Shown here: positions 1 through 64,000 of the stretch, in pieces
Numbering within the stretch: position 1 is the stretch's first letter
Layout: each line of letters begins with the position of its first letter
Assembly: GCF_016433145.1 (NCBI RefSeq)
Contig: NC_058134.1
Coordinates: 284,221,308-284,285,307, forward strand
Direction: 5' to 3'
Origin: Gracilinanus agilis
Lineage: Eukaryota
Length of the DNA: 64,000 bases
Notes under the pieces: model-generated
Database searches by the model: none
The model's input: only the letters and a program-made list of their open reading frames with translations
Told to the model about the DNA's origin: nothing
Program-made: the position numbers and the translations under genes

Positions 1-119
1 AATGGGGGTCAAGTGACTTGCCCAGGGTCACACAGCTGGGAAGTGGCTGAGGCCGGGTTTGAACCTAGGACCTCCTGTCTCTAGGCCTGACTCTCACTCC
101 ACTGAGCTACCCAGCTGCC
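1..119 (-). mobile_element. Opossum-type tRNA-derived SINE (SINE1_Mdo-like), 5' part; cut by window edge
   Basis: Reverse complement reads GGCAGCTGGGTAGCTCAGTGGAGTGAGAGTCAGGCCTAGAGACAGGAGGTCCTAGGTTCAAACCCGGCC..., nearly identical to the copy at 58894. Confidence 0.9.
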
Positions 120-701
120 ACTGCTTACTATTTTTATTCTAGAATGCTATGACTATTGGCATATTGCTAGACTCTAGAGTACAGAAGAGACTCCATGATT
201 GATCACATAATGATCCACCTATATAGTAGAAAGTTCCAATATACTCAACAAGCTTAGTAGCTTGGTCAACTATTTATCAATAAATTTTCTTCACTAATCA
301 AGGGTTTTCTAAGAAAATAACTGTGTCATTGACTGAAAGGAATAATCATCTTTGCATTTATGTCATCTTTATCAGACTTTATTACATTTCTGGAAGTATA
401 TCAAAATCATGGTGTGAAGAAGGGAGAATTTTTATTTGTTCTATTAATTAGGAAAAATTATAATATATCCTCTTTGAAAATATGTTGTCTTTTAGGTACT
501 ATTTTTTACCATATTAGAAAAAGATAATTCTAAGTGTATGCTTTACAGAGAGATGGAGATGGAGGGAGAAGGAAAAGCCCACTTGGCATTGATTTTGTTA
601 TAATCAGTCGAAGAGAAATGTAAAATAAGGAGAATGCTTGCTGCAAATGACCTAATGAGGCCAGTAAAGACTCTTAACTGATTGTAATCCTTCTGTAATT
701 A

Positions 702-913
702 TTTATTTTTATTTTTTTTTATCTTAAAAAAATCCCTTACCTTCTGTTTTAGAATTAATACTAAGTATTGTTTCCAAGGCAGCAATAAGGTTTAGGAAAA
801 TGGAGTTAAGTATCTTGCCAAGGATCACACAGCTAGGAAGTATCTGAGGTCAGATATAAACTCAGGGCCTCCAATTTCCAGGCCTGGCTCTCTATCACTA
901 GGCCAACTTCCCC
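702..913 (-). mobile_element. Older, diverged SINE of the same superfamily
   Basis: Poly-T tail, CCCTTACCTTCTG tail motif and GTCACACAGCTAGGAAGT-like core. Confidence 0.75.
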
Positions 914-1385
914 CTCACCCCATAATACTTTATTGTTTAGCATTACTCTTTATATGAGGGAGTAAAACTGCCTACTCTACTTGGATCATATCTATATTCT
1001 GATACTTTTTAAAAAATCTTCTCTACATTACTCCAGGCATTTTTTGAGGAAGATTCATTGAATTAGGGCCTAACATAGAATTACTCATCAAGAATCTGAA
1101 GTAGGGGTACAATTGAAACATTAAGATCTTAATTTTCCTGTTGAGAAGGCAGACAACCACTCTGGGTCCAGGATGATCAAAGATTTAGATTTTGTAGCAT
1201 AATTTTAGTTATTTTCCCTAAGAGTTGGACTAATTCATAGCCCTACTGGTATATATTACTGTACATATCTTCCCATAATTTTTCCTACATTAACTATTTA
1301 ATCAGCTTTTCAATTATATTTCATTCATTGTCTTTGAATTTGAGATTTTTTCCTCTAGTGATTCTTGGTCAGTTACATTTCTTAT

Positions 1386-2250
1386 TGTAAGGATGGGGGA
1401 TGGGAAAAAAAAGAGCCACAAAAAGGCCGTTGGTGACAATTGGTGACAGTTGAGACTAGAGGGGGTTTTGGGTAATTCTCCAGAGAAAATGGAAGAAGGA
1501 GGAACTTCCAGTAGAGGACTGAGAGAGGGAGAAGGAGAACATCTCAGCTCGAATCCAGTCCTGAGGGCTTCCTGAGGATCTTTCTTTGGACATTGAAACC
1601 CTGATTCCCTGGTCAAAGCCATCCCATCATTTCTCATCCAGCAAGACTTCAGTTAGCTAAGTTTCTGGACTCCATTTTGGGAGAGATTCTCTTGGGCTCC
1701 TTCTCCCATTAACAAACCTTGCTGAGAGACCCTTTCTGGTCTAACTTACAATTATAGAAAAGGAGAGAAATAGAAACAGAAGGAGAAGGGACAAGGGGGG
1801 AGACGTGTAGGAGTGGGGACCCCAAAGGTTCCCACCTGAGTGATGGACCCCATAGAAATAGAGAAGAGGGCACCCCAAATCCCTCTTCCCTTCACCCCTT
1901 TCCCTAATTTCTGAATTGTGAAGAATAAAAGCTATTCATTAGTCAGATGGTGTTCCAGAGTGCCTGAGAGAGGAGGAGGAGGGGAATCACAGCGTGGTCT
2001 GGCTGCTTCCATCTTGGAGCCAGACCACTGGCTGTGAAGTTGACTGACCTCGGGGGAGGCTTGCCTGAACCCCGCCCTCATTCAGAATCTGTTTGAGGTC
2101 CCCCATACCTGTGGGGAGGCACAACCATCCAGGTCACCCAGTTTGGGGGTGACACCCCCTCAAAGTCTCGGTAGTGTATATTCGGTGGGAGGGGAGAGCT
2201 GAAAGAGAGTCTCACCTCATAGACTTTCTCTCTCCCCCTCTATCATAACA
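1386..2250 (+). mobile_element. Solo LTR / ERV LTR
   Basis: Starts TGTAAG and ends CATAACA; locally GC-richer; AATAAA at ~1924. Confidence 0.65.
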
Positions 2251-2644
2251 TTTGGGTACTGGCTTTGTTAATTATTATATTATCTAAGGATTTCCACAGG
2301 CAACCTCAAAATTTGGCTCTTATATTGGTGACTACAGAAAGGATAAACAATTTTCACTTAAACATATGAAAGCTAAATATATTTTTAAAAAAGATAGCCT
2401 TTATTTTATCACATAGAAAATTTTAAAGAAATGACTAGCATCTGAGTCAATAAAGAAGCAAGATAGCTGTTATGCACATATGACTACTCACAACAGGAAT
2501 TCACTGGAGGTACAGAGTGATGAATTTATATTCTACAGAGGCACAATTGTCTTCTAAGGCAGTTACTGAATTATAGAATCATAGTTTCATAGTATTATAG
2601 AAGTAGAAGGAATCTTACTCATCAGTCCCTCTTCTTTCCAGTAG

Positions 2645-3231
2645 TGCCAGGGAAAACTGTTCTGATCTGACTGTGGTTGATAACAAAGGTGGTTTATTGT
2701 AATTTGATCAAGGAATGGGTGAGGAGAGAGGGGTAGGTAACCCTACCCTGACAGCTATGTAAATGGTCGTTCTTCTCTGGTCAAACCCACAGACTTTGAT
2801 CAGGAATTCTTCTCCCTCTCCTATAGCTAATATTAATCTATGCTAACAAATTTAATAGGATGATAGGGGGTCTTTCTCTAAAGGCAAAGGGTTGATAGAA
2901 AGTCTTCACAGTTAGCCCAGAAGTTTTCTGGGTCCTCAGACCCCTTGTAGCCTCTGGTAATAGTCTGAGCTCTTCTTTGATGATTCAGGTGTGAGTCAGG
3001 AGCATAAGCAATATATCTCCGGTATAGAGATAGCTCAGGAAACCTCCAGATAGTCTCAACTAAATCCAGAGATCAAGTAATCATCCTCCGTCCCTCTCAG
3101 AGCCTAGAGTCAAAGACCTCTTTCCAGGGTTCTCTCCCCCATAATCCTTTTCTCCTTTTCCCAACTGCTGCTCTTGTCAATCACATTCCTTCTGAACATT
3201 CCAAACCTTCTTTTGAAAACTTGTCCTTACA
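2645..3231 (-). mobile_element. LTR-like element
   Basis: TG...TTACA ends, TTTATT (antisense polyA signal) at ~2693, composition like the other LTRs here. Confidence 0.5.
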
Positions 3232-3634
3232 ATAAAAATCTTTGACTTGAAAGTTTTTCGGAGTAAAGGACTTATGATGAATTGGAATTCAGGGATTCTT
3301 GACTCCAAATTCATTTCTTTTTTTTTCTTCATGAATCTGTCTAAGAATCTTGTCTAAGAATCTGTCTAAGATCTTGAATCAATGAGTTATAGGAATAGTT
3401 GACAGGAAAGTGGTGTCTCCAGGTCAGGTGGGTAAAGTCCAGAAAGCATGACAAAAAGGGAGGAGAAGAGACTTATATCAGTGGATCTGTATGTTTAGTT
3501 CTTCAGGAGAAAGGAGGCAGGAGAACCTTAATCTCCATATACTATAGAAGAGGTTAGCAAGAAAAATGAGAGAGGCTTACAAAATTATGGACAGCTTTTT
3601 CTTTACCATTTGGCATATTAACCTTCATGGTCTT

Positions 3635-4570
3635 TTACTGCTTTGTAAAAATTGCAATTTTTTTGACTAAATTCTTAAAGGCTTGTATAACTTGTTTGTT
3701 CCTCAGGGTGTAAATGAAGGGATTCATCACGGGGGCAACAGAGGCCATGAGAACTGACACCACCTTGTTCATATCCACTTTTTCATTTCCAGAAGGTTTG
3801 ATGTACATGAAGATGCAACTACCATAAGAAATGGAGACAACAACCATATGGGAGGAACAAGTGGAAAAGGCCTTTTTTCTTTGCTGGGCAGAGGGGAATC
3901 TCAGAATAGTCCTGACAATGGCGGCATAAGACCAAATCACAAAGAGTAAAGTACTGATGAGTGTCAATATTGCATCAATTAAAACAACTCCCTCTATCAA
4001 CTGTGTGTCTGTGCATGAAATCTCTAGCAGAGGAAATGTATCACAAGAAAAATGGTCAATAATGGGGTCACAAAATTCCAACTCAAGACCCATGCCAAGA
4101 GGTGGGAGGATGATCATCAATCCAGCTATCCAACAACTCAATAGGAACCAATTACAGACTTTTCTATTCATGATAGCGGTGTAATGGAGAGGTTTACAGA
4201 TAGCCACATAGCGATCATAGGACATGGTAGCCAGAAGGAAGAACTCTACTGCCCCAAGAAGGATGACAAAAAATATTTGGGTGTAACAAGCATTGCGGGA
4301 AATCATTTTATCTCCTGTTGATATACTATAGAGGTATCTGGGAATACAGGAAGTTGTGAGTGAGACTTCTAAGAAGGAGAAGTTTCGGAGAAAAAAATAC
4401 ATGGGTGTTTTCAGGTGGGGATCCACCAAGGTAAGGATAATGATTGTCAGATTCCCAGTTAGACTCAATAAATAGTTGAGAAACAGAAATATAAAAAGCC
4501 AAACCTGTAGTTGTGGGTTATCTGTCAGTCCCTGCAAGATGAATACCGTTATCCGTGTGTGATTTGTCAT
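3635..4570 (-). CDS. Olfactory receptor (class II, OR6C-like), 311 aa, intact (OR-A)
   Basis: OR motifs [47 protein letters not shown]; likely start MTNHT at 4570 (N-glycosylation sequon, aligns with paralogues); one-codon deletion in ECL2 (FCDP-IIDHF). Confidence 0.96.
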
Positions 4571-4595
4571 TCTTGTCTTTTGAATTCTGATAAAC

Positions 4596-4625
4596 CTGCA
4601 CACAAAATAGAGGAGAATTTGTATT
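4596..4625 (-). promoter_or_regulatory. 3' splice acceptor of 5'UTR intron of OR-A
   Basis: Minus strand TTCTCCTCTATTTTGTGTGCAG|G, 25 nt before ATG; same 25-nt spacing in OR-B. Confidence 0.75.
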
Positions 4626-5594
4626 TGTGGAGGAGTATGTACAGAAAATGAGGAGATCCATAGGAATTGGTGAGAAAAATGACACATTAAACTCATGTCT
4701 ATTTTTTATTTTTCTTCTTGAAAATTATTGTTTCCAGCACTATATTGATCCCATCACCTCTCTTGCAATTTCTTTTGAATAAGCAAAGGGTTTTTCTTAG
4801 TGACTAAATCACCAAATTATATTTCATTGTCTTCTAGAGTCCTTTCCTGGATTAGTCACATTTCTTTATCACTCAGTAATTAATATCTTTTGCTCTCCCA
4901 AATAGTCCCTTGTCACAATCTTCTATTTCATCCTTTTTCATATGGAGCTTTTCACTTCTTTCCTTGGCCTTAGTTAAGAGCAGAAATGTTAAAAAACACA
5001 GTGGCCCTAAACACATTCAAGGTGGCTTTCACCATATTCAAATGTAGGGAAATATTAACAAAATATGTAAAAATATCATAAACATTAGATAGTATTACAT
5101 TTAAAATAAGTAAATTTGTGCCTAGAAAAGATTCTCACCTATTTATTAGTGGCTCCCATTTCTATTTGAGTTTGGCATGACTGCTGTATTCCTCTGTTCG
5201 ATTCCTTCCAATAAAAAGTTTGGGACCTGAATCTCATTTTACAGAGACCTACCTACCCAGTTTCAGCTACTATGACTGAAAACATTTTTATTAGAAACCA
5301 GAAAATCTGCTTTAAAAACCATTGTCTGCTCCATCAAAAATCATGTTATCTTATGCAAGTTTCTTCATCTTTCAGATCTGAGTTTCTTCATCTCTTAAAT
5401 TGATGGTTGCTTATTGACTAGAAGATCCTTTATAATATCAAATCCTTATTTTCTATGAGAAATGAATTCCCCGTAAATTTTGAGTAGCTGATAATGGTTA
5501 TTTCTAAGTTGTATTTTTATTTTAACTGATGAAAGGATTCACATTTTTATGGAAAGTGCTTTATTCTTTCTCTTTATGTGAAGGATATAATACA

Positions 5595-5775
5595 TTTTTT
5601 AAACCCTTAACTTCTGTGTATTGGCTCCTAGGTGCAAGAGTGGTAAGGGTAGGCAATGGGGGTCAAGTGACTTGCCCAAGGTCACACAGCTGGGAAGTGT
5701 CTGAGGCCAAATTTGAACCCAGGACCTCCCGTCTCTAGGCCTGACTCTCAATGCACTGAGCTACCCAGCTGCCTC
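5595..5775 (-). mobile_element. Full-length SINE1_Mdo-like SINE
   Basis: Complete body with TAATACATT target-site duplication (5588-5596 / 5777-5785). Confidence 0.92.
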
Positions 5776-6699
5776 CTAATACATTGTTTATGGTATCTTG
5801 AAAACTTTTTTAGAGAGTTTCTTGTTCTTGTGACTCAAGAAACTTGTAATGTCACATGCATTCTCTCTCCCTGTCTGTCTCTCTTTTTCTCTCTCCTACC
5901 ATTTCTTGATCTTTGTTTCTTTCCCTCTCTTCAGTCCCATGGGTTTTTTAAGACAGAAAGTTTATAATTAGTCCATATTGCTATACAATTAATCATTAAT
6001 TTTTTTAAAACAAGCAACTGTAAGCTTTTTGTCTCATAGATATCTTTCACATTATTGTAAAACCTATGGACTCATTCTCAGATTAATGCTTTTGAATGTA
6101 GAAATAAAATAAACAGGATTATAAAAGCAACCAATCATATCATAATAACATTGTCAAAATAATGGAAAAATTGAGTATGCCATCAGTAACTCTTGTCTTA
6201 AGTGTGACCTGTCTCAGAAATGTTCTCTTTTTACATTAGGAATTTTTGTTGCAGGATGGAATTACCTTCAGTTTTAAAATTTCTAGAAATGGACATCATA
6301 GGGGTGTTTTGTTTAAAGGTTTTTTCCAACATCCTACAGATGACAAAATGTTGCACAGAAACTGCTCTCACCCAAGTCAACACTATGACCATCTGTAAAA
6401 TGAGTGTGTGAAGTTCAATTATCTTATTATTCTAAAAGAGAAGTGACATCTCAGAAATGATTGTTTATTCTCTCCCTGGAGTAGTCAATGAAATCTCCTA
6501 AGTTTTGATTCTTAAGAGAACAAGTCTGTCCACTGAGTTCTTTAATAGAAGAAAAAACCATGCAAGTCTAATCTTCATAGATATACAATGAGAAAATGTA
6601 GGCTGTATAAACTCTTTCATAGTTATATTTCTGTCAGTGCTTTATAGATATCATTGCCAGAATAACCAAAAAGGTCCCTGAAGTGACTCAAAGATGAAC

Positions 6700-7140
6700 A
6701 GCAATGCAGGCAGGTGGCAGGAGCATAGTAAAGGGGGAAGACAGATTTGAATTCCAGTTTTTACTTACTTTTGATCTTTTAGACTTTGACTTCCTTGAGT
6801 TTAAATTTCCTCACCTGTAAATATGGAAGTTTATTCAGATGACCCCTAATTTTATTTTGAGGCTTAATTCAGAAGGAATGAAACAAGTATTAAGTACCTA
6901 CTATGTGCCCTGCTGTAAGAACTTAACAAATAATAATCTCATTTTGTTTCTCCCAACAACCCTTGGTGGTAGGTGATATTATTTTCACCATTTTACTATT
7001 GAGGAAACTGAGACTAATAGAAATTAAATGATGTGTCCAGAGTCTCCAAGCTATTGAGTGTCTCCAATGGTTTTGATCTCAAGTTTCCTGACTCCAGGCC
7101 CAGCAATATATCAGCTATGCCATGTAGCTAGTTGCCACTA
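6700..7140. mobile_element. Two decayed MIR/CORE-SINE fragments
   Basis: TTTCCTCACCTGTAAA and ATTTTACTATTGAGGAAACTGAG core motifs. Confidence 0.6.
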
Positions 7141-7296
7141 GAAAGATGGCACCTCTGGAAAGGGAAGACAATATCCAGACCCAAATCTATACAATAGAGG
7201 GAAAAGCCTTAAATACCGGGGAAGGGAATTGTATTTTCCTTTCTAAGTATTTTATTTGCTCAGTTTCCTGAAGGTGTCCAGGGAATCCAGTGAGAG

Positions 7297-7563
7297 CAAA
7301 CAACAGATTCTTTGGGGATTCAGGTTCAAAATAAGTAATGAATCTATCATATAATTGACAAGAAATAAAACAACTTTAAAGAGGTAGCTATGGGACCTCT
7401 GTTCCCTGAAAAAGGAAGTCTCTGTTACAGCGTTAGAAAATATGCTTAAATAGTTAGTCTTACACTAGAGCAGACCCTTGGCATCTCCGTGTTTTTCTCC
7501 ACACCATCTAAAGGATCATTCTGATTCTGCAATCAGGATAATTCTCGGGAGGGTTCCCTGGGA
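7297..7563 (-). promoter_or_regulatory. Predicted OR-A promoter module (TTGTTTG, O/E, homeodomain, distal O/E)
   Basis: CAAACAA 7297-7303, TCTTTGGGGA 7309-7318, TAATGAATCT 7336-7345, TCCCTGGGA 7555-7563; same arrangement upstream of the other three ORs. Confidence 0.7.
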
Positions 7564-8404
7564 TAGATCAGATACCAGGGGAGTCCTAATCACCCAATAT
7601 CCCAGGAGGTTCTTAGGCATTTTATTCCTTCCTTCTTTCTTTCTCATCTACATTTAATTCTATGAGTCCACATCTACATTTTAATAGGATTTTAATTTTA
7701 TTACTTCTACCACTGCAACTTGGGATTCCTTTGTACATTTACATTTTGTAGTATTCTTGGCCATTGACTCCCATAGGTCCCCATAGATAAAGTACCCAGA
7801 ACACTGGAGATCATTCCTCATGCTTTTTAATGTTTAATGGAGACCAATAACTCTCAGGCTATTCATTTGTGTGATCTTTTGCTATCTTTATATGATAATC
7901 CTACATTTTTTTCTGGTCATTTATTTCTTTAGCCCTATCTCATATACTGCTCCTTGTTTAGAAGGAGTAGTTGATAAACTCCTACCAACTTTATTCCCCT
8001 CTTTGTTCCTCCATTCCTCTTTGGTTTGCCCACATCTTTGATTTTTTGATATATCATTTAATTCTATACTAATGAGCACAACCTAGATTAGAATGGGTTA
8101 CAAAGACTGTTCTTTGCTTCAAGGAGAATTTTAAGGCAGTGAAATGCACAAGGAAATTTTACCAATACAGATGAGCAATATCTCTTTAGTTCATTCATTT
8201 CTTGGTCCAGCTGATTGTTGATCTGTTAAATATGACCAAGGAAAATATACTGATGTTCAGTTGAATGTTATGAACTGGATAATTTATAGTCAAAGAATTC
8301 TTGGTTATTTCAGTGTGGATGGTTAGGCCCATCCATGAAGGAGCATTTATTGTGTTTTGGGGCCATCTACTAAGCCTAATGTTATTTACTAACATAACAT
8401 CAAT

Positions 8405-10330
8405 TTCATTCAATCAAGAAATGCTTATGAAGCACCTACTATGTGCCATTTATCTTTTAAGCCCTGGGTAAAGATGAGATATTTTTACAAAAATTTTCAA
8501 AATATGCAAAATAAATATATGTAATTATGGGTAGGGACACTACTAGATGGTATCTGGGATGTCCTCATATAAGCAGAATACTTTGAGGTGGACTTTGAAG
8601 GGCACCAGAGTTTCTAAGTGGGGGAAATGAGGATGGAATATGTTTAAGACATGCATAGTATTTGGAAAGAATCAAAGGTGGGTGATGGAATTCTCCATTT
8701 AAGAAGTAGCAAGGTATAGCTACAAGTTGTTAAAAGAAATAGGAGTAATGGAGATATATGTATAATGATAGTGATGTGTATCTGTCTATGATTTCCTCAA
8801 TTTCCAATTGGCTGGGAGGAATACCTACTCTTCTCTGGCTGCTGCTGTAAATTATCCCCTTTCTCCCTGACAGGCTTAGTTGATTAATCTGTCAGTGATT
8901 CCTTTAACAGCTGCCCAAGTGAGGACCCTTGAGAGGTTAGGTGGATGGTTAACCTCTCTAGGCCCAACCTGGGGTTAGATAGATTGGTAGTGGGCTATTG
9001 ATTAGCTTTGGATAATGATTAGGATCTGACTGTGTATTTGATCTCCCTTCCTAAGGGCTGTGATGGAATGACCACTCAGGAAGGTACCTGCTGTTAAACA
9101 CTATTTATCTATTACTAGGGAAAGGATAACAAGGTAAAGGATTGGGGATTGGAAACCCTATCACTCTATTAACTATTAAACTAATTGATAATCAGGACTG
9201 GAGGCTGCTGGTCTGGTGGAGGCTTAAGGTCTTCACTCTCTCTCTATCCCTGACCAGATCTGGCCACAGCCAAGCCAGAGAATAGGGAAGGCTATTGCTG
9301 AAAATAGATATTGATGGTCTTTGTATTCTCTCAGCTCTCTCACCAATAGTGTTGATGGTTCACTAGCTTCCACAGTCTAGCAAGGAAATAGATTCGGGCT
9401 TTTCCTACCCTCTTCATCTTCAACCACCCTTCTGCCCTTCAATCACCCTTCAACCATCCTTCAGCCACACTCTGCACAGATTAATCCACAGAGGTTGCTC
9501 AAGTCTCAACTCAGAGATCTGTGATCTCCAGTTCTGAGCCTCTGAGTCCAGAGACCTCCTCCACTATAGCTGTAAGGGGGTATATATAGGGTGGAGCTAA
9601 CCGACATTTGCCCCTGGCTTACGGCACCTGGGAACATTCCAAATCTCTCAACTGCCATCCCTGTCAGTCAAGGTGGCATCCATGTCATCCCAGATTAATA
9701 ATTATAACATTATACATAACCCCGAATCACAATCACAATCACATCTCTGGCACCAGAATTTTTAAGTGGGGGAAATGAGGATGGAATATGTTCAAGACAT
9801 GGGGCACAGTCTTTGGAAAGAATCAAAAGTGGGCAATGGAATTCTCCATTTAAGAAGTAGCAAGGCATAACCACAAGTCCAATTTGGTTGAACCATAAAG
9901 TGCATGAAGGGGGCCAAAGTACAATAACCCTGGAAAAGGGGGATAAAATATAATAATCCTGAAAAGTCCTTTGGAACAGCTTGTGAAGGGTTTTAAATGA
10001 AAGAAAAGGATTTTTGTTTTCTGTCCTAATGAAAAGGAGTCCCTGGAATTGAACAATTAGGACAGTGATATGATCAGCATTGTGCTTATGCAAAATCATT
10101 TTTGAAGTTATTTAAGGGTGAAATAGAGAGGGGACCAGATTAAACAGAGAGAATAGTTATCAAACTTTTTCATAAACTAGATTTGAGGTGATGAGGGCAT
10201 GAAATTGTGCATTAATCATATAAGTTAATGGAAAGACCCAGATGTAAGAGATTTTGTGGAAGTAGATTCAACAAGACTTGACACCAAATTAAATATGCCA
10301 TTAGTTAGCAAACAGGGCCAACTTAACCAG
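8405..10330 (-). mobile_element. Decayed L2 LINE fragment, interrupted by an LTR
   Basis: CATTCAATCAAGAAATGCTTATGAAGCACCTACTATGTGCC (antisense L2 3' end) and typical L2 body. Confidence 0.65.
8728..9743. mobile_element. Solo LTR-like insertion
   Basis: TGTTA...CACA ends; lies exactly between two copies of a ~128-bp host segment. Confidence 0.6.
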
Positions 10331-10559
10331 CAAAGGATAGTTTGGAGAGAGTCATTTCAAAGTCTGGATAGGAAGTAGGTAAGGAAATGGCAAAACAAAG
10401 GCCATGTGTACATTGTTTACAGTAGAACTGGTGTGTGGGATTGTAGAGTCAAAATGGCAAAATGGAGTCTTTTCCCAATAACAAAGAGCAGAGTCAGGCA
10501 AATTGAAAAATTATGTGGGTAAGTAATGTTTGAAAATGAATTTAGGAATAGAGTAGATA

Positions 10560-12215
10560 TACAAAACATAGTAGTACATGATTATAGTAACCTTGTGTTT
10601 GGTAAATGTAAAGATTCAGTCTTTGGGAATAAGAATTCCTTATTAGGTAAAAAATTATTGGGAAAACTAGAAAGTAGTCTGGCAGAAATACGTTGAGATC
10701 ATTATCTTGTATCATTTACCAAGCTAAGGTCACAGATACATAATCTAGACATAAAGGGAGATATCACAAGCATATTAGAACATGGAATATATTGCCTGTC
10801 AGATATTTGGATAGTGTTATAGAGAAGTGGGTAATCTTGGTTAAGGGAGGGATAAAGGTGATGAGGTGATTTGGAGGAGGAATGAAGGGGATAGCTGAGT
10901 GTAGGGATGAATGAGGTAGGTGGTATTCAGGAAGGTAAGGGAATGGATGGGAGTATAGAAAGGCAGCTCAAACAGGCTTATTCACTGAAGACTGGAAACA
11001 GGATACTGAGGAAATAGACTGGGTTCTTCAGGCAGGGAAGATATCTCTGAGAAACAAAAGGAGTTGGTCGAGTCAGAAATATTTTAAATCTGGCTGGAGG
11101 GCTTCTCTTGTCAATTTCTAAAATCCCTTGAGGGAGTATTCAAAGGGCTCCTTCCTGCCAGTGAAACTGATGGCTGCAGGAAATCTCAGTAGGTACTTTC
11201 CGTTAGGATGGATGCCTGAGGTTCCCTCAAAAAATAAAAGAAAATAATTCCTTCCCTCTTCAGCCCTTGCCTTAATCTTCAATATGATGATTCATCAGAG
11301 GCTTTGAGTAGGTAACAAAGGGGATTTATTAATGTCAGGGATAATCAGAAGGGGAGAGGGGTTTAGGGTTTTGTAACAGCCGCTAGGGAGAAAGCTGATG
11401 GCGGGGGAAGGGTCACAGGAGGGGGTTAGACTGAGGGAGGCCAGCTCTCTCAGTCAAGAAGGTTTGACTGTCTTTTGAAATAAAGTATTTATCAAATCAC
11501 TAAATTAGGGGTGGCTTGTTTTAAGATGCCCTACTTTCCTACAGAAACTAAACCCACAATGTCCAAACACCAAGCCCACCTTTCCTCCCAGGGCCCAAAG
11601 GGAAATTCAGGGAAAATAGCTGGGATGTACTATGGAGAGGTCAGGGAGAGGTCCAGAGAAATCATCTAGGTCCAAATGTCCCAAAAGACAAAAACATAGG
11701 CCAACGCAGAGCCAAAAGTAAAGCCAATAGGCAAAGCCAAAGCCAGAAAGCAAAAGCCCCTCAGTTGGAACTTCAGCCCTATTTATAGCCTTAGGCTCCA
11801 ACAGACTTTCTGAAAATTCTAAACTCCTAACTGCCAGGGCTGCTTACAGTTGAACTTAGAAAAAGCAAAAGCTTCTATAGCATCCTTGCATTACAATAGA
11901 ATAAAAATTTATGAATAATGAAGATTGGAAACATTGTGAGATATAAAATGGATACTTTTGATTATATTTACTTAAAATTTTTGCACAAATACAACCAAAT
12001 GTAGCCAAGGTTAGAAGGAAAACAGGAAATTGTGGGAAGTTTTTTATAGACAGTTTCTTGGATAAAGGTCTACTCTTCCAAATATATAGGGAATTTTGTC
12101 AAATTTATAAGAATGAGTCACTCCCAAATTGATAAATGATCAAAGGATTTATATTTGCAGACAGTTTTTGGATGAATAAATCAAAGCTCTATATAGTCAT
12201 TAAAAATGCTCTAAA
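10560..12215 (+). mobile_element. Degraded L1 ORF2 3' fragment
   Basis: A-rich L1 motifs (TGGGAAAACTAGAAAGTAGTCTGGCAGAAA, TCCCAAATTGATAAATGATCAAAGG); split by LTR 10815-11895. Confidence 0.75.
10815..11895 (-). mobile_element. Solo LTR
   Basis: TGTTAT...ATTACA ends, ATAG target-site duplication, antisense AATAAA; shares TTCTAAACTCCTAACTG and AGGATGGAT motifs with LTR 32336-33353. Confidence 0.85.
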
Positions 12216-12229
12216 TCATCATCTTTTCT

Positions 12230-14295
12230 TCCTCTTTCTGGGTTTCTTTTTTTATTTGTATATTTCTTGTATTTTTCCATGTAGAAACAGTTTTTATAAC
12301 ATTGTTTTCTGACTTTTTTGCAAAACAAATCCTCTCCTTCCCTTTATCACCTCATCCCACTTCAGGCAGAAAAATCTGATATGGATTATTCCAGTGTTGT
12401 CATGCAATACAAATTTCCATATTCCTCATATCATGAAAGAAGACATATCACATATATAAGAAAAATATTCATGACAGAAATATGGTGAGAAATGGTTTGG
12501 TTCCATTTGTATTCATACTCTGACAGTTCCTTCCCTGACAGAGCATAACATTTTTCTCATGCATACCTTGGGGGTGTATTGGATCCTTGCATTGCTTATT
12601 ATGTTTAGTCCTTCATAGTTGATCATTTTACAATATTTCTGTTGCTGTGTATATTGTTCTCCTGATTCTGCTTATTTCACTTTACATTGGTTCACATACA
12701 TTTTCCAAAGTTTTTCTGAATTATTCTGTTTATAATTTCTCATGACCCAATAATATTCCACTGCTGCCATATTCCACAATTTTTTATTCAGCCACTCCTT
12801 AATTCAGTTTCCAATTTTTTTGTCTCCACAAAAACAACTGCTATAAATACTTTTATACGTAAGTATTTTTCCCCTATCTATGATCTCTTTGGGACATAGA
12901 CCTAGTGGTGGTATTGCTGGGTAAGAGGGTAAGCACACTTTTATGGCCCTTTGGATGTGGTTCCAGAATGTTTGTATCAATTGACAGCTCTACCAACAGG
13001 ATATTAGTATTCTAATTTTCCCATATCCCCTCTAATATTTATCATTTTCATTTTCTGTCAGATTAGTCACATTAGGTTTGTGGAGGTATCTCAAATGTTT
13101 TAATTTGCATTTCTCTAATCAGTAATAATTTTAAGTATGATTAGATATGATTTTGATTTCTTCATTTGCCTATACTTGTATGCTTTTGACTATCAATTGT
13201 AGAAAGTCATATATTCTTATTGATTAAAGTAATTTCTCCATATATTTGAGAAATGAGACAAAATTTCTTGCTACAAAAAATTTCCCCAGTTTGTTTTTTC
13301 CCTTCTCATTTTGATTTCATTAGTTTTGTGTTTGTACAAAACCTTTTAAATTTAATGTAATTAAAATTATCCAATTTACTTATAATGTTGAATATTTTTA
13401 TACATAGATCTGACAGTTAAACTATTCTGTGTCCCTCTAATTCATTTGTGATATGTCCCTTTATTTATAGATCATACATCCATTTTGATTTCATCTTTGA
13501 ATATGGTATCTGCCATACTACTTTCCAGTTTTCCTAGCAGTTTTTGTGAAATAGTTTTTCTCCTAAAAAGAATGAATCTTTGGGTTTACTGAATAATAGA
13601 TTACCACAGTCATTGATTACTGTGTGTTGATTACCTAATCTATTTAATTGAACCACTACTCTGTCTTATTAGCCACTACCCAATTGTTTTGATGATTACT
13701 GCTTTTTGGTACAGTTTGAGATTCAGTATGACTAGGTTTCCATCCTTCATATATTTTCTTGAAGCCTTTAATATCCTTGATATTTTGTTCTTCCAGATAA
13801 TTTTTGTTTTTACTTTTTCTGGCTCTATTAAATATTTTTGGGTAGTTTGATTGTCATGACAACAAATAGGTGAATTAATTTAGGCAGAATTACCATTTTT
13901 ATTGTTTTGGCTCAGCCTACTCATGAGCAATTAATGTTTTGTCTAGTTGTTTGGATCTGAATTTTTTTTTTTTTGCGTGTGAAAAGTGTGTTTTAACTGT
14001 GTTCACATAGTTGCTTAGTTTGTTTTGGTATTTTATGTTGTCTTTAGTTATTTTTGAGGGGTATTTCTCTTTCTATCTCTGGCTATTGAATTTTGTGGTA
14101 TATAGAAATGCTGATGGTTTATGCAAGCTTATTTTATGTCTTGCAACTCTGCTAAAGGTTTTAATTGTTTGATTAGTTTCTCAATTGATTCTCTGAAATT
14201 CTCTCAGTACACCCTCATATTATCTGCAAAGAGTGATTGTTTGGTTTCCTCACTGCCTGTTTTATTTTTAATTTCTTTTTCTTCTCTCTTTTCTA
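12230..14295 (-). mobile_element. Degraded L1 (3'UTR plus ORF2 3' part)
   Basis: T-rich antisense L1 motifs (TTTAATTTGCATTTCTCTAATCAGT, CCATGAGCAATTAATG). Confidence 0.8.
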
Positions 14296-14557
14296 ATTTA
14301 AATATTTATTAACATTCATTTTTAACATGGTTACCTGATTCATGCTCCTACTTTCCCCTTCACCCCCCGCACTCCCCCCACCCATGGCCAATGCACATTT
14401 CCACAGGTTTTGTCATGTGTCCTTGATCAAGACCTATTTCCAAATTGTAGGTAGTTGCATTGGTGTGGTAGTTTCGAGTCCACATCCTTAATCATGTCCA
14501 CCCCGACCCATGCCTTCAAGCAGTTGTTTTTCTTATGTGTTTCCTCTCCTGCAGTCC
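14296..14557 (-). mobile_element. Younger L1 3'UTR, truncated by the gap
   Basis: TTGATCAAGACCTATTTCCA and GCAGTTGTTTTTCTT match the L1 3'UTRs at 18295-18560 and 37560-37860 in reverse. Confidence 0.8.
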
Positions 14558-14957
14558 NNNNNNNNNNNNNNNNNNNNNNNNNNNNNNNNNNNNNNNNNNN
14601 NNNNNNNNNNNNNNNNNNNNNNNNNNNNNNNNNNNNNNNNNNNNNNNNNNNNNNNNNNNNNNNNNNNNNNNNNNNNNNNNNNNNNNNNNNNNNNNNNNNN
14701 NNNNNNNNNNNNNNNNNNNNNNNNNNNNNNNNNNNNNNNNNNNNNNNNNNNNNNNNNNNNNNNNNNNNNNNNNNNNNNNNNNNNNNNNNNNNNNNNNNNN
14801 NNNNNNNNNNNNNNNNNNNNNNNNNNNNNNNNNNNNNNNNNNNNNNNNNNNNNNNNNNNNNNNNNNNNNNNNNNNNNNNNNNNNNNNNNNNNNNNNNNNN
14901 NNNNNNNNNNNNNNNNNNNNNNNNNNNNNNNNNNNNNNNNNNNNNNNNNNNNNNNNN
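14558..14957. other. Assembly gap (400 N)
   Basis: Run of N. Confidence 1.
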
Positions 14958-15099
14958 TATATATGTGTGTGTGTGTGTTTATACACACACATATTTCTCT
15001 TAGAAACAAAATGTAATAGAATCTATGTAAATATTTCATATGCTTTGGAAGCATTATTCCCCTCATTTTGTAAATTTTGTAGTATTTTGGAATAAAAAT

Positions 15100-16800
15100 A
15101 CTTCTATTATCACCTCTAAGATTTTGCTATTATATAGAAATGCTGTTGATTTTTGAGGATTTATTTTGTAGCCCCCAACTATTTTGAAGATATTAACTGC
15201 CCCAGTTAGCACCTTTTATGATTCCCTGGAATTTTTCAAGTAAATCATATATCATTAGCAAGTAAGGATAGATTTTATCTTCTTTTGACTTTTATTTTAT
15301 ACCTTCAATTTCTTTCTTTTTTGTCATATTACTATTGCTAGCATTATACCAATTAATAGTGCAGAGAGAGGATCCTTGTTTTACTACTCATTTTACTTAT
15401 AAAGTTTCTAATGTATCTGAATGATACATGATGCTTGTTTTCAGTTTTAGATAGGTTTTAAATGATATTAAAAGATCTCTTTTTGCCCATATTTTATAGG
15501 GTTTTATGAAAATCAGTGTTATACTTTGTCAAAGGTTTTTCTTATACCTATTGAGATAATCATGTAGTTTTGGATTTAAAATTTTCATTATTGTTGATTG
15601 TTTTCCTGATGTTGAGCCATCTTTATATCCATAGTAAAAATTCAACTTGGCTATGATGAATACTTTTTGGATCAACCGCTGTTGATTATTCATTTTTATT
15701 TATATTCATCTTCAAATTTTATTTATTTTTAAATAAGCATTCATTATAATATTGGTCTATATATTCCTCATGCTTTGTTCTTCCTTAGTTTAGATATTTA
15801 GATTAGATTTAATCAAAAGACTTTGTCTAATCAATAGAAATTTTTATTTAGAAGGGAAATCCAAAATAGTGACCTGAGAAGCTTTAATTTTATTAAGAGT
15901 ACAGCTAATAAAGAATTAAATAAGAACAAGATCATTGAAGTAAAGAATAAATGTCTAGAATAGAGAAAATAAAAATGAAGGGAAAATATGCAATAGATTA
16001 TATGGTTAGAAGAGGATAACATATATTTCCCTCCATTTCCCCCTAATATTTTTCCCACCCCCCATGGGACTCCTTTCCACTCTTCCTTCCATCTGTAAAC
16101 ATGGAATTAAATTACTTCAAATGTTACAATTTAATATATTTTTGAAAATTTGTTCCCATTGGCTCTCTTTACCTGACCCATAACTCTCCCCTGCTCCTAC
16201 TTTTTCTTATCCCTTTTACTTTTAGTTTCCTGTTCTTTCTTGCTTTATCTGTTATTTTATTGCTCCCCTCTATTTTTTCTCTGAAAAAAATGTTCAAGTA
16301 AAATCTCCTAATCTCTTCTCCATGTCAATCCTATTTTTTCATTAGCTTTATAAATTTAATTTTCTGGTGCCTTTTCCCAAAAAGAATTTATTTCCCTTAT
16401 TCTTTTCATTATTAGTTTCCCCTCTTTTTCTCTTTTATACTCTAATATTCTGATCATGGCCCTCAGGTTTATTTAATTCTTCTTTGGTTTCTCTATTGCT
16501 CATGAATCTGAAGCTTCAAAGGAGTTCCTTCTCCTAAACAATTTATCTGTAAATGCTATGTAGATCTTACCTTTTTGCCTTTTTGTGTGTGTGTGTGTTA
16601 TACACACTCTTAGAAATACAAATTCCTGCAGATGACAAAGAAGATATTGACTCATGATGGGAATTTTCTTTATTTTTTCATAAATATTACTCCATATTGA
16701 TTTCTAGGTCTTCTTCTTGATCAAGTGTGTATTCATTTTCCTTTGTTTTGGAATACATATTCATATAGGTGAAGATGTTTTTAGCAGGTTTTGGAGGCCA
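15100..16800 (-). mobile_element. Old, heavily diverged L1 fragments
   Basis: TTGAGATAATCATGTAGTTTT and GATGTTGAGCCATC antisense ORF2 motifs. Confidence 0.6.
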
Positions 16801-17319
16801 CATTCCCTTCCGTTATTAATATCTTACCTGTTAGATGATACGATTATGCTCAAATTCTCTTATTAATATTTTTCCTCCTGAAATTTTTGGTAATTTAATT
16901 TGTTTAAAAAATTTCCTTATTTTTCACTTCTGGACTTATTCCATATTTAGTGTGGTTTCCCAGGGGACTAGACTTTACTATGATTTCAGCTTCCTCCCAT
17001 GTTGTGAATTTCAAAGTATCTATCCAAGTCATTATCCCAAATGACTTGTTGGGAAACAGAATCACTTTCAACTTTGTGTTATAGTGAAGATGGAAGAAAA
17101 TAGTGAAACCTCTAACTTGTCAGTCACATGACTTAGAAGTCCACTAAACCCTTTTAACGTTAGGGAATTATTGCTTTTCTATCCCCTACTCCAAAAAGGC
17201 ATTTAATTAAAGTCATTTTTACATTTTTCTCAAAAGTCAACGAGGTGATGTGGCAAAGTTGACCTTTAAGCCCAGAAGACAGGAGTTTAGGTTTTGGCCT
17301 ACCACTTTTTTTTCTTCTC

Positions 17320-18565
17320 TCAAGGTTTTATATATAAAACTAGAGGGGAAAAAAGGAGATAATATTAAGAAAAATGGGAAAACAGACAAAATGGAGTAAA
17401 TTTATATTCCATAAAGAAGCTCATGGGATGAACAGGGGAGAGGATCAATACACTGGAAGGGTAAAGAGGTTGGAGAAAGGAAATATTTAATACTTAAATG
17501 CATTGAAGTTAACTTAAAGAGGGAAGAATAATCATATCCACTGGGGCAGAGAATTCATTTGTGCCCTATAGAGAAGTAGAAGGGTAACAAAAGGACTGGT
17601 GGGGAGGGAAGCAACACTAGGGCTAGACAGGGTTGGGGGGGGGTAGCTTAAAAAAGACCCCAAAGAAGAATAAGAGGGGAATAAGAAGGGAGAGGGGAGA
17701 AAGGGAAGTACAGTAAGGGAGGGGATTAGGGAAACTGATTAAAAACAAAACACTGGTATAGAAGGAAATAGTGAAAGAAGAAAGGGCAGGACAAGGAAAG
17801 AGAATCAAAATGTCTCGGAATACACAGTTGATAATTATAACTGTGAACGAGAATGGGATGAACTCACCCATAAAACCGAAGCAAATAGCAGAGTGGAATA
17901 GAAACCAAAATCCTAACATATGTTTTCTACAAGAAACAGGCATGAGATAGGCAGACATACCTAGAGTAAAAATGAAAGGTTGGAGCAAAATCTTTTGGCT
18001 TCAATTGAGAAAAAGAAGACAGGAGTTGCAATCATGATTTTTGACAGAGCCAAAATAAAAATAGATCTGGTTAAAAGATATAGGGAAGGTAATTATATCC
18101 TGATAAAAGGCAGTATAAACAATGAAGAGATATCAGTACTCAACATGTATTCACCAAATGGAATAGCATGCAGATTTCTAAGGAGAAGCTAGCTGAGCTC
18201 AAGGATGAAATAGATAGCAAAACTATACTAGTGGGTGACCTCAACCTTCCCTTATCAGATCTAGATAAATCAAACCAAATAAATAAATAAATACAGGAGT
18301 GGAAACAGAAGAAAAACAACTGCTTGAACATATGGGTTGATGAGGACATGATTTGGGAAGTAAACTCTAAATGACCACCCTAGTACAACTATCAATAATA
18401 TGGAAATATGTCTTGATCAATGACACATGAAGAAACCAGTGGAAATGTGCATCGGCTATGGTGGGGGAGGGATTTTGGGGGAGAGAGTAAGAACATGAAT
18501 CATGTAACAATGGAAACATTTTTTTTCTAAAAAATAAAAAAATAAAATATTGGAAGAACAAAAAA
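17320..18565 (+). mobile_element. Internally deleted L1: inter-ORF region and ORF2 endonuclease start fused to 3'UTR and A-rich tail
   Basis: Decayed MSRNTQLIIITVNENGMNSPIK...NPNICFLQET...GDLN endonuclease sequence ending ~18290, then L1 3'UTR. Confidence 0.8.
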
Positions 18566-18649
18566 ATGTGGAGATCTATCATCTCCACATAATCTGATAA
18601 GGATGGCTTAGTTGATAAGGAATTAATGGGGCACGGGAGATGATCTTGA

Positions 18650-20190
18650 CTGTTAATTCATAGCTGCTTCTCTGAAGTGCCATTGAGTCACAAGTTTATT
18701 ATATATGAAAATTCAAACTCCCTTTTACCCAAAAGCACAAGGAAAGTTTCCCACAGCTGCGCAAAACTTCATTTTTAACATAAACATTAGAACAGGCTTA
18801 GAAGCTTCAAGGTGAAGATAAGAACCTGGCTGGACCTTCAGCTGTGTGGTTATCAGCAAGCTAAGTCTGAGAATACTTTTCTCTGGGGCAAAATCCCCTT
18901 GCTAAACTAAGGTTTCAGCCTTGGGTTGCCAAGTGGCTGCATTTCTGACCAAAGGGGAGGAATGTTAACCTCTTGACTACTGATTTGCTAAAACCTTAAA
19001 GCTTTTCAATAAGGAAAGGTGTGGATCACAAAAGGGGTCAAAAGAGGGGTCTCAGATTTTTATCTATTTGAGTTTCTCTTATTGGCTTCCTACAAAAAAA
19101 TAAATAAAATGACATTTAATTTGAGAAAAAAAACTCTCCTCTACTGTTCTGTTCTGGGAAGTTGTGTATAGAAATGTATAAGTTTTTTTGGTTTGGTTAT
19201 CATCATCCTGTGACAAAACTGGTACACCTCCTTACCATTATGTTAGGGTTAGGGCTGATTGAGTTAATCAATTGCCACAGACCACTTAAAGTAACTAAAA
19301 ATATGCTAGCCCTGTGTAACATGGAAAATGGCAGGGTGGAATTCCTGCTAGATACAAGGTCAAGCCTCACCCAGAATTCCGGGGGACCCCCCTGGAGAAC
19401 TCTGGGTGAAGGGACAGTTGGAAAGGAGTTAAACATGATTCCTGGGGGTTGAGGTGAGCAGGTCTCTCTGCTTGCTGGTCCCAGTTTGGGATTGCCTTTG
19501 TGGCCATAGTGGCAAAAGCCATTTTGGTTTCTACTCAGGAGTTTGCCTGTCTAGTGGAATTAGACCTTCATTGCAATAGCATTTTGTTACTCATTTAGTT
19601 ATTTAGATATTAGAAGTGATTATCATAAGCTTTGAGGGCCAGTTAGATATAAAGTCTGCCACTACTCCCTCCTGGGGGGAGGGGCAGCTTCTACCTAACA
19701 GTTTAGGGCTTCCCAGATCTTGTCCAAAATCCTTGAAACCCCTTCCCTGCCTTCCCTTCATCTTTATCATTAAAAACTTCATCTTTTAGTAGTTGTGCCT
19801 GACCATTACTTAGGGCATATTCACAGCTGTCTTAAAGCTTGTTCCTTTCAGTTGCCTGCCAAAGAAGTCAGATCTTCCTCAGTCCTGAACATCAAGATAT
19901 CAAGCTTCTCCTTTGTCCCTCAATCAAACTTGTGGGGAATATAAGTTGAGAAAGTGAACTTTATTAGAGATTTGCCTTTGCTGAGCCTTTCTTGAAGACA
20001 CTGCCCTGCCTCCATATTCAACTGAAAACCAACTGCTTGGGGGGAGGGGTTTGAGAGCAAGGAGTACCTAACCCCCTCCCTACTCACTCAAGCCTGTGTG
20101 TGGGGGAGGAGAGAGTTCTGCAGGCTCCTAGCTCAGGCCAGCCCCTCAGCTTCCCAACATCTCTTTTATTATAAACATAACACCTGTTAA
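18650..20190. mobile_element. Nested LTR/ERV-like fragments
   Basis: GC-richer island with TG...CA bounded segment ~19163-19825; family not resolved. Confidence 0.45.
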
Positions 20191-22476
20191 AGTATGCTAT
20201 CTCTGTCAAGTGAAAACACCGCTACTGACTCAATGAAAGTTATAAACTAGGAATAGTATTAAAACTGCATGTTATTCTAGTCACCACTCCTAGTCAGTAT
20301 AATAAATTTATAGATAGCCAGTATTAATGGGCAAAGGCAGCTAAAGGGCACAGCATATAGAGCACTGGACCCACAAAGATCTTAATTCAAATATTGACTC
20401 AAGTTCTTACTAGCTGCGACTATGGGCATAACTTTACCCTGTTTGCCTCAGTTTCTTTATCTGTAAAATGAACTGAAGAAGGAAATGGTAAACTACTTGA
20501 GAATTTTTGCCAAGATAATCCCATAGTTGGCCAGTTCTTTACAGAATAATGTGCAGTAGCCCAAGTTTGTGATTTAGATCAAGTTTTCAGGGGAAGGTGT
20601 GACAAGGGCTACAACATTTTAATAAAGTAGTTATGTCAGGATAATAATATGAAGAAAACAGTAATATTGGTATAATAGTTAATGATTATATTAAACAAGG
20701 AATGTATTATATAAGTAAGGAATGAGTATATTATATAAGAATCTCCCCTTTCTAAATTCATTTTCTTCATAACTTTCAATGGGATAGTCTTAGAATACAG
20801 ATCTATGTCACTGTCCTACTTGATTGAGGCTGATAATATTAGGAAACCAGCAAGAAACTTCAGAAGAAGAACTTTAAGAAATACCAGAATACCATAAACT
20901 CCAATAGGTCCATGGTGATGCAAATGATATGAACTTAATAATCCATCTGGGAAAGAACCAAGGATTCCTTGTCCATGTGTTGCCCAAGTGTGGCTTCCTT
21001 TGCAGAGGTTTGCCCATGTATTAAGTCCATCAGTGCATATGCATAGTTTAAGTTTTACAGATTTTCAATGAGTTGTGTCAAGAATTGGATGGAATGAAAA
21101 CTGAAAGACAGCATGTATTTGAAAGGTTTCTCAGTGCCTTTTTCACTGCTTCAAGGTGAAACAATAACACTCTTTGTAACTGATTATAATCCTGTTTGTG
21201 CTACATGGCTATAGAATTCCATGATGTATCAAAAATCAAACAAATGGGCAAAATAAAGGGTAATGGAGGAAGAAAGAGGAGAATAAAAAAGGCAGGAAGA
21301 TCCCCAATTCAGGGAACACTAAGCCATTTCTGGCCATGTATCAGAAGTCTGTGACTTAAAGTATTTTTCACTTTTGCCCTAGCATGGGACAGAGCAATGG
21401 AACAATTGCTACCTGGAGGGAACAGTTGTTTTGCAAGAAGCTATGTGTAGCTTCTGAGACCAAGGGCCAAATTTCTTTGAAAGAATGGAAATTCACACTG
21501 TTTTAGGGATGACTAACAAAGCTTCTGCTTTAGGAAAAAACCCAATGTGAGCACTGCAAATGCCAAGGAAGAACAAAACCTTGCCCCTAATGCTGCAGAG
21601 GAGAAATTCTGAGGTACTTTAATGAAACTAAACCCAACCAAACAGCAAATAGTTCAGATCCTGGGGAGTTGGAGGGGAGTGGCTGACCTCATTTTAAAAC
21701 TGGGCCATTCTGTTTTCACAATGAATACTTAATAAGTTCTGAAAGAGACCAAAATTCCAATCAACAAATGTCTATAAGTGATTGACAGAAACTACATTTT
21801 TATTATCTGTTTGATAATATGGTGAAATAGATTGAAGGCTACAGTATTGTTTATCAACGAATACCTACTATGTATAAAGTACTGTCCAAGATTCTGGAGA
21901 GCATAAAGAAAGAATGTCACCACAGAATACTTGCTCTCAAGAAGCTTACAATCTAGATGGACAGATAAGATATGAACATTAAACAATAGGATGAGCTAAC
22001 TATTAGATGCAGTCTGGTGTACAACAAGTTTAAGTCCTGCTTTTGACCCAAACGAGGTGTTTGATAATGGACAAATCTCATCACCTCTCAGCATGGTAGA
22101 CAACTCTCAAAGACAAAATTACAACTGAGTTGTCAGCCTGTATCTGTGGATGGAGTTCTTATGCTGAGAGTTCACTTTATTGGTAAAACTACACTATTCC
22201 CACCCCCCTCCTGCAAAGGATCTAAGAGATATGATTAGGCAGTGTTAAAAGAATTGTTCAGAGGTTCAGAAGATGGAGAGAACATCAATAAAATTATTCA
22301 TTGAACAGGAAAGAAAAGGTAAAGGATGTTCACCAACAAATACTTCTAGGCCAAGGACTGAGGAAATTAATGACCAGAAAACAGGTGGGACTGTCTTGTA
22401 GTATATCAAAAGATTATAGATGGACAGCCTGAATGTTGTACTGGTCCCCAAGAAATGTTAAAAAGGCATAGGAAAG

Positions 22477-22588
22477 CAGACACTTTCTAGCTGTGTGACC
22501 CTGGGCAAGTCACTTAACCCCCATTGCCTACCCCTTTCTACTCTTCTGCCTAGGATTCCAAGATGGAATGTAAGGGTTTAAGAAAAAA
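22477..22588 (+). mobile_element. 5'-truncated SINE1_Mdo-like SINE
   Basis: 3' half of SINE with 15-bp target-site duplication AAAAAGGCATAGGAA (22460-22474 / 22584-22598). Confidence 0.9.
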
Positions 22589-22833
22589 GGCATAGGAAGG
22601 GACTCTTAGTGCACTGGTACTTCATCCATGGATGAAAGTTTAAATTCCATCAGGATGAAAGCTTGTAGAGGAGTCTTATAATGCATTGGTGGAAAGGAAT
22701 GTTCCTTTGTAATTGAAATAAAGGTGTGGCAATATGGAAACAAACATGGAGGAGAAGAAAAAAAAGAAGGGACCAAATATGTCAGAATCTTTTGAGCTAT
22801 ATGTTGTCTGAGATTACCGTAACATCTGACCTG

Positions 22834-23096
22834 TCTCAGGGAACTCTCCATAGATTTTCCTGACTTAAGCATCAGTGCTATTCTTTAGGTGATATAGAGA
22901 GAAACAGGGAGATATCATGGACCTGTTATATGGTAGGACTCTCAGTGTCTAAACACTATGTTTAATGTTGTAATGGTATCTAGCTATCCCTGTAGACATA
23001 GGCCCCATAGCTATTCATTTAAATTTTTTATTTAATGCTGATTATGTTAGATTCATTAGTTATCTCACTCTTACTCCCCAAGGAATCTATTGTTTG
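22834..23096 (+). promoter_or_regulatory. Predicted OR-B promoter module
   Basis: TCTCAGGGA 22834-22842, AGATTCATTA 23049-23058, TCCCCAAGGA 23075-23084, TTGTTTG 23090-23096. Confidence 0.72.
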
Positions 23097-23728
23097 TTTT
23101 CTCACTTGATCCCCAAAAGCCTTTACCAGACTGAATGAATAAAAAATTAGGAGGAAAACCCCACATTCTTGCCCAGAATGGTTAGGCTTTTCCTTCAAAA
23201 ATTCAGAGACAAGTCTGTACATTCCTTTCCACTTCCAGTATCTGAACTTCCTTTCAGCTCTAGCACAAGATTTCTGACTTTTATTCAACAGTTAGTTGAG
23301 AGACAGAAGAGTGGCCAGCAGCACTAAATCTTTGGAGATGGGCATCAGCCACAAAGATGTTTGTGAGGTGTGAAGTTCTAGGCACCAGATTTAGGTTGTG
23401 CTCTAAAATGTCCATACAATTGACATCTTGAAGTAAACCAAGGAAGAATAGCTGAGATAAAACTTCTTCTTTATAGGAGTGGAAATTGAGTCTAAAGGTG
23501 GTCAACGAGCCAGAGATCATGATCAATAATGGGAATTTTAAGTCTAGGTGAGCTCCCTCAGAGCTCAAAACAAATTTACTAATAGTCTCAGCCCACAGGG
23601 TAACTATTCCATGACCTAGATAATAGCTTCATGATAGTCCTCCCAACTGCCTGCACTCATGTTCATCTTTGAGTCCTAACAGTGGTTTTGGGGTTATTCT
23701 GGCCACTGATGAACTCTATGAAGCACTC

Positions 23729-23745
23729 TCAGAAAAGTAAGTATG
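23729..23745 (+). promoter_or_regulatory. Predicted splice donor of a 5' non-coding exon of OR-B
   Basis: TCAGAAAA|GTAAGTATG, identical over 17 bp to the reverse complement at 45851-45867. Confidence 0.68.
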
Positions 23746-26397
23746 AAAATAATTTTCTCATCTTGTATCTGTGAAGATTCTGATTGCTTCCCAATTTCCT
23801 CCATACAAGAACATAGTGGTCAGACCAATCTACTTCAAATATCAAAACTTGTAAAATATAAGAACAAAAGGAAACAAAAAACTTATGAAATTACTTTAGA
23901 TATGTCAGGGAGAGAGCAAACAATTCGATATGTCACAGCTTTTAGAAAATGACAAGATGTTTGCATTTTACATTCCCAGAATAGTGGAGGTGGAAATAGC
24001 TTTAGTAAGTGGATTATGTGTGATCTTCTGTGATCTACAGAGTATTGGGAAAATGTCCTTTAGGAAAGATACCATATACCAATGGTGCTAGAATTCCACA
24101 ATTGAAGGCTAATTTCATTTGTTACAAATTGATTTTCTTAAATTGATGCCCCTGACCATTAAAAAAAGATTTTGTTAACTATTTTAATAAAGTAAGTGCC
24201 GATTCAATCTTATGTATTTTACATGTTTAAAAATATTAATCTGAGAGGGCATCCATAGCTTTCACCAGACTTCAAAAGGTGTCCACAACACAAAAACTTT
24301 AAGAATTCCTTCTTAGAGAAAAATTTCACAGCAGAATGAACAGATGATAAAGTTAGTGTTTGGAAAACAAAACACTCATATGACAATGCTATGGAGAGAG
24401 AGAGATAAAAAACATATAGGGATATAAAGTATTGAGTCATTTACTACTCAATATAAAAATTCCCACTGTATGTAACCATATCAGCTACTCAAACCTTATT
24501 GCTAATTCATTTATCAAAAGATTAAAAGGTTTAGAGATAGAAAGGTCCTTAGAAATCATCTTGAGATCATTCCATTGAAGAGACAAAGAAGCTGAGACTG
24601 AAAGATTATGTGACTTGCTTAAAATAACATTCTATTTTAAGGGGCAGTGACTGGTTTGAATGTTTCTAATGGAGATCTCTTCAGACATAGAAGATCTCAG
24701 AAAGCTGGTCTCTTCAGAATGAGGATCAGGTTCCAAAATTTTTTCAGAAGAAATTGGTTAAACATTCACATTCAGAATCTTCTTGATGTTTGGGACAGAA
24801 AGTGGGAAATTCTGGGACCCCTGTGACCAGAGGAGTTGGAAGCATGGACAGCAGAGAATGGTACATGGAAAGGGAACCATAAGGGCTTCAGAAACAGTCT
24901 GCGTCTTTTTCACAATATTTCTCATGGTCAGCCCTGCTTACCATCTGAAGTCAGATGTGCCTAACTCTTCCTTCAGGACATCCCCTAGTGAAAGATACTG
25001 GGGACAATAGGATATAGGGGAGAGCAGATGGTTGAGCAAAGTTCTGGTGTGGGAAGCAGAAGATGGAATATTAATCAGGATTGACTCACAATTAAAATTA
25101 CTATGACTCACTTTTAAAGTTCAGAAAGTACTTTCTTCCCTGCAGGGCTAGGCAATTTGTGTTGCAAGAATGAGAATCCTCTTTTTACACAAGAAGAAAG
25201 TAGGTTTTCAGACACCAAATTACTTCCTCATGGCCACAGAGCCTGTAAGTGTAAGAGTCAGAACATGAAACTGGATTTCCTGAAGCCCCAGGTTGTGCAG
25301 TGGAAAAAGTGCCAGCTGTTAAGTTAGGAAGAACTGAGTTCAAATCTAATTTTAGCTATTTATCAGCTGTGTGATCCTTAGTAAGCCACTTAATCTCTAT
25401 TTGCTTTAGTTTTCTCAATTGTAGAATGGGGAGAAAAATAGCACTTACCTTCCAGGGCTGTGAAATTCAAATGAGTCAACAGCATCTGGCACATAGTAAA
25501 GGCTTTGTAAATGCTAATTATTATTTTTTTCTTTCCATGCTTTTTAAAGAAATGATTACATGTGTTAACTAATTTCCACACAGATTTTCCTAAGGTACAT
25601 CATTTAACTTATCTCCATCCCTCCCTTTTCTTTCCCCTCCTAGTACTAGCAGGGGATATGATCTGGGCTCTACATGTATTATCTTGCAAAATATAATTCC
25701 ATATTGTTTATTTTTAAGTCAGTAATCTTATAAAACAAAAACCTCCAAACATAGACCCAAACAAAACAACTGAAAATTCATATGCTTTCATTTGCATTTT
25801 AACTCCAACTCTTATTTTTCTGGAGATGGATAGCATTCTTGTCATAAGTGCCTCAGAATTGTCCTGGATCATTGCTTTGTCTAAATCCATCATAGTTGAT
25901 CATTCCATAATATTGCAGTTACTGTGAACAATGTTTTCCTGATTCTGATTATTTCACTCTGGATCAGTCCAGAAGTTTTTTCCAGCTCTTTCTGAAATCA
26001 TCCTGTTCATCACTCCTTAGAGCACAACAGTATTCCATCATCATCTATATCACAATTTGTTCAGCCATTCTCTAATTGATTGACATCCCTTTAATTTCTA
26101 ATTGTTTGCCATCATAAAAGACCTCTAGCTATTATTATTATTATATCTATTTTAGCTATTCTTCTGACTCCATGTGCAGTGTTATAGACTGTGACTGAGG
26201 AAAGAAGTAAAGGAAGGACTTTGTGTGAAGAATGATGAGAGAAGATTTTGACAAGAGATTGTATTTGGAAGGGCAAAAAATATTAATTCTGAAGAAATCA
26301 TAAAGTATAAGTAGAGATGGTGGAAGAGTGGAAGTTACTTGTTTCCTTTTTCCTCCCACTTATCACTTATTCTCATTATCTCCTCAGATATAGATTC

Positions 26398-26419
26398 TTC
26401 CTTTTCCTTTCATTTGCAG
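26398..26419 (+). promoter_or_regulatory. 3' splice acceptor of 5'UTR intron of OR-B
   Basis: TTCCTTTTCCTTTCATTTGCAG|A, 25 nt before ATG. Confidence 0.8.
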
Positions 26420-26444
26420 ATCCATCAGAATTCATTAATCAGGA

Positions 26445-27383
26445 ATGAGAAATCACACAGGGATAACATTGTTCATACTGCGGGGACTGACAGATGATCC
26501 ACAGCTGCAGGTTGTGCTTTTTATCTTTTTGTTTCTCAACTATATGCTCAGTATAATTGGAAACCTGACAATAATCACTCTTACCTTGGTGGATCCCCAT
26601 CTTAAAACTCCCATGTATTTTTTCCTCAGAAACTTTTCTGTCTTAGAAGTCTCATTCACAACATCCTGCATTCCCAGATACCTCTACAGCATATCCACTG
26701 GGGACAATACCGTTACTTATAATGCCTGTGCCATGCAACTATTTTCTGTCATCTTTCTTGGGGCAGCAGAGTTCTTTCTTTTGGCCACCATGTCCTATGA
26801 TCGCTATGTGGCCATCTGTAAACCTTTACATTATACAACGATCATGAATAACAAAGTATGTAACAGGCTCCTGCTGACTTCTTGGCTGTCTGGGCTGCTG
26901 ATCATCCTCCCACCACTTAGCCTGGGCCTTCAATTAGAATTCTGTGACTCCAATGTTATTGATCATTTTACCTGTGATGCATTTCCCGTGTTAGAGATTT
27001 CATGCACAGACACGACATTCATAGAAAAGATAGCTTTAATTGATGCTATATTGACACTCATCATCACCTTACTCTTTGTGATTTGGTCTTATGCCTCCAT
27101 TGTCCGGACTATTCTGAGATTCCCCTCTGCCCAGCAAAGACAAAAGGCCTTTTCCACTTGTTCATCCCACATGATTGTTGTCTCCATCTCATATGGTAGT
27201 TGCATCTTCATGTATGTCAAATCTTCTGCAAATGAAATGGTAGCTTTGAACAAGGTGGTGTCAGTTCTCATGACCTCTGTTGCACCAGTGATGAACCCCT
27301 TTATTTATACTCTGAGGAACAAACAAGTCATACAAGCTTTTAAGGACTTTGTTAAAAAGATTGCAATTCTCTTAAAGCAGTAA
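26445..27383 (+). CDS. Olfactory receptor (class II, OR6C-like), 312 aa, intact (OR-B)
   Basis: All canonical OR motifs; closest in-window paralogue is OR-A, in opposite orientation. Confidence 0.97.
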
Positions 27384-29066
27384 AAGACTACTGAGCTCCA
27401 GATGCCAAATGGTAAAATAAAAAAAAAAAAGCTGTTCATAATTTCACAACCCTTTATCATTTTTCTTGCTAATCATTCTTTTCTAAAATCTATAAAATAT
27501 AACCTTATCCTTGCTCATTTTTGTCATTTAGGGTGTCATCCCTTCTTCTCTACTGATAAGTATATTCCCTCCTTATATGTTGTGAAATCTGTGGTTCTTT
27601 CTGACCTCCCACTTACAGCTCCTCTAAGGCCCCACTCGTTAGGGTAGCTACTTCTCTAATCCATTCACTCAAGCTTACCTACACTCTCAGACAGATTGAG
27701 GTGATTGATAAAGAGTGAGACTTGGATTTAGGAATACTTAGGCTCAAATTTTTCTTCAGAAATCTACTATCGCTGGGACTCTGGCAAGTCACAGGATCAT
27801 AGGTTTAGAAGAGTAAGGGACTTTAGATGTCATATATTACCCTCTCCTTTTATAGACAAGTAAACGGACCAAGAATGATTAAGTGACTTGCCCAAAGTCA
27901 TAACAGAGGTAAGATCCCAAAGTTAATTTTCTTTCATAGTAGTTTCTTTCCACTTTGCAGCTCACTAACCAAAATCAAGCCAAATTTGCCATGACTAAAG
28001 AAAAAATTACATCGTGTAGTTCCATTCACCACCCCTTTGATTTTCTCCTCCAAAAATATATGTCATTTCTTTGTCTGTTAGAATATAAGCTCTTTCAAGA
28101 CAGAGAGTACCCTGGTTTGTATTTTTTGTATTTGTATCTCCACCTTTCAGCACAGTATTTGGTACATAGTAGGCCCTTAACAATCATTAATTCTCAAAGT
28201 GAATGTATACTTTATAGGGAGTTATACAGAGTATATAAGACCTATTGACATGGATCTTACTTGCTAACAATCCCAAATGTATGTATCTTCTGGAGAAACC
28301 TGAAAAATGGAGGAGGTAGATGAACTGAATAGCCTGCAATGTTTCTTCTACTTCTAAATCTACGATGCTCTGAATCTGTCGTTCTATGATTGTATGAATG
28401 TCGAGGTTTTCTGGAGAATGAGAGTCCACTCCTTTATACAGCTTAAATGCCTTTCCTTTACCTGGGAAAAATACAATGGACATAAGAGTTATCTTGTCTC
28501 TTTGTTGACATAGTTGTATTTTCTGTGTTTAGTTTTCTGTGGGATAAAATAAAGGCCCTTTTTTGTTTTTTTGAAAAAATTTGGATTTTACTTCTTTTAT
28601 TTGCATGATGAAATTGAAGTTCCTAGTGTTTTCTGTAGAGGCCAAGACAAGAGCTTTATTCTGAGGTGGCCAGTAGGAGGGAAACCTTAAAAAGAAGAGT
28701 AGAAATGCAGCTGATCAGTAGCTATATGAAAGTAATTCTCTAGTTGATAAATAATGAAATAAGTGTAATTTGTATGACTTAAATTTCATGTCACATCTAG
28801 GAAATTGGCAAAGAATATAAAAGTATTTTGGAGAGAACTTTGCGAAGATAGCTAAATTAATATGGCATATTGATGTAAATGTAAAATGGTTCAACATTTC
28901 TGGAAAATAATTCAATGCCTCAATCTAAACTGTTCTTGACCTTAGAGCCACAGATATCTGTGATACACACGCTGAAGACATCAAGTGCATTTATTATAAG
29001 AGATTTTTTATTGCTCAGGGGTTTCCTGGTTCCACAAAGTCCCTTTAGTGATAAATGATAAGCCCC

Positions 29067-29388
29067 TTATCACTTATACATCCCAGAATAGACATGGGCT
29101 ATGATTTTAGTGGTTCCTTCTCTATCAGACTCCCTACTAATCCTATCATGATGACTCCTCCCTTTAATAATTATAGCAAGTCAAAACCATTTAAACAAAC
29201 AATCCCTAGTAGGAAAAAAAAACATAACTTACCATATTAATTGTATTACAACTCTCATTAATCATAGCTTTTATCTCATCAGAACTAATTATATTTTATA
29301 TTCTATTTGAAACTATGTTAATTCCAACTCTCATTGTTATCACCTGGTGGGTAGAGTAGCCAAAATGAATGTTTAAACATTGGACTCT
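29067..29388 (+). pseudogene. ND4: NUMT: internal fragment of mitochondrial ND4
   Basis: In the mito code reads ...LLILSWWLLPLMIMASQNHLNKQSL...ELIMFYILFETMLIPTLIVIT...QNECLN, with indels. Confidence 0.9.
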
Positions 29389-29399
29389 CATCCTCTCAT

Positions 29400-29942
29400 C
29401 CCCTAAACCTTACAAATCTGATTAATCTGCCTAATTATTAAACAAAACATGACAATACATGACAAACAAGGCTGAACTTGAACCCTAATAATATCTTTAA
29501 TTCTATTTATTGCCTCTACTAATCTTTTAGGATTACTACCATATTCTTTCACACCAACCAGACAATTATCTATAAATATTGAGCTATTCCACTATGAGTG
29601 GGGACAGTTATTATAGGTTTTTGAAATAAACCAAAAATATCATTAGCCCACTTTTTACCGCAGGATACACCCTTAATCCCAATACTTATTATCGAAACAA
29701 TTAACCTATTCATTCAACCTTTAGCATTAGTGGAAAGACTAACAGCTAACATCACTGCAGGACATCTACTAATTCGCCTTATTGGATCTGTAAACTTAGT
29801 TCTTTCTTCAATTAGCATGACCCTTTCAACCATCACATTCTCAACACTATTTCTTCTCACTATTTTTGAACTAGCCATAGCCATAATTCAAGCTTAGGTC
29901 TTCACACATCTAGTAAGCCTTTACCTACATGATAATTCTTAA
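29400..29942 (+). pseudogene. ATP6: NUMT: 3' three-quarters of mitochondrial ATP6
   Basis: LQIWLI...[26 protein letters not shown]...[12 protein letters not shown]...SLYLHDNS* with frameshifts; TAA overlaps COX3 ATG. Confidence 0.95.
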
Positions 29943-30150
29943 TGACCCACCAAATCCATGTGTACCATATAGTCAATCCAAGCCCATGACCATTAATAGG
30001 AGTCCTCTCAGGACTACTTTTAGCCTCATCTCTACCAACTGTAGGATTAATCTCCATGCTTTTAACAATATATCAATGATGACATGATATTGTTTGAGAA
30101 GGAACATTTCAAAGATATCACATACGCATAGACCAAAAAGGATTACAGTA
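29942..30150 (+). pseudogene. COX3: NUMT: 5' part of COX3
   Basis: MTHQIHVYHMVNPSPWPL...YQWWHDIVWEGTFQ...QKGLQY. Confidence 0.95.
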
Positions 30151-30153
30151 TTT

Positions 30154-30970
30154 TGAGAGGGAATTTAAAACTGTGTTTATTTTAACTTAATGAAGCAGGA
30201 AATTAGAATGCCCCACTTCTTCACACTTAGTCAGACACTTGAAGATCCTTTACCAAGAAAGCTCTCACCCTCAAGAAACAGGAAGTGGAACCCACAGGCA
30301 CTGCCCAGGCAAATTAAGAAACTATGATTCGTTCCTGAGATGTGCTAGACCAGTCCATAGTGAAAGGAAGTAGAAACCAGAGTGACAGGAAGTGATGTGG
30401 GAAAATGACTTATAAAAGGTGAAACCAAAGAGCTTAGATTCATTCTGCTTTGGTGGCTCTTGCTGAAGGAGGCATTCTGTGTTGGAGATTCTTGCTGAAA
30501 GAGAGATTCTGCATTAGTGGCTTGAGGAGTTTGGTTTCAGTGACTTGCTTGGGTTGAGGAGATCCTGGCCAAGGACATTGGCTTTTTAGCTCTTCTCTTA
30601 ACTTCAGTGGTACGCTCTCTTCAGTAAGGCTCAGTCTTTGTGGCATCAGACTCTCTTTTGGTTGGTGACACTCTCTTGGCTGGAGACACTCTCATGGACT
30701 GGTGAGATTCACATTAGGATTTGCACTCTTGGTCTAGAGGCACTTGCATCTGGACTTAGGGTATTTAGCTAGACAATATTTTCTACCTCCTTCTTACATT
30801 TTCCTCTCTTTACTTACTCTTTACTCTACTTTGCTATAATAAAGCTACTTACTCTTTACTCTACTTTGCTATAATAAAGCTACTAAAAGACTCATAGTTT
30901 AGTTTTTAATTATTATCAATGGTGACCACAAGTTTTTATAACTCTTAGTTTGACAAAAACCAATTTTAAC
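30154..30970 (+). mobile_element. Solo LTR inserted in the COX3 pseudogene
   Basis: Begins TGAGAG, AATAAA near 3' end, TATT at both flanks; COX3 resumes at ~30979. Confidence 0.75.
30811..30884 (+). repeat. Perfect 35-bp tandem duplication including the LTR polyA signal
   Basis: TACTTACTCTTTACTCTACTTTGCTATAATAAAGC x2 plus TACT. Confidence 0.95.
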
Positions 30971-30978
30971 TATTGCTG

Positions 30979-31492
30979 CATGGAATAATCCTGTTTACCC
31001 TATAAGAAATTTCTTTTTCTGAGCATTTTACCACTCCAGCTTAGCACCTACTCCAGAATTAGGAGGGTGCTGATCTCTCACAGGTATTCACCCTCTTAAC
31101 CCACTTGAAATTCCACTACTAAATACATCTATTCAGTTAACCACAGGAGTTTCAATCACATGAGCTCATCACAGCCTAACAGAAGGGAACGGTAAACAAA
31201 TAATTCAAGCACTTTCTATTATTATCTTACCAGGACTACATTTCACCATCCTATAAGCCATAGAATACTACTAAGCCTGATGGAATTTATGACTCAACCT
31301 ACTTTGTAGCCACAGGATTCCATGGCCTTCATGAAATTATTGGTTCTACATTGCTGATTGTTTGTCTACTACGTCAATTCTGCTTTCACTTCACCTTAAC
31401 ACACCATTTCAGCTTCGAAGCAGCTGCTTGATACTGACTTTTCATAGATTTTGTATGATTATTCTTATATGTTAATAACTACTGAGGTTCAT
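30979..31492 (+). pseudogene. COX3: NUMT: 3' part of COX3
   Basis: GMILF...FWAFYHSSLAPTPELGGCW...HPLNPLEIPLLNTSI...ATGFHGLH...FEAAAWYW. Confidence 0.95.
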
Positions 31493-31560
31493 ATTTTTCT
31501 AGTATAATGAACACTATTGATTTCTAATCAATAAGTTTTGGGCAAAACCAGAGAAAAATA
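31493..31560 (+). pseudogene. trnG: NUMT: mitochondrial tRNA-Gly pseudogene
   Basis: Sits between COX3 and ND3; acceptor stem TTTTTCT/AGAAAAA; anticodon decayed (TCT). Confidence 0.85.
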
Positions 31561-31909
31561 ATTAACCTCATTATTACATTAACAATTAATTCAGTATTAG
31601 CAAACATTGTAATTGTAATTGCCTTCTGACTCCTCCAACTTTACCTTTACTTAGAAAAATCTAATCCATATGAATGTGGATTTGACCCTTTAGTTTTAGC
31701 CCGATTACCATTTTCTATAAAATACTTTTTAGTAGCAAGCACATTCCTCCTATTTGACCTAGAAATTGCACTTTTACTCCCTTTACCCTGGGCAATTCAA
31801 TTAGCCATCTCAAGCTTCATATTAATACCATCCTACTGCTTAATCATACTACTAATAGCAGACATAGCTTATGAATGAATTTAAAAAAGGCTTAGAATGA
31901 ACCGAATAA
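31561..31909 (+). pseudogene. ND3: NUMT: ND3, full length
   Basis: INLIITLTIN...[12 protein letters not shown]...[32 protein letters not shown]...GLEWTE*. Confidence 0.96.
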
Positions 31910-31977
31910 GTTTTTAATCTAATTAAGATAATTGATTTTTGACTGAATCAGTCATGGTTAAAAACCATGAACACCTT
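31910..31977 (+). pseudogene. trnR: NUMT: mitochondrial tRNA-Arg pseudogene
   Basis: Between ND3 and ND4L; T-arm CATGG/CCATG; anticodon TCG decayed to TTG. Confidence 0.85.
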
Positions 31978-32273
31978 ATAGCACCAATTAATCTTAATAT
32001 AAATATAGCCTTCTTTCTTGCTCTCATAGAAGTCCTACTCTATCACTCTAATTTAAAGTCTACTTTACTATGGCTAGAGAGTATAATACTATCATTATTA
32101 ATTCTAATAGCCCTATTAAACACCCATTACATATATTTTCTACGTCTATAACACCCCTAATATTATTAGTATTCTCTGCTTGTGAAGGAGGAGTATAATT
32201 AGCCTTATTCGTCACCATTTTCAGCACCTATGGAAATGATCATGTCCAAAATCTTAATCTCTTACAATACTAA
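31978..32273 (+). pseudogene. ND4L: NUMT: ND4L
   Basis: PINLNMNMAFFLAL...[13 protein letters not shown]...PLMLLVFSACEGGV...YGNDHVQNLNLLQ. Confidence 0.93.
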
Positions 32274-32335
32274 TCTCAACTTCTCCACTAATTTCAGTAA
32301 TTTAGTACTTCAAAAAATCCTGAGTGTGAATCAAC
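32267..32335 (+). pseudogene. ND4: NUMT: 5' start of ND4, continuing at 33354-33380 after the LTR
   Basis: 7-bp ND4L/ND4 overlap position; ends TGAGTGTGAATCAAC (W-V-W-I-N). Confidence 0.8.
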
Positions 32336-33353
32336 TGTTACGGGAGAATTTGGGAAAGGTGTTAGGTAAAGGGGATTTTGAAGGGATGTTGTCAGGGACT
32401 TGCCAGGTAAATAATATGAGTTGCAGGTAGGATGGAATAGTGGGATTCAGGATATAATATGAGGCTGAAGTCAGGGAGTATAACACTGAAGGTAACAAAG
32501 ATCTTCAGGGAGAGGAGGAATTAATTTGTACAGGCAAAGAGCAGCAGGGCTTATAGACTAGGACTTAGATTAAAGACAAACTGAGGGAAATAGACTGAAT
32601 TGAAATTAACTACAGGCTTTAGTTAATTTCACAGGAAGGGACTTGTTTTGAAGTTACACCTTCCTTCAGGATGGATACCCAGCTTTCCTTCAAGCCCAGA
32701 GTATGTTGGTTCTATTCCTCTTCTTCCCTTTTCTTACTAATTAACTGACAAAGTAACTAACAGGTCTGTTTAAACACAAAAGGGGTTTATTGTCTTCTCA
32801 GGTTAAATTGTCAGGAAAAGAGGAATAAAGGAAGCCCTAACAGTTGTTTAAAGAAACCTCAGGTGGGGGAAGGGATGCAGAGATGCGGTTTGAGCAAGGT
32901 CCTGCCTTAACTCAGCTCTCAAGGAGATCTTGAAATCAAAAGGGAATATGATGATGACTACCTAACCTCTCTAGATAAAGTACTGCAAGAATATAGCTAA
33001 ACCCTCACAGATTTGAAACTACTCTCAGATTCACTCTCCATATTCACTCCTCACAGACATTAGGTAAGGGAAGGAAGGCAGGGAAATGAGATAGGGTATG
33101 GAGATTCAAAGGATTTATCTAAATTAACAAATCTCAAATAAATACTCCAAAGCTAGGCTAAAATTTCAATCTTTAGAAAGGAGAAGAAGCAGCTCGGCTG
33201 GCCCTGGCTCTCTCCACAAGGTCCCAGGTCCAACTGAAACTTTCTTCCAAGATTCTAAACTCCTAACTGACTTCAGAACTCAGCCAAAGCCTGTAAAAAC
33301 TGTTCTGACCCCCTCTCTCTGTACTACACAACCCAACATCCCATAGTCTTACA
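32336..33353 (-). mobile_element. Solo LTR inserted in the ND4 pseudogene
   Basis: TGTTAC...CTTACA ends, antisense AATAAA ~32784, related to LTR 10815-11895; no clear TSD. Confidence 0.85.
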
Positions 33354-33377
33354 ATTAGCATTAATAACTTATCACTT

Positions 33378-33648
33378 ATATCATGCTAATATCTCAATAA
33401 ATTCCATGACAACTATTTTCTTCATAGGTTCATCCCTCAATTATATCTTTCCTTACCTTAATACAACATTTATACTTAAAACACTACTCTGAACAGTAGC
33501 TTTGTTATGAATCTGAGTATTATATCCGTGATTCTGAAATGATCAACTAATGTACTTATAAAAAAGCCCACTACCAATTACATTAGCACTCTGCTTATGC
33601 TTTACTTTCATTCCAATTGCAATATCAAGCATCCCCCTACAAATATAA
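33378..33648 (+). pseudogene. ND1: NUMT: 3' part of ND1
   Basis: IML...TTIFFMGSSLNY...TFMLKTLL...LW...YPWFWNDQLMYL...LPITLALCL...IPIAMSSIPLQM*. Confidence 0.9.
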
Positions 33649-33665
33649 GAAAATATAAAAAAATA

Positions 33666-33849
33666 AGAAATATGTCTGAGAAAATAATTATCTCAATATG
33701 ATAAGTTATATTTATCCTTATTTCTCCCTTATTTCTAGGACAATAGAAATTAAACCTCAAAATTCTCTGTTTCCTTTACACCACATTCTAGTAAGGTCAA
33801 CTCTTGGCCCCGTACCCAGAAAATATTGGTTTACATCCTTCCCATACTA
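33666..33849 (+). pseudogene. trnI/trnQ/trnM: NUMT: tRNA-Ile, tRNA-Gln (minus strand, anticodon arm partly deleted), tRNA-Met (D-arm partly deleted)
   Basis: AGAAATATGTCTGA (Ile start), CTAGGACAATAG...CACCACATTCTAG (Gln antisense), AGTAAGGTCA...TTGGTTTACATCCTTCCCATACTA (Met); canonical I-Q-M order between ND1 and ND2. Confidence 0.88.
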
Positions 33850-33983
33850 ATGTCTCCATATGTACTAATAATTATCCCAGTTTACTAATATTACAATAAT
33901 TTATAATTACATTATAAATAAGATTACACTAATTAGTAACCACTGACTAACCACTTGAATAGGTTTGGAAATGAACACACTAC
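33850..33983 (+). pseudogene. ND2: NUMT: 5' start of ND2
   Basis: MSPYVLMI...ITLISNHWLTTWMGLEMNTL; the MSPYV start resembles marsupial ND2 as recalled. Confidence 0.9.
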
Positions 33984-33985
33984 TT

Positions 33986-34690
33986 GCTCATATATCAGGC
34001 TTCCATTGCTTCAATTCTATCCCTAACTCATATTTCTGATGAACAATTCTATGTTGGGCTTTAGTCCAAAGGATCCTCTGCATCAGGAACCCAAGGAGCT
34101 TGTGGGAGAGAAATAAAAAAGGTACTCAGAGTAAAGATGTGAATCAAGCATGGAAGAGGTAGTTTTATTTTTTCACATAATGGACAATGCTAAGTAATAA
34201 AAAATTATACGATGATTATAATGAGATGAGAGGCTGGTATAAAAGCCTCCTTGATTTATTTATAGCTGGACTTCTTAAGTATTTTACACTTCATCCTGAA
34301 TAAGTAGAGCCTAATCAATGCCAAGAAGGCTCTTCATTTTTCTTTGCTCTTTCTATAGATGATTTTCAATTGTTGCTGCTCTGTAATACCTGCACAATTC
34401 AGCTGATATCCTACTGCTGGTATACTCAGGAAAGGGATAGTTTCCTTCCAGTGGCTACCTTTGGAGATCTTGCAAGGCCTATCTATACCGAAGAAAACAC
34501 AAAGTGTACATAACTTCATATGAGACACATTCGTTTTACCTCAAATGCATTTCAGCCAAGTGAAGGGGAAAATACCATTCCCTCCAAATAATATTCTAAA
34601 GCTAGAATAAAGCTCTTTATACCAGCAAGACAAAGAATCATGGGCCAGGGATTATTCTTTAGCGTATCCATAGCTTTGTGCTCAGTAACA
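33986..34690 (-). mobile_element. LTR-like element abutting the NUMT right end
   Basis: TG...GTAACA bounded, antisense TTTATT motifs; family unresolved. Confidence 0.4.
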
Positions 34691-35780
34691 AATTAACAGT
34701 GGATTCATGAGAAATAAGAAGTCATGAGATATCTTTGGCTACTCAGAAGTTAGGGAGTTCCATAATGTATTCAGAAATATTGATAGTAATCTGGTCTCAG
34801 ATATTTTCTGGCTGTGTGACCAGGTCTAGTCACTGAAACCCCACTGCCTAGCTCTTACCACTTTTCCACCTTGGATTCAATGAACAGTATTGATTCTAAG
34901 AAGGAAATTAAGGGTTAAAAAATGATAATAGCTCGTTTTGAGATGGTTAAAACAGCAGTATAAATGGATAAAGAAATACTAGAAAACAAATTACCAATTC
35001 CAGGTCACATGACTGACATGCTAATTGGCTACATATTTTCTTCAGTACATTTTAACTTTAAAAAAGATAAACATTTCTCCAATAAAATTTTGATATAAAA
35101 TATATAACTAACTATAAAACTATATGTAACTATAACTATATGTATGTGTTTATATATTCCTATATATATATATATCTCAAAGTCATTTCAAAGGATATGA
35201 ATAGATCTTAAAAGAATTGAAATATGTTAAAATCATATGACAAATGTTCCAAGTCACTAATAATAAGAGAAATGCAAATCAAAACAACCCTAAAGTTTTA
35301 CTGCAAATTATCAAAGATAACAAAAGATAGGAATACTCAATGTTGAAGCAATTTTGCAAGGATACACACACTTTCATATTTTTGGTGGCACCATGAATCA
35401 ATATATCCATTTTGGAAAACAATTTGAAATTATTGAAATAAAGTGATTAAAATATATTTACCCATTATTTTGTCCTCCAAGTACTTTATTAATAAGAAGA
35501 ACATGTTCACATACACCAAAATATTTATAACAGGTCTTTTTTTTGATGGTATAGAGTTGGAAACAAAGCAGTTGCCCATCATTAGGATATATAAATATGA
35601 TGAAATATGACTAAGCCATAAGAAATGATGAATGTAACCAGGATATGGGATCATAGATTGATGGTGGGGGAAGCAAGACAGGAAAAGACAAGAAAGCAAT
35701 ATACACAATGACTATAACAATGTAAATGGAAAGAATAACCATAGAAAATGAAAAATGAATGTTTAAAAATTATAGCTAGA

Positions 35781-36008
35781 GGGGGCAGCTGGGTAGCTCA
35801 GTGGATTGAGAGTCAGGTTTAGAGACGGGAGGTCCTAGGTTCAAATCTGGCCTCAGACACTTCCCAGCTGTGTGACCCTGGGCAAGTCACTTGACCCCCA
35901 TTGCTCACGCTATGGAGCCAATAAACAGAAGTTAAGGGTTAAAAAAAACCCCTTCCACCATGGAGCCAATACACAGAAGTTAAGGGTTTAAAAAATTAAG
36001 ATAAAAAA
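35781..36008 (+). mobile_element. Full-length SINE1_Mdo-like SINE with duplicated 3' tail
   Basis: GGGGCAGCTGGGTAGCTCAG start; TSD AAAAATTATAGCTA (35765-35778 / 36004-36017). Confidence 0.93.
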
Positions 36009-37544
36009 TTATAGCTATAAGAAGACTTCCACTCCATCCCATTATAAAGGTGAGAGGTCCACAGAGGTTTTACTCTGAATATATTTTCAGACTTTAATAT
36101 GTTGATTAGTATTGCTAAAATTATGATTTGTAATATAAGATAGCTTTCTGGGAGAGAAGGGGAAGAATACATAAAAAACAGAAGTTATCAATTAAAAGCT
36201 TAATTTTTTAAAAGGCTTGCCAGGTATTTTTGCACAATAATCTGTAGTGTGTTGTTTCTTTTTCAGATATTTGATCTTTGATGTAGGGAAACAACATTTG
36301 GAATCAGAATTATCTTATGATGGGCTATAATATGTTGATATAGTCTTTGCAATGATTTTTTGATATAAGATGAAGGCAACACAGGTGCTATAGCAGTTCT
36401 TCAGGGTATCATTGTTGGGAATTAAATGATGTTTTCTAAAGTTTTATTGCCCTGTAGTTGCTTTTAACAAATGGAAAAGTCAAAGAGAAGAAATTAGGAG
36501 TCATAGTATCTTAGAACTAAAAGGAGCCTTCAACATTAACCTCTTGAATTCTGTCATCTTGCAGAAGAGAAAGCTGAGGACAAATCTTTTGGAATGGTTT
36601 GCATAAGGTTACACAGATAGCAGGAAAGTAGTAGCATTACTGTGACCTGAAATGTCTACTTTCCTGATTTTCTAGTTCTAAGCTCTTTCAGTGGAACTAA
36701 ATCTGTTCTTTGCATTTACATTAAGAAAAAAAAAACAAAGACTGTTCAGGCAAGTCTCGTGGAGAACCTAATAAGATGAACATTTAGATGTATCTTCTTC
36801 AAATTAACACTTAAGAACAGAACTCACTAGTTTCAATTTCTGAGCATTGGCATCTATATTCTGCTCTCCTTTGTGGGGACAGGCTGTGTCTCAGAATGTT
36901 TGTGTAGCTAGGCCTCTAAAAATAGTTTGAACCATGTATAAATTATTTAATCATCATCTATTGTTTTCAGTTAGCCATACCTTTGCTTACTTTTATTAAC
37001 ATGGATAATTGAAAAGTCATTATGTCTTTCTATTTGATAAATAAAATCAATAGGCCACCTATTTTATTAGGTCTTAGAATATACCACAAGTCTCCATAGC
37101 ATTTGAACATTCATACTTTGTATGCAGCTAGCTGATGTGGTGGATAAAACTCTGGGTTTGGAATCAATCAGGAGAAGGTAAACTACTCCACTATCTTTGT
37201 GAGGAAAATCCCAAAATGGGATCTGGAAGAGTCAGACAAGACTGAAACAACTCATCAACAATAACAACACCTTGTTTGCAAAATGTGGCATAAACAACTG
37301 CATCAAGCAAATACATGATCAGAAAAGTTATGAGATTAGTGGTATAGACATAATGCTCGCCTTGATAACAATAACGGAGGAATACCCTTCCATTAAGTCA
37401 TGGGCATTGAACCCAAGTCTTGATCAGTAGTTCATGGATCTAAGAGACATGATAGGAAGGGAATTTCCTATTCCAGAGGCCTGGGATTTAGGCCCTCATT
37501 CCTTGCTCTCTTTAGTGAAGGCAGATAGTTCTGCCTCAGAAAAT

Positions 37545-37860
37545 GTGAATATCCAAAGGAACTTATGAGAAAGAATGATATCCACATACAGAGAAAGAAC
37601 TGTGGGAGTAGAAACACAGAAGAAAAACAGCTGCTTGATCACATGGTTCAATGAGTATATGATTGGGGATGTTGGCTTTGAATGATCATTCTATTGCAAA
37701 TATTAATGATATGCAAATAGGTCTTAAATAAAGATACATGTGAAAACCAATGGATTTGCCTGTTGGCTCTGGGAGGGAGAGGGAAGGAGTGGAGGGAAAG
37801 AGCATGAATCATGTAACCATTGAAAAATACTCTAAATTAAGTAATCAAATTTTTTTTTTA
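37545..37860 (+). mobile_element. 5'-truncated L1 (3'UTR only)
   Basis: Matches 18295-18560 (GAAACACAGAAGAAAAACAGCTGCTTGA...CATGAATCATGTAACCAT). Confidence 0.85.
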
Positions 37861-40343
37861 AATATGGATCTACAAATTTTTGGTTTGTTTTCTTCTTTTT
37901 TTTTTTTTTAAGCATAATGAATTTTGTTTCTATGGCCCAGTCTTTACTTGGGAAGTGGCTAGATCTTTATGGTTCATATTCCCTAAATTTATTGCTGTTT
38001 TTATTGGATTTTGGTATTCAATGACATTTTTTAAAATTTCTGGTTTTTATATGAATAATTTCTTTAATTGATCAATTTTTGAAAATGGAAGTCAGTAATC
38101 CCTATAATTTCTAATTTTCCTAATAGGGAAACAAAACAAGTTTTTCAAAACTATTTTTTATTTAGCTCTATTTTCTTTTTTTGTTGTCTTTCTATTAGAT
38201 TTATCTAGCTCTAAGAAAGAAAACCTTTAAAGTTCTCAATTACTGTTATAATCTATATTTTTTTCCATTCAGTTTGTTTTCATTTGTGATTTTAGTGCCA
38301 TGTTATTTAGCAATATACATTTAATAAAATTCTTTTATGGCAATACCTTTGTAATTTTCCTATTTATCTGTCTTGACCTTGTGAAATTTTATTGTTATCT
38401 ACCCTGAAGTCATAAATGCAACTGCAGAAAAAGTTGAAATATATTATCTTGAGAAAATCTTTTCCAGTTCCTCATTTTCATTTATTTATTTTTTGGCTTT
38501 TTGTATACAGGGAATTGCTAGATTTTTTTTATTATACTTTTTTCTCATTATATTTAATATCTCTCATGAATTTAATTCACTTACAAATATTAAAATTATA
38601 CATCTTACAAATTAATATATAGCTAATCATAATTATCCAATTGGTGTTTGCCTCAACAAAATATTTTTATATTAAGGCACTGCCCATTTTAATTTATTTT
38701 CCTTTAAATCAGAATTAGGTTTTATTCTCATTAGTTAAGCACCAGTGATCATTTTATTTCTATGACTGAGTAGAGCTCACTGATTTCCCCCCCACCCCCA
38801 AGAATAAGAACCAATTTTTTTCATTTAATCTCTCCTAGGTTCTCAGTGTCCTGTGTTTCTATCTACTGTTGACACTCCTTAAGTTAGATATATTTTCCCT
38901 CACTAACCACTGAAATTTAACAAGATTGTATTAAATGTTTACATTTACAGTTACAAAGCACTCTGTCGAAGATGAATAATACCTAGTCCCTATCTTCTAG
39001 TAGCCTCTAGTCAACTTTGGCAGGAAAGGCAGGCATACAAATAATTTTAATACAAACCAGAACAAAATAAGTGCTTAAACGCAGAGGAGATGTACAACTA
39101 TAATGTTATAGGAGATGTCAAGAGAAACTATTTTTATTTGGTTATGACAAAAGTAAATGTGGGGAAGGGGCTTAGACTGGACAAACTGGTGCCAGTCAGG
39201 AAATTACACAAACTGGGGACACTCCCACACCTCACAAGGGACAGAACAATAGGACAACACAGAATAAATCACACAGGGATGTGAGGAATGGGGAACGACA
39301 GTTTGTCAGTTAAACTGACACCTATCAGCCAGGGATACCAGTGTTGCTGATGAAACTCCAATAGTGGGATCTTGATGGCTTGGAGAAGACACAGGAAGTA
39401 TATGAAAAACAGTTTAATGTTATGTTTAAGGGCTAGGTGATGAGGGAAAGGGTCACACTAAATCTTATCAGCTATGAATTAACTCAAGGGCTGGATGGCT
39501 GGGCCTCCCTACACTATAACTAAAGCAGTCAGGCAGGACAAGCCTGCCTGGTCAGGAGGGAAAAAGATTTCTCACTAATGTGTCCCCTTCAGCTCCACAG
39601 ATGATCTCAGCTTCCACTGGAACACAGGTATCACAGCAATTAATCCACAGAAAAAATCAAGTCAGGAAGATGAATTTGTCTTCATGTCTACCATGTAGAA
39701 CTTAATTCTATGCTCAACCTGAGCTTCCTTCACTGGACAGATGTTTTCTTGAAGAAGACAATCCACTTTTCCCAGGCTCTTTACTTAAACAGCTAAGCCA
39801 AACAACCCAATTGCCATTACCAACAGAGTCACTGAGAAAAGCCTACAAATAGATAATGGGCAAGAAAATTGAAGAATAAGAAGAGAAAATAAATATAAAT
39901 TTGGGCCACAGATTTGGGTTTTAGCAATAAGAATGGAGTTTGTTGGACTAGACAACTTTTAAGGACCCTTTAATATAGTAGAACTGTCTGTCTCATGTAA
40001 GAGTTATATGATCTTGAAAGGGGTAAAGTATGGATTTTAGTGCCTACAAGTGGGGGGATGGTGGTTTTGAAGACTAGAGTTATAAGTGAGGTGCTATGTC
40101 AGGTCAGAACTTGACAATGAAGAATATATAACATATAATAATAATGAGGGAGGAGGAGAAGAAGATGTTTTTTATTATTTAGAGGTTAAATTAATTCTCA
40201 GTGGAAGAGAAAAGGAATGTGAGAAGTTTATAGTGACTGGAATGTAGGTAAAGGGTGAATTAACAAAAGAAATTTAAAAGGGCAAAACAATCTTTAGTAG
40301 ATATTTAAAGGTTTATCAGATTTTCTCTTACCATTTGACTTGT

Positions 40344-41282
40344 TTATTGCTTTGAGAGGAATACAAATCTTTTAATTGAATCCTTAAAAGCTTGTATCAC
40401 TTGTTTGTTTCTTAGGGCATAAATAAAGGGGTTCATAACAGGAGCAACTGAAGTTGTGAGCACTGTCACTACTTTGTTCAAAGTCACTCCTTCCTTTGCA
40501 GAGGGTTTGATATAAATAAATATGCAGCTGCCATAGGTGATGGAGACAACAATCATGTGAGAAGAACAAGTGGAAAAAGCCTTTTTTCTTTGTTGAACTG
40601 AGGGGAATCTCAGAACTGTCCGAATAATGTTTATATAGGATAAAAAAACTAGGAATAAGGTGATAATGAGTGTCAATATAGCAAAGATCAGAACCATCTT
40701 CTCTATGAATTGTGTATCTGAGCACGCAATCTTTAACATGGGAAATGCATCACAACCAAAATGATCAACAACATTGTAGTCACAGAATTCTAATTGGAGG
40801 CCCAGACTAATTGGTGGAATGATGATCATCAACCCAGCCAGCCAAGAACCCAGGAGGAGCTGTTTACAGACTTTGTTGCTCATGATAGTTGTATAGTGCA
40901 GAGGTTTGCAAATGGCCACATAACGGTCATAGGACATGGTGGCTAGAAGAAAAAATTCGGTTGCCCCAAGAAGGATGACAAAAAATATCTGGGCAAAGCA
41001 AGCAATATAGGTAATGGTATTGTCTCCAGTTGACAAGTTGTAGAGATATCTGGGAATATAGGAAGTTGTGAATGCCACTTCTAAATAGGAAAAGTTTCGA
41101 AGGAAAAAATACATTGGTGTTTTCAGTTGTGCATCCATCAAAGTAAGGATGATTATGATTAGATTCCCAACTATACTCAAAACATATGTGAGAAATAGAA
41201 ATATGAAAATCAAAACCTTTAATTGTGGATCATCTGTTAGTCCTCGAAGGACAAATAACATTATTCCTGTGTTGTTTCTCAT
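40344..41282 (-). CDS. Olfactory receptor (class II, OR6C-like), 312 aa, intact (OR-C)
   Basis: Canonical OR motifs; 34 of 312 residues differ from OR-D by manual count (~89% identity). Confidence 0.97.
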
Positions 41283-41300
41283 CTCTGATTTATGATGGAC

Positions 41301-41326
41301 CTGTGGGTAAAGGAAGAGAGACAGGC
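41301..41326 (-). promoter_or_regulatory. 3' splice acceptor of 5'UTR intron of OR-C
   Basis: Minus strand TCTCTCTTCCTTTACCCACAG|G, 18 nt before ATG; same spacing in OR-D. Confidence 0.8.
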
Positions 41327-41639
41327 TAGATTTGGGGAAGAAAATGACAAAATGTCTTCCCCACTGAGAATCAGAGGGAAAAATCCAGGCAAGTTGTCAC
41401 TGGACCTTCATTTTATTTGATAAGAAACAATATCCCTAGTGTGGACCTGAGCATCTCTCAGCTATAAATTAGAGAGAATAAGTAGATGGTTTGTTTAAAA
41501 ATTTTTTTTCTTAACACTTATTCAGACTCTCTAACTTACATGCATTTCTTCCTCATCTCTTCATGGCTACCACCCTTTGCATTTTAATCCACATTAAATT
41601 TTTCTCATTAATTTTCACTCAAAATCTAATAATTAAATA

Positions 41640-42963
41640 ATCAAAAAATTAAATAAACCTTTTCTTAGAAAAAATCTTTATCAAGCAATGCCAGCTCTCT
41701 AAATAACATCCAGAACCAAAAAGATTTAGATTTGAATTCCACCAAACATTTAAAGAACAAATAATCCTAATTCTATATAAAAAACTGGAAAATTACTTCT
41801 ATGACACAAATATGGCTTTGACACCAAAATCAGGAAAAAAACCAGAGAAATAAAAGTATGGACCAATTTTCCTAATGAATATCGATGCAGAAATTTAAAT
41901 AAAATAATGTCCATGAATTACAGCAATATGTTAGAAAGATCATACACTATGACCAGTTGGGATTTCTACTAGAAAGCCAGGACTTTTTAAATATTAAACA
42001 CATTATAATTATAGTTGATCAGATCAAATATAAGAATAATAAAAATCATATGATTTTCTTAATAGGTGTTGAAAAACTTTTAAGAAAACATAACATTTTC
42101 CTATTGAAACATTAGAATGCAGATGAAAAATGGAGCATTCTTTAAAATAATAAGCAGTACATTCTAAAACTGTCAGTGAATATTATCTATATAAGATAAA
42201 CTAGAAACTTTCCCCTAAATTAGTTGAAATAATGAACAACTTTGGAAAAGTAGCAGGATATAAAATAAACTTACCAAAATCATCAGCACTTCTATATATT
42301 ATCAATAAAAAGTTTAGCAGGAAAAGATAGAAAGAAAAATTCCAATTAAATTAATTCCATATAATTTAAAACAGTTAGAATTATACCTGCCAAGGCAAAT
42401 GCAGGAACTATATGAACATGATTACAAAACATTTTGCAAATCACAAAAAAAACCAAATTACAAAACAATTCATGCAAATAAAGAATGATCTTAACAACTT
42501 AGAAAAATATTAATTGTTCATGAATAAGCTGAGTGAATATAACAAAAGAACGGTTCTCCAAAAATTAATTTACTTATTCAATGCTATGTGTAGCATACTT
42601 TCAAGGTCAAAATGGGTTTATGATTTAGACATAAAAGGGGATACTAAAACCCAAATAGGGGAACATACCTGTCCTGTCTATGGAGAAGAGAGAATTTATG
42701 ATTAAACTATATGCAGGAGGAATCATGGGAAATAAAATGGATTATTTTTATTATATTAAATTCAAATATTTTTGGACAACCAAAACTAATGCGGTCAAGA
42801 TTACAAGGCAAATGGGAAATTTTTATAAGTTTCTCTCATAAAAAGTCTCATTCCTCAAATATGTAGGGAACAACTAAAATTTATTTTAAAAAAACCAAAA
42901 AGCAGTCTTTCCCTCACTAATAAATTGTGAAGGATAGAAAGTTTTCAAAAGAAGAAATCAAAG

Positions 42964-43001
<38 letters not shown>

Positions 43002-43810
43002 TTATAAAATGCTCTAAAACACTATTGATAAAGGAAATTCAAATGAAAACAACTCTGACATTCCACCCTTACACATCAGATTGGTTAACAGGACAGAAAA
43101 AGAAAATGCAAATGCTGAAAGGGATGTGAAAAAAAATGCTATGCTAATAAAGTATTGGTAGAACTCTGAACCATTCTGGAGAACAATTTAGAACTATGTT
43201 CACAGGGCTATAAAACTGTGCAAACTAAGTCTGTATCTCAAAGAGATCAAAAGTCAAAGAAAATAATGTATATGCACAAAATTATTTATAACAGCTATTT
43301 TTGTGGTGGCAAAGTATTGAAAACTGAGGGGATGTGCATCAGTTGGAGAATGACTGAACAACCTGAGGCTTATTATTATAATGGAATACTATTGTGCTTC
43401 AAGAAATAACAAGGAGAACAGTTTCAGAAAAATAAGACCTATTTGAACTGATGCAAAGCAAATTGTGAAGAATTTGGAGAACATTGTGCACTGTAACAGC
43501 AATGCTGTATTGACAATCAACTGTGATATACTGATAGCTACTTGTCTACTCTGATCAATACAATGATCCAAGACTATGCCAATAGACCTAATGTTGAAAA
43601 AGACAGAACTGATGAAGTCTGAGTACAAATTGAAATATAATTTCCTCACTTTATTTTTATTGCTTTTATTTCTTTGCAATATAGCTGATATGGAAATATG
43701 TTTTCCATGATTTCACATGTATCATTAATGTCATATTACTTATCTTCTTAGAGGATGGAGAAGGAAGTACTAAGAGAGAAAATTTGGAGCAGAACATTTT
43801 TAAAAAGTTT
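41640..43810 (+). mobile_element. Degraded L1 ORF2 3' half plus 3'UTR within the predicted OR-C 5'UTR intron
   Basis: GACCAATTTTCCTAATGAATATCGATGCAG and CATACACTATGACCAGTTGGGATTT RT-region motifs. Confidence 0.8.
42966..42998. repeat. (TA)n microsatellite
   Basis: Direct reading. Confidence 0.98.
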
Positions 43811-44329
43811 AAAAAATAAGAAAGAAAGAAAATGGGGCCTCACAAAAAGGCCTTTCTTTTGTTTCAGTTAGCTAAGACCTGATTTTGTTTTACAAACATG
43901 AACTTCTCTTTCTGTAAAAGATTTTTTTATCAACTCTGCTCTCTGACATTTCTTTGTTGACATATTATTGTTTAAGTTTGTGTGGATGTTGCCTGTGGAT
44001 GGTCTTTTGGTTCCATTCTTTGATCTTAGCCATTTAATTTATTGCATTGAAACATAAGCTACATTTGACAAACTCAATGGTTTGTGCCTATTGTAAGATT
44101 TCATTATTGCTCCATTAAGCATTATGTTTTATTTCCAGAAACATTTTTATAAATTTTTAGCTCACTTATCATTTAGTATGGGAATATCAGTTCTTCTTTT
44201 TGGTATTTTATATCTCCTATTCATTCCCTATGTTCTATCCACACATGTTAGTTACTCCATTTAAGGCTCTCATCTTTCACTTTGAATATGATAATAATTT
44301 ATTTGAGCCTAATTCATATATCTGCCTCA

Positions 44330-44900
44330 GATATTTCCTTTCACCACTCCATTCTCCATGAAATTATCCAAAAAGTGATGTCATTTCCCTGCTTAAAAAT
44401 GACACAGTGGCTCTCTCTTACCTCTAGAATATAATACCAGCTCATCTCTTTGACCTTTAAAGCCATGACAATCTGCTTTTAGCATTCATTTTCAGGATTA
44501 TTATGTATTATACTCCTTCATATTCTTCTGTTCCAGCAAAACTGGCTTGCTTGATCTTCCTCACACATGGAATTTAAGTTGTCATCTCTTTGTCTTTGAA
44601 TAGGTCATTTCCTTTGCATGGAATGCATTCCCTTCACTTCTCTACTCTGTGGCACCTTCCACTTCTTTCAGAGCTCAGCTCCAAAGCTTCTTTTGATCCC
44701 TCATTTTCTGGTTCCCCGTCCCCAGAAGTTATTTTGTAGATATTTTATATATAAATTTTACCTATGTGTTGTTTCCCCTTAATAGGATATAAGTTGTTTG
44801 AGAACAAGGTCTATTTTGTCTTTGTTGAATTCCCAACACTTATTTTGATGCTCAGAAGATAGAAAGTACTTAAGAAATGTTTGTTGAATAATTGAAGGGA
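44330..44900 (+). mobile_element. L2 3' fragment; homologous copy at ~59350-59770
   Basis: L2 body ending AAGTACTTAAGAAATGTTTGTTGAAT. Confidence 0.65.
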
Positions 44901-45850
44901 TGCTTTCAAATAAATAGGGAGATGAACTGATATTGTCAGAGTGAAGTAGGTATAATGATATACATAGTACTCCTAAAATTGCAAATGATGACTATTACTT
45001 TTTTCTATGCATAAGTTTAATGTGACTCTGATGGAAGTTCAGAGCAAATTGATGTCTCCTCCTTGTCTGCAATTAATTTTTACTTCTCAAGGTAATGATT
45101 AATCCTTATTTTATTCCTCAGGGGAACAAACAATCTATAACCAGAGACACAAAAATATACAATAAAATTAAATGATTTTGTCTTTTGTTTTGTTGGGTAG
45201 GAACTTCTTCAAATCACTGCAAATCTGTAATTATTCATTTCTGCAAAAGCTGTGCATATCTTATAATGAAACTTGGAAGTAACTCCCTCTGCAATAAGGT
45301 AGGAATCTGCTTAATGATATAGTAGAAGTACACAGGGTGTCTAGCTCCTCATTGTTATAATTATGTTCTCTATTGTGGTTAAATGAGCTGTTTCACAAAG
45401 AAAATATTTTAACAAATCCTTGTTGTTTTGTGATTGACTAAAAATGGCTGTGTATTGACTCTTTCATGCAAGGGCTCATGTCTTTTAAATATGGAAAAAT
45501 GTAGTCCAAAGGAATCATGTTTAAATGGAAAACTTCAGGAGAATCAAAGAGATATCTTTGGATAGAGTAGAGCTAGGAAGACATGGAAGCTTTGAAGCAC
45601 CCATCAAGTCACAGAAATAAGCACTAACAAATACTAAATTCACCATCCTTATAGCTGGTCTACTTACTCTTTATTAGAGGGTAAAATTCAAAGGTATTAT
45701 TATTCAGAAGAAAAGTGACATCCTAGAAGCAACTATAGATTCTTTCTTTGAATTATTAATAATATTTGTCTAAATTTTTGATTTTTGCAGCCCTACACAT
45801 TCCCTCATTATAAATCCAAAATGATAATTTGTGAGATGGAAGACCATTTC

Positions 45851-45867
45851 CATACTTACTTTTCTGA
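45851..45867 (-). promoter_or_regulatory. Predicted splice donor of a 5' non-coding exon of OR-C
   Basis: Minus strand TCAGAAAA|GTAAGTATG; conserved in OR-B and OR-D. Confidence 0.68.
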
Positions 45868-46518
45868 TCTCATTCAGTAGAGTAGCTCCAAATTTTCCTG
45901 GTATGACTCAATTCTGAGCAACAGTGTGTGAGTAGAGGTAGCATTGTATGATAAGAAAACAAATAGATTTGTAATCTTTGAGTCCCAGCCCTGCTACTTA
46001 TGATGTTATCTTGTTTAAGTTCCCTTAGCTCAATGATACTCACTTTCCTTATCTTCAAATAAAAGTTTTGGATTAAATCAAGTCTGAATCCTTTTCTAAT
46101 TTTAATAATAAAATCCCAACTGTATATCACTCTCTGATCATACTTGTAATGTAGTATCTTGTATGTCTCCAGGACCCAGACTATTACACTAAGAGGCAGT
46201 TATGTGACTATTTCCCATTTTCAGGTCTTTCGAGGTTCTTTATCCACCTGTTCTTCTCACTTATTCTAAACAAATATTACACCATAGATTTATTGCCAAT
46301 TTAAAATTAGGTTATATTTCCTTGTACTTTTTGTACCTAAAGGGGAAATAGGCTTAGTATAAAAAAGTAATGTTTGAATCTATTTCTTTGTGTTTTAAAA
46401 GAGGTCTGATCTCTCTGAATAGTGAAACATTTCCCTATAAATTTAACAGGAATGACAACAGACAATATTTGTTATATCTACTTAATATCCTTAGGCACAC
46501 AAGAATGAAATAAGTACA

Positions 46519-46798
46519 CAAACAAAACAGTACTTAGGGACTTGGATTTAAGAAGCACTAATGAATCTCCTATGTAATAAACTTTGGCTGATGTCCACAG
46601 AGACCAGAGTATGATAATAGCATCAGATACAGTGGTGAACAAATGATGGGTATACAATGAAACAGGGCCTTTGATCCAATCACTCTACTGTATGTTATCA
46701 GAGAGGGTTTTAGTCAAATGGTAAGGGAGAAGCAATTTGGGATTTCTTGGAGCAGGATAGATTTCAGAGAAATCACAAACATTTTATGTCCCATGGGA
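46519..46798 (-). promoter_or_regulatory. Predicted OR-C promoter module
   Basis: CAAACAA 46519-46525, TACTTAGGGA 46531-46540, TAATGAATCT 46559-46568, palindromic TCCCATGGGA 46789-46798. Confidence 0.72.
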
Positions 46799-47050
46799 TT
46801 CTGAGATATGTTATCATCTTTTGTAGATAGTCGTTTTCCTTGAAGGTTAATTCAAAGGTGTAATATGAGAACTTCAAAGGATCTCCAACTCATTAATTTA
46901 GGTAATGCCTCTACGCAGTGCAAATTGTGAACTTTACATGCCCTCTTATCTTCAGTGATTCTTCAGTAAGAATTTACCCAAATGAATTGAAGGTCATTTC
47001 CTAGGTCTTTTAACATCTCATGATTTCAGTACAACATTTGGGTTATCTAC

Positions 47051-47483
47051 TGTCTCAAATGGGGTCCCAAAGAGGGATGGAGGCAGGATAAGGTGAAAGG
47101 TAAAGAAAGCACTCACACAGGGATGTTCAGCATTGCATGCTTTAATCCACACACTACCTCTCTTCAACAGCTACAGCAGCAGAAATATGTTTCCGGCCCG
47201 TGAGAAACCAAACCTAACTTACATGAGAAATCAAACCTGGCTAGAGTGAGAATCAAATGAAAAACAAAAATCGATTCTGGGAAGTGTTTTCTTCTTAAGA
47301 TACTGAGAACTGTTTTTCCTCTGGCAACAAATGAATGGACATCTGGAGCAAAGACCTTGGGTACCTCAGCATCCTTATCTCAAACATGCTTTTCTCTGTA
47401 GTTGTACCCCTTTCATGACCTCCTCAGGAATGCAAGAGAGGGAGGGGAACATGTTAAGGGAAATTAACCCTTTGAGTTTGCTA
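47051..47483 (-). mobile_element. Short LTR-like element
   Basis: TG...CTACA bounded, locally GC-richer. Confidence 0.4.
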
Positions 47484-49055
47484 CAATCCATCTGCTCCCT
47501 CCCACTTTTGCTTTATGACTCCCTGATATATACTTCTGATAATATATTACTTGTATGAGATTTTTACATTACTTTAATTTTTTCCAATTACATGTTAAAA
47601 CAATTTTTCTTAAATTTTGTAATCCATGTTTCCTCCTTCATTCCCACCTCACCCCTTCCCTGAGAAAGCAGGTAACATCATATAGATTGTACATATGTTA
47701 TCATGTAATACATATTTCCCTGTTCATCATGTGAATATATATATCGCTTTCACTAGAGAAAAATTTATGGAGGAAATAAAATGAAGAATGGTATGTTTCA
47801 ATTTGCTTTCAGACTTTATCTATTCCTTCTATGACAGTAGATATCCTTTATCATCATGAGGTCTTTGGAGTTTTCCTGGATCCTTGCCTTGCTGACAATA
47901 GCTGTCATTCACATTTTATCATTGTATATGAATGTTTTGAATTTTTGTACTTTCTCTTCTTCTATTTACATGTAGAAACAATTTTTTTAAACAATTCTGG
48001 CATTTTGTGATTCAGATTTTCTCTTTTTATTCCTCCCTGCTCCTTAAGGTGGAAAATGGTCTGCTATAGGTTATACCAGTACTTTCATAGTGTACATATT
48101 TCCATATTCCCCATGTCATGACAGAAGACATATCACATACAACATACATACAATAAAAATATTCATAAAGGAAATAAAGTGAAATATGGCATGCTTTGAT
48201 CTGCAATTAGATTTCAATGGTTCCTTCTATGGCTTTGGATAGGATTTTTTTTTCATCATGAGTCTCTGGTTTATCTTGGGACCTTGGATAAAAGATAATA
48301 GTTTTTTCTTTCATGGTTGATCATTGTACAATATTTCTATAACTGTATATTCTGTATTTCTGAATCTGCTTATGTCACTTTGCATCAGTGTATGCAAGTC
48401 TTTCCAAGTTTTTCTGAATTTAATTTTATCATAGTATTACATTAAAACTATAAATCACAACTTGTTCATCCATTCCCTAATTGATGGACTTCACTCCCAT
48501 CATGCAAACACATAGTTTCCAGTTCTTTGCCACTAAAAGTGAACTGTTAAAATATTTTTGTACAGGTAGGTTCTTTCCCCCTCTCTCTGGTCTCTTTGGG
48601 TACAGATGTAATTGTGGTATTACTGCATCAAAGAGTATGCTTAGTTTTATGACCTTTGAGCATGGTTCCATATTGCTCTCCAGAATGGTTATATCAATTT
48701 ACAGCTCCGCCTACAGGGTATAAGTGTCTCAATTTTCCCAAATCCCTTCCAACAGTTGTCATTTTCCTTTTTGATCATATTAGTCAATCTGATAGATATG
48801 AGATGGTATTTCGGAGTTATTTTAATTTGCATTTCACTAATCAGTAGTGATTTGGAGCATTTTTTCACACAACTATGGATAGTTTTTATTTCTTCTTCTG
48901 CCTGTTTATATTAATTGATCAATTGGGGAATGCTTTGTATTCTTATAAATTTGACTCAGTTCTCTATATATTTGAAAAATGAGGCCTTTGTCAGAGATAC
49001 TTGTTACAAAATCCACACCCTCCTCCCAAATTTGTTGCTTCCCCTCTAATCTTAG

Positions 49056-49073
49056 TTATATATATATATATAC

Positions 49074-49113
<40 letters not shown>
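49056..49113. repeat. (TA)n(TG)n compound microsatellite
   Basis: Direct reading. Confidence 0.97.
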
Positions 49114-49118
<5 letters not shown>

Positions 49119-51301
49119 GTTTGTGCAAAACCTTTTAGTTTGATGTAATCAGAATTATCTATTTCATTTTTCTTATGGTCTCTCTGTCTTGTTTGGTCAT
49201 ATATTCTTTCCTTATGTATAAGTTAGACAGGTGAACTTTTCCATGTTCCCAGAATTTCTTTATGATATCACCATTTATTTCTATATCAAGCATCCATTTT
49301 CATTTTATCTTGTTGTGTGGTATGAGATGTTGGTCTATGCTTATTTTTTTGTCATATTTTTTCCCAATTTTCTCAGCAGTTTTGGTCAAATACTTAGTTC
49401 TTTTCCCAATAGTTTGCATCTTTGGGTTTATTGAACACTATATGACTCTGGACATTGCTCCACTAGTCTATTTCTTAGCAAATACCAGATCATTTTTGAT
49501 GATTATTGCTTTATTATATAGTTTGAAATCTGGTATGGTTAAGCCTCCTTCCTTTATATTTTTTCATTACTTCCTTTGATGTTCTTGATCTTTTATTCTT
49601 CCATATAAATTTTGTTTTTTTCTTCTAGTTCTTGAAAATAATTTTGGGCAGTTTGGTGTAGCACTGAAAAGGAAATTAATTTAGGTAGGATTATCACTTT
49701 TATTATATTGGCTTGGCCTATCCATGAGCAATTAATGTCTTGCCAATTGTTTAGGTCTGACTTTATTTGCATGAAAAGTGTTTTGTAATTGTGTTCATAT
49801 AGTTGCTGGATTTATTTTGGCAAGTTTACCCCCAGATATTTTACATTGTCTATGGTTATTTTAAATGGAGTTTCCTTTTCTATCTCATGCTGTTGAGCTT
49901 TGTTGATGAGAAATGAAAATGCCAATGATTTAGATGGGTTTATTTTACATCCTACTTCTTTGCTAAAGTTGTAAATTGTTTCTATTGAGTTTTGGGTTGA
50001 TTATCTGCCAAGAGTGATAGTTTTCTTTCTTTATTGCCCATGGTAATTCCCTCTATTTCTTCTTCTGCTTTTAGTGCTATTTCTAGCATTTCAAATAAAA
50101 TATTAAATAGTAGTGGTGATATTGAGCATCTCTGCTTTACCCTGATCTTTCTAGAAATGATTCTAGCTTGTCTCTGTTTTAGACAATGCTTACTGAGGTT
50201 TTATATAGATGCCCTTTGTTACTTTAAGAAAAGCTCTTTTTATTACAAGATTTTCTAGTTTTTTTTTTAAATAAGAAATAGGTTTTGTATTTTGTCAGAG
50301 GCTTTCCTCCCAATATATTCAGATATAGTATTTCTTTTGTTCTTAATATGGTCAGTTATACTAAGAGATTTCCTAATGTTGAACCATGCTTCCATCCCTG
50401 GTCTAAGACCCACCTGGTCCTAGTGTATTGTCCTTGCCATAATGATACTGTAATCTCCTTGCTAGTATTTTATTATTAAAAATTACATCATTATTCATGA
50501 GAGATATTGGTCTGTAATATTCTTTCCTTATTTTAGCTCTTCCATAGTTTTTAGGTGTCAATACCATATTCACACCATAAAAAGGTTTTGGAAGAATTCC
50601 TTTTCCCCTTATTTTTCCAACTAATTTATGTCATCTTGGAACTAATTGTTCTCTGAATGTTTGGTAGAATTCACTTGTGAAACCATCTGGCTCTGTTGGC
50701 TTTTTCTTGAGGAATTCTTTGATGTTTTGGTCAATTTCCCTTTTTGTGATGGGATTAAGTATTCTACTTCCTATTTTGCTAATTTGTGAAGTTTAAATTT
50801 TTGTTATAATTAGGTTATCAGATTTATTGTCATATACTTGGGTAAAATAACTCCCCAAAATATAATTGCTTTAATTTCTTCTTCATTGGTTGTGATTTTG
50901 CCTTTAAAATTTTTGATACTGGTATTAAAAATAAAAATAACACATGGTTTATGTATTTTATTTATTTTTCATAAAACCCATTCCTTCTCTTATTTATTAG
51001 TTCAATGGTATTCTTTCAATTTAATTTTTTTCTCTTTTAATTTTTAGAATTTCCAATTTGGTGTTTAATTGGGGATTTTTAATTTGTTCTTCTCCTAGAT
51101 TTTTTTTCATGTCCAATTTATTCGTTTGCCTTTCTTTTTGATATGAGCATTTAGAAATATAATATTTCCCCTGAGCACAACTCTGTCTGTATTCTATAAA
51201 TTGAGGCATGCTATCTCCTCACTGTCATTGTTTTCATGTGAACTTATGAATTGTGTCTATGATTTGTTCTTTGACCTATTCATTCTTTAGAACATGTATT
51301 T

Positions 51302-51799
51302 ATTCCTAAAGAATAAATAGTAACAGAAATAACATAAGGAAATAGACAGTAAAACTTTACTAGTCAGGAACCTCAACTTTCCCCTCTCAGAAATAGATAA
51401 AGCCAACCAAAAAAAATAAGAAAAAGGTTAAGGAGATAAATAAAACTTTAGAAAAATTAGATATGATAGACCTGTGGATAAAATTGAAAATAGAAGATAA
51501 TATACCTTTTTCTTAAAAGTATATGGCACCTTCACAAAAACTGAACATATAATAGGGCATAAAAACCTCTCACCCAAATGTAGAAAAACAGAAATAATAA
51601 ATGCATCATTTTCAAACCATAATGCAATAAAATTACATTCAACAAAGGGCAGCAGAAAAAAATTAAAATAAATTGGAACCTTATTTTTTTTTGGTTCGCT
51701 TTATCTATTTCTGAGAGGGGAAAGTTGAGGTTCCTGACTAGTAAAGTTTTACTGTCTATTTCCTTATGTTATTTCTGTTACTATTTATTCTTTAGGAAT
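51302..51799. repeat. Near-perfect inverted repeat: arms 51302-51420 and 51680-51799, 259-bp spacer
   Basis: Arms are reverse complements except one substitution and one extra T. Confidence 0.95.
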
Positions 51800-53429
51800 T
51801 TAGATCTTATACCATTTGGTGCATATGTTTACTATTGATACTGTTTCATCCTCTCTGGTGCTTTTTATTGAGTTGTAATTTTCTTCCTAATTTCCTTTGA
51901 TTAGATCAATTTTTACTTTTGTTTTGTCTGAGATTATGATTACTATATCTGCTTTTTAAAAAAATTTTTGGTTGAGGCATAATAGATTCTGATTCAGCCC
52001 CTTATTTTTACTCTGTGTGTATCTCCCTGCTTTAAATGTGTTTCTCATAAACAGAATATTGTAGGAATTTGGTTTTTAATCTACTCTGCTTTTCTTTTCC
52101 ATTTTAAGAGTGAATACATTCCTTTTATATTCATAGTCATGTTTACTAACTGTGATTTCCCTCTGTATTATTTTGCTCCTGTTTACCCTTCTTTATTTCT
52201 CATTTTGTCCTTTCCCTATTCACATTTTTGTTTTTGTTTTTGACCACTGCCTTCCTCAATTTTCCTTACTTTTTCTCCACCACCCCCATTTTCATCTTCT
52301 CCTTTCTATTCTACTTCCTTATAGGGTAAAGTTGGTATCTATAGCTGGCTTAATTTGGGCATTTTTCCCACTTTGAGTTAATTCCAAGTTTTGTCCACCA
52401 CACACCCTCATCTTCCCCTCACTGTATTGACAGGCCTGTCTTCATATGAAATAGTTTACCTCCTTTGATATTTCCTTTTCCCTTCTCCCCAAGTGTTCCT
52501 CTTTCCTATTCCTTGATTTTTTTGTATATCAAGCCATCCTATTTTGTTTGCTCCTTTTTAATTCTATGTATACTCATTCTTATTGTCCTGATAGTGATGA
52601 AGATCTTAAAATCTTAAATTCTTTAGATGTCTTGAGTACCTTGAGCAACTTAAGCATCTCAAGTATCATAGATATTTTAAATGTAATTGCGAAAAAATAT
52701 TATATTAAAAATAAATACTTATTGTTTACACTTGTTGTTTATTTAACTACCAGTATTACTGAATTGTTCATAACCTCCTGTGCTAGGTATACATTTGACT
52801 TTTATGGACATTAGAATCCTGGAATCTTGCTTTGTAGCCAATGAAGATATTTCCTGGAAAGTAATAGCCTTGGTAGTTTCGTTGCAGGTAAACCCTAGAC
52901 TTAGGAATTCTGGAGTTAGGACTTCTAGAGAGAGAAAAAAAAGAATTTCATGAAAAACATTATGTTTTAGAGTAGGGAAGGAATAATTGATGTATTACCC
53001 CAAGGCTTGAGGAGCAAAAAAGAAATTCTGTGGTTTAGGGAATAAAGGGGTCTGTACCTTACCACTCTCTTCTTGTGAGTTGTTTGAACAATTGTCTGGG
53101 AAGGAGATCACTTGTTTAGCAAGCCCACAGTTGAAAAGTGTATTGGCCTCAAAGGGGAACTTATGAACTATTGTGGATGTTTTAAATGTTTTTAGTATCT
53201 ATGATTATTGTGTTACCTACATTTTCTGTGGGGTGAAATGGAGGTAAATATCTAACTTTGTCATATTACCTAGAACACTAGTATGGGAGTGAGGGACTGC
53301 AGTTTCATATATTTGAGTATTATATGAGGTACAGTAAGATCTTAGAAGAGAGAAGATCAACTTCCAGGATTTGGCCCTGATATTTGGAATGGGGCCCTGC
53401 GCTAGTCTTATTACAAGGGTTGGAGATAT

Positions 53430-54200
53430 GAAGAAAGACAGAAACATTACCTGCTGTCAGGAGCTCACAGTTTAATGGAAATGATAACATGCAAACAACT
53501 AGGTAGAAACAAGAGAAATATAGGATAAAGTGGAGATAATCTTAGAAGACCCTAACATGAGAAAAAATCAGGAAAAGTTTGTTGTGGAAGGTAAGATTTT
53601 AGCTGAGACTTGAAGGATGACAAGGATATCAGGAGGTGGAAGTGAGGAAGGAAGAGTGTTTCAGGCATCAGGGACAGTCGAAAGGAAATTGGTAAATGGA
53701 GTAGTTCTTTGGGAGAAAGAGGGAGGAGAAAATTAGGAAGGGTCCTGGTTATGAAGAACTTTAAAAACAAGAGGTTTTATATTTTTTCCTGGGAAATAAG
53801 AGTGAGCCACTGGAGTTTGATGAATGGGGGAGGTGGGTTGATCACCCTTGCGATTTAGGAAAAAACATCTGACAGCTTAATGGCAGATGAACTACAGTGG
53901 GCAGAACCCTGAAATAGGGAGAACAACCAGAAAGGTATTGCAATACTCTATGAAGAAGACCTGAACTAGGGTGGTATTAGTGCAAGAGGACAGAAAGAAT
54001 GTGTAGGAGAAATGCTATGAAGATAGGATAGGATTTGCCAACAGATTATATGGGTGAGAGAGAGTAAGGATTGCATCTGAGTTCCAAGCCTGGGTGAATA
54101 GGAGGATGAGTGCCTTTAGCATTAATAGGGAATTTAAGAAGAGGGAAGGATTTGATGTGAATTTGTATATGTTGAGATTAATATGTCTCTTGGACATCCA
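53430..54200 (-). mobile_element. Decayed L2 fragment
   Basis: CTGTCAGGAGCTCACAGTTTAATGG and GAGCCACTGGAGTTT L2 motifs. Confidence 0.65.
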
Positions 54201-56105
54201 GTCATTTAAGAATGGAGGTCAGGAGGGTATCAGGACTTAATAGTTACCTAGAAATGGCCATTGAATTCATCTCTAAATTTCATTTTCCTTTTGAATATTA
54301 TCATGCACATTTTGTTCTTGATGCCAAGGTGTACCCCATGGTTCTTTCCTTGGCTCCCTTCTTTTTAAGTGTTATACTACATCTTGTGGTGATCTCATCA
54401 GCTATCATGTATTCAAGTAGCAATGGTGTGTAACATATATTCTGTATTTTTATGAGAATAATTTTGTGATTGGTTGATTTTCATAAAGGATATTCATTAA
54501 TAGGTATCATCTTTAGCATTAGGAATACAACACATCTTTCAAGTATATTTTTATTTAGTTCTATTTTCTTCTTTCTTTAAGATTTATTCATCTCTTAAAG
54601 AAAAATATTAAAATCAATGATTATTATGTTACAAATTTATGAATTTAAAAATTCAGTTAGCTTTTGTCATGTCAGTGCCATGCCATTTGGTACATATATA
54701 TTTAATCAAAGTCCTTCATTGACTTAAATCATAATGTAATTTTTCAGTTTCTTTCTCTTGACCTTGTAAATTTTTATTGTTGTCAAATTGAAGTCATAAA
54801 TGCAATTGCTGGAATTTTGCAATTGTATTATGTTAAGAAAACTTTTTTCTAGCTCCTAATTGCCATTTCTTATTTTTAATATTTCTTGTATGCAACAAAT
54901 TGCTGGGTTTTGTTTTTCAATGCTTTTCTCATTAGCTTTCATTTCGCTGACTAGTTTACTCCAATTATATATAATGTTATAATTGTTCAGTTTATCTTTT
55001 CCTCAGCACAAAATTTTCATGTTAGGACTCTCTTCTTTTAGTTTTTTTCAAGTCAGAACTTGGGTTTGTGCTCCTGAAACTTCAGTAAGCAGTATTCTTT
55101 ATTTAAATTCTCTAACAGATTAATGTTCATTGATTACTTTTTCTAGATTCAGCTCCTGCAAACTCTTTTTTTATTTAGTCTTTCCTTGCTTAAGAATTCT
55201 TATATTCCTACCCACACCATGAAAATGATGTGTCTTCCCTCCTAATGACCAATGAAATTCAACAAAATGTATAAAATGCTTAGTATATACAAAGTACTCT
55301 GTTGAAAATACATAGCCTTTGCCCTCCATTAATTTCCAATCAAGTTGTGGAGAAAAAGGCAAGTATACAAATAATGATTTTGATACAAATGAGAACAAAA
55401 CCAGTGCTTAATTACAGAGGAAAGATAGACTATAGTATTACAGGAGATCTGAGGAGAAATAATTTACTTCTAATTGATCAGGGACAAATGGTCATTTTGG
55501 AAAAAATTATTGGTCTCCTTACTGGTCAGAAATTGATCAAGGTATGATCAGGCAAAAGGAATAAGGAGTCTATATATACAGAATGAGAAGCATAGAATTA
55601 AATGTTAGAGCAAAGAAATTGAAGAAAAAGAAGAGACAAGGAATATTGGCTAGAGGTATGTGTATCAGCATTTAGGAATGAAGGTTGTACAGTGCCTACA
55701 GGCCTATAGTAGTTGACTTCTAAGGACCTTTCAAAAACAAATAGCAATGATAGTTCCATGATTTTATTAAATATGAGCTCCCTAAATGTGGTCCTGAGAG
55801 AGGAAAAATAATTGGTTTTAGTGCCTGCAAATGAAAGGATAGAGGCTGAAGTAGTAAGCCAGATGCTAAGCCAGGATTAAATGTGACAATAACAGCATGG
55901 GAGAGGGGGACAGAACAAAAATGTATTATTTAGGAGCTGGGAAGATTCTCAATTCAAATGAAAGAGAGTGTGAGAAAGTTAGAGTAACTGTACTATGGTT
56001 AATGATTAGCAAAGGAAATTACAAAAGATAATGAAATCCAGGACAGATAGTTAAAGGTTATTCCGATTTTCTCTTACCATTTGGCATCTTTATATCGATA
56101 ATAGT

Positions 56106-57044
56106 TTATTGCTTTGAAAGAAAAAAAATCTTTTTAGCTGAGTCCTTAAAAGCTTGTATCACTTGCTCATTTCTTAGGGCATAAATTAAGGGGTTCATAA
56201 CAGGAGCAACTGAAGTTGTGAGCACTGTCACTGCCTTATTCAAAGCTACCCCTTCTTTTGCAGAAGGTTTGATATAGATGAAGATGCAGCTGCCATAGGT
56301 GATGGAGACAACAATCATGTGAGAAGAACAAGTGGAAAAAGCTTTTTTTCTTTGTTCAGCTGAGGGGAATTTCAGAACTGTCCTGAGAATGTATACATAG
56401 GATAAAAATACTAAGAACAAAGTAATAATGAGTGTCAATACAGCAAAGATCAAAATCATCTTTTCTATGAATTGTGTGTCTGAGCATGCAATCTTTAATA
56501 TGGGAAATGCATCACAACCAAAATGATCAATAACATTGTAGTCACAGAATTCTAATTGGAGGCCCAGACTAATTGGTGGAATGATGATCATCAACCCAGC
56601 CAGCCAGGAACTCAAGAGGAGCTGATTACAGACTTTGTTGTTCATGATGGTTATATAGTGCAGAGGTTTGCAGATGGCCACATAACGGTCATAGGACATG
56701 GTAGCCAGAAGAAAAAATTCGGTTGCCCCAAGAAGGATGACAAAAAATATCTGGGCACAGCAAGCATTATAGGTAATGGTGTTGTCTCCAGTTGACAAGC
56801 TGTAGAGATATCTGGGAATATAGGAAGTTGTGAATGCCACTTCTAAATATGAAAAGTTTCGAAGGAAAAAATACATTGGTGTCTTAAGATGTGTATCCAT
56901 CAAGGTGAGGATGATTATGATCATATTCCCAATTATACTCAAAATATATGTAAAAAATAGGAAGATGAAAATCAGAACCTTTAGCTGTGGATCATCTGTT
57001 AGTCCTTGAAGGATGAATAACATCATCCCTGTATTGTTTCTCAT
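56106..57044 (-). CDS. Olfactory receptor (class II, OR6C-like), 312 aa, intact (OR-D)
   Basis: Canonical OR motifs; likely start MRNNTG at 57044, matching OR-C. Confidence 0.96.
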
Positions 57045-57062
57045 CCCTGACTGCTGGTGAAT

Positions 57063-57088
57063 CTGTGTGTAAAGGAAAGGAGACATTC
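57063..57088 (-). promoter_or_regulatory. 3' splice acceptor of 5'UTR intron of OR-D
   Basis: Minus strand TCTCCTTTCCTTTACACACAG|A, 18 nt before ATG. Confidence 0.8.
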
Positions 57089-57523
57089 ATTGCAGAAAGA
57101 GAATGAATTTGGGGAAAAGGAAGGCAAGTCATTACTGGACCTTCATTTTACTTGAAAAGAATCAATATCACAGATGTCTTGACCTGAGCATCTTCCTGTT
57201 ATGAATTAGGGAGAATAAATGGGGAGTTTTCATAGAGATTATTTTTGAAAACTAATACTCTTTCCCACCCTTGCATAAGCTCTCTATCTACATCAATTCT
57301 TCCATATCTCTTTATAACTAATGCCATTTGTATTTCAGGTCTCATTAATCTCATTAATTTCTAACTCAAAATCCAGCCATCCCTCCTTTTCCTTAACCCC
57401 ACAGCAGATGGTCAGGGCATCTTGTTTAAAATTTTTGGCTCTGAAGCTTATTACTTTTGATTGTGGGCAATCATCAAACATTCTTTTTGTCATATTTAAA
57501 ATAAGGCTAGTAGCTCTTTTCCA

Positions 57524-59350
57524 GGGCGGAGCCAAGATGGAGGAGTAAACTACAGCAGCTCCATGTCACCACAAGAATCCTCTGACCAAGATTAAAATAT
57601 CTCTGCAAAACAAATACAGAAATGAAAGAACCAACAAGGAGACAGAGTGAAACAACTTTCAAGGAAAGAAAAACCCAAAAGTTAGAGATCATCTAGGGAA
57701 CTGGGGTGAGAGGAAAGCAGAGCTAGCAAAAGGTTGTAGCAAGGAGTGAAGAGCAAGCCAAGCCACCCCCCCCCATGTCCATCCCTATCCCACATCAGCT
57801 GTCCAGGTTTGGAACCTAAGTACAAGCTAACATTCAGATCATGGGATTCTGCCTGGGCATTTCAAACCTGTGGAGAAGACTGGAGCCCAGGGAAGTCTAA
57901 GCTGAAGTGGGCTGATCTTTGTGGACTCAGAATGAAGCCAGGATTTCCAATCTGGGCTTGGGATAAAGATATAGTGCACAGTTTGGGGTGGCTGGCAGTA
58001 CTAAATACTAAATACTGATCTTTCAGTTCAGGGCAGAGCTCCAAGACAGGGATCAAGTATACACAGCAAAACCAAAAACTTGAGCCTTAGCCAGGGACTG
58101 GAATTTGATCAGCCCCTGACCTGATCAAGGTCAGAGTGAGATCAAAAGCTTATACTCAAGGCTAAGGCAAGTCCTTAAGCCATCAGCTTAACAAAGGCCA
58201 ATTGAATCATCAGAGGGAGGGGGCTTCCAGAGTTCTCAGCCCTCAGATCCAGAAAATAAGCTGAAAATAGCATTAAGGAAGGACTGAAGCTTAAGTGGGA
58301 ACCCCAACTTCCCAGAAAATAGAGCCTACCTATACTTAAATTTCAGTCAATTTGAGAATTATTGGACTCCCTGAAACCCATGATGAAGAAAAATCCTTGA
58401 ACATCATATTACAAGAAATTATCAAAAATAACTACCCAGAGATCCTCGAACAAGAAAATAAAATTGAAATTGAAAGAATTTATAGATCACCTCCAGAAAG
58501 AAATACTCAAATGATAACTTCCTGGATCTAATAGCTAAATTCAAGAGGCTAAGGAGAAAAAATTTTATGCAGCCGGAAAGAAACCATTCAAATACCATGG
58601 AACTATGATCAGGATCAAACAGTACCTAGTGGCTCCTACAATAAAGGATTGAAAGGTATGGAATATGATATTCAGGAAAGGCAAAAGATTTGGGTTTACA
58701 ACTCCAGCAAAACTGAGTATATTCTTTCAGAGAAAAAATGGGCATTCAATAAGATAGAGGATTTCCAAGCATTCCTGAGGAATAAACCAGACCTAAACAA
58801 AAAATTTGAAGGCCAAGCACAAGACACAAGAGAAGCCCCAAATGGAAATAAGAAAGAGAAAATTTAAAGAGCTCATTAAGGTCAAAATATTTAGGGGCGG
58901 CTGGGTAGCTCAGTGGAGTGAGAGTCAGGCCTAGAGATAGGAGGTCCTAGGTTCAAAACCCGGCCTCAGCCACTTCCCAGCTGTGTGACCCTGGGCAAGT
59001 CACTTGACCCCCATTGCCCACCCTTACCAATCTTCCACCTATGAGACAATACACCGAAGTACAAGGGTTTAAAAAAAATAAAAAAATATATTTATATGTC
59101 TACATGAAAACAGGATTTTTGTAATTCTTTAAAATTAATCTTAATAGTAGAGAAGGTAGAAGGAATTTACTCAGAAATAGGGTAGAGAAGGAAGCCGATT
59201 ATGATGATATGATTTATATGATCATATAGGATGATATGATGTATATGTAAATGTGATGATATGGAACAATATATATATATGATATGATATGTATGCATAT
59301 GAATGATATATTAAAAAATCAAACAAGAGCTGAAAGAGAAGGTTGCACTG
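57524..59350 (+). mobile_element. L1 5' end (5'UTR, decayed partial ORF1, spacer), 3'-truncated
   Basis: Starts GGGCGGAGCCAAGATGG; ORF1-like IIGLPETHD...IEIERIYRSPP segment. Confidence 0.8.
58894..59087 (+). mobile_element. Young full-length SINE1_Mdo-like SINE inserted in the L1
   Basis: Intact CpGs, A-tail, AAAATATTTA-like flanks. Confidence 0.93.
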
Positions 59351-59987
59351 AGAGAAACTACAATGGACTCCCTCTTGCCTCTAGAAAAAAAGAGCAGCAT
59401 CTGTATTTGCCTTTTAAAGCCCTTCCTAACCCATCTTCACCCCACCTTTCCAGGTTCATTGTCTATTATTCTGCTTTGTATTCTTTCCATTCCAAGAAAC
59501 CTAACCTGATTGCTCTGCTCCAAATATAACATTCAAGGTGCCATTAATTTTTTTTAAAAAAACAAGTTGTTTTCCAAGGTTGGATTATACTTCCTCTTTG
59601 CCTCCATTTTGAAGCATCCCTGACTTCTTTCAAAACTCAGCTCCAATGCCATCTCCTTTCATATTCTTCTCCTGGGCTCTCAGTTGTTAGTGCCCTATTT
59701 CAAGATAATTTTGAATGTATTATTTGTTTAATTTTGTACTTACATGCTTTTCCCCTTAATAGAAACATGAAATCTACTATTACTAAAGCTGGTCCACTTA
59801 TCCTTGATTAGAAATTAAAATACAAAAAGCTTAATATTTACTGGAAAACTGGTATCTCAGAAATGAGTATTAATTTTTCCCTGAAACATTCATAATATTT
59901 GACAAAATTTTGGATTTTTGCAAACAGTCCCACACTTTCCATGTTTATAAATAAAAAATGAAAATTTGTGACACAGAAAATCATTCT

Positions 59988-60000
59988 CATACTTACTTTT
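59988..60000 (-). promoter_or_regulatory. Predicted splice donor of a 5' non-coding exon of OR-D
   Basis: Minus strand AAAA|GTAAGTATG. Confidence 0.65.
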
Positions 60001-60627
60001 TTGGACCTTCCTTGGATTTCATTGGGTAGAGTAACCCCCAAATTTTCTGGTATGACTCAATAATGAGTAATAGTGTTTTAGTAGAGGCAGCATGCTGTCA
60101 TGAGAAAATGAGTAGATTTGTAATCTTTGTGTTCCAATTTTGCTACTTAGATGTGTTATCTTGAATTAGTTCCTTAACTTCAATGATCCTCAGTTTCCTT
60201 CTCTGTAAATTAAGTGTTTAGATGATCTCTACCTTCTTTTCTGGTTTTAATCCTAAAATCCTAATTGTATGCAAATTTCTCATTACATTTTGACACAAGA
60301 ACCCAGAATGTTATACTCACTGACAGCTCTGTGACTTCTCCACATTCAATTTCTTTCCTTTTGGATTCTACACCAATATCCTTTCTTACAGATTCTTTTC
60401 CTTTTTAACAGTAGGTCATATTTCTCTGTATTCATTATACCTTACAGCAAGACAGGTCTATTCCCCTCCCCTACAAAAGGAATTTTAGAATCCATTTCTT
60501 TGCATTTCAGAATAAAAGGGCTAGTCTTTCTTAGTAGTGAAATTGCTTTCCTTATAAATTTTAAATGAAAGACAATTTGTTTTATCTGCTTAATCTACTA
60601 TAGACTCAAGAGGATAACATGAGTGCA

Positions 60628-60894
60628 CAAACAAAATGGTCCTTAGGGACTTGATTTAAGCAGCACTAATGAATCTATGTAATCAACTTTGCCTGGTGCC
60701 CAGAGAGACTAGAGGGTGCCATAATAGATTCAGATAGAGTACTCAACAGTGATAGGTGTTCAATGAAGTAGACTTCTGATCCCACAATTCTGCATTTATT
60801 CAGGGGATTCTTAGCCAAGGTTGTGGAAAATCTATTTGGGATTCTTTGGAGAACAGATTTCAGAGAAATCCCAATCATTCTGTATCCCACTGGA
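60628..60894 (-). promoter_or_regulatory. Predicted OR-D promoter module
   Basis: CAAACAA 60628-60634, TCCTTAGGGA 60640-60649, TAATGAATCT 60667-60676, TCCCACTGGA 60885-60894. Confidence 0.72.
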
Positions 60895-61374
60895 GGAGAC
60901 AGAAAGACAAATTCCACTCAAAATAATTTCATGTATAAAATATTTGATTGCCTATATACCAATATGTACCCAGGCACTATATGAGTTCAATATCAAAACA
61001 CTCTTCACAGAAATTGAGACTTGAATAATTATAATAGATATTAGGTATCTATTATAATTATTATATTATATATAATTATATTAGATATATAATTATAGAT
61101 ATATAGATATAAATATATAATTGCTAATGGAAAGAACATGCCAATGTGGTAAAATGACAATGCTAACTCAATTAATTAACTTATTCAGTTTATACTAATC
61201 AAACTATAGAAGAAAAAAAATAGATCTAGAAAAAAATTAACTAAAAGAACAAAAGGCCATGTACTTTCTGAGTAGTCTCCTAGGTGTCATCTTACTATCT
61301 ATCTTACAATCTCTAAACATAAAAAAAGTATTTGGAAAGGCAACTTTCTTCTCAATGTCTATTTGATGTTCTTT

Positions 61375-64000
61375 AAAAAAATTAAAAAAAATTAAAATAT
61401 TTTTCCATTTTTCCATGATTCATTTTCTTTCCCTCCCCCATCCCAGAGCCAAGAAGCAATTCCCCTGGGTTGTAAAAATGTTATCGCTCGATACCTATTT
61501 CCATATTATTCATTTTTGCTATAGAGATTTTTTAAAGCCTAAGCCCCAAATCACATACCCATGTATACATGTGACAAGTGATGTCATGTTTTCCTTTTAC
61601 ATTTCTATTCCCATAGTTCTTTCTTTCAACGTGGATAGAATTCTTTCTCATAAGTCCCTCAGAATTGTCCTGGTAGTAGAGAAGTTCATTACATTGTATT
61701 TTTCCACAGTGTTTTACTATCTGTGTACATTGTTCTTCTGGTTCTGCTGATTTCACTCTGCAGAGTTGAGGTTCTCCCAGTTCATATAGAAAGCCTCCAG
61801 TTCTTCAGTCCTTACAGCACAATAGTATTCTATCATCATCATATACCACAATTCATTCAGCTATTTCCCAATAGAGGCAAACCCCCTCATTTTCCAATTT
61901 TTTGCCACCACAAAGAATGTGGCTATGAATATTTTTGTACAAGTATTTTTCCTTATTATTTCTTTGGAGTACAAACCCAGCAGTGGTATTGCTGGATCAA
62001 AGGGTATATATTCTTTTAAAGCACTTTTTGCATAATTCCAAATTGCCTTCCAGGATGGGTGGATTAATTCCCAACATCAATAGCAATGCATTAATGTCCT
62101 GATTTTGCCACAACCCCTCCAATATTTATTATTCTCCTTTACTATAATATTGGCCAATCTGGTAGTTGTGAGGTGGCACTTCAGCATTGCTTTGATTTGC
62201 ATTTCTCTAATTATGAATGATTTAGACCACTTTTTTATGTGCTTATTGATAGTTTTGATTTCTTTATCTGAAAACTGCCTATTCATGTCCTTTGACTATT
62301 TGTCAATTGGGGAATGGTTTGATTTTTTTGTCCAATTGACTTAGTTCTTTATAATTAGGCCTTTGTTAGAGGTTTTTGTTATAAACATTTTTTCCCAATC
62401 TGTTACTTCCCTTCTAATTTTAGTTGGTTTAGTTTTGCTTGTACAGAAACTTTTAAATTTAATATAATCAAAATTATTCATTTTACATTTTGTAATGTTC
62501 TCAATCGCCTCCTTGGTCTTAAATTCCTTCTTTTCCCACAGATCTGACAGGAATACTATTCTATGTTCACCTAATTTGTATACGATTTCCCCTCTTTAAA
62601 TTTAAGTCATTTACCCACTCCAAATTAAACTTGGTGTAGGGTGTGAGATGTTGATCTAAACCTAATTTCTCACATACTATTTTCCAATTCTCCAAGCAGT
62701 TTTTGTCAAATAGTGGGTTCTTGCCCCCAAATCTGGAATCTTTGTGTTTGTTGAAGAGTATCTTGCTACATAAATATACAAAAGTGTATTTCATTGATCC
62801 ATCCTTCTATCTCTAAGCCATTACCATGTAGTTTTGATCACTGTTTTATAGTATAGTTTAAGAACTGGTAAATCTAGGCCTGCATCCTTCATATTTTTTT
62901 CATTATTTTCCTTGATTTTCTTGAATCTTTGTTCTTCCAGATGAACTTTGAATTAATTTTTTCTAATTCTATAAAAAAGTGTTTTGGTAGTTTGATAAGT
63001 ATAACACTGAATAAATAAATTAATTTAGTTAGGATTGCCATTTTTATTATATCAGCTTATCCTACCCATGAGCAATTGATGTTTTTTCCAATTGTTTAGA
63101 TCTATTTTATTTGTGTGAAAAGTGTTTTGTATTTGTGTTCATATAATTCCTGAGTTTGTCTTGGCAGATGAATTTCCAAATATTATATATTTTCTAGAGA
63201 GATTTTAAAGGGAGTTTCTCTTTCTAACTCTTGGTGCTGAGTTGTGTTTGCAATTAGAATTGCTGATGATTTATATGGGTTTATTTTGTATCCTGCAACT
63301 TTGCTAAAATTATTAATTATTTCTAATAGCTTTTTAATTGATTTTATAAGATTCATATCATCTGCAAAAAGTTTAGTTTCCCCATTGTCTACTTTAACCC
63401 ATTCAATTTCTTTTTCTTCTCTAATTGCTACTTCTAGCATTTCTAGTTAGAAGACTTCTAACTTATCCCCACTGAAGATGATGATTCCTGATGGTTTTAA
63501 ATAAGTACTGTTTATTATTTTGAGGAAAGGCCATTCTATTCCTATACTTTTTAGCATTTTAATAAGAATGGGTGTTGCATTTTGTCCAAGGGTTTTTCTG
63601 CATCTGTTTAAATAATCATGTGATTTCTATTAGCTTGGTTGTTTATATGGTCAATCATGTGGATGGTTTTCTTAATATTAAACCATCCTTTCATTCCTGG
63701 TAAAAATCCCACCTGGTCATAGTGAATAATCCTTCTGATAACTTGTTGTAGTCTTTTATTTAGTACTTTATTTAATATTTTTGCATCTATGTTCATTAAT
63801 GTATTGGTCTTCCTGGCTTGGGAATCAGTATCTTATTTGTATTATAAAAAGAATTTGCTAAGACTCCTTCTTTGCCTATTGTGTTAAATAATTTGTAGAC
63901 TATTGGAATTAATGGATCTTTAAATTTTTGATTTTTTCTTAGGGAACTATTTGATGGCATGTTCAACTTTTTTTTTGATATGGGATTATTTAAGTATTCT
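61375..64000 (-). mobile_element. L1 3'UTR and ORF2, continuing beyond the window
   Basis: Antisense ORF fragments [31 protein letters not shown] and LFADDM in the ORF track. Confidence 0.92.

What the first reader, a model, noticed from the sequence alone, without database searches (positions are those of the whole stretch)
7297..60894. Same multi-part promoter module at near-fixed spacing upstream of all four OR6C-like genes
Seen in sequence, read in gene sense: each gene has AGATTCATTA, then 16-18 bp, then TCCCYAAGKA/TCCCCAAAGA, then TTGTTTG 5 bp later. Positions of the three parts: OR-A 7336/7309/7297, OR-B 23049/23075/23090, OR-C 46559/46531/46519, OR-D 60667/60640/60628. A second O/E-like site lies ~210-230 bp further upstream in all four (7555, 22834, 46789, 60885). 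The module is 2.8-5.3 kb from the ATG and flips orientation with the gene, while the flanks have largely diverged. Established: homeodomain (Lhx2-type TAATGA) plus O/E (Ebf, TCCCNNGGGA) sites are the core of mammalian OR promoters. Inference: this is the OR6C-clade proximal promoter, and the invariant TTGTTTG (forkhead-like core) may be an unrecognised third component.
Basis: partly seen in the sequence, partly recalled or inferred. Interest (0 to 1): 0.72.

Follow-up and report, generated by a model that had tools for sequence, protein, structure and literature searches.

The report
Shared promoter of OR6C smell-receptor genes
Each of the four OR6C-like smell-receptor genes in this opossum window has the same small, very old control block a few kb upstream; it is almost certainly their promoter, of a well-known type, with one extra conserved short site (TTGTTTG) whose binding protein is unknown.

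Summary
The three-part pattern occurs exactly four times in 64 kb, against none in shuffles. There is one copy per OR6C2-like gene, in the gene's orientation, 2.7-5.2 kb before the ATG.

The four copies are homologous. A model built from marsupial copies finds the module upstream of related genes in Tasmanian devil, koala and monito del monte, and in a deer. It is therefore probably older than the marsupial/placental split, and its internal spacing is almost unchanged.

Across 13 copies the 27 motif columns changed about 1.15 times per column. Neighbouring core columns changed 2.7 times and flanks 3.5 times.

The module is larger than described. It also has a GATTAYAT block and a TATA-like box about 40 bp after TTGTTTG. 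Every coding exon is preceded by a conserved splice acceptor.

The best reading is a classical olfactory-receptor promoter (homeodomain + O/E + TATA), which is a known kind. This scan found similar family cassettes before on other DNA of this genome.

TTGTTTG is as conserved as the known sites in marsupials, and its variants fit the forkhead consensus, but all three deer copies break it. The "second O/E site" is not one homologous, conserved site.

The parts
7250..7449 (-). OR-A conserved promoter block. Contains GATTA-type block 7349-7357 (CAATTATAT), homeodomain site 7336-7345 (AGATTCATTA), O/E-like 7309-7318 (TCCCCAAAGA), TTGTTTG 7297-7303 and TATA-like 7250-7257 (AAATAAAA).
22949..23144 (+). 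OR-B conserved promoter block. Contains GATTA-type block 23039-23047, homeodomain site 23049-23058, O/E-like 23075-23084 (TCCCCAAGGA), TTGTTTG 23090-23096 and TATA-like 23137-23144 (GAATAAAA).
46472..46639 (-). OR-C conserved promoter block. Contains a degenerate GATTA-type block 46572-46580, homeodomain site 46559-46568, O/E-like 46531-46540 (TCCCTAAGTA), TTGTTTG 46519-46525 and TATA-like 46472-46479 (AGATATAA). A second TATA-like string (TTTATAGGG) follows about 30 bp downstream in the C/D clade.
60580..60746 (-). OR-D conserved promoter block. Contains GATTA-type block 60677-60685, homeodomain site 60667-60676, O/E-like 60640-60649 (TCCCTAAGGA), TTGTTTG 60628-60634 and TATA-like 60580-60587 (AGATAAAA).
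7554..7566 (-). OR-A upstream O/E-like string TCCCAGGGAA (alignment block U2).
   Evidence: conservation not above background
22831..22843 (+). OR-B upstream O/E-like string TCTCAGGGAA (block U2; two mismatches to TCCCNNGGGA).
46787..46801 (-). OR-C upstream perfect O/E palindrome TCCCATGGGA (block U1; not homologous to the A and B sites). It is kept in the C/D-clade copies of Dromiciops.
60883..60897 (-). OR-D upstream O/E-like string TCCAGTGGGA (block U1).
4596..4625 (-). OR-A 3' splice acceptor: pyrimidine tract plus CAG, with the AG ending at 4596, 26 nt before the ATG.
26390..26419 (+). OR-B 3' splice acceptor: pyrimidine tract plus CAG, with the AG ending at 26419.
41301..41330 (-). OR-C 3' splice acceptor, with the AG ending at 41301.
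57063..57092 (-). OR-D 3' splice acceptor, with the AG ending at 57063. The 14-codon extension of the ORF is a read-through of this tract.
3635..4570 (-). OR-A coding exon (311 aa from the conserved ATG; the ORF runs on to 4696).
26445..27383 (+). OR-B coding exon (312 aa).
40344..41282 (-). OR-C coding exon (312 aa).
56106..57044 (-). OR-D coding exon (312 aa from the conserved ATG).
14558..14957 (.). Assembly gap (400 N). It is intergenic, is not part of any module, and was not filled.

Best explanation
The module is the core of the ancestral proximal promoter of the OR6C olfactory-receptor family. It was copied with each gene duplication and has been kept by purifying selection.

Reading downstream in gene sense, about 200 bp hold:
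- a GATTAYAT block (bicoid/K50-like homeodomain string);
- a CTAATGA/CTAATTA homeodomain site (Lhx2/Emx2 type);
- 16-18 bp later, an O/E (Ebf) site, TCCCYAAGGA;
- 5 bp later, TTGTTTG;
- about 40 bp later, a TATA-like box.

Inferred mechanism. In an olfactory neuron, Lhx2-type and Ebf factors bind the two known sites and recruit Ldb1 and enhancer hubs. TBP binds the TATA-like box. Transcription then starts about 30 bp further on, in a short non-coding exon that is spliced over a 2-5 kb intron to the conserved acceptor 18-26 nt before the ATG.

What is shown: the sites, their order and spacing, their selective constraint, their age and the acceptors. What is inferred: the binding factors, the start site and the first exon's donor.

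TTGTTTG is most likely a real additional factor site, at least in marsupials. A forkhead-class factor is the best guess and Sox the second, and the site may be lineage-specific.
For: 1. Occurrence. The pattern occurs 4 times against 0 expected, once per gene and in gene orientation. No extra copy is found in the window by nhmmer.

2. Homology and age. An HMM built from five marsupial copies found the module 2.3-4.5 kb upstream of OR6C-like ATGs in Sarcophilus, koala and Dromiciops (E 1e-19 to 1e-31). It also found three copies in Cervus canadensis that played no part in building the model (E 3e-10, 2e-9, 4e-8). One of these lies 3.0 kb upstream of an intact OR6C2-like gene.

3. Constraint, by pairwise identity. 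Among 10 marsupial copies the mean pairwise identity is 0.89 for the homeodomain site, 0.86 for O/E and 0.89 for TTGTTTG. The mean over all 531 well-aligned columns is 0.52. The three motifs rank 1, 3 and 4 of about 520 sliding windows.

4. Constraint, by parsimony. On the 13-copy tree the 27 motif columns changed 1.15 times per column. Other core columns changed 2.71 times and flanks 3.48 times (Mann-Whitney p 2e-6 and 1e-11).

5. Spacing. It is kept in all 13 copies, deer included: 16-18 bp, then 5 bp (4 in koala), then 38-42 bp to the TATA-like box (32 in one copy).

6. Homeodomain turnover. When the homeodomain site changes it keeps a TAAT core. It is TAATTA in Dro7 and Cer8c, and a shifted TTAATC in Sarcophilus.

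7. Splice acceptor. A pyrimidine tract plus CAG lies 18-26 nt before the ATG in all four genes and in five of the six marsupial relatives shown; the Dro6b copy shows no clear CAG. An upstream non-coding exon is therefore required.

8. Composition. GC is 32-38% and CpG observed/expected is at most 0.11 around the modules. This matches the published AT-rich, CpG-island-free OR promoter type (PMC3247239; PMC12547500).

9. Literature. O/E sites are enriched within 200 bp upstream of the TSS, homeodomain sites (including bicoid-like TAATC) are enriched and conserved, and TATA boxes are enriched at -61 to -10 (PMC3247239).
Against: No shared strong 5' splice donor follows the TATA-like box. The strongest candidates sit in MIR-like SINE sequence.

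The TATA-like strings are weak (AATAAAA, GATAAAA), and such strings are common in DNA with 35% GC.

The module was not found within 10 kb upstream of a Peromyscus OR6C2 gene or of one Dromiciops gene.

The O/E site has one mismatch to TCCCNNGGGA in most copies.
Confidence: 0.75

Rival explanations
1. The block is a conserved gene-linked regulatory element but not the TSS-proximal promoter. It could be an upstream or intronic enhancer, or an alternative promoter, with the main start lying elsewhere in the 2.7-5.2 kb before the ATG or further upstream.
For: No TSS was mapped. No conserved splice donor was found downstream of the TATA-like box. OR enhancers also carry homeodomain and O/E sites, and Foxj2-type sites have been reported in them (PMC5318403).
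Against: There is one copy per gene rather than one per cluster. Its orientation is strictly tied to the gene. A TATA-like box sits at a fixed distance. The homeodomain and O/E sites are 16-18 bp apart, not fused into the composite motif of the known OR enhancers (own knowledge of Monahan et al. 2017, PMC5608512, which was listed but not read). No other conserved block lies between the module and the acceptor across clades.
Confidence: 0.15
2. The similarity is only neutral residue of tandem gene duplication, and the motifs have no function.
For: The four copies are homologous by descent, and the pairs A-B and C-D still align over 0.5-1.1 kb.
Against: Flanking sequence of the same age has decayed to 45-52% pairwise identity or cannot be aligned, while the motif columns stay at 86-89%. 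Motif columns carry about a third as many substitutions as the flanks on the tree. The block and its spacing survive between marsupials and a deer.
Confidence: 0.03
3. The block is part of an interspersed repeat (transposable element) that happens to lie near OR genes.
For: The window is rich in SINE- and LINE-like repeats, some of them close to the modules. MIR-like sequence follows the module in the A clade.
Against: nhmmer finds no copy outside the one-per-gene positions, either in the 64-kb window or in about 147 kb of distinct related loci. Every copy is in gene orientation, and the copies in Sarcophilus and koala lie at collinear, orthologous positions.
Confidence: 0.02
4. TTGTTTG is not a separate factor site. 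It is conserved only as a spacer or flank of the O/E footprint, or it is a Sox-type site rather than a forkhead site.
For: It starts only 5 bp after the O/E 10-mer. ATTGTT or TTTGTT (Sox-like core) is present in B, C and D. All three deer copies have lost the forkhead fit while keeping O/E, homeodomain and spacing. Forkhead matrices were not among those enriched in 314 mouse OR promoters (PMC3247239). TRTTTRY occurs 2.7 times per kb in this window by chance.
Against: The 5 bp between O/E and TTGTTTG vary freely, while the heptamer does not. The four changes within TGTTTGY in marsupials are all transitions at the three degenerate positions of TRTTTRY, and none falls at the four fixed T positions. 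Copy A lacks a Sox fit.
Confidence: 0.45

Closest known systems
Mammalian class II odorant-receptor proximal promoters (homeodomain + O/E sites, often a TATA box), such as M71, MOR23 and P3, and the genome-wide sets of Young 2011, Clowney 2011 and Plessy 2012
   Same: It shares an AT-rich, CpG-poor context and an O/E-like site and TAATGA/TAATTA homeodomain site within about 100 bp of each other. It has a TATA-like box downstream, lies kilobases upstream of a single coding exon, and a 5' UTR intron ends just before the ATG.
   Different: The TSS is not mapped here. The module keeps a near-fixed internal spacing over 13 copies and about 160 My (this age is own knowledge of the therian split). 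It also carries two further conserved blocks, GATTAYAT and TTGTTTG, of which the second is not a recognised OR promoter motif.
Family-wide conserved promoter of the mouse mOR262/OR37 cluster (Hoppe et al. 2003, Genome Res 13:2674; cited in PMC12547500, paper not held)
   Same: Paralogous OR genes of one family share a conserved block upstream of the TSS with O/E and homeodomain sites that was inherited through duplication. The earlier scan findings s1-170993 and s1-181971 describe the same kind of thing for OR13 and another OR family in this genome.
   Different: The OR family is different (6C) and so is the motif string. I could not read the paper, so this comparison rests on the review's description and on my own knowledge.
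OR cluster enhancers ('Greek islands': H, P, Lipsi and others)
   Same: They contain homeodomain and O/E sites, and Foxj2-type sites have been reported in them (PMC5318403).
   Different: Those are one or a few per cluster, act independently of orientation, and have a fused Lhx2/Ebf composite motif. Here there is one copy per gene, in gene orientation, with sites 16-18 bp apart and a TATA-like box.
Forkhead (FOX) binding sites, consensus TRTTTRY / RYAAAYA
   Same: All 10 marsupial copies fit the consensus, and the observed variants fall only on its degenerate positions.
   Different: No binding has been tested. The deer copies do not fit. The consensus is short and frequent by chance, at 2.7 per kb.

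Membership tests
Mammalian OR proximal promoter (homeodomain + O/E type) | O/E (Ebf) site close to the consensus TCCCNNGGGA | tested here: met
   TCCCYAAGGA or TCCCCAAAGA, with one mismatch (two in OR-C), is present in all four genes and is the slowest-evolving 10 columns of the region.
Mammalian OR proximal promoter (homeodomain + O/E type) | Homeodomain site (TAATGA/TAATTA, Lhx2/Emx2 type) near the O/E site | tested here: met
   CTAATGA on the opposite strand of AGATTCATTAG lies 16-18 bp from the O/E site. It changes to TAATTA in two relatives.
Mammalian OR proximal promoter (homeodomain + O/E type) | Sites lie within about 200 bp upstream of a mapped transcription start | not testable with these tools
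Mammalian OR proximal promoter (homeodomain + O/E type) | TATA box about 30 bp before the start (a subset of OR promoters) | tested here: inconclusive
   A conserved (A/G)ATAAAA or GATATAA string lies 38-42 bp after TTGTTTG in 12 of 13 copies. Its position relative to a TSS is unknown and the strings are weak TATA matches.
Mammalian OR proximal promoter (homeodomain + O/E type) | Non-coding first exon spliced to the coding exon | tested here: inconclusive
   The acceptor is conserved before every ATG. No conserved donor was found after the module.
Mammalian OR proximal promoter (homeodomain + O/E type) | AT-rich context with no CpG island | tested here: met
   GC is 32-38% and CpG observed/expected is 0.00-0.11 within 500 bp either side.
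OR cluster enhancer (Greek island) | Fused Lhx2/Ebf composite motif, few per cluster, independent of orientation | tested here: not met
   There is one copy per gene, always in gene orientation, with sites 16-18 bp apart.
Forkhead binding site | Core TRTTTRY (RYAAAYA) | tested here: inconclusive
   The core is met in 10 of 10 marsupial copies and in 0 of 3 deer copies.
Forkhead binding site | Bound by a FOX protein in olfactory neurons | not testable with these tools
   This needs EMSA, one-hybrid or CUT&RUN.
Interspersed repeat | Many dispersed copies unrelated to gene position | tested here: not met
   Copies occur only at one-per-gene positions in about 211 kb searched.

The most novel reading that the evidence does not exclude
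TTGTTTG, held exactly 5 bp after the O/E site, is a genuine binding site for a forkhead-class (or Sox-class) factor. It would act as a third, family- and lineage-specific component of OR6C promoters in marsupials. Such a family-specific promoter 'address' could set the zone or choice probability of a whole OR subfamily, which genome-wide mouse surveys looking for motifs common to all ORs would have missed.
Probability: 0.25. Interest if true: 0.55.

Novelty: new member of a known kind. Interest (0 to 1): 0.35.

Why it matters
Olfactory-receptor promoters are short, sufficient for OR-like expression, and central to the unsolved question of how one receptor is chosen per neuron. A module kept with near-fixed spacing through many duplications, in both marsupials and a placental mammal, gives a well-defined natural experiment. 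It shows which bases selection protects: two homeodomain-type strings, one O/E site, a TATA-like box and one unassigned heptamer. It therefore offers a compact test object for family-specific promoter grammar. It also marks where the unannotated first exons of marsupial OR6C genes should be sought. It does not reveal a new kind of element.

Tried and rejected
I did not resend trimmed letters, so read laying could not be used.

Orthologue DNA. No DNA was returned for Monodelphis, Trichosurus, Petaurus or Vombatus because the files were too large. The Dromiciops isoform X2 protein P0061, which might have shown an annotated upstream exon, was not on record.

Exact-pattern search. The exact three-part pattern found nothing in the first two fetched loci, both Sarcophilus. 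This is because that orthologue has single changes in the homeodomain site and in TTGTTTG; a profile search found it.

Deer mouse. No module was found within 10 kb either side of the Peromyscus gene with either HMM or a motif pattern. The E=4 hit is noise.

Splice donors. Prediction with an approximate matrix written from memory gave no donor shared across copies. The high-scoring TTACAG|GTGAGGAA and GTCTAG|GTGAGC sites are MIR-like SINE sequence.

ATG-bearing first exon. I looked for an ATG(CAG)GT exon end, as suggested by the Trichosurus model P0004 (MQIIQKSG..., gene span 3162 nt). No consistent hit was found.

Papers not held: Plessy 2012, Clowney 2011 and Hoppe 2003.

Other points. No human contig was fetched. 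The N gap was not filled.


Full report
**What is there**

The window comes from the agile gracile opossum, Gracilinanus agilis. The top protein hits and the window's own proteins show this, as do earlier notes of the scan.

The window holds four intact OR6C2-like olfactory-receptor genes and no further OR pseudogene.
- OR-A: 3635-4570, minus strand.
- OR-B: 26445-27383, plus strand.
- OR-C: 40344-41282, minus strand.
- OR-D: 56106-57044, minus strand.

At the protein level A and B are about 80% identical, C and D about 89%, and the cross pairs 70-77%.

**Check of the observation**

The combined gapped pattern matches four times, against none in 100 shuffles.

The spacings are 16-18 bp and then 5 bp. 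The orientation follows the gene. The distances to the conserved ATGs are 2.7, 3.3, 5.2 and 3.6 kb. A profile search finds no fifth copy in the window.

It lies between the divergently oriented genes A and B, more than 7 kb from either module. It is bordered on the right by a TA/TG microsatellite, and only X-filled pseudo-ORFs cross it. It affects nothing except the estimated distance between modules A and B, and it was not filled.

**Homology**

The four copies are homologous, not convergent. A four-way alignment shows about 500 alignable bp at 63% column identity. Self-BLASTN aligns the upstream regions within the pairs A-B (67%) and C-D (68.5%), while across the pairs only the module region survives. 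The real question is therefore whether the motifs are protected by selection.

**Relatives from other species**

I fetched DNA around OR6C2-like genes with the look-up of encoding contigs.
- Sarcophilus: L001.
- Koala: L004.
- Dromiciops: L005-L007.
- Cervus canadensis: L008.
- Peromyscus: L003.

An HMM of the 130-bp core, built from the four window copies plus Sarcophilus, gave the following hits.
- Koala: 7044-7172, which is 2.8 kb before the ATG.
- Dromiciops L005: 5369-5488.
- Dromiciops L006: 7606-7731 and 16045-16168. Each lies upstream of one of the two genes in that locus.
- Dromiciops L007: 17181-17296, downstream of that locus's gene and probably belonging to the next gene.
- Deer L008: three copies, with E-values of 3e-10, 2e-9 and 4e-8. 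The copy at 6895-6989 is 3.0 kb before an intact gene.

All copies are in gene orientation. No copy was found within 10 kb of the Peromyscus gene or upstream of the L007 gene.

The module is therefore present in both marsupials and a placental mammal, but it was not detected at every OR6C gene sampled.

**Constraint**

I aligned the 13 copies with 250-bp flanks.
- Pairwise identity among the 10 marsupial copies is 0.89 for AGATTCATTA, 0.86 for the O/E site and 0.89 for TTGTTTG. The mean over all well-aligned columns is 0.52. These three blocks rank 1, 3 and 4 of about 520 windows of the same length.
Other core columns have 2.71 and flank columns 3.48 (Mann-Whitney p 2e-6 and 1e-11).

That criterion is not met, so the finding survives its own test.

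**The module is larger than described**

Other conserved blocks are:
- a GATTAYAT string 0-3 bp before the homeodomain block (identity 0.85);
- a TATA-like (A/G)ATAAAA or GATATAA string 38-42 bp after TTGTTTG (0.80);
- two blocks 60-110 bp further upstream, GAGCACTGTATCTRATGC and TCTCTGTGGRCA (about 0.75).

Spacing is almost invariant across all 13 copies, deer included.

Where the homeodomain string changes, a TAAT core is kept. It becomes TAATTA in two copies, and a shifted TTAATC in Sarcophilus.

**The second O/E-like site**

The strings exist at the four stated coordinates. In the alignment, however, A's and B's sites (block U2) and C's and D's sites (block U1) are different columns about 45 bp apart. 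B's has two mismatches. Column conservation is ordinary. U1 is a perfect TCCCATGGGA in OR-C and in two Dromiciops C/D-clade copies, so it may matter within that clade.

**Gene structure**

All four genes have a pyrimidine tract plus CAG 18-26 nt before the ATG, and so do five of the six marsupial relatives shown. This is a conserved 3' splice site, so the mRNA must begin in an upstream non-coding exon, as is usual for OR genes (PMC4154679).

I could not locate that exon's donor. No strong donor is shared after the TATA-like box, and the best-scoring ones lie in MIR-like SINE sequence. The C/D clade has an aligned weak candidate, AG|GTA (AA|GTGAGG in Dromiciops), about 125-135 nt after the first TATA-like box.

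**Interpretation**

The features seen here match the published description of OR promoters.
- Composition: AT-rich and CpG-poor (GC 32-38%, CpG observed/expected at most 0.11).
- Sites: homeodomain plus O/E plus a TATA-like box, in the order and at the distances seen near mouse OR starts.

In mouse, O/E sites peak within 200 bp upstream of the start, and TATA boxes are enriched at -61 to -10. Homeodomain matrices, including bicoid-like TAATC, are enriched and conserved (PMC3247239; review PMC12547500).

A block shared family-wide by paralogous OR genes is also known, from the mouse mOR262 family (Hoppe 2003, cited, not held). The scan itself found analogous cassettes for two other OR families of this genome (s1-181971 and s1-170993; not re-tested here).

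I therefore file this as a new member of a known kind. It is the ancestral OR6C-family promoter, with confidence of about 0.75, limited by the missing TSS.

**TTGTTTG**

In favour of a separate site:
- In marsupials it is as constrained as the two known sites, while the 5 bp between it and the O/E site vary.
- The changes within TGTTTGY are G>A at position 2 (twice, in different clades), G>A at position 6, and T>C at position 7.
- All of these are transitions at the three degenerate positions of the forkhead consensus TRTTTRY. None falls at the four fixed T positions. This pattern was noticed after the fact, so it is suggestive only.

Against:
- All three deer copies break the consensus (GAGTTTG, TTGTGGT, TTGTCTC) while keeping homeodomain, O/E and spacing.
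- Forkhead matrices were not among those enriched in 314 mouse OR promoters.
- TRTTTRY occurs 2.7 times per kb here by chance.
- A Sox-like core also fits three of the four window copies.

Forkhead-type (Foxj2) sites have been reported in OR enhancers but not in promoters (PMC5318403). A 2025 review names no Fox or Sox factor.

The 'third component' is thus a reasonable candidate that may be specific to marsupials. It is not established.

**Limits**

Only one placental species with the module and four marsupial species were available. The copies are related, so the rank statistics are not probabilities; the parsimony counts take the tree into account but rest on one alignment. The donor matrix and several motif consensus strings come from my own memory and are leads only.

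Noticed in passing
window 51302-51416 and 51685-51799: A 115-nt inverted repeat, 99% complementary, with 268 nt between the arms. It could be a hairpin-forming element, a MITE-like insertion or an assembly artefact.
   Followed up: partly
window 1-122, 5595-5779, 22477-22587, 34788-34887, 35780-35947, 58891-59076: A family of short SINE-like repeats, about 120-185 bp long and 76-97% identical, is scattered between the OR genes on both strands.
   Followed up: no
window 12264-14298, 47680-50092, 61887-63443: Long LINE-like repeated segments (65-70% identity) lie upstream of modules A, C and D. One runs up to the left side of the assembly gap region.
   Followed up: no
   Followed up: no
window 4571-4696 and 57045-57086: The mechanical ORFs of OR-A and OR-D extend 42 and 14 codons beyond the conserved ATG. 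In OR-D the extension is simply a read-through of the splice-acceptor pyrimidine tract. Such extended starts appear in some annotated marsupial OR proteins, for example MQIIQKSGM... in Trichosurus.
   Followed up: partly
window 7400-7449, 22949-22998, 46592-46639, 60697-60746: Two further conserved blocks lie 60-110 bp upstream of the homeodomain site: GAGCACTGTATCTRATGC and TCTCTGTGGRCA. Their identity is about 0.75 among marsupial copies, and they are also recognisable in deer. No factor has been assigned to them.
   Followed up: partly
window 46430-46470 and 60540-60580; L005 about 5490-5530; L008 about 16095-16130: The C/D clade and the deer copy Cer8c carry a 20-26 bp stretch after the first TATA-like box with a second TATA-like string (TTTATAAGG or CTTATAAAT). 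The A/B clade lacks this stretch. Which box is used is unknown.
   Followed up: no
window 14958-14995: A TA/TG microsatellite lies directly at the right edge of the assembly gap and is a likely cause of the gap.
   Followed up: yes
protein P0004 (Trichosurus): The annotated gene spans 3162 nt for a 320-aa product, so the public model places a 2.2-kb intron inside the CDS, with the start codon on an upstream exon. No DNA was available to compare its position with the module.
   Followed up: partly
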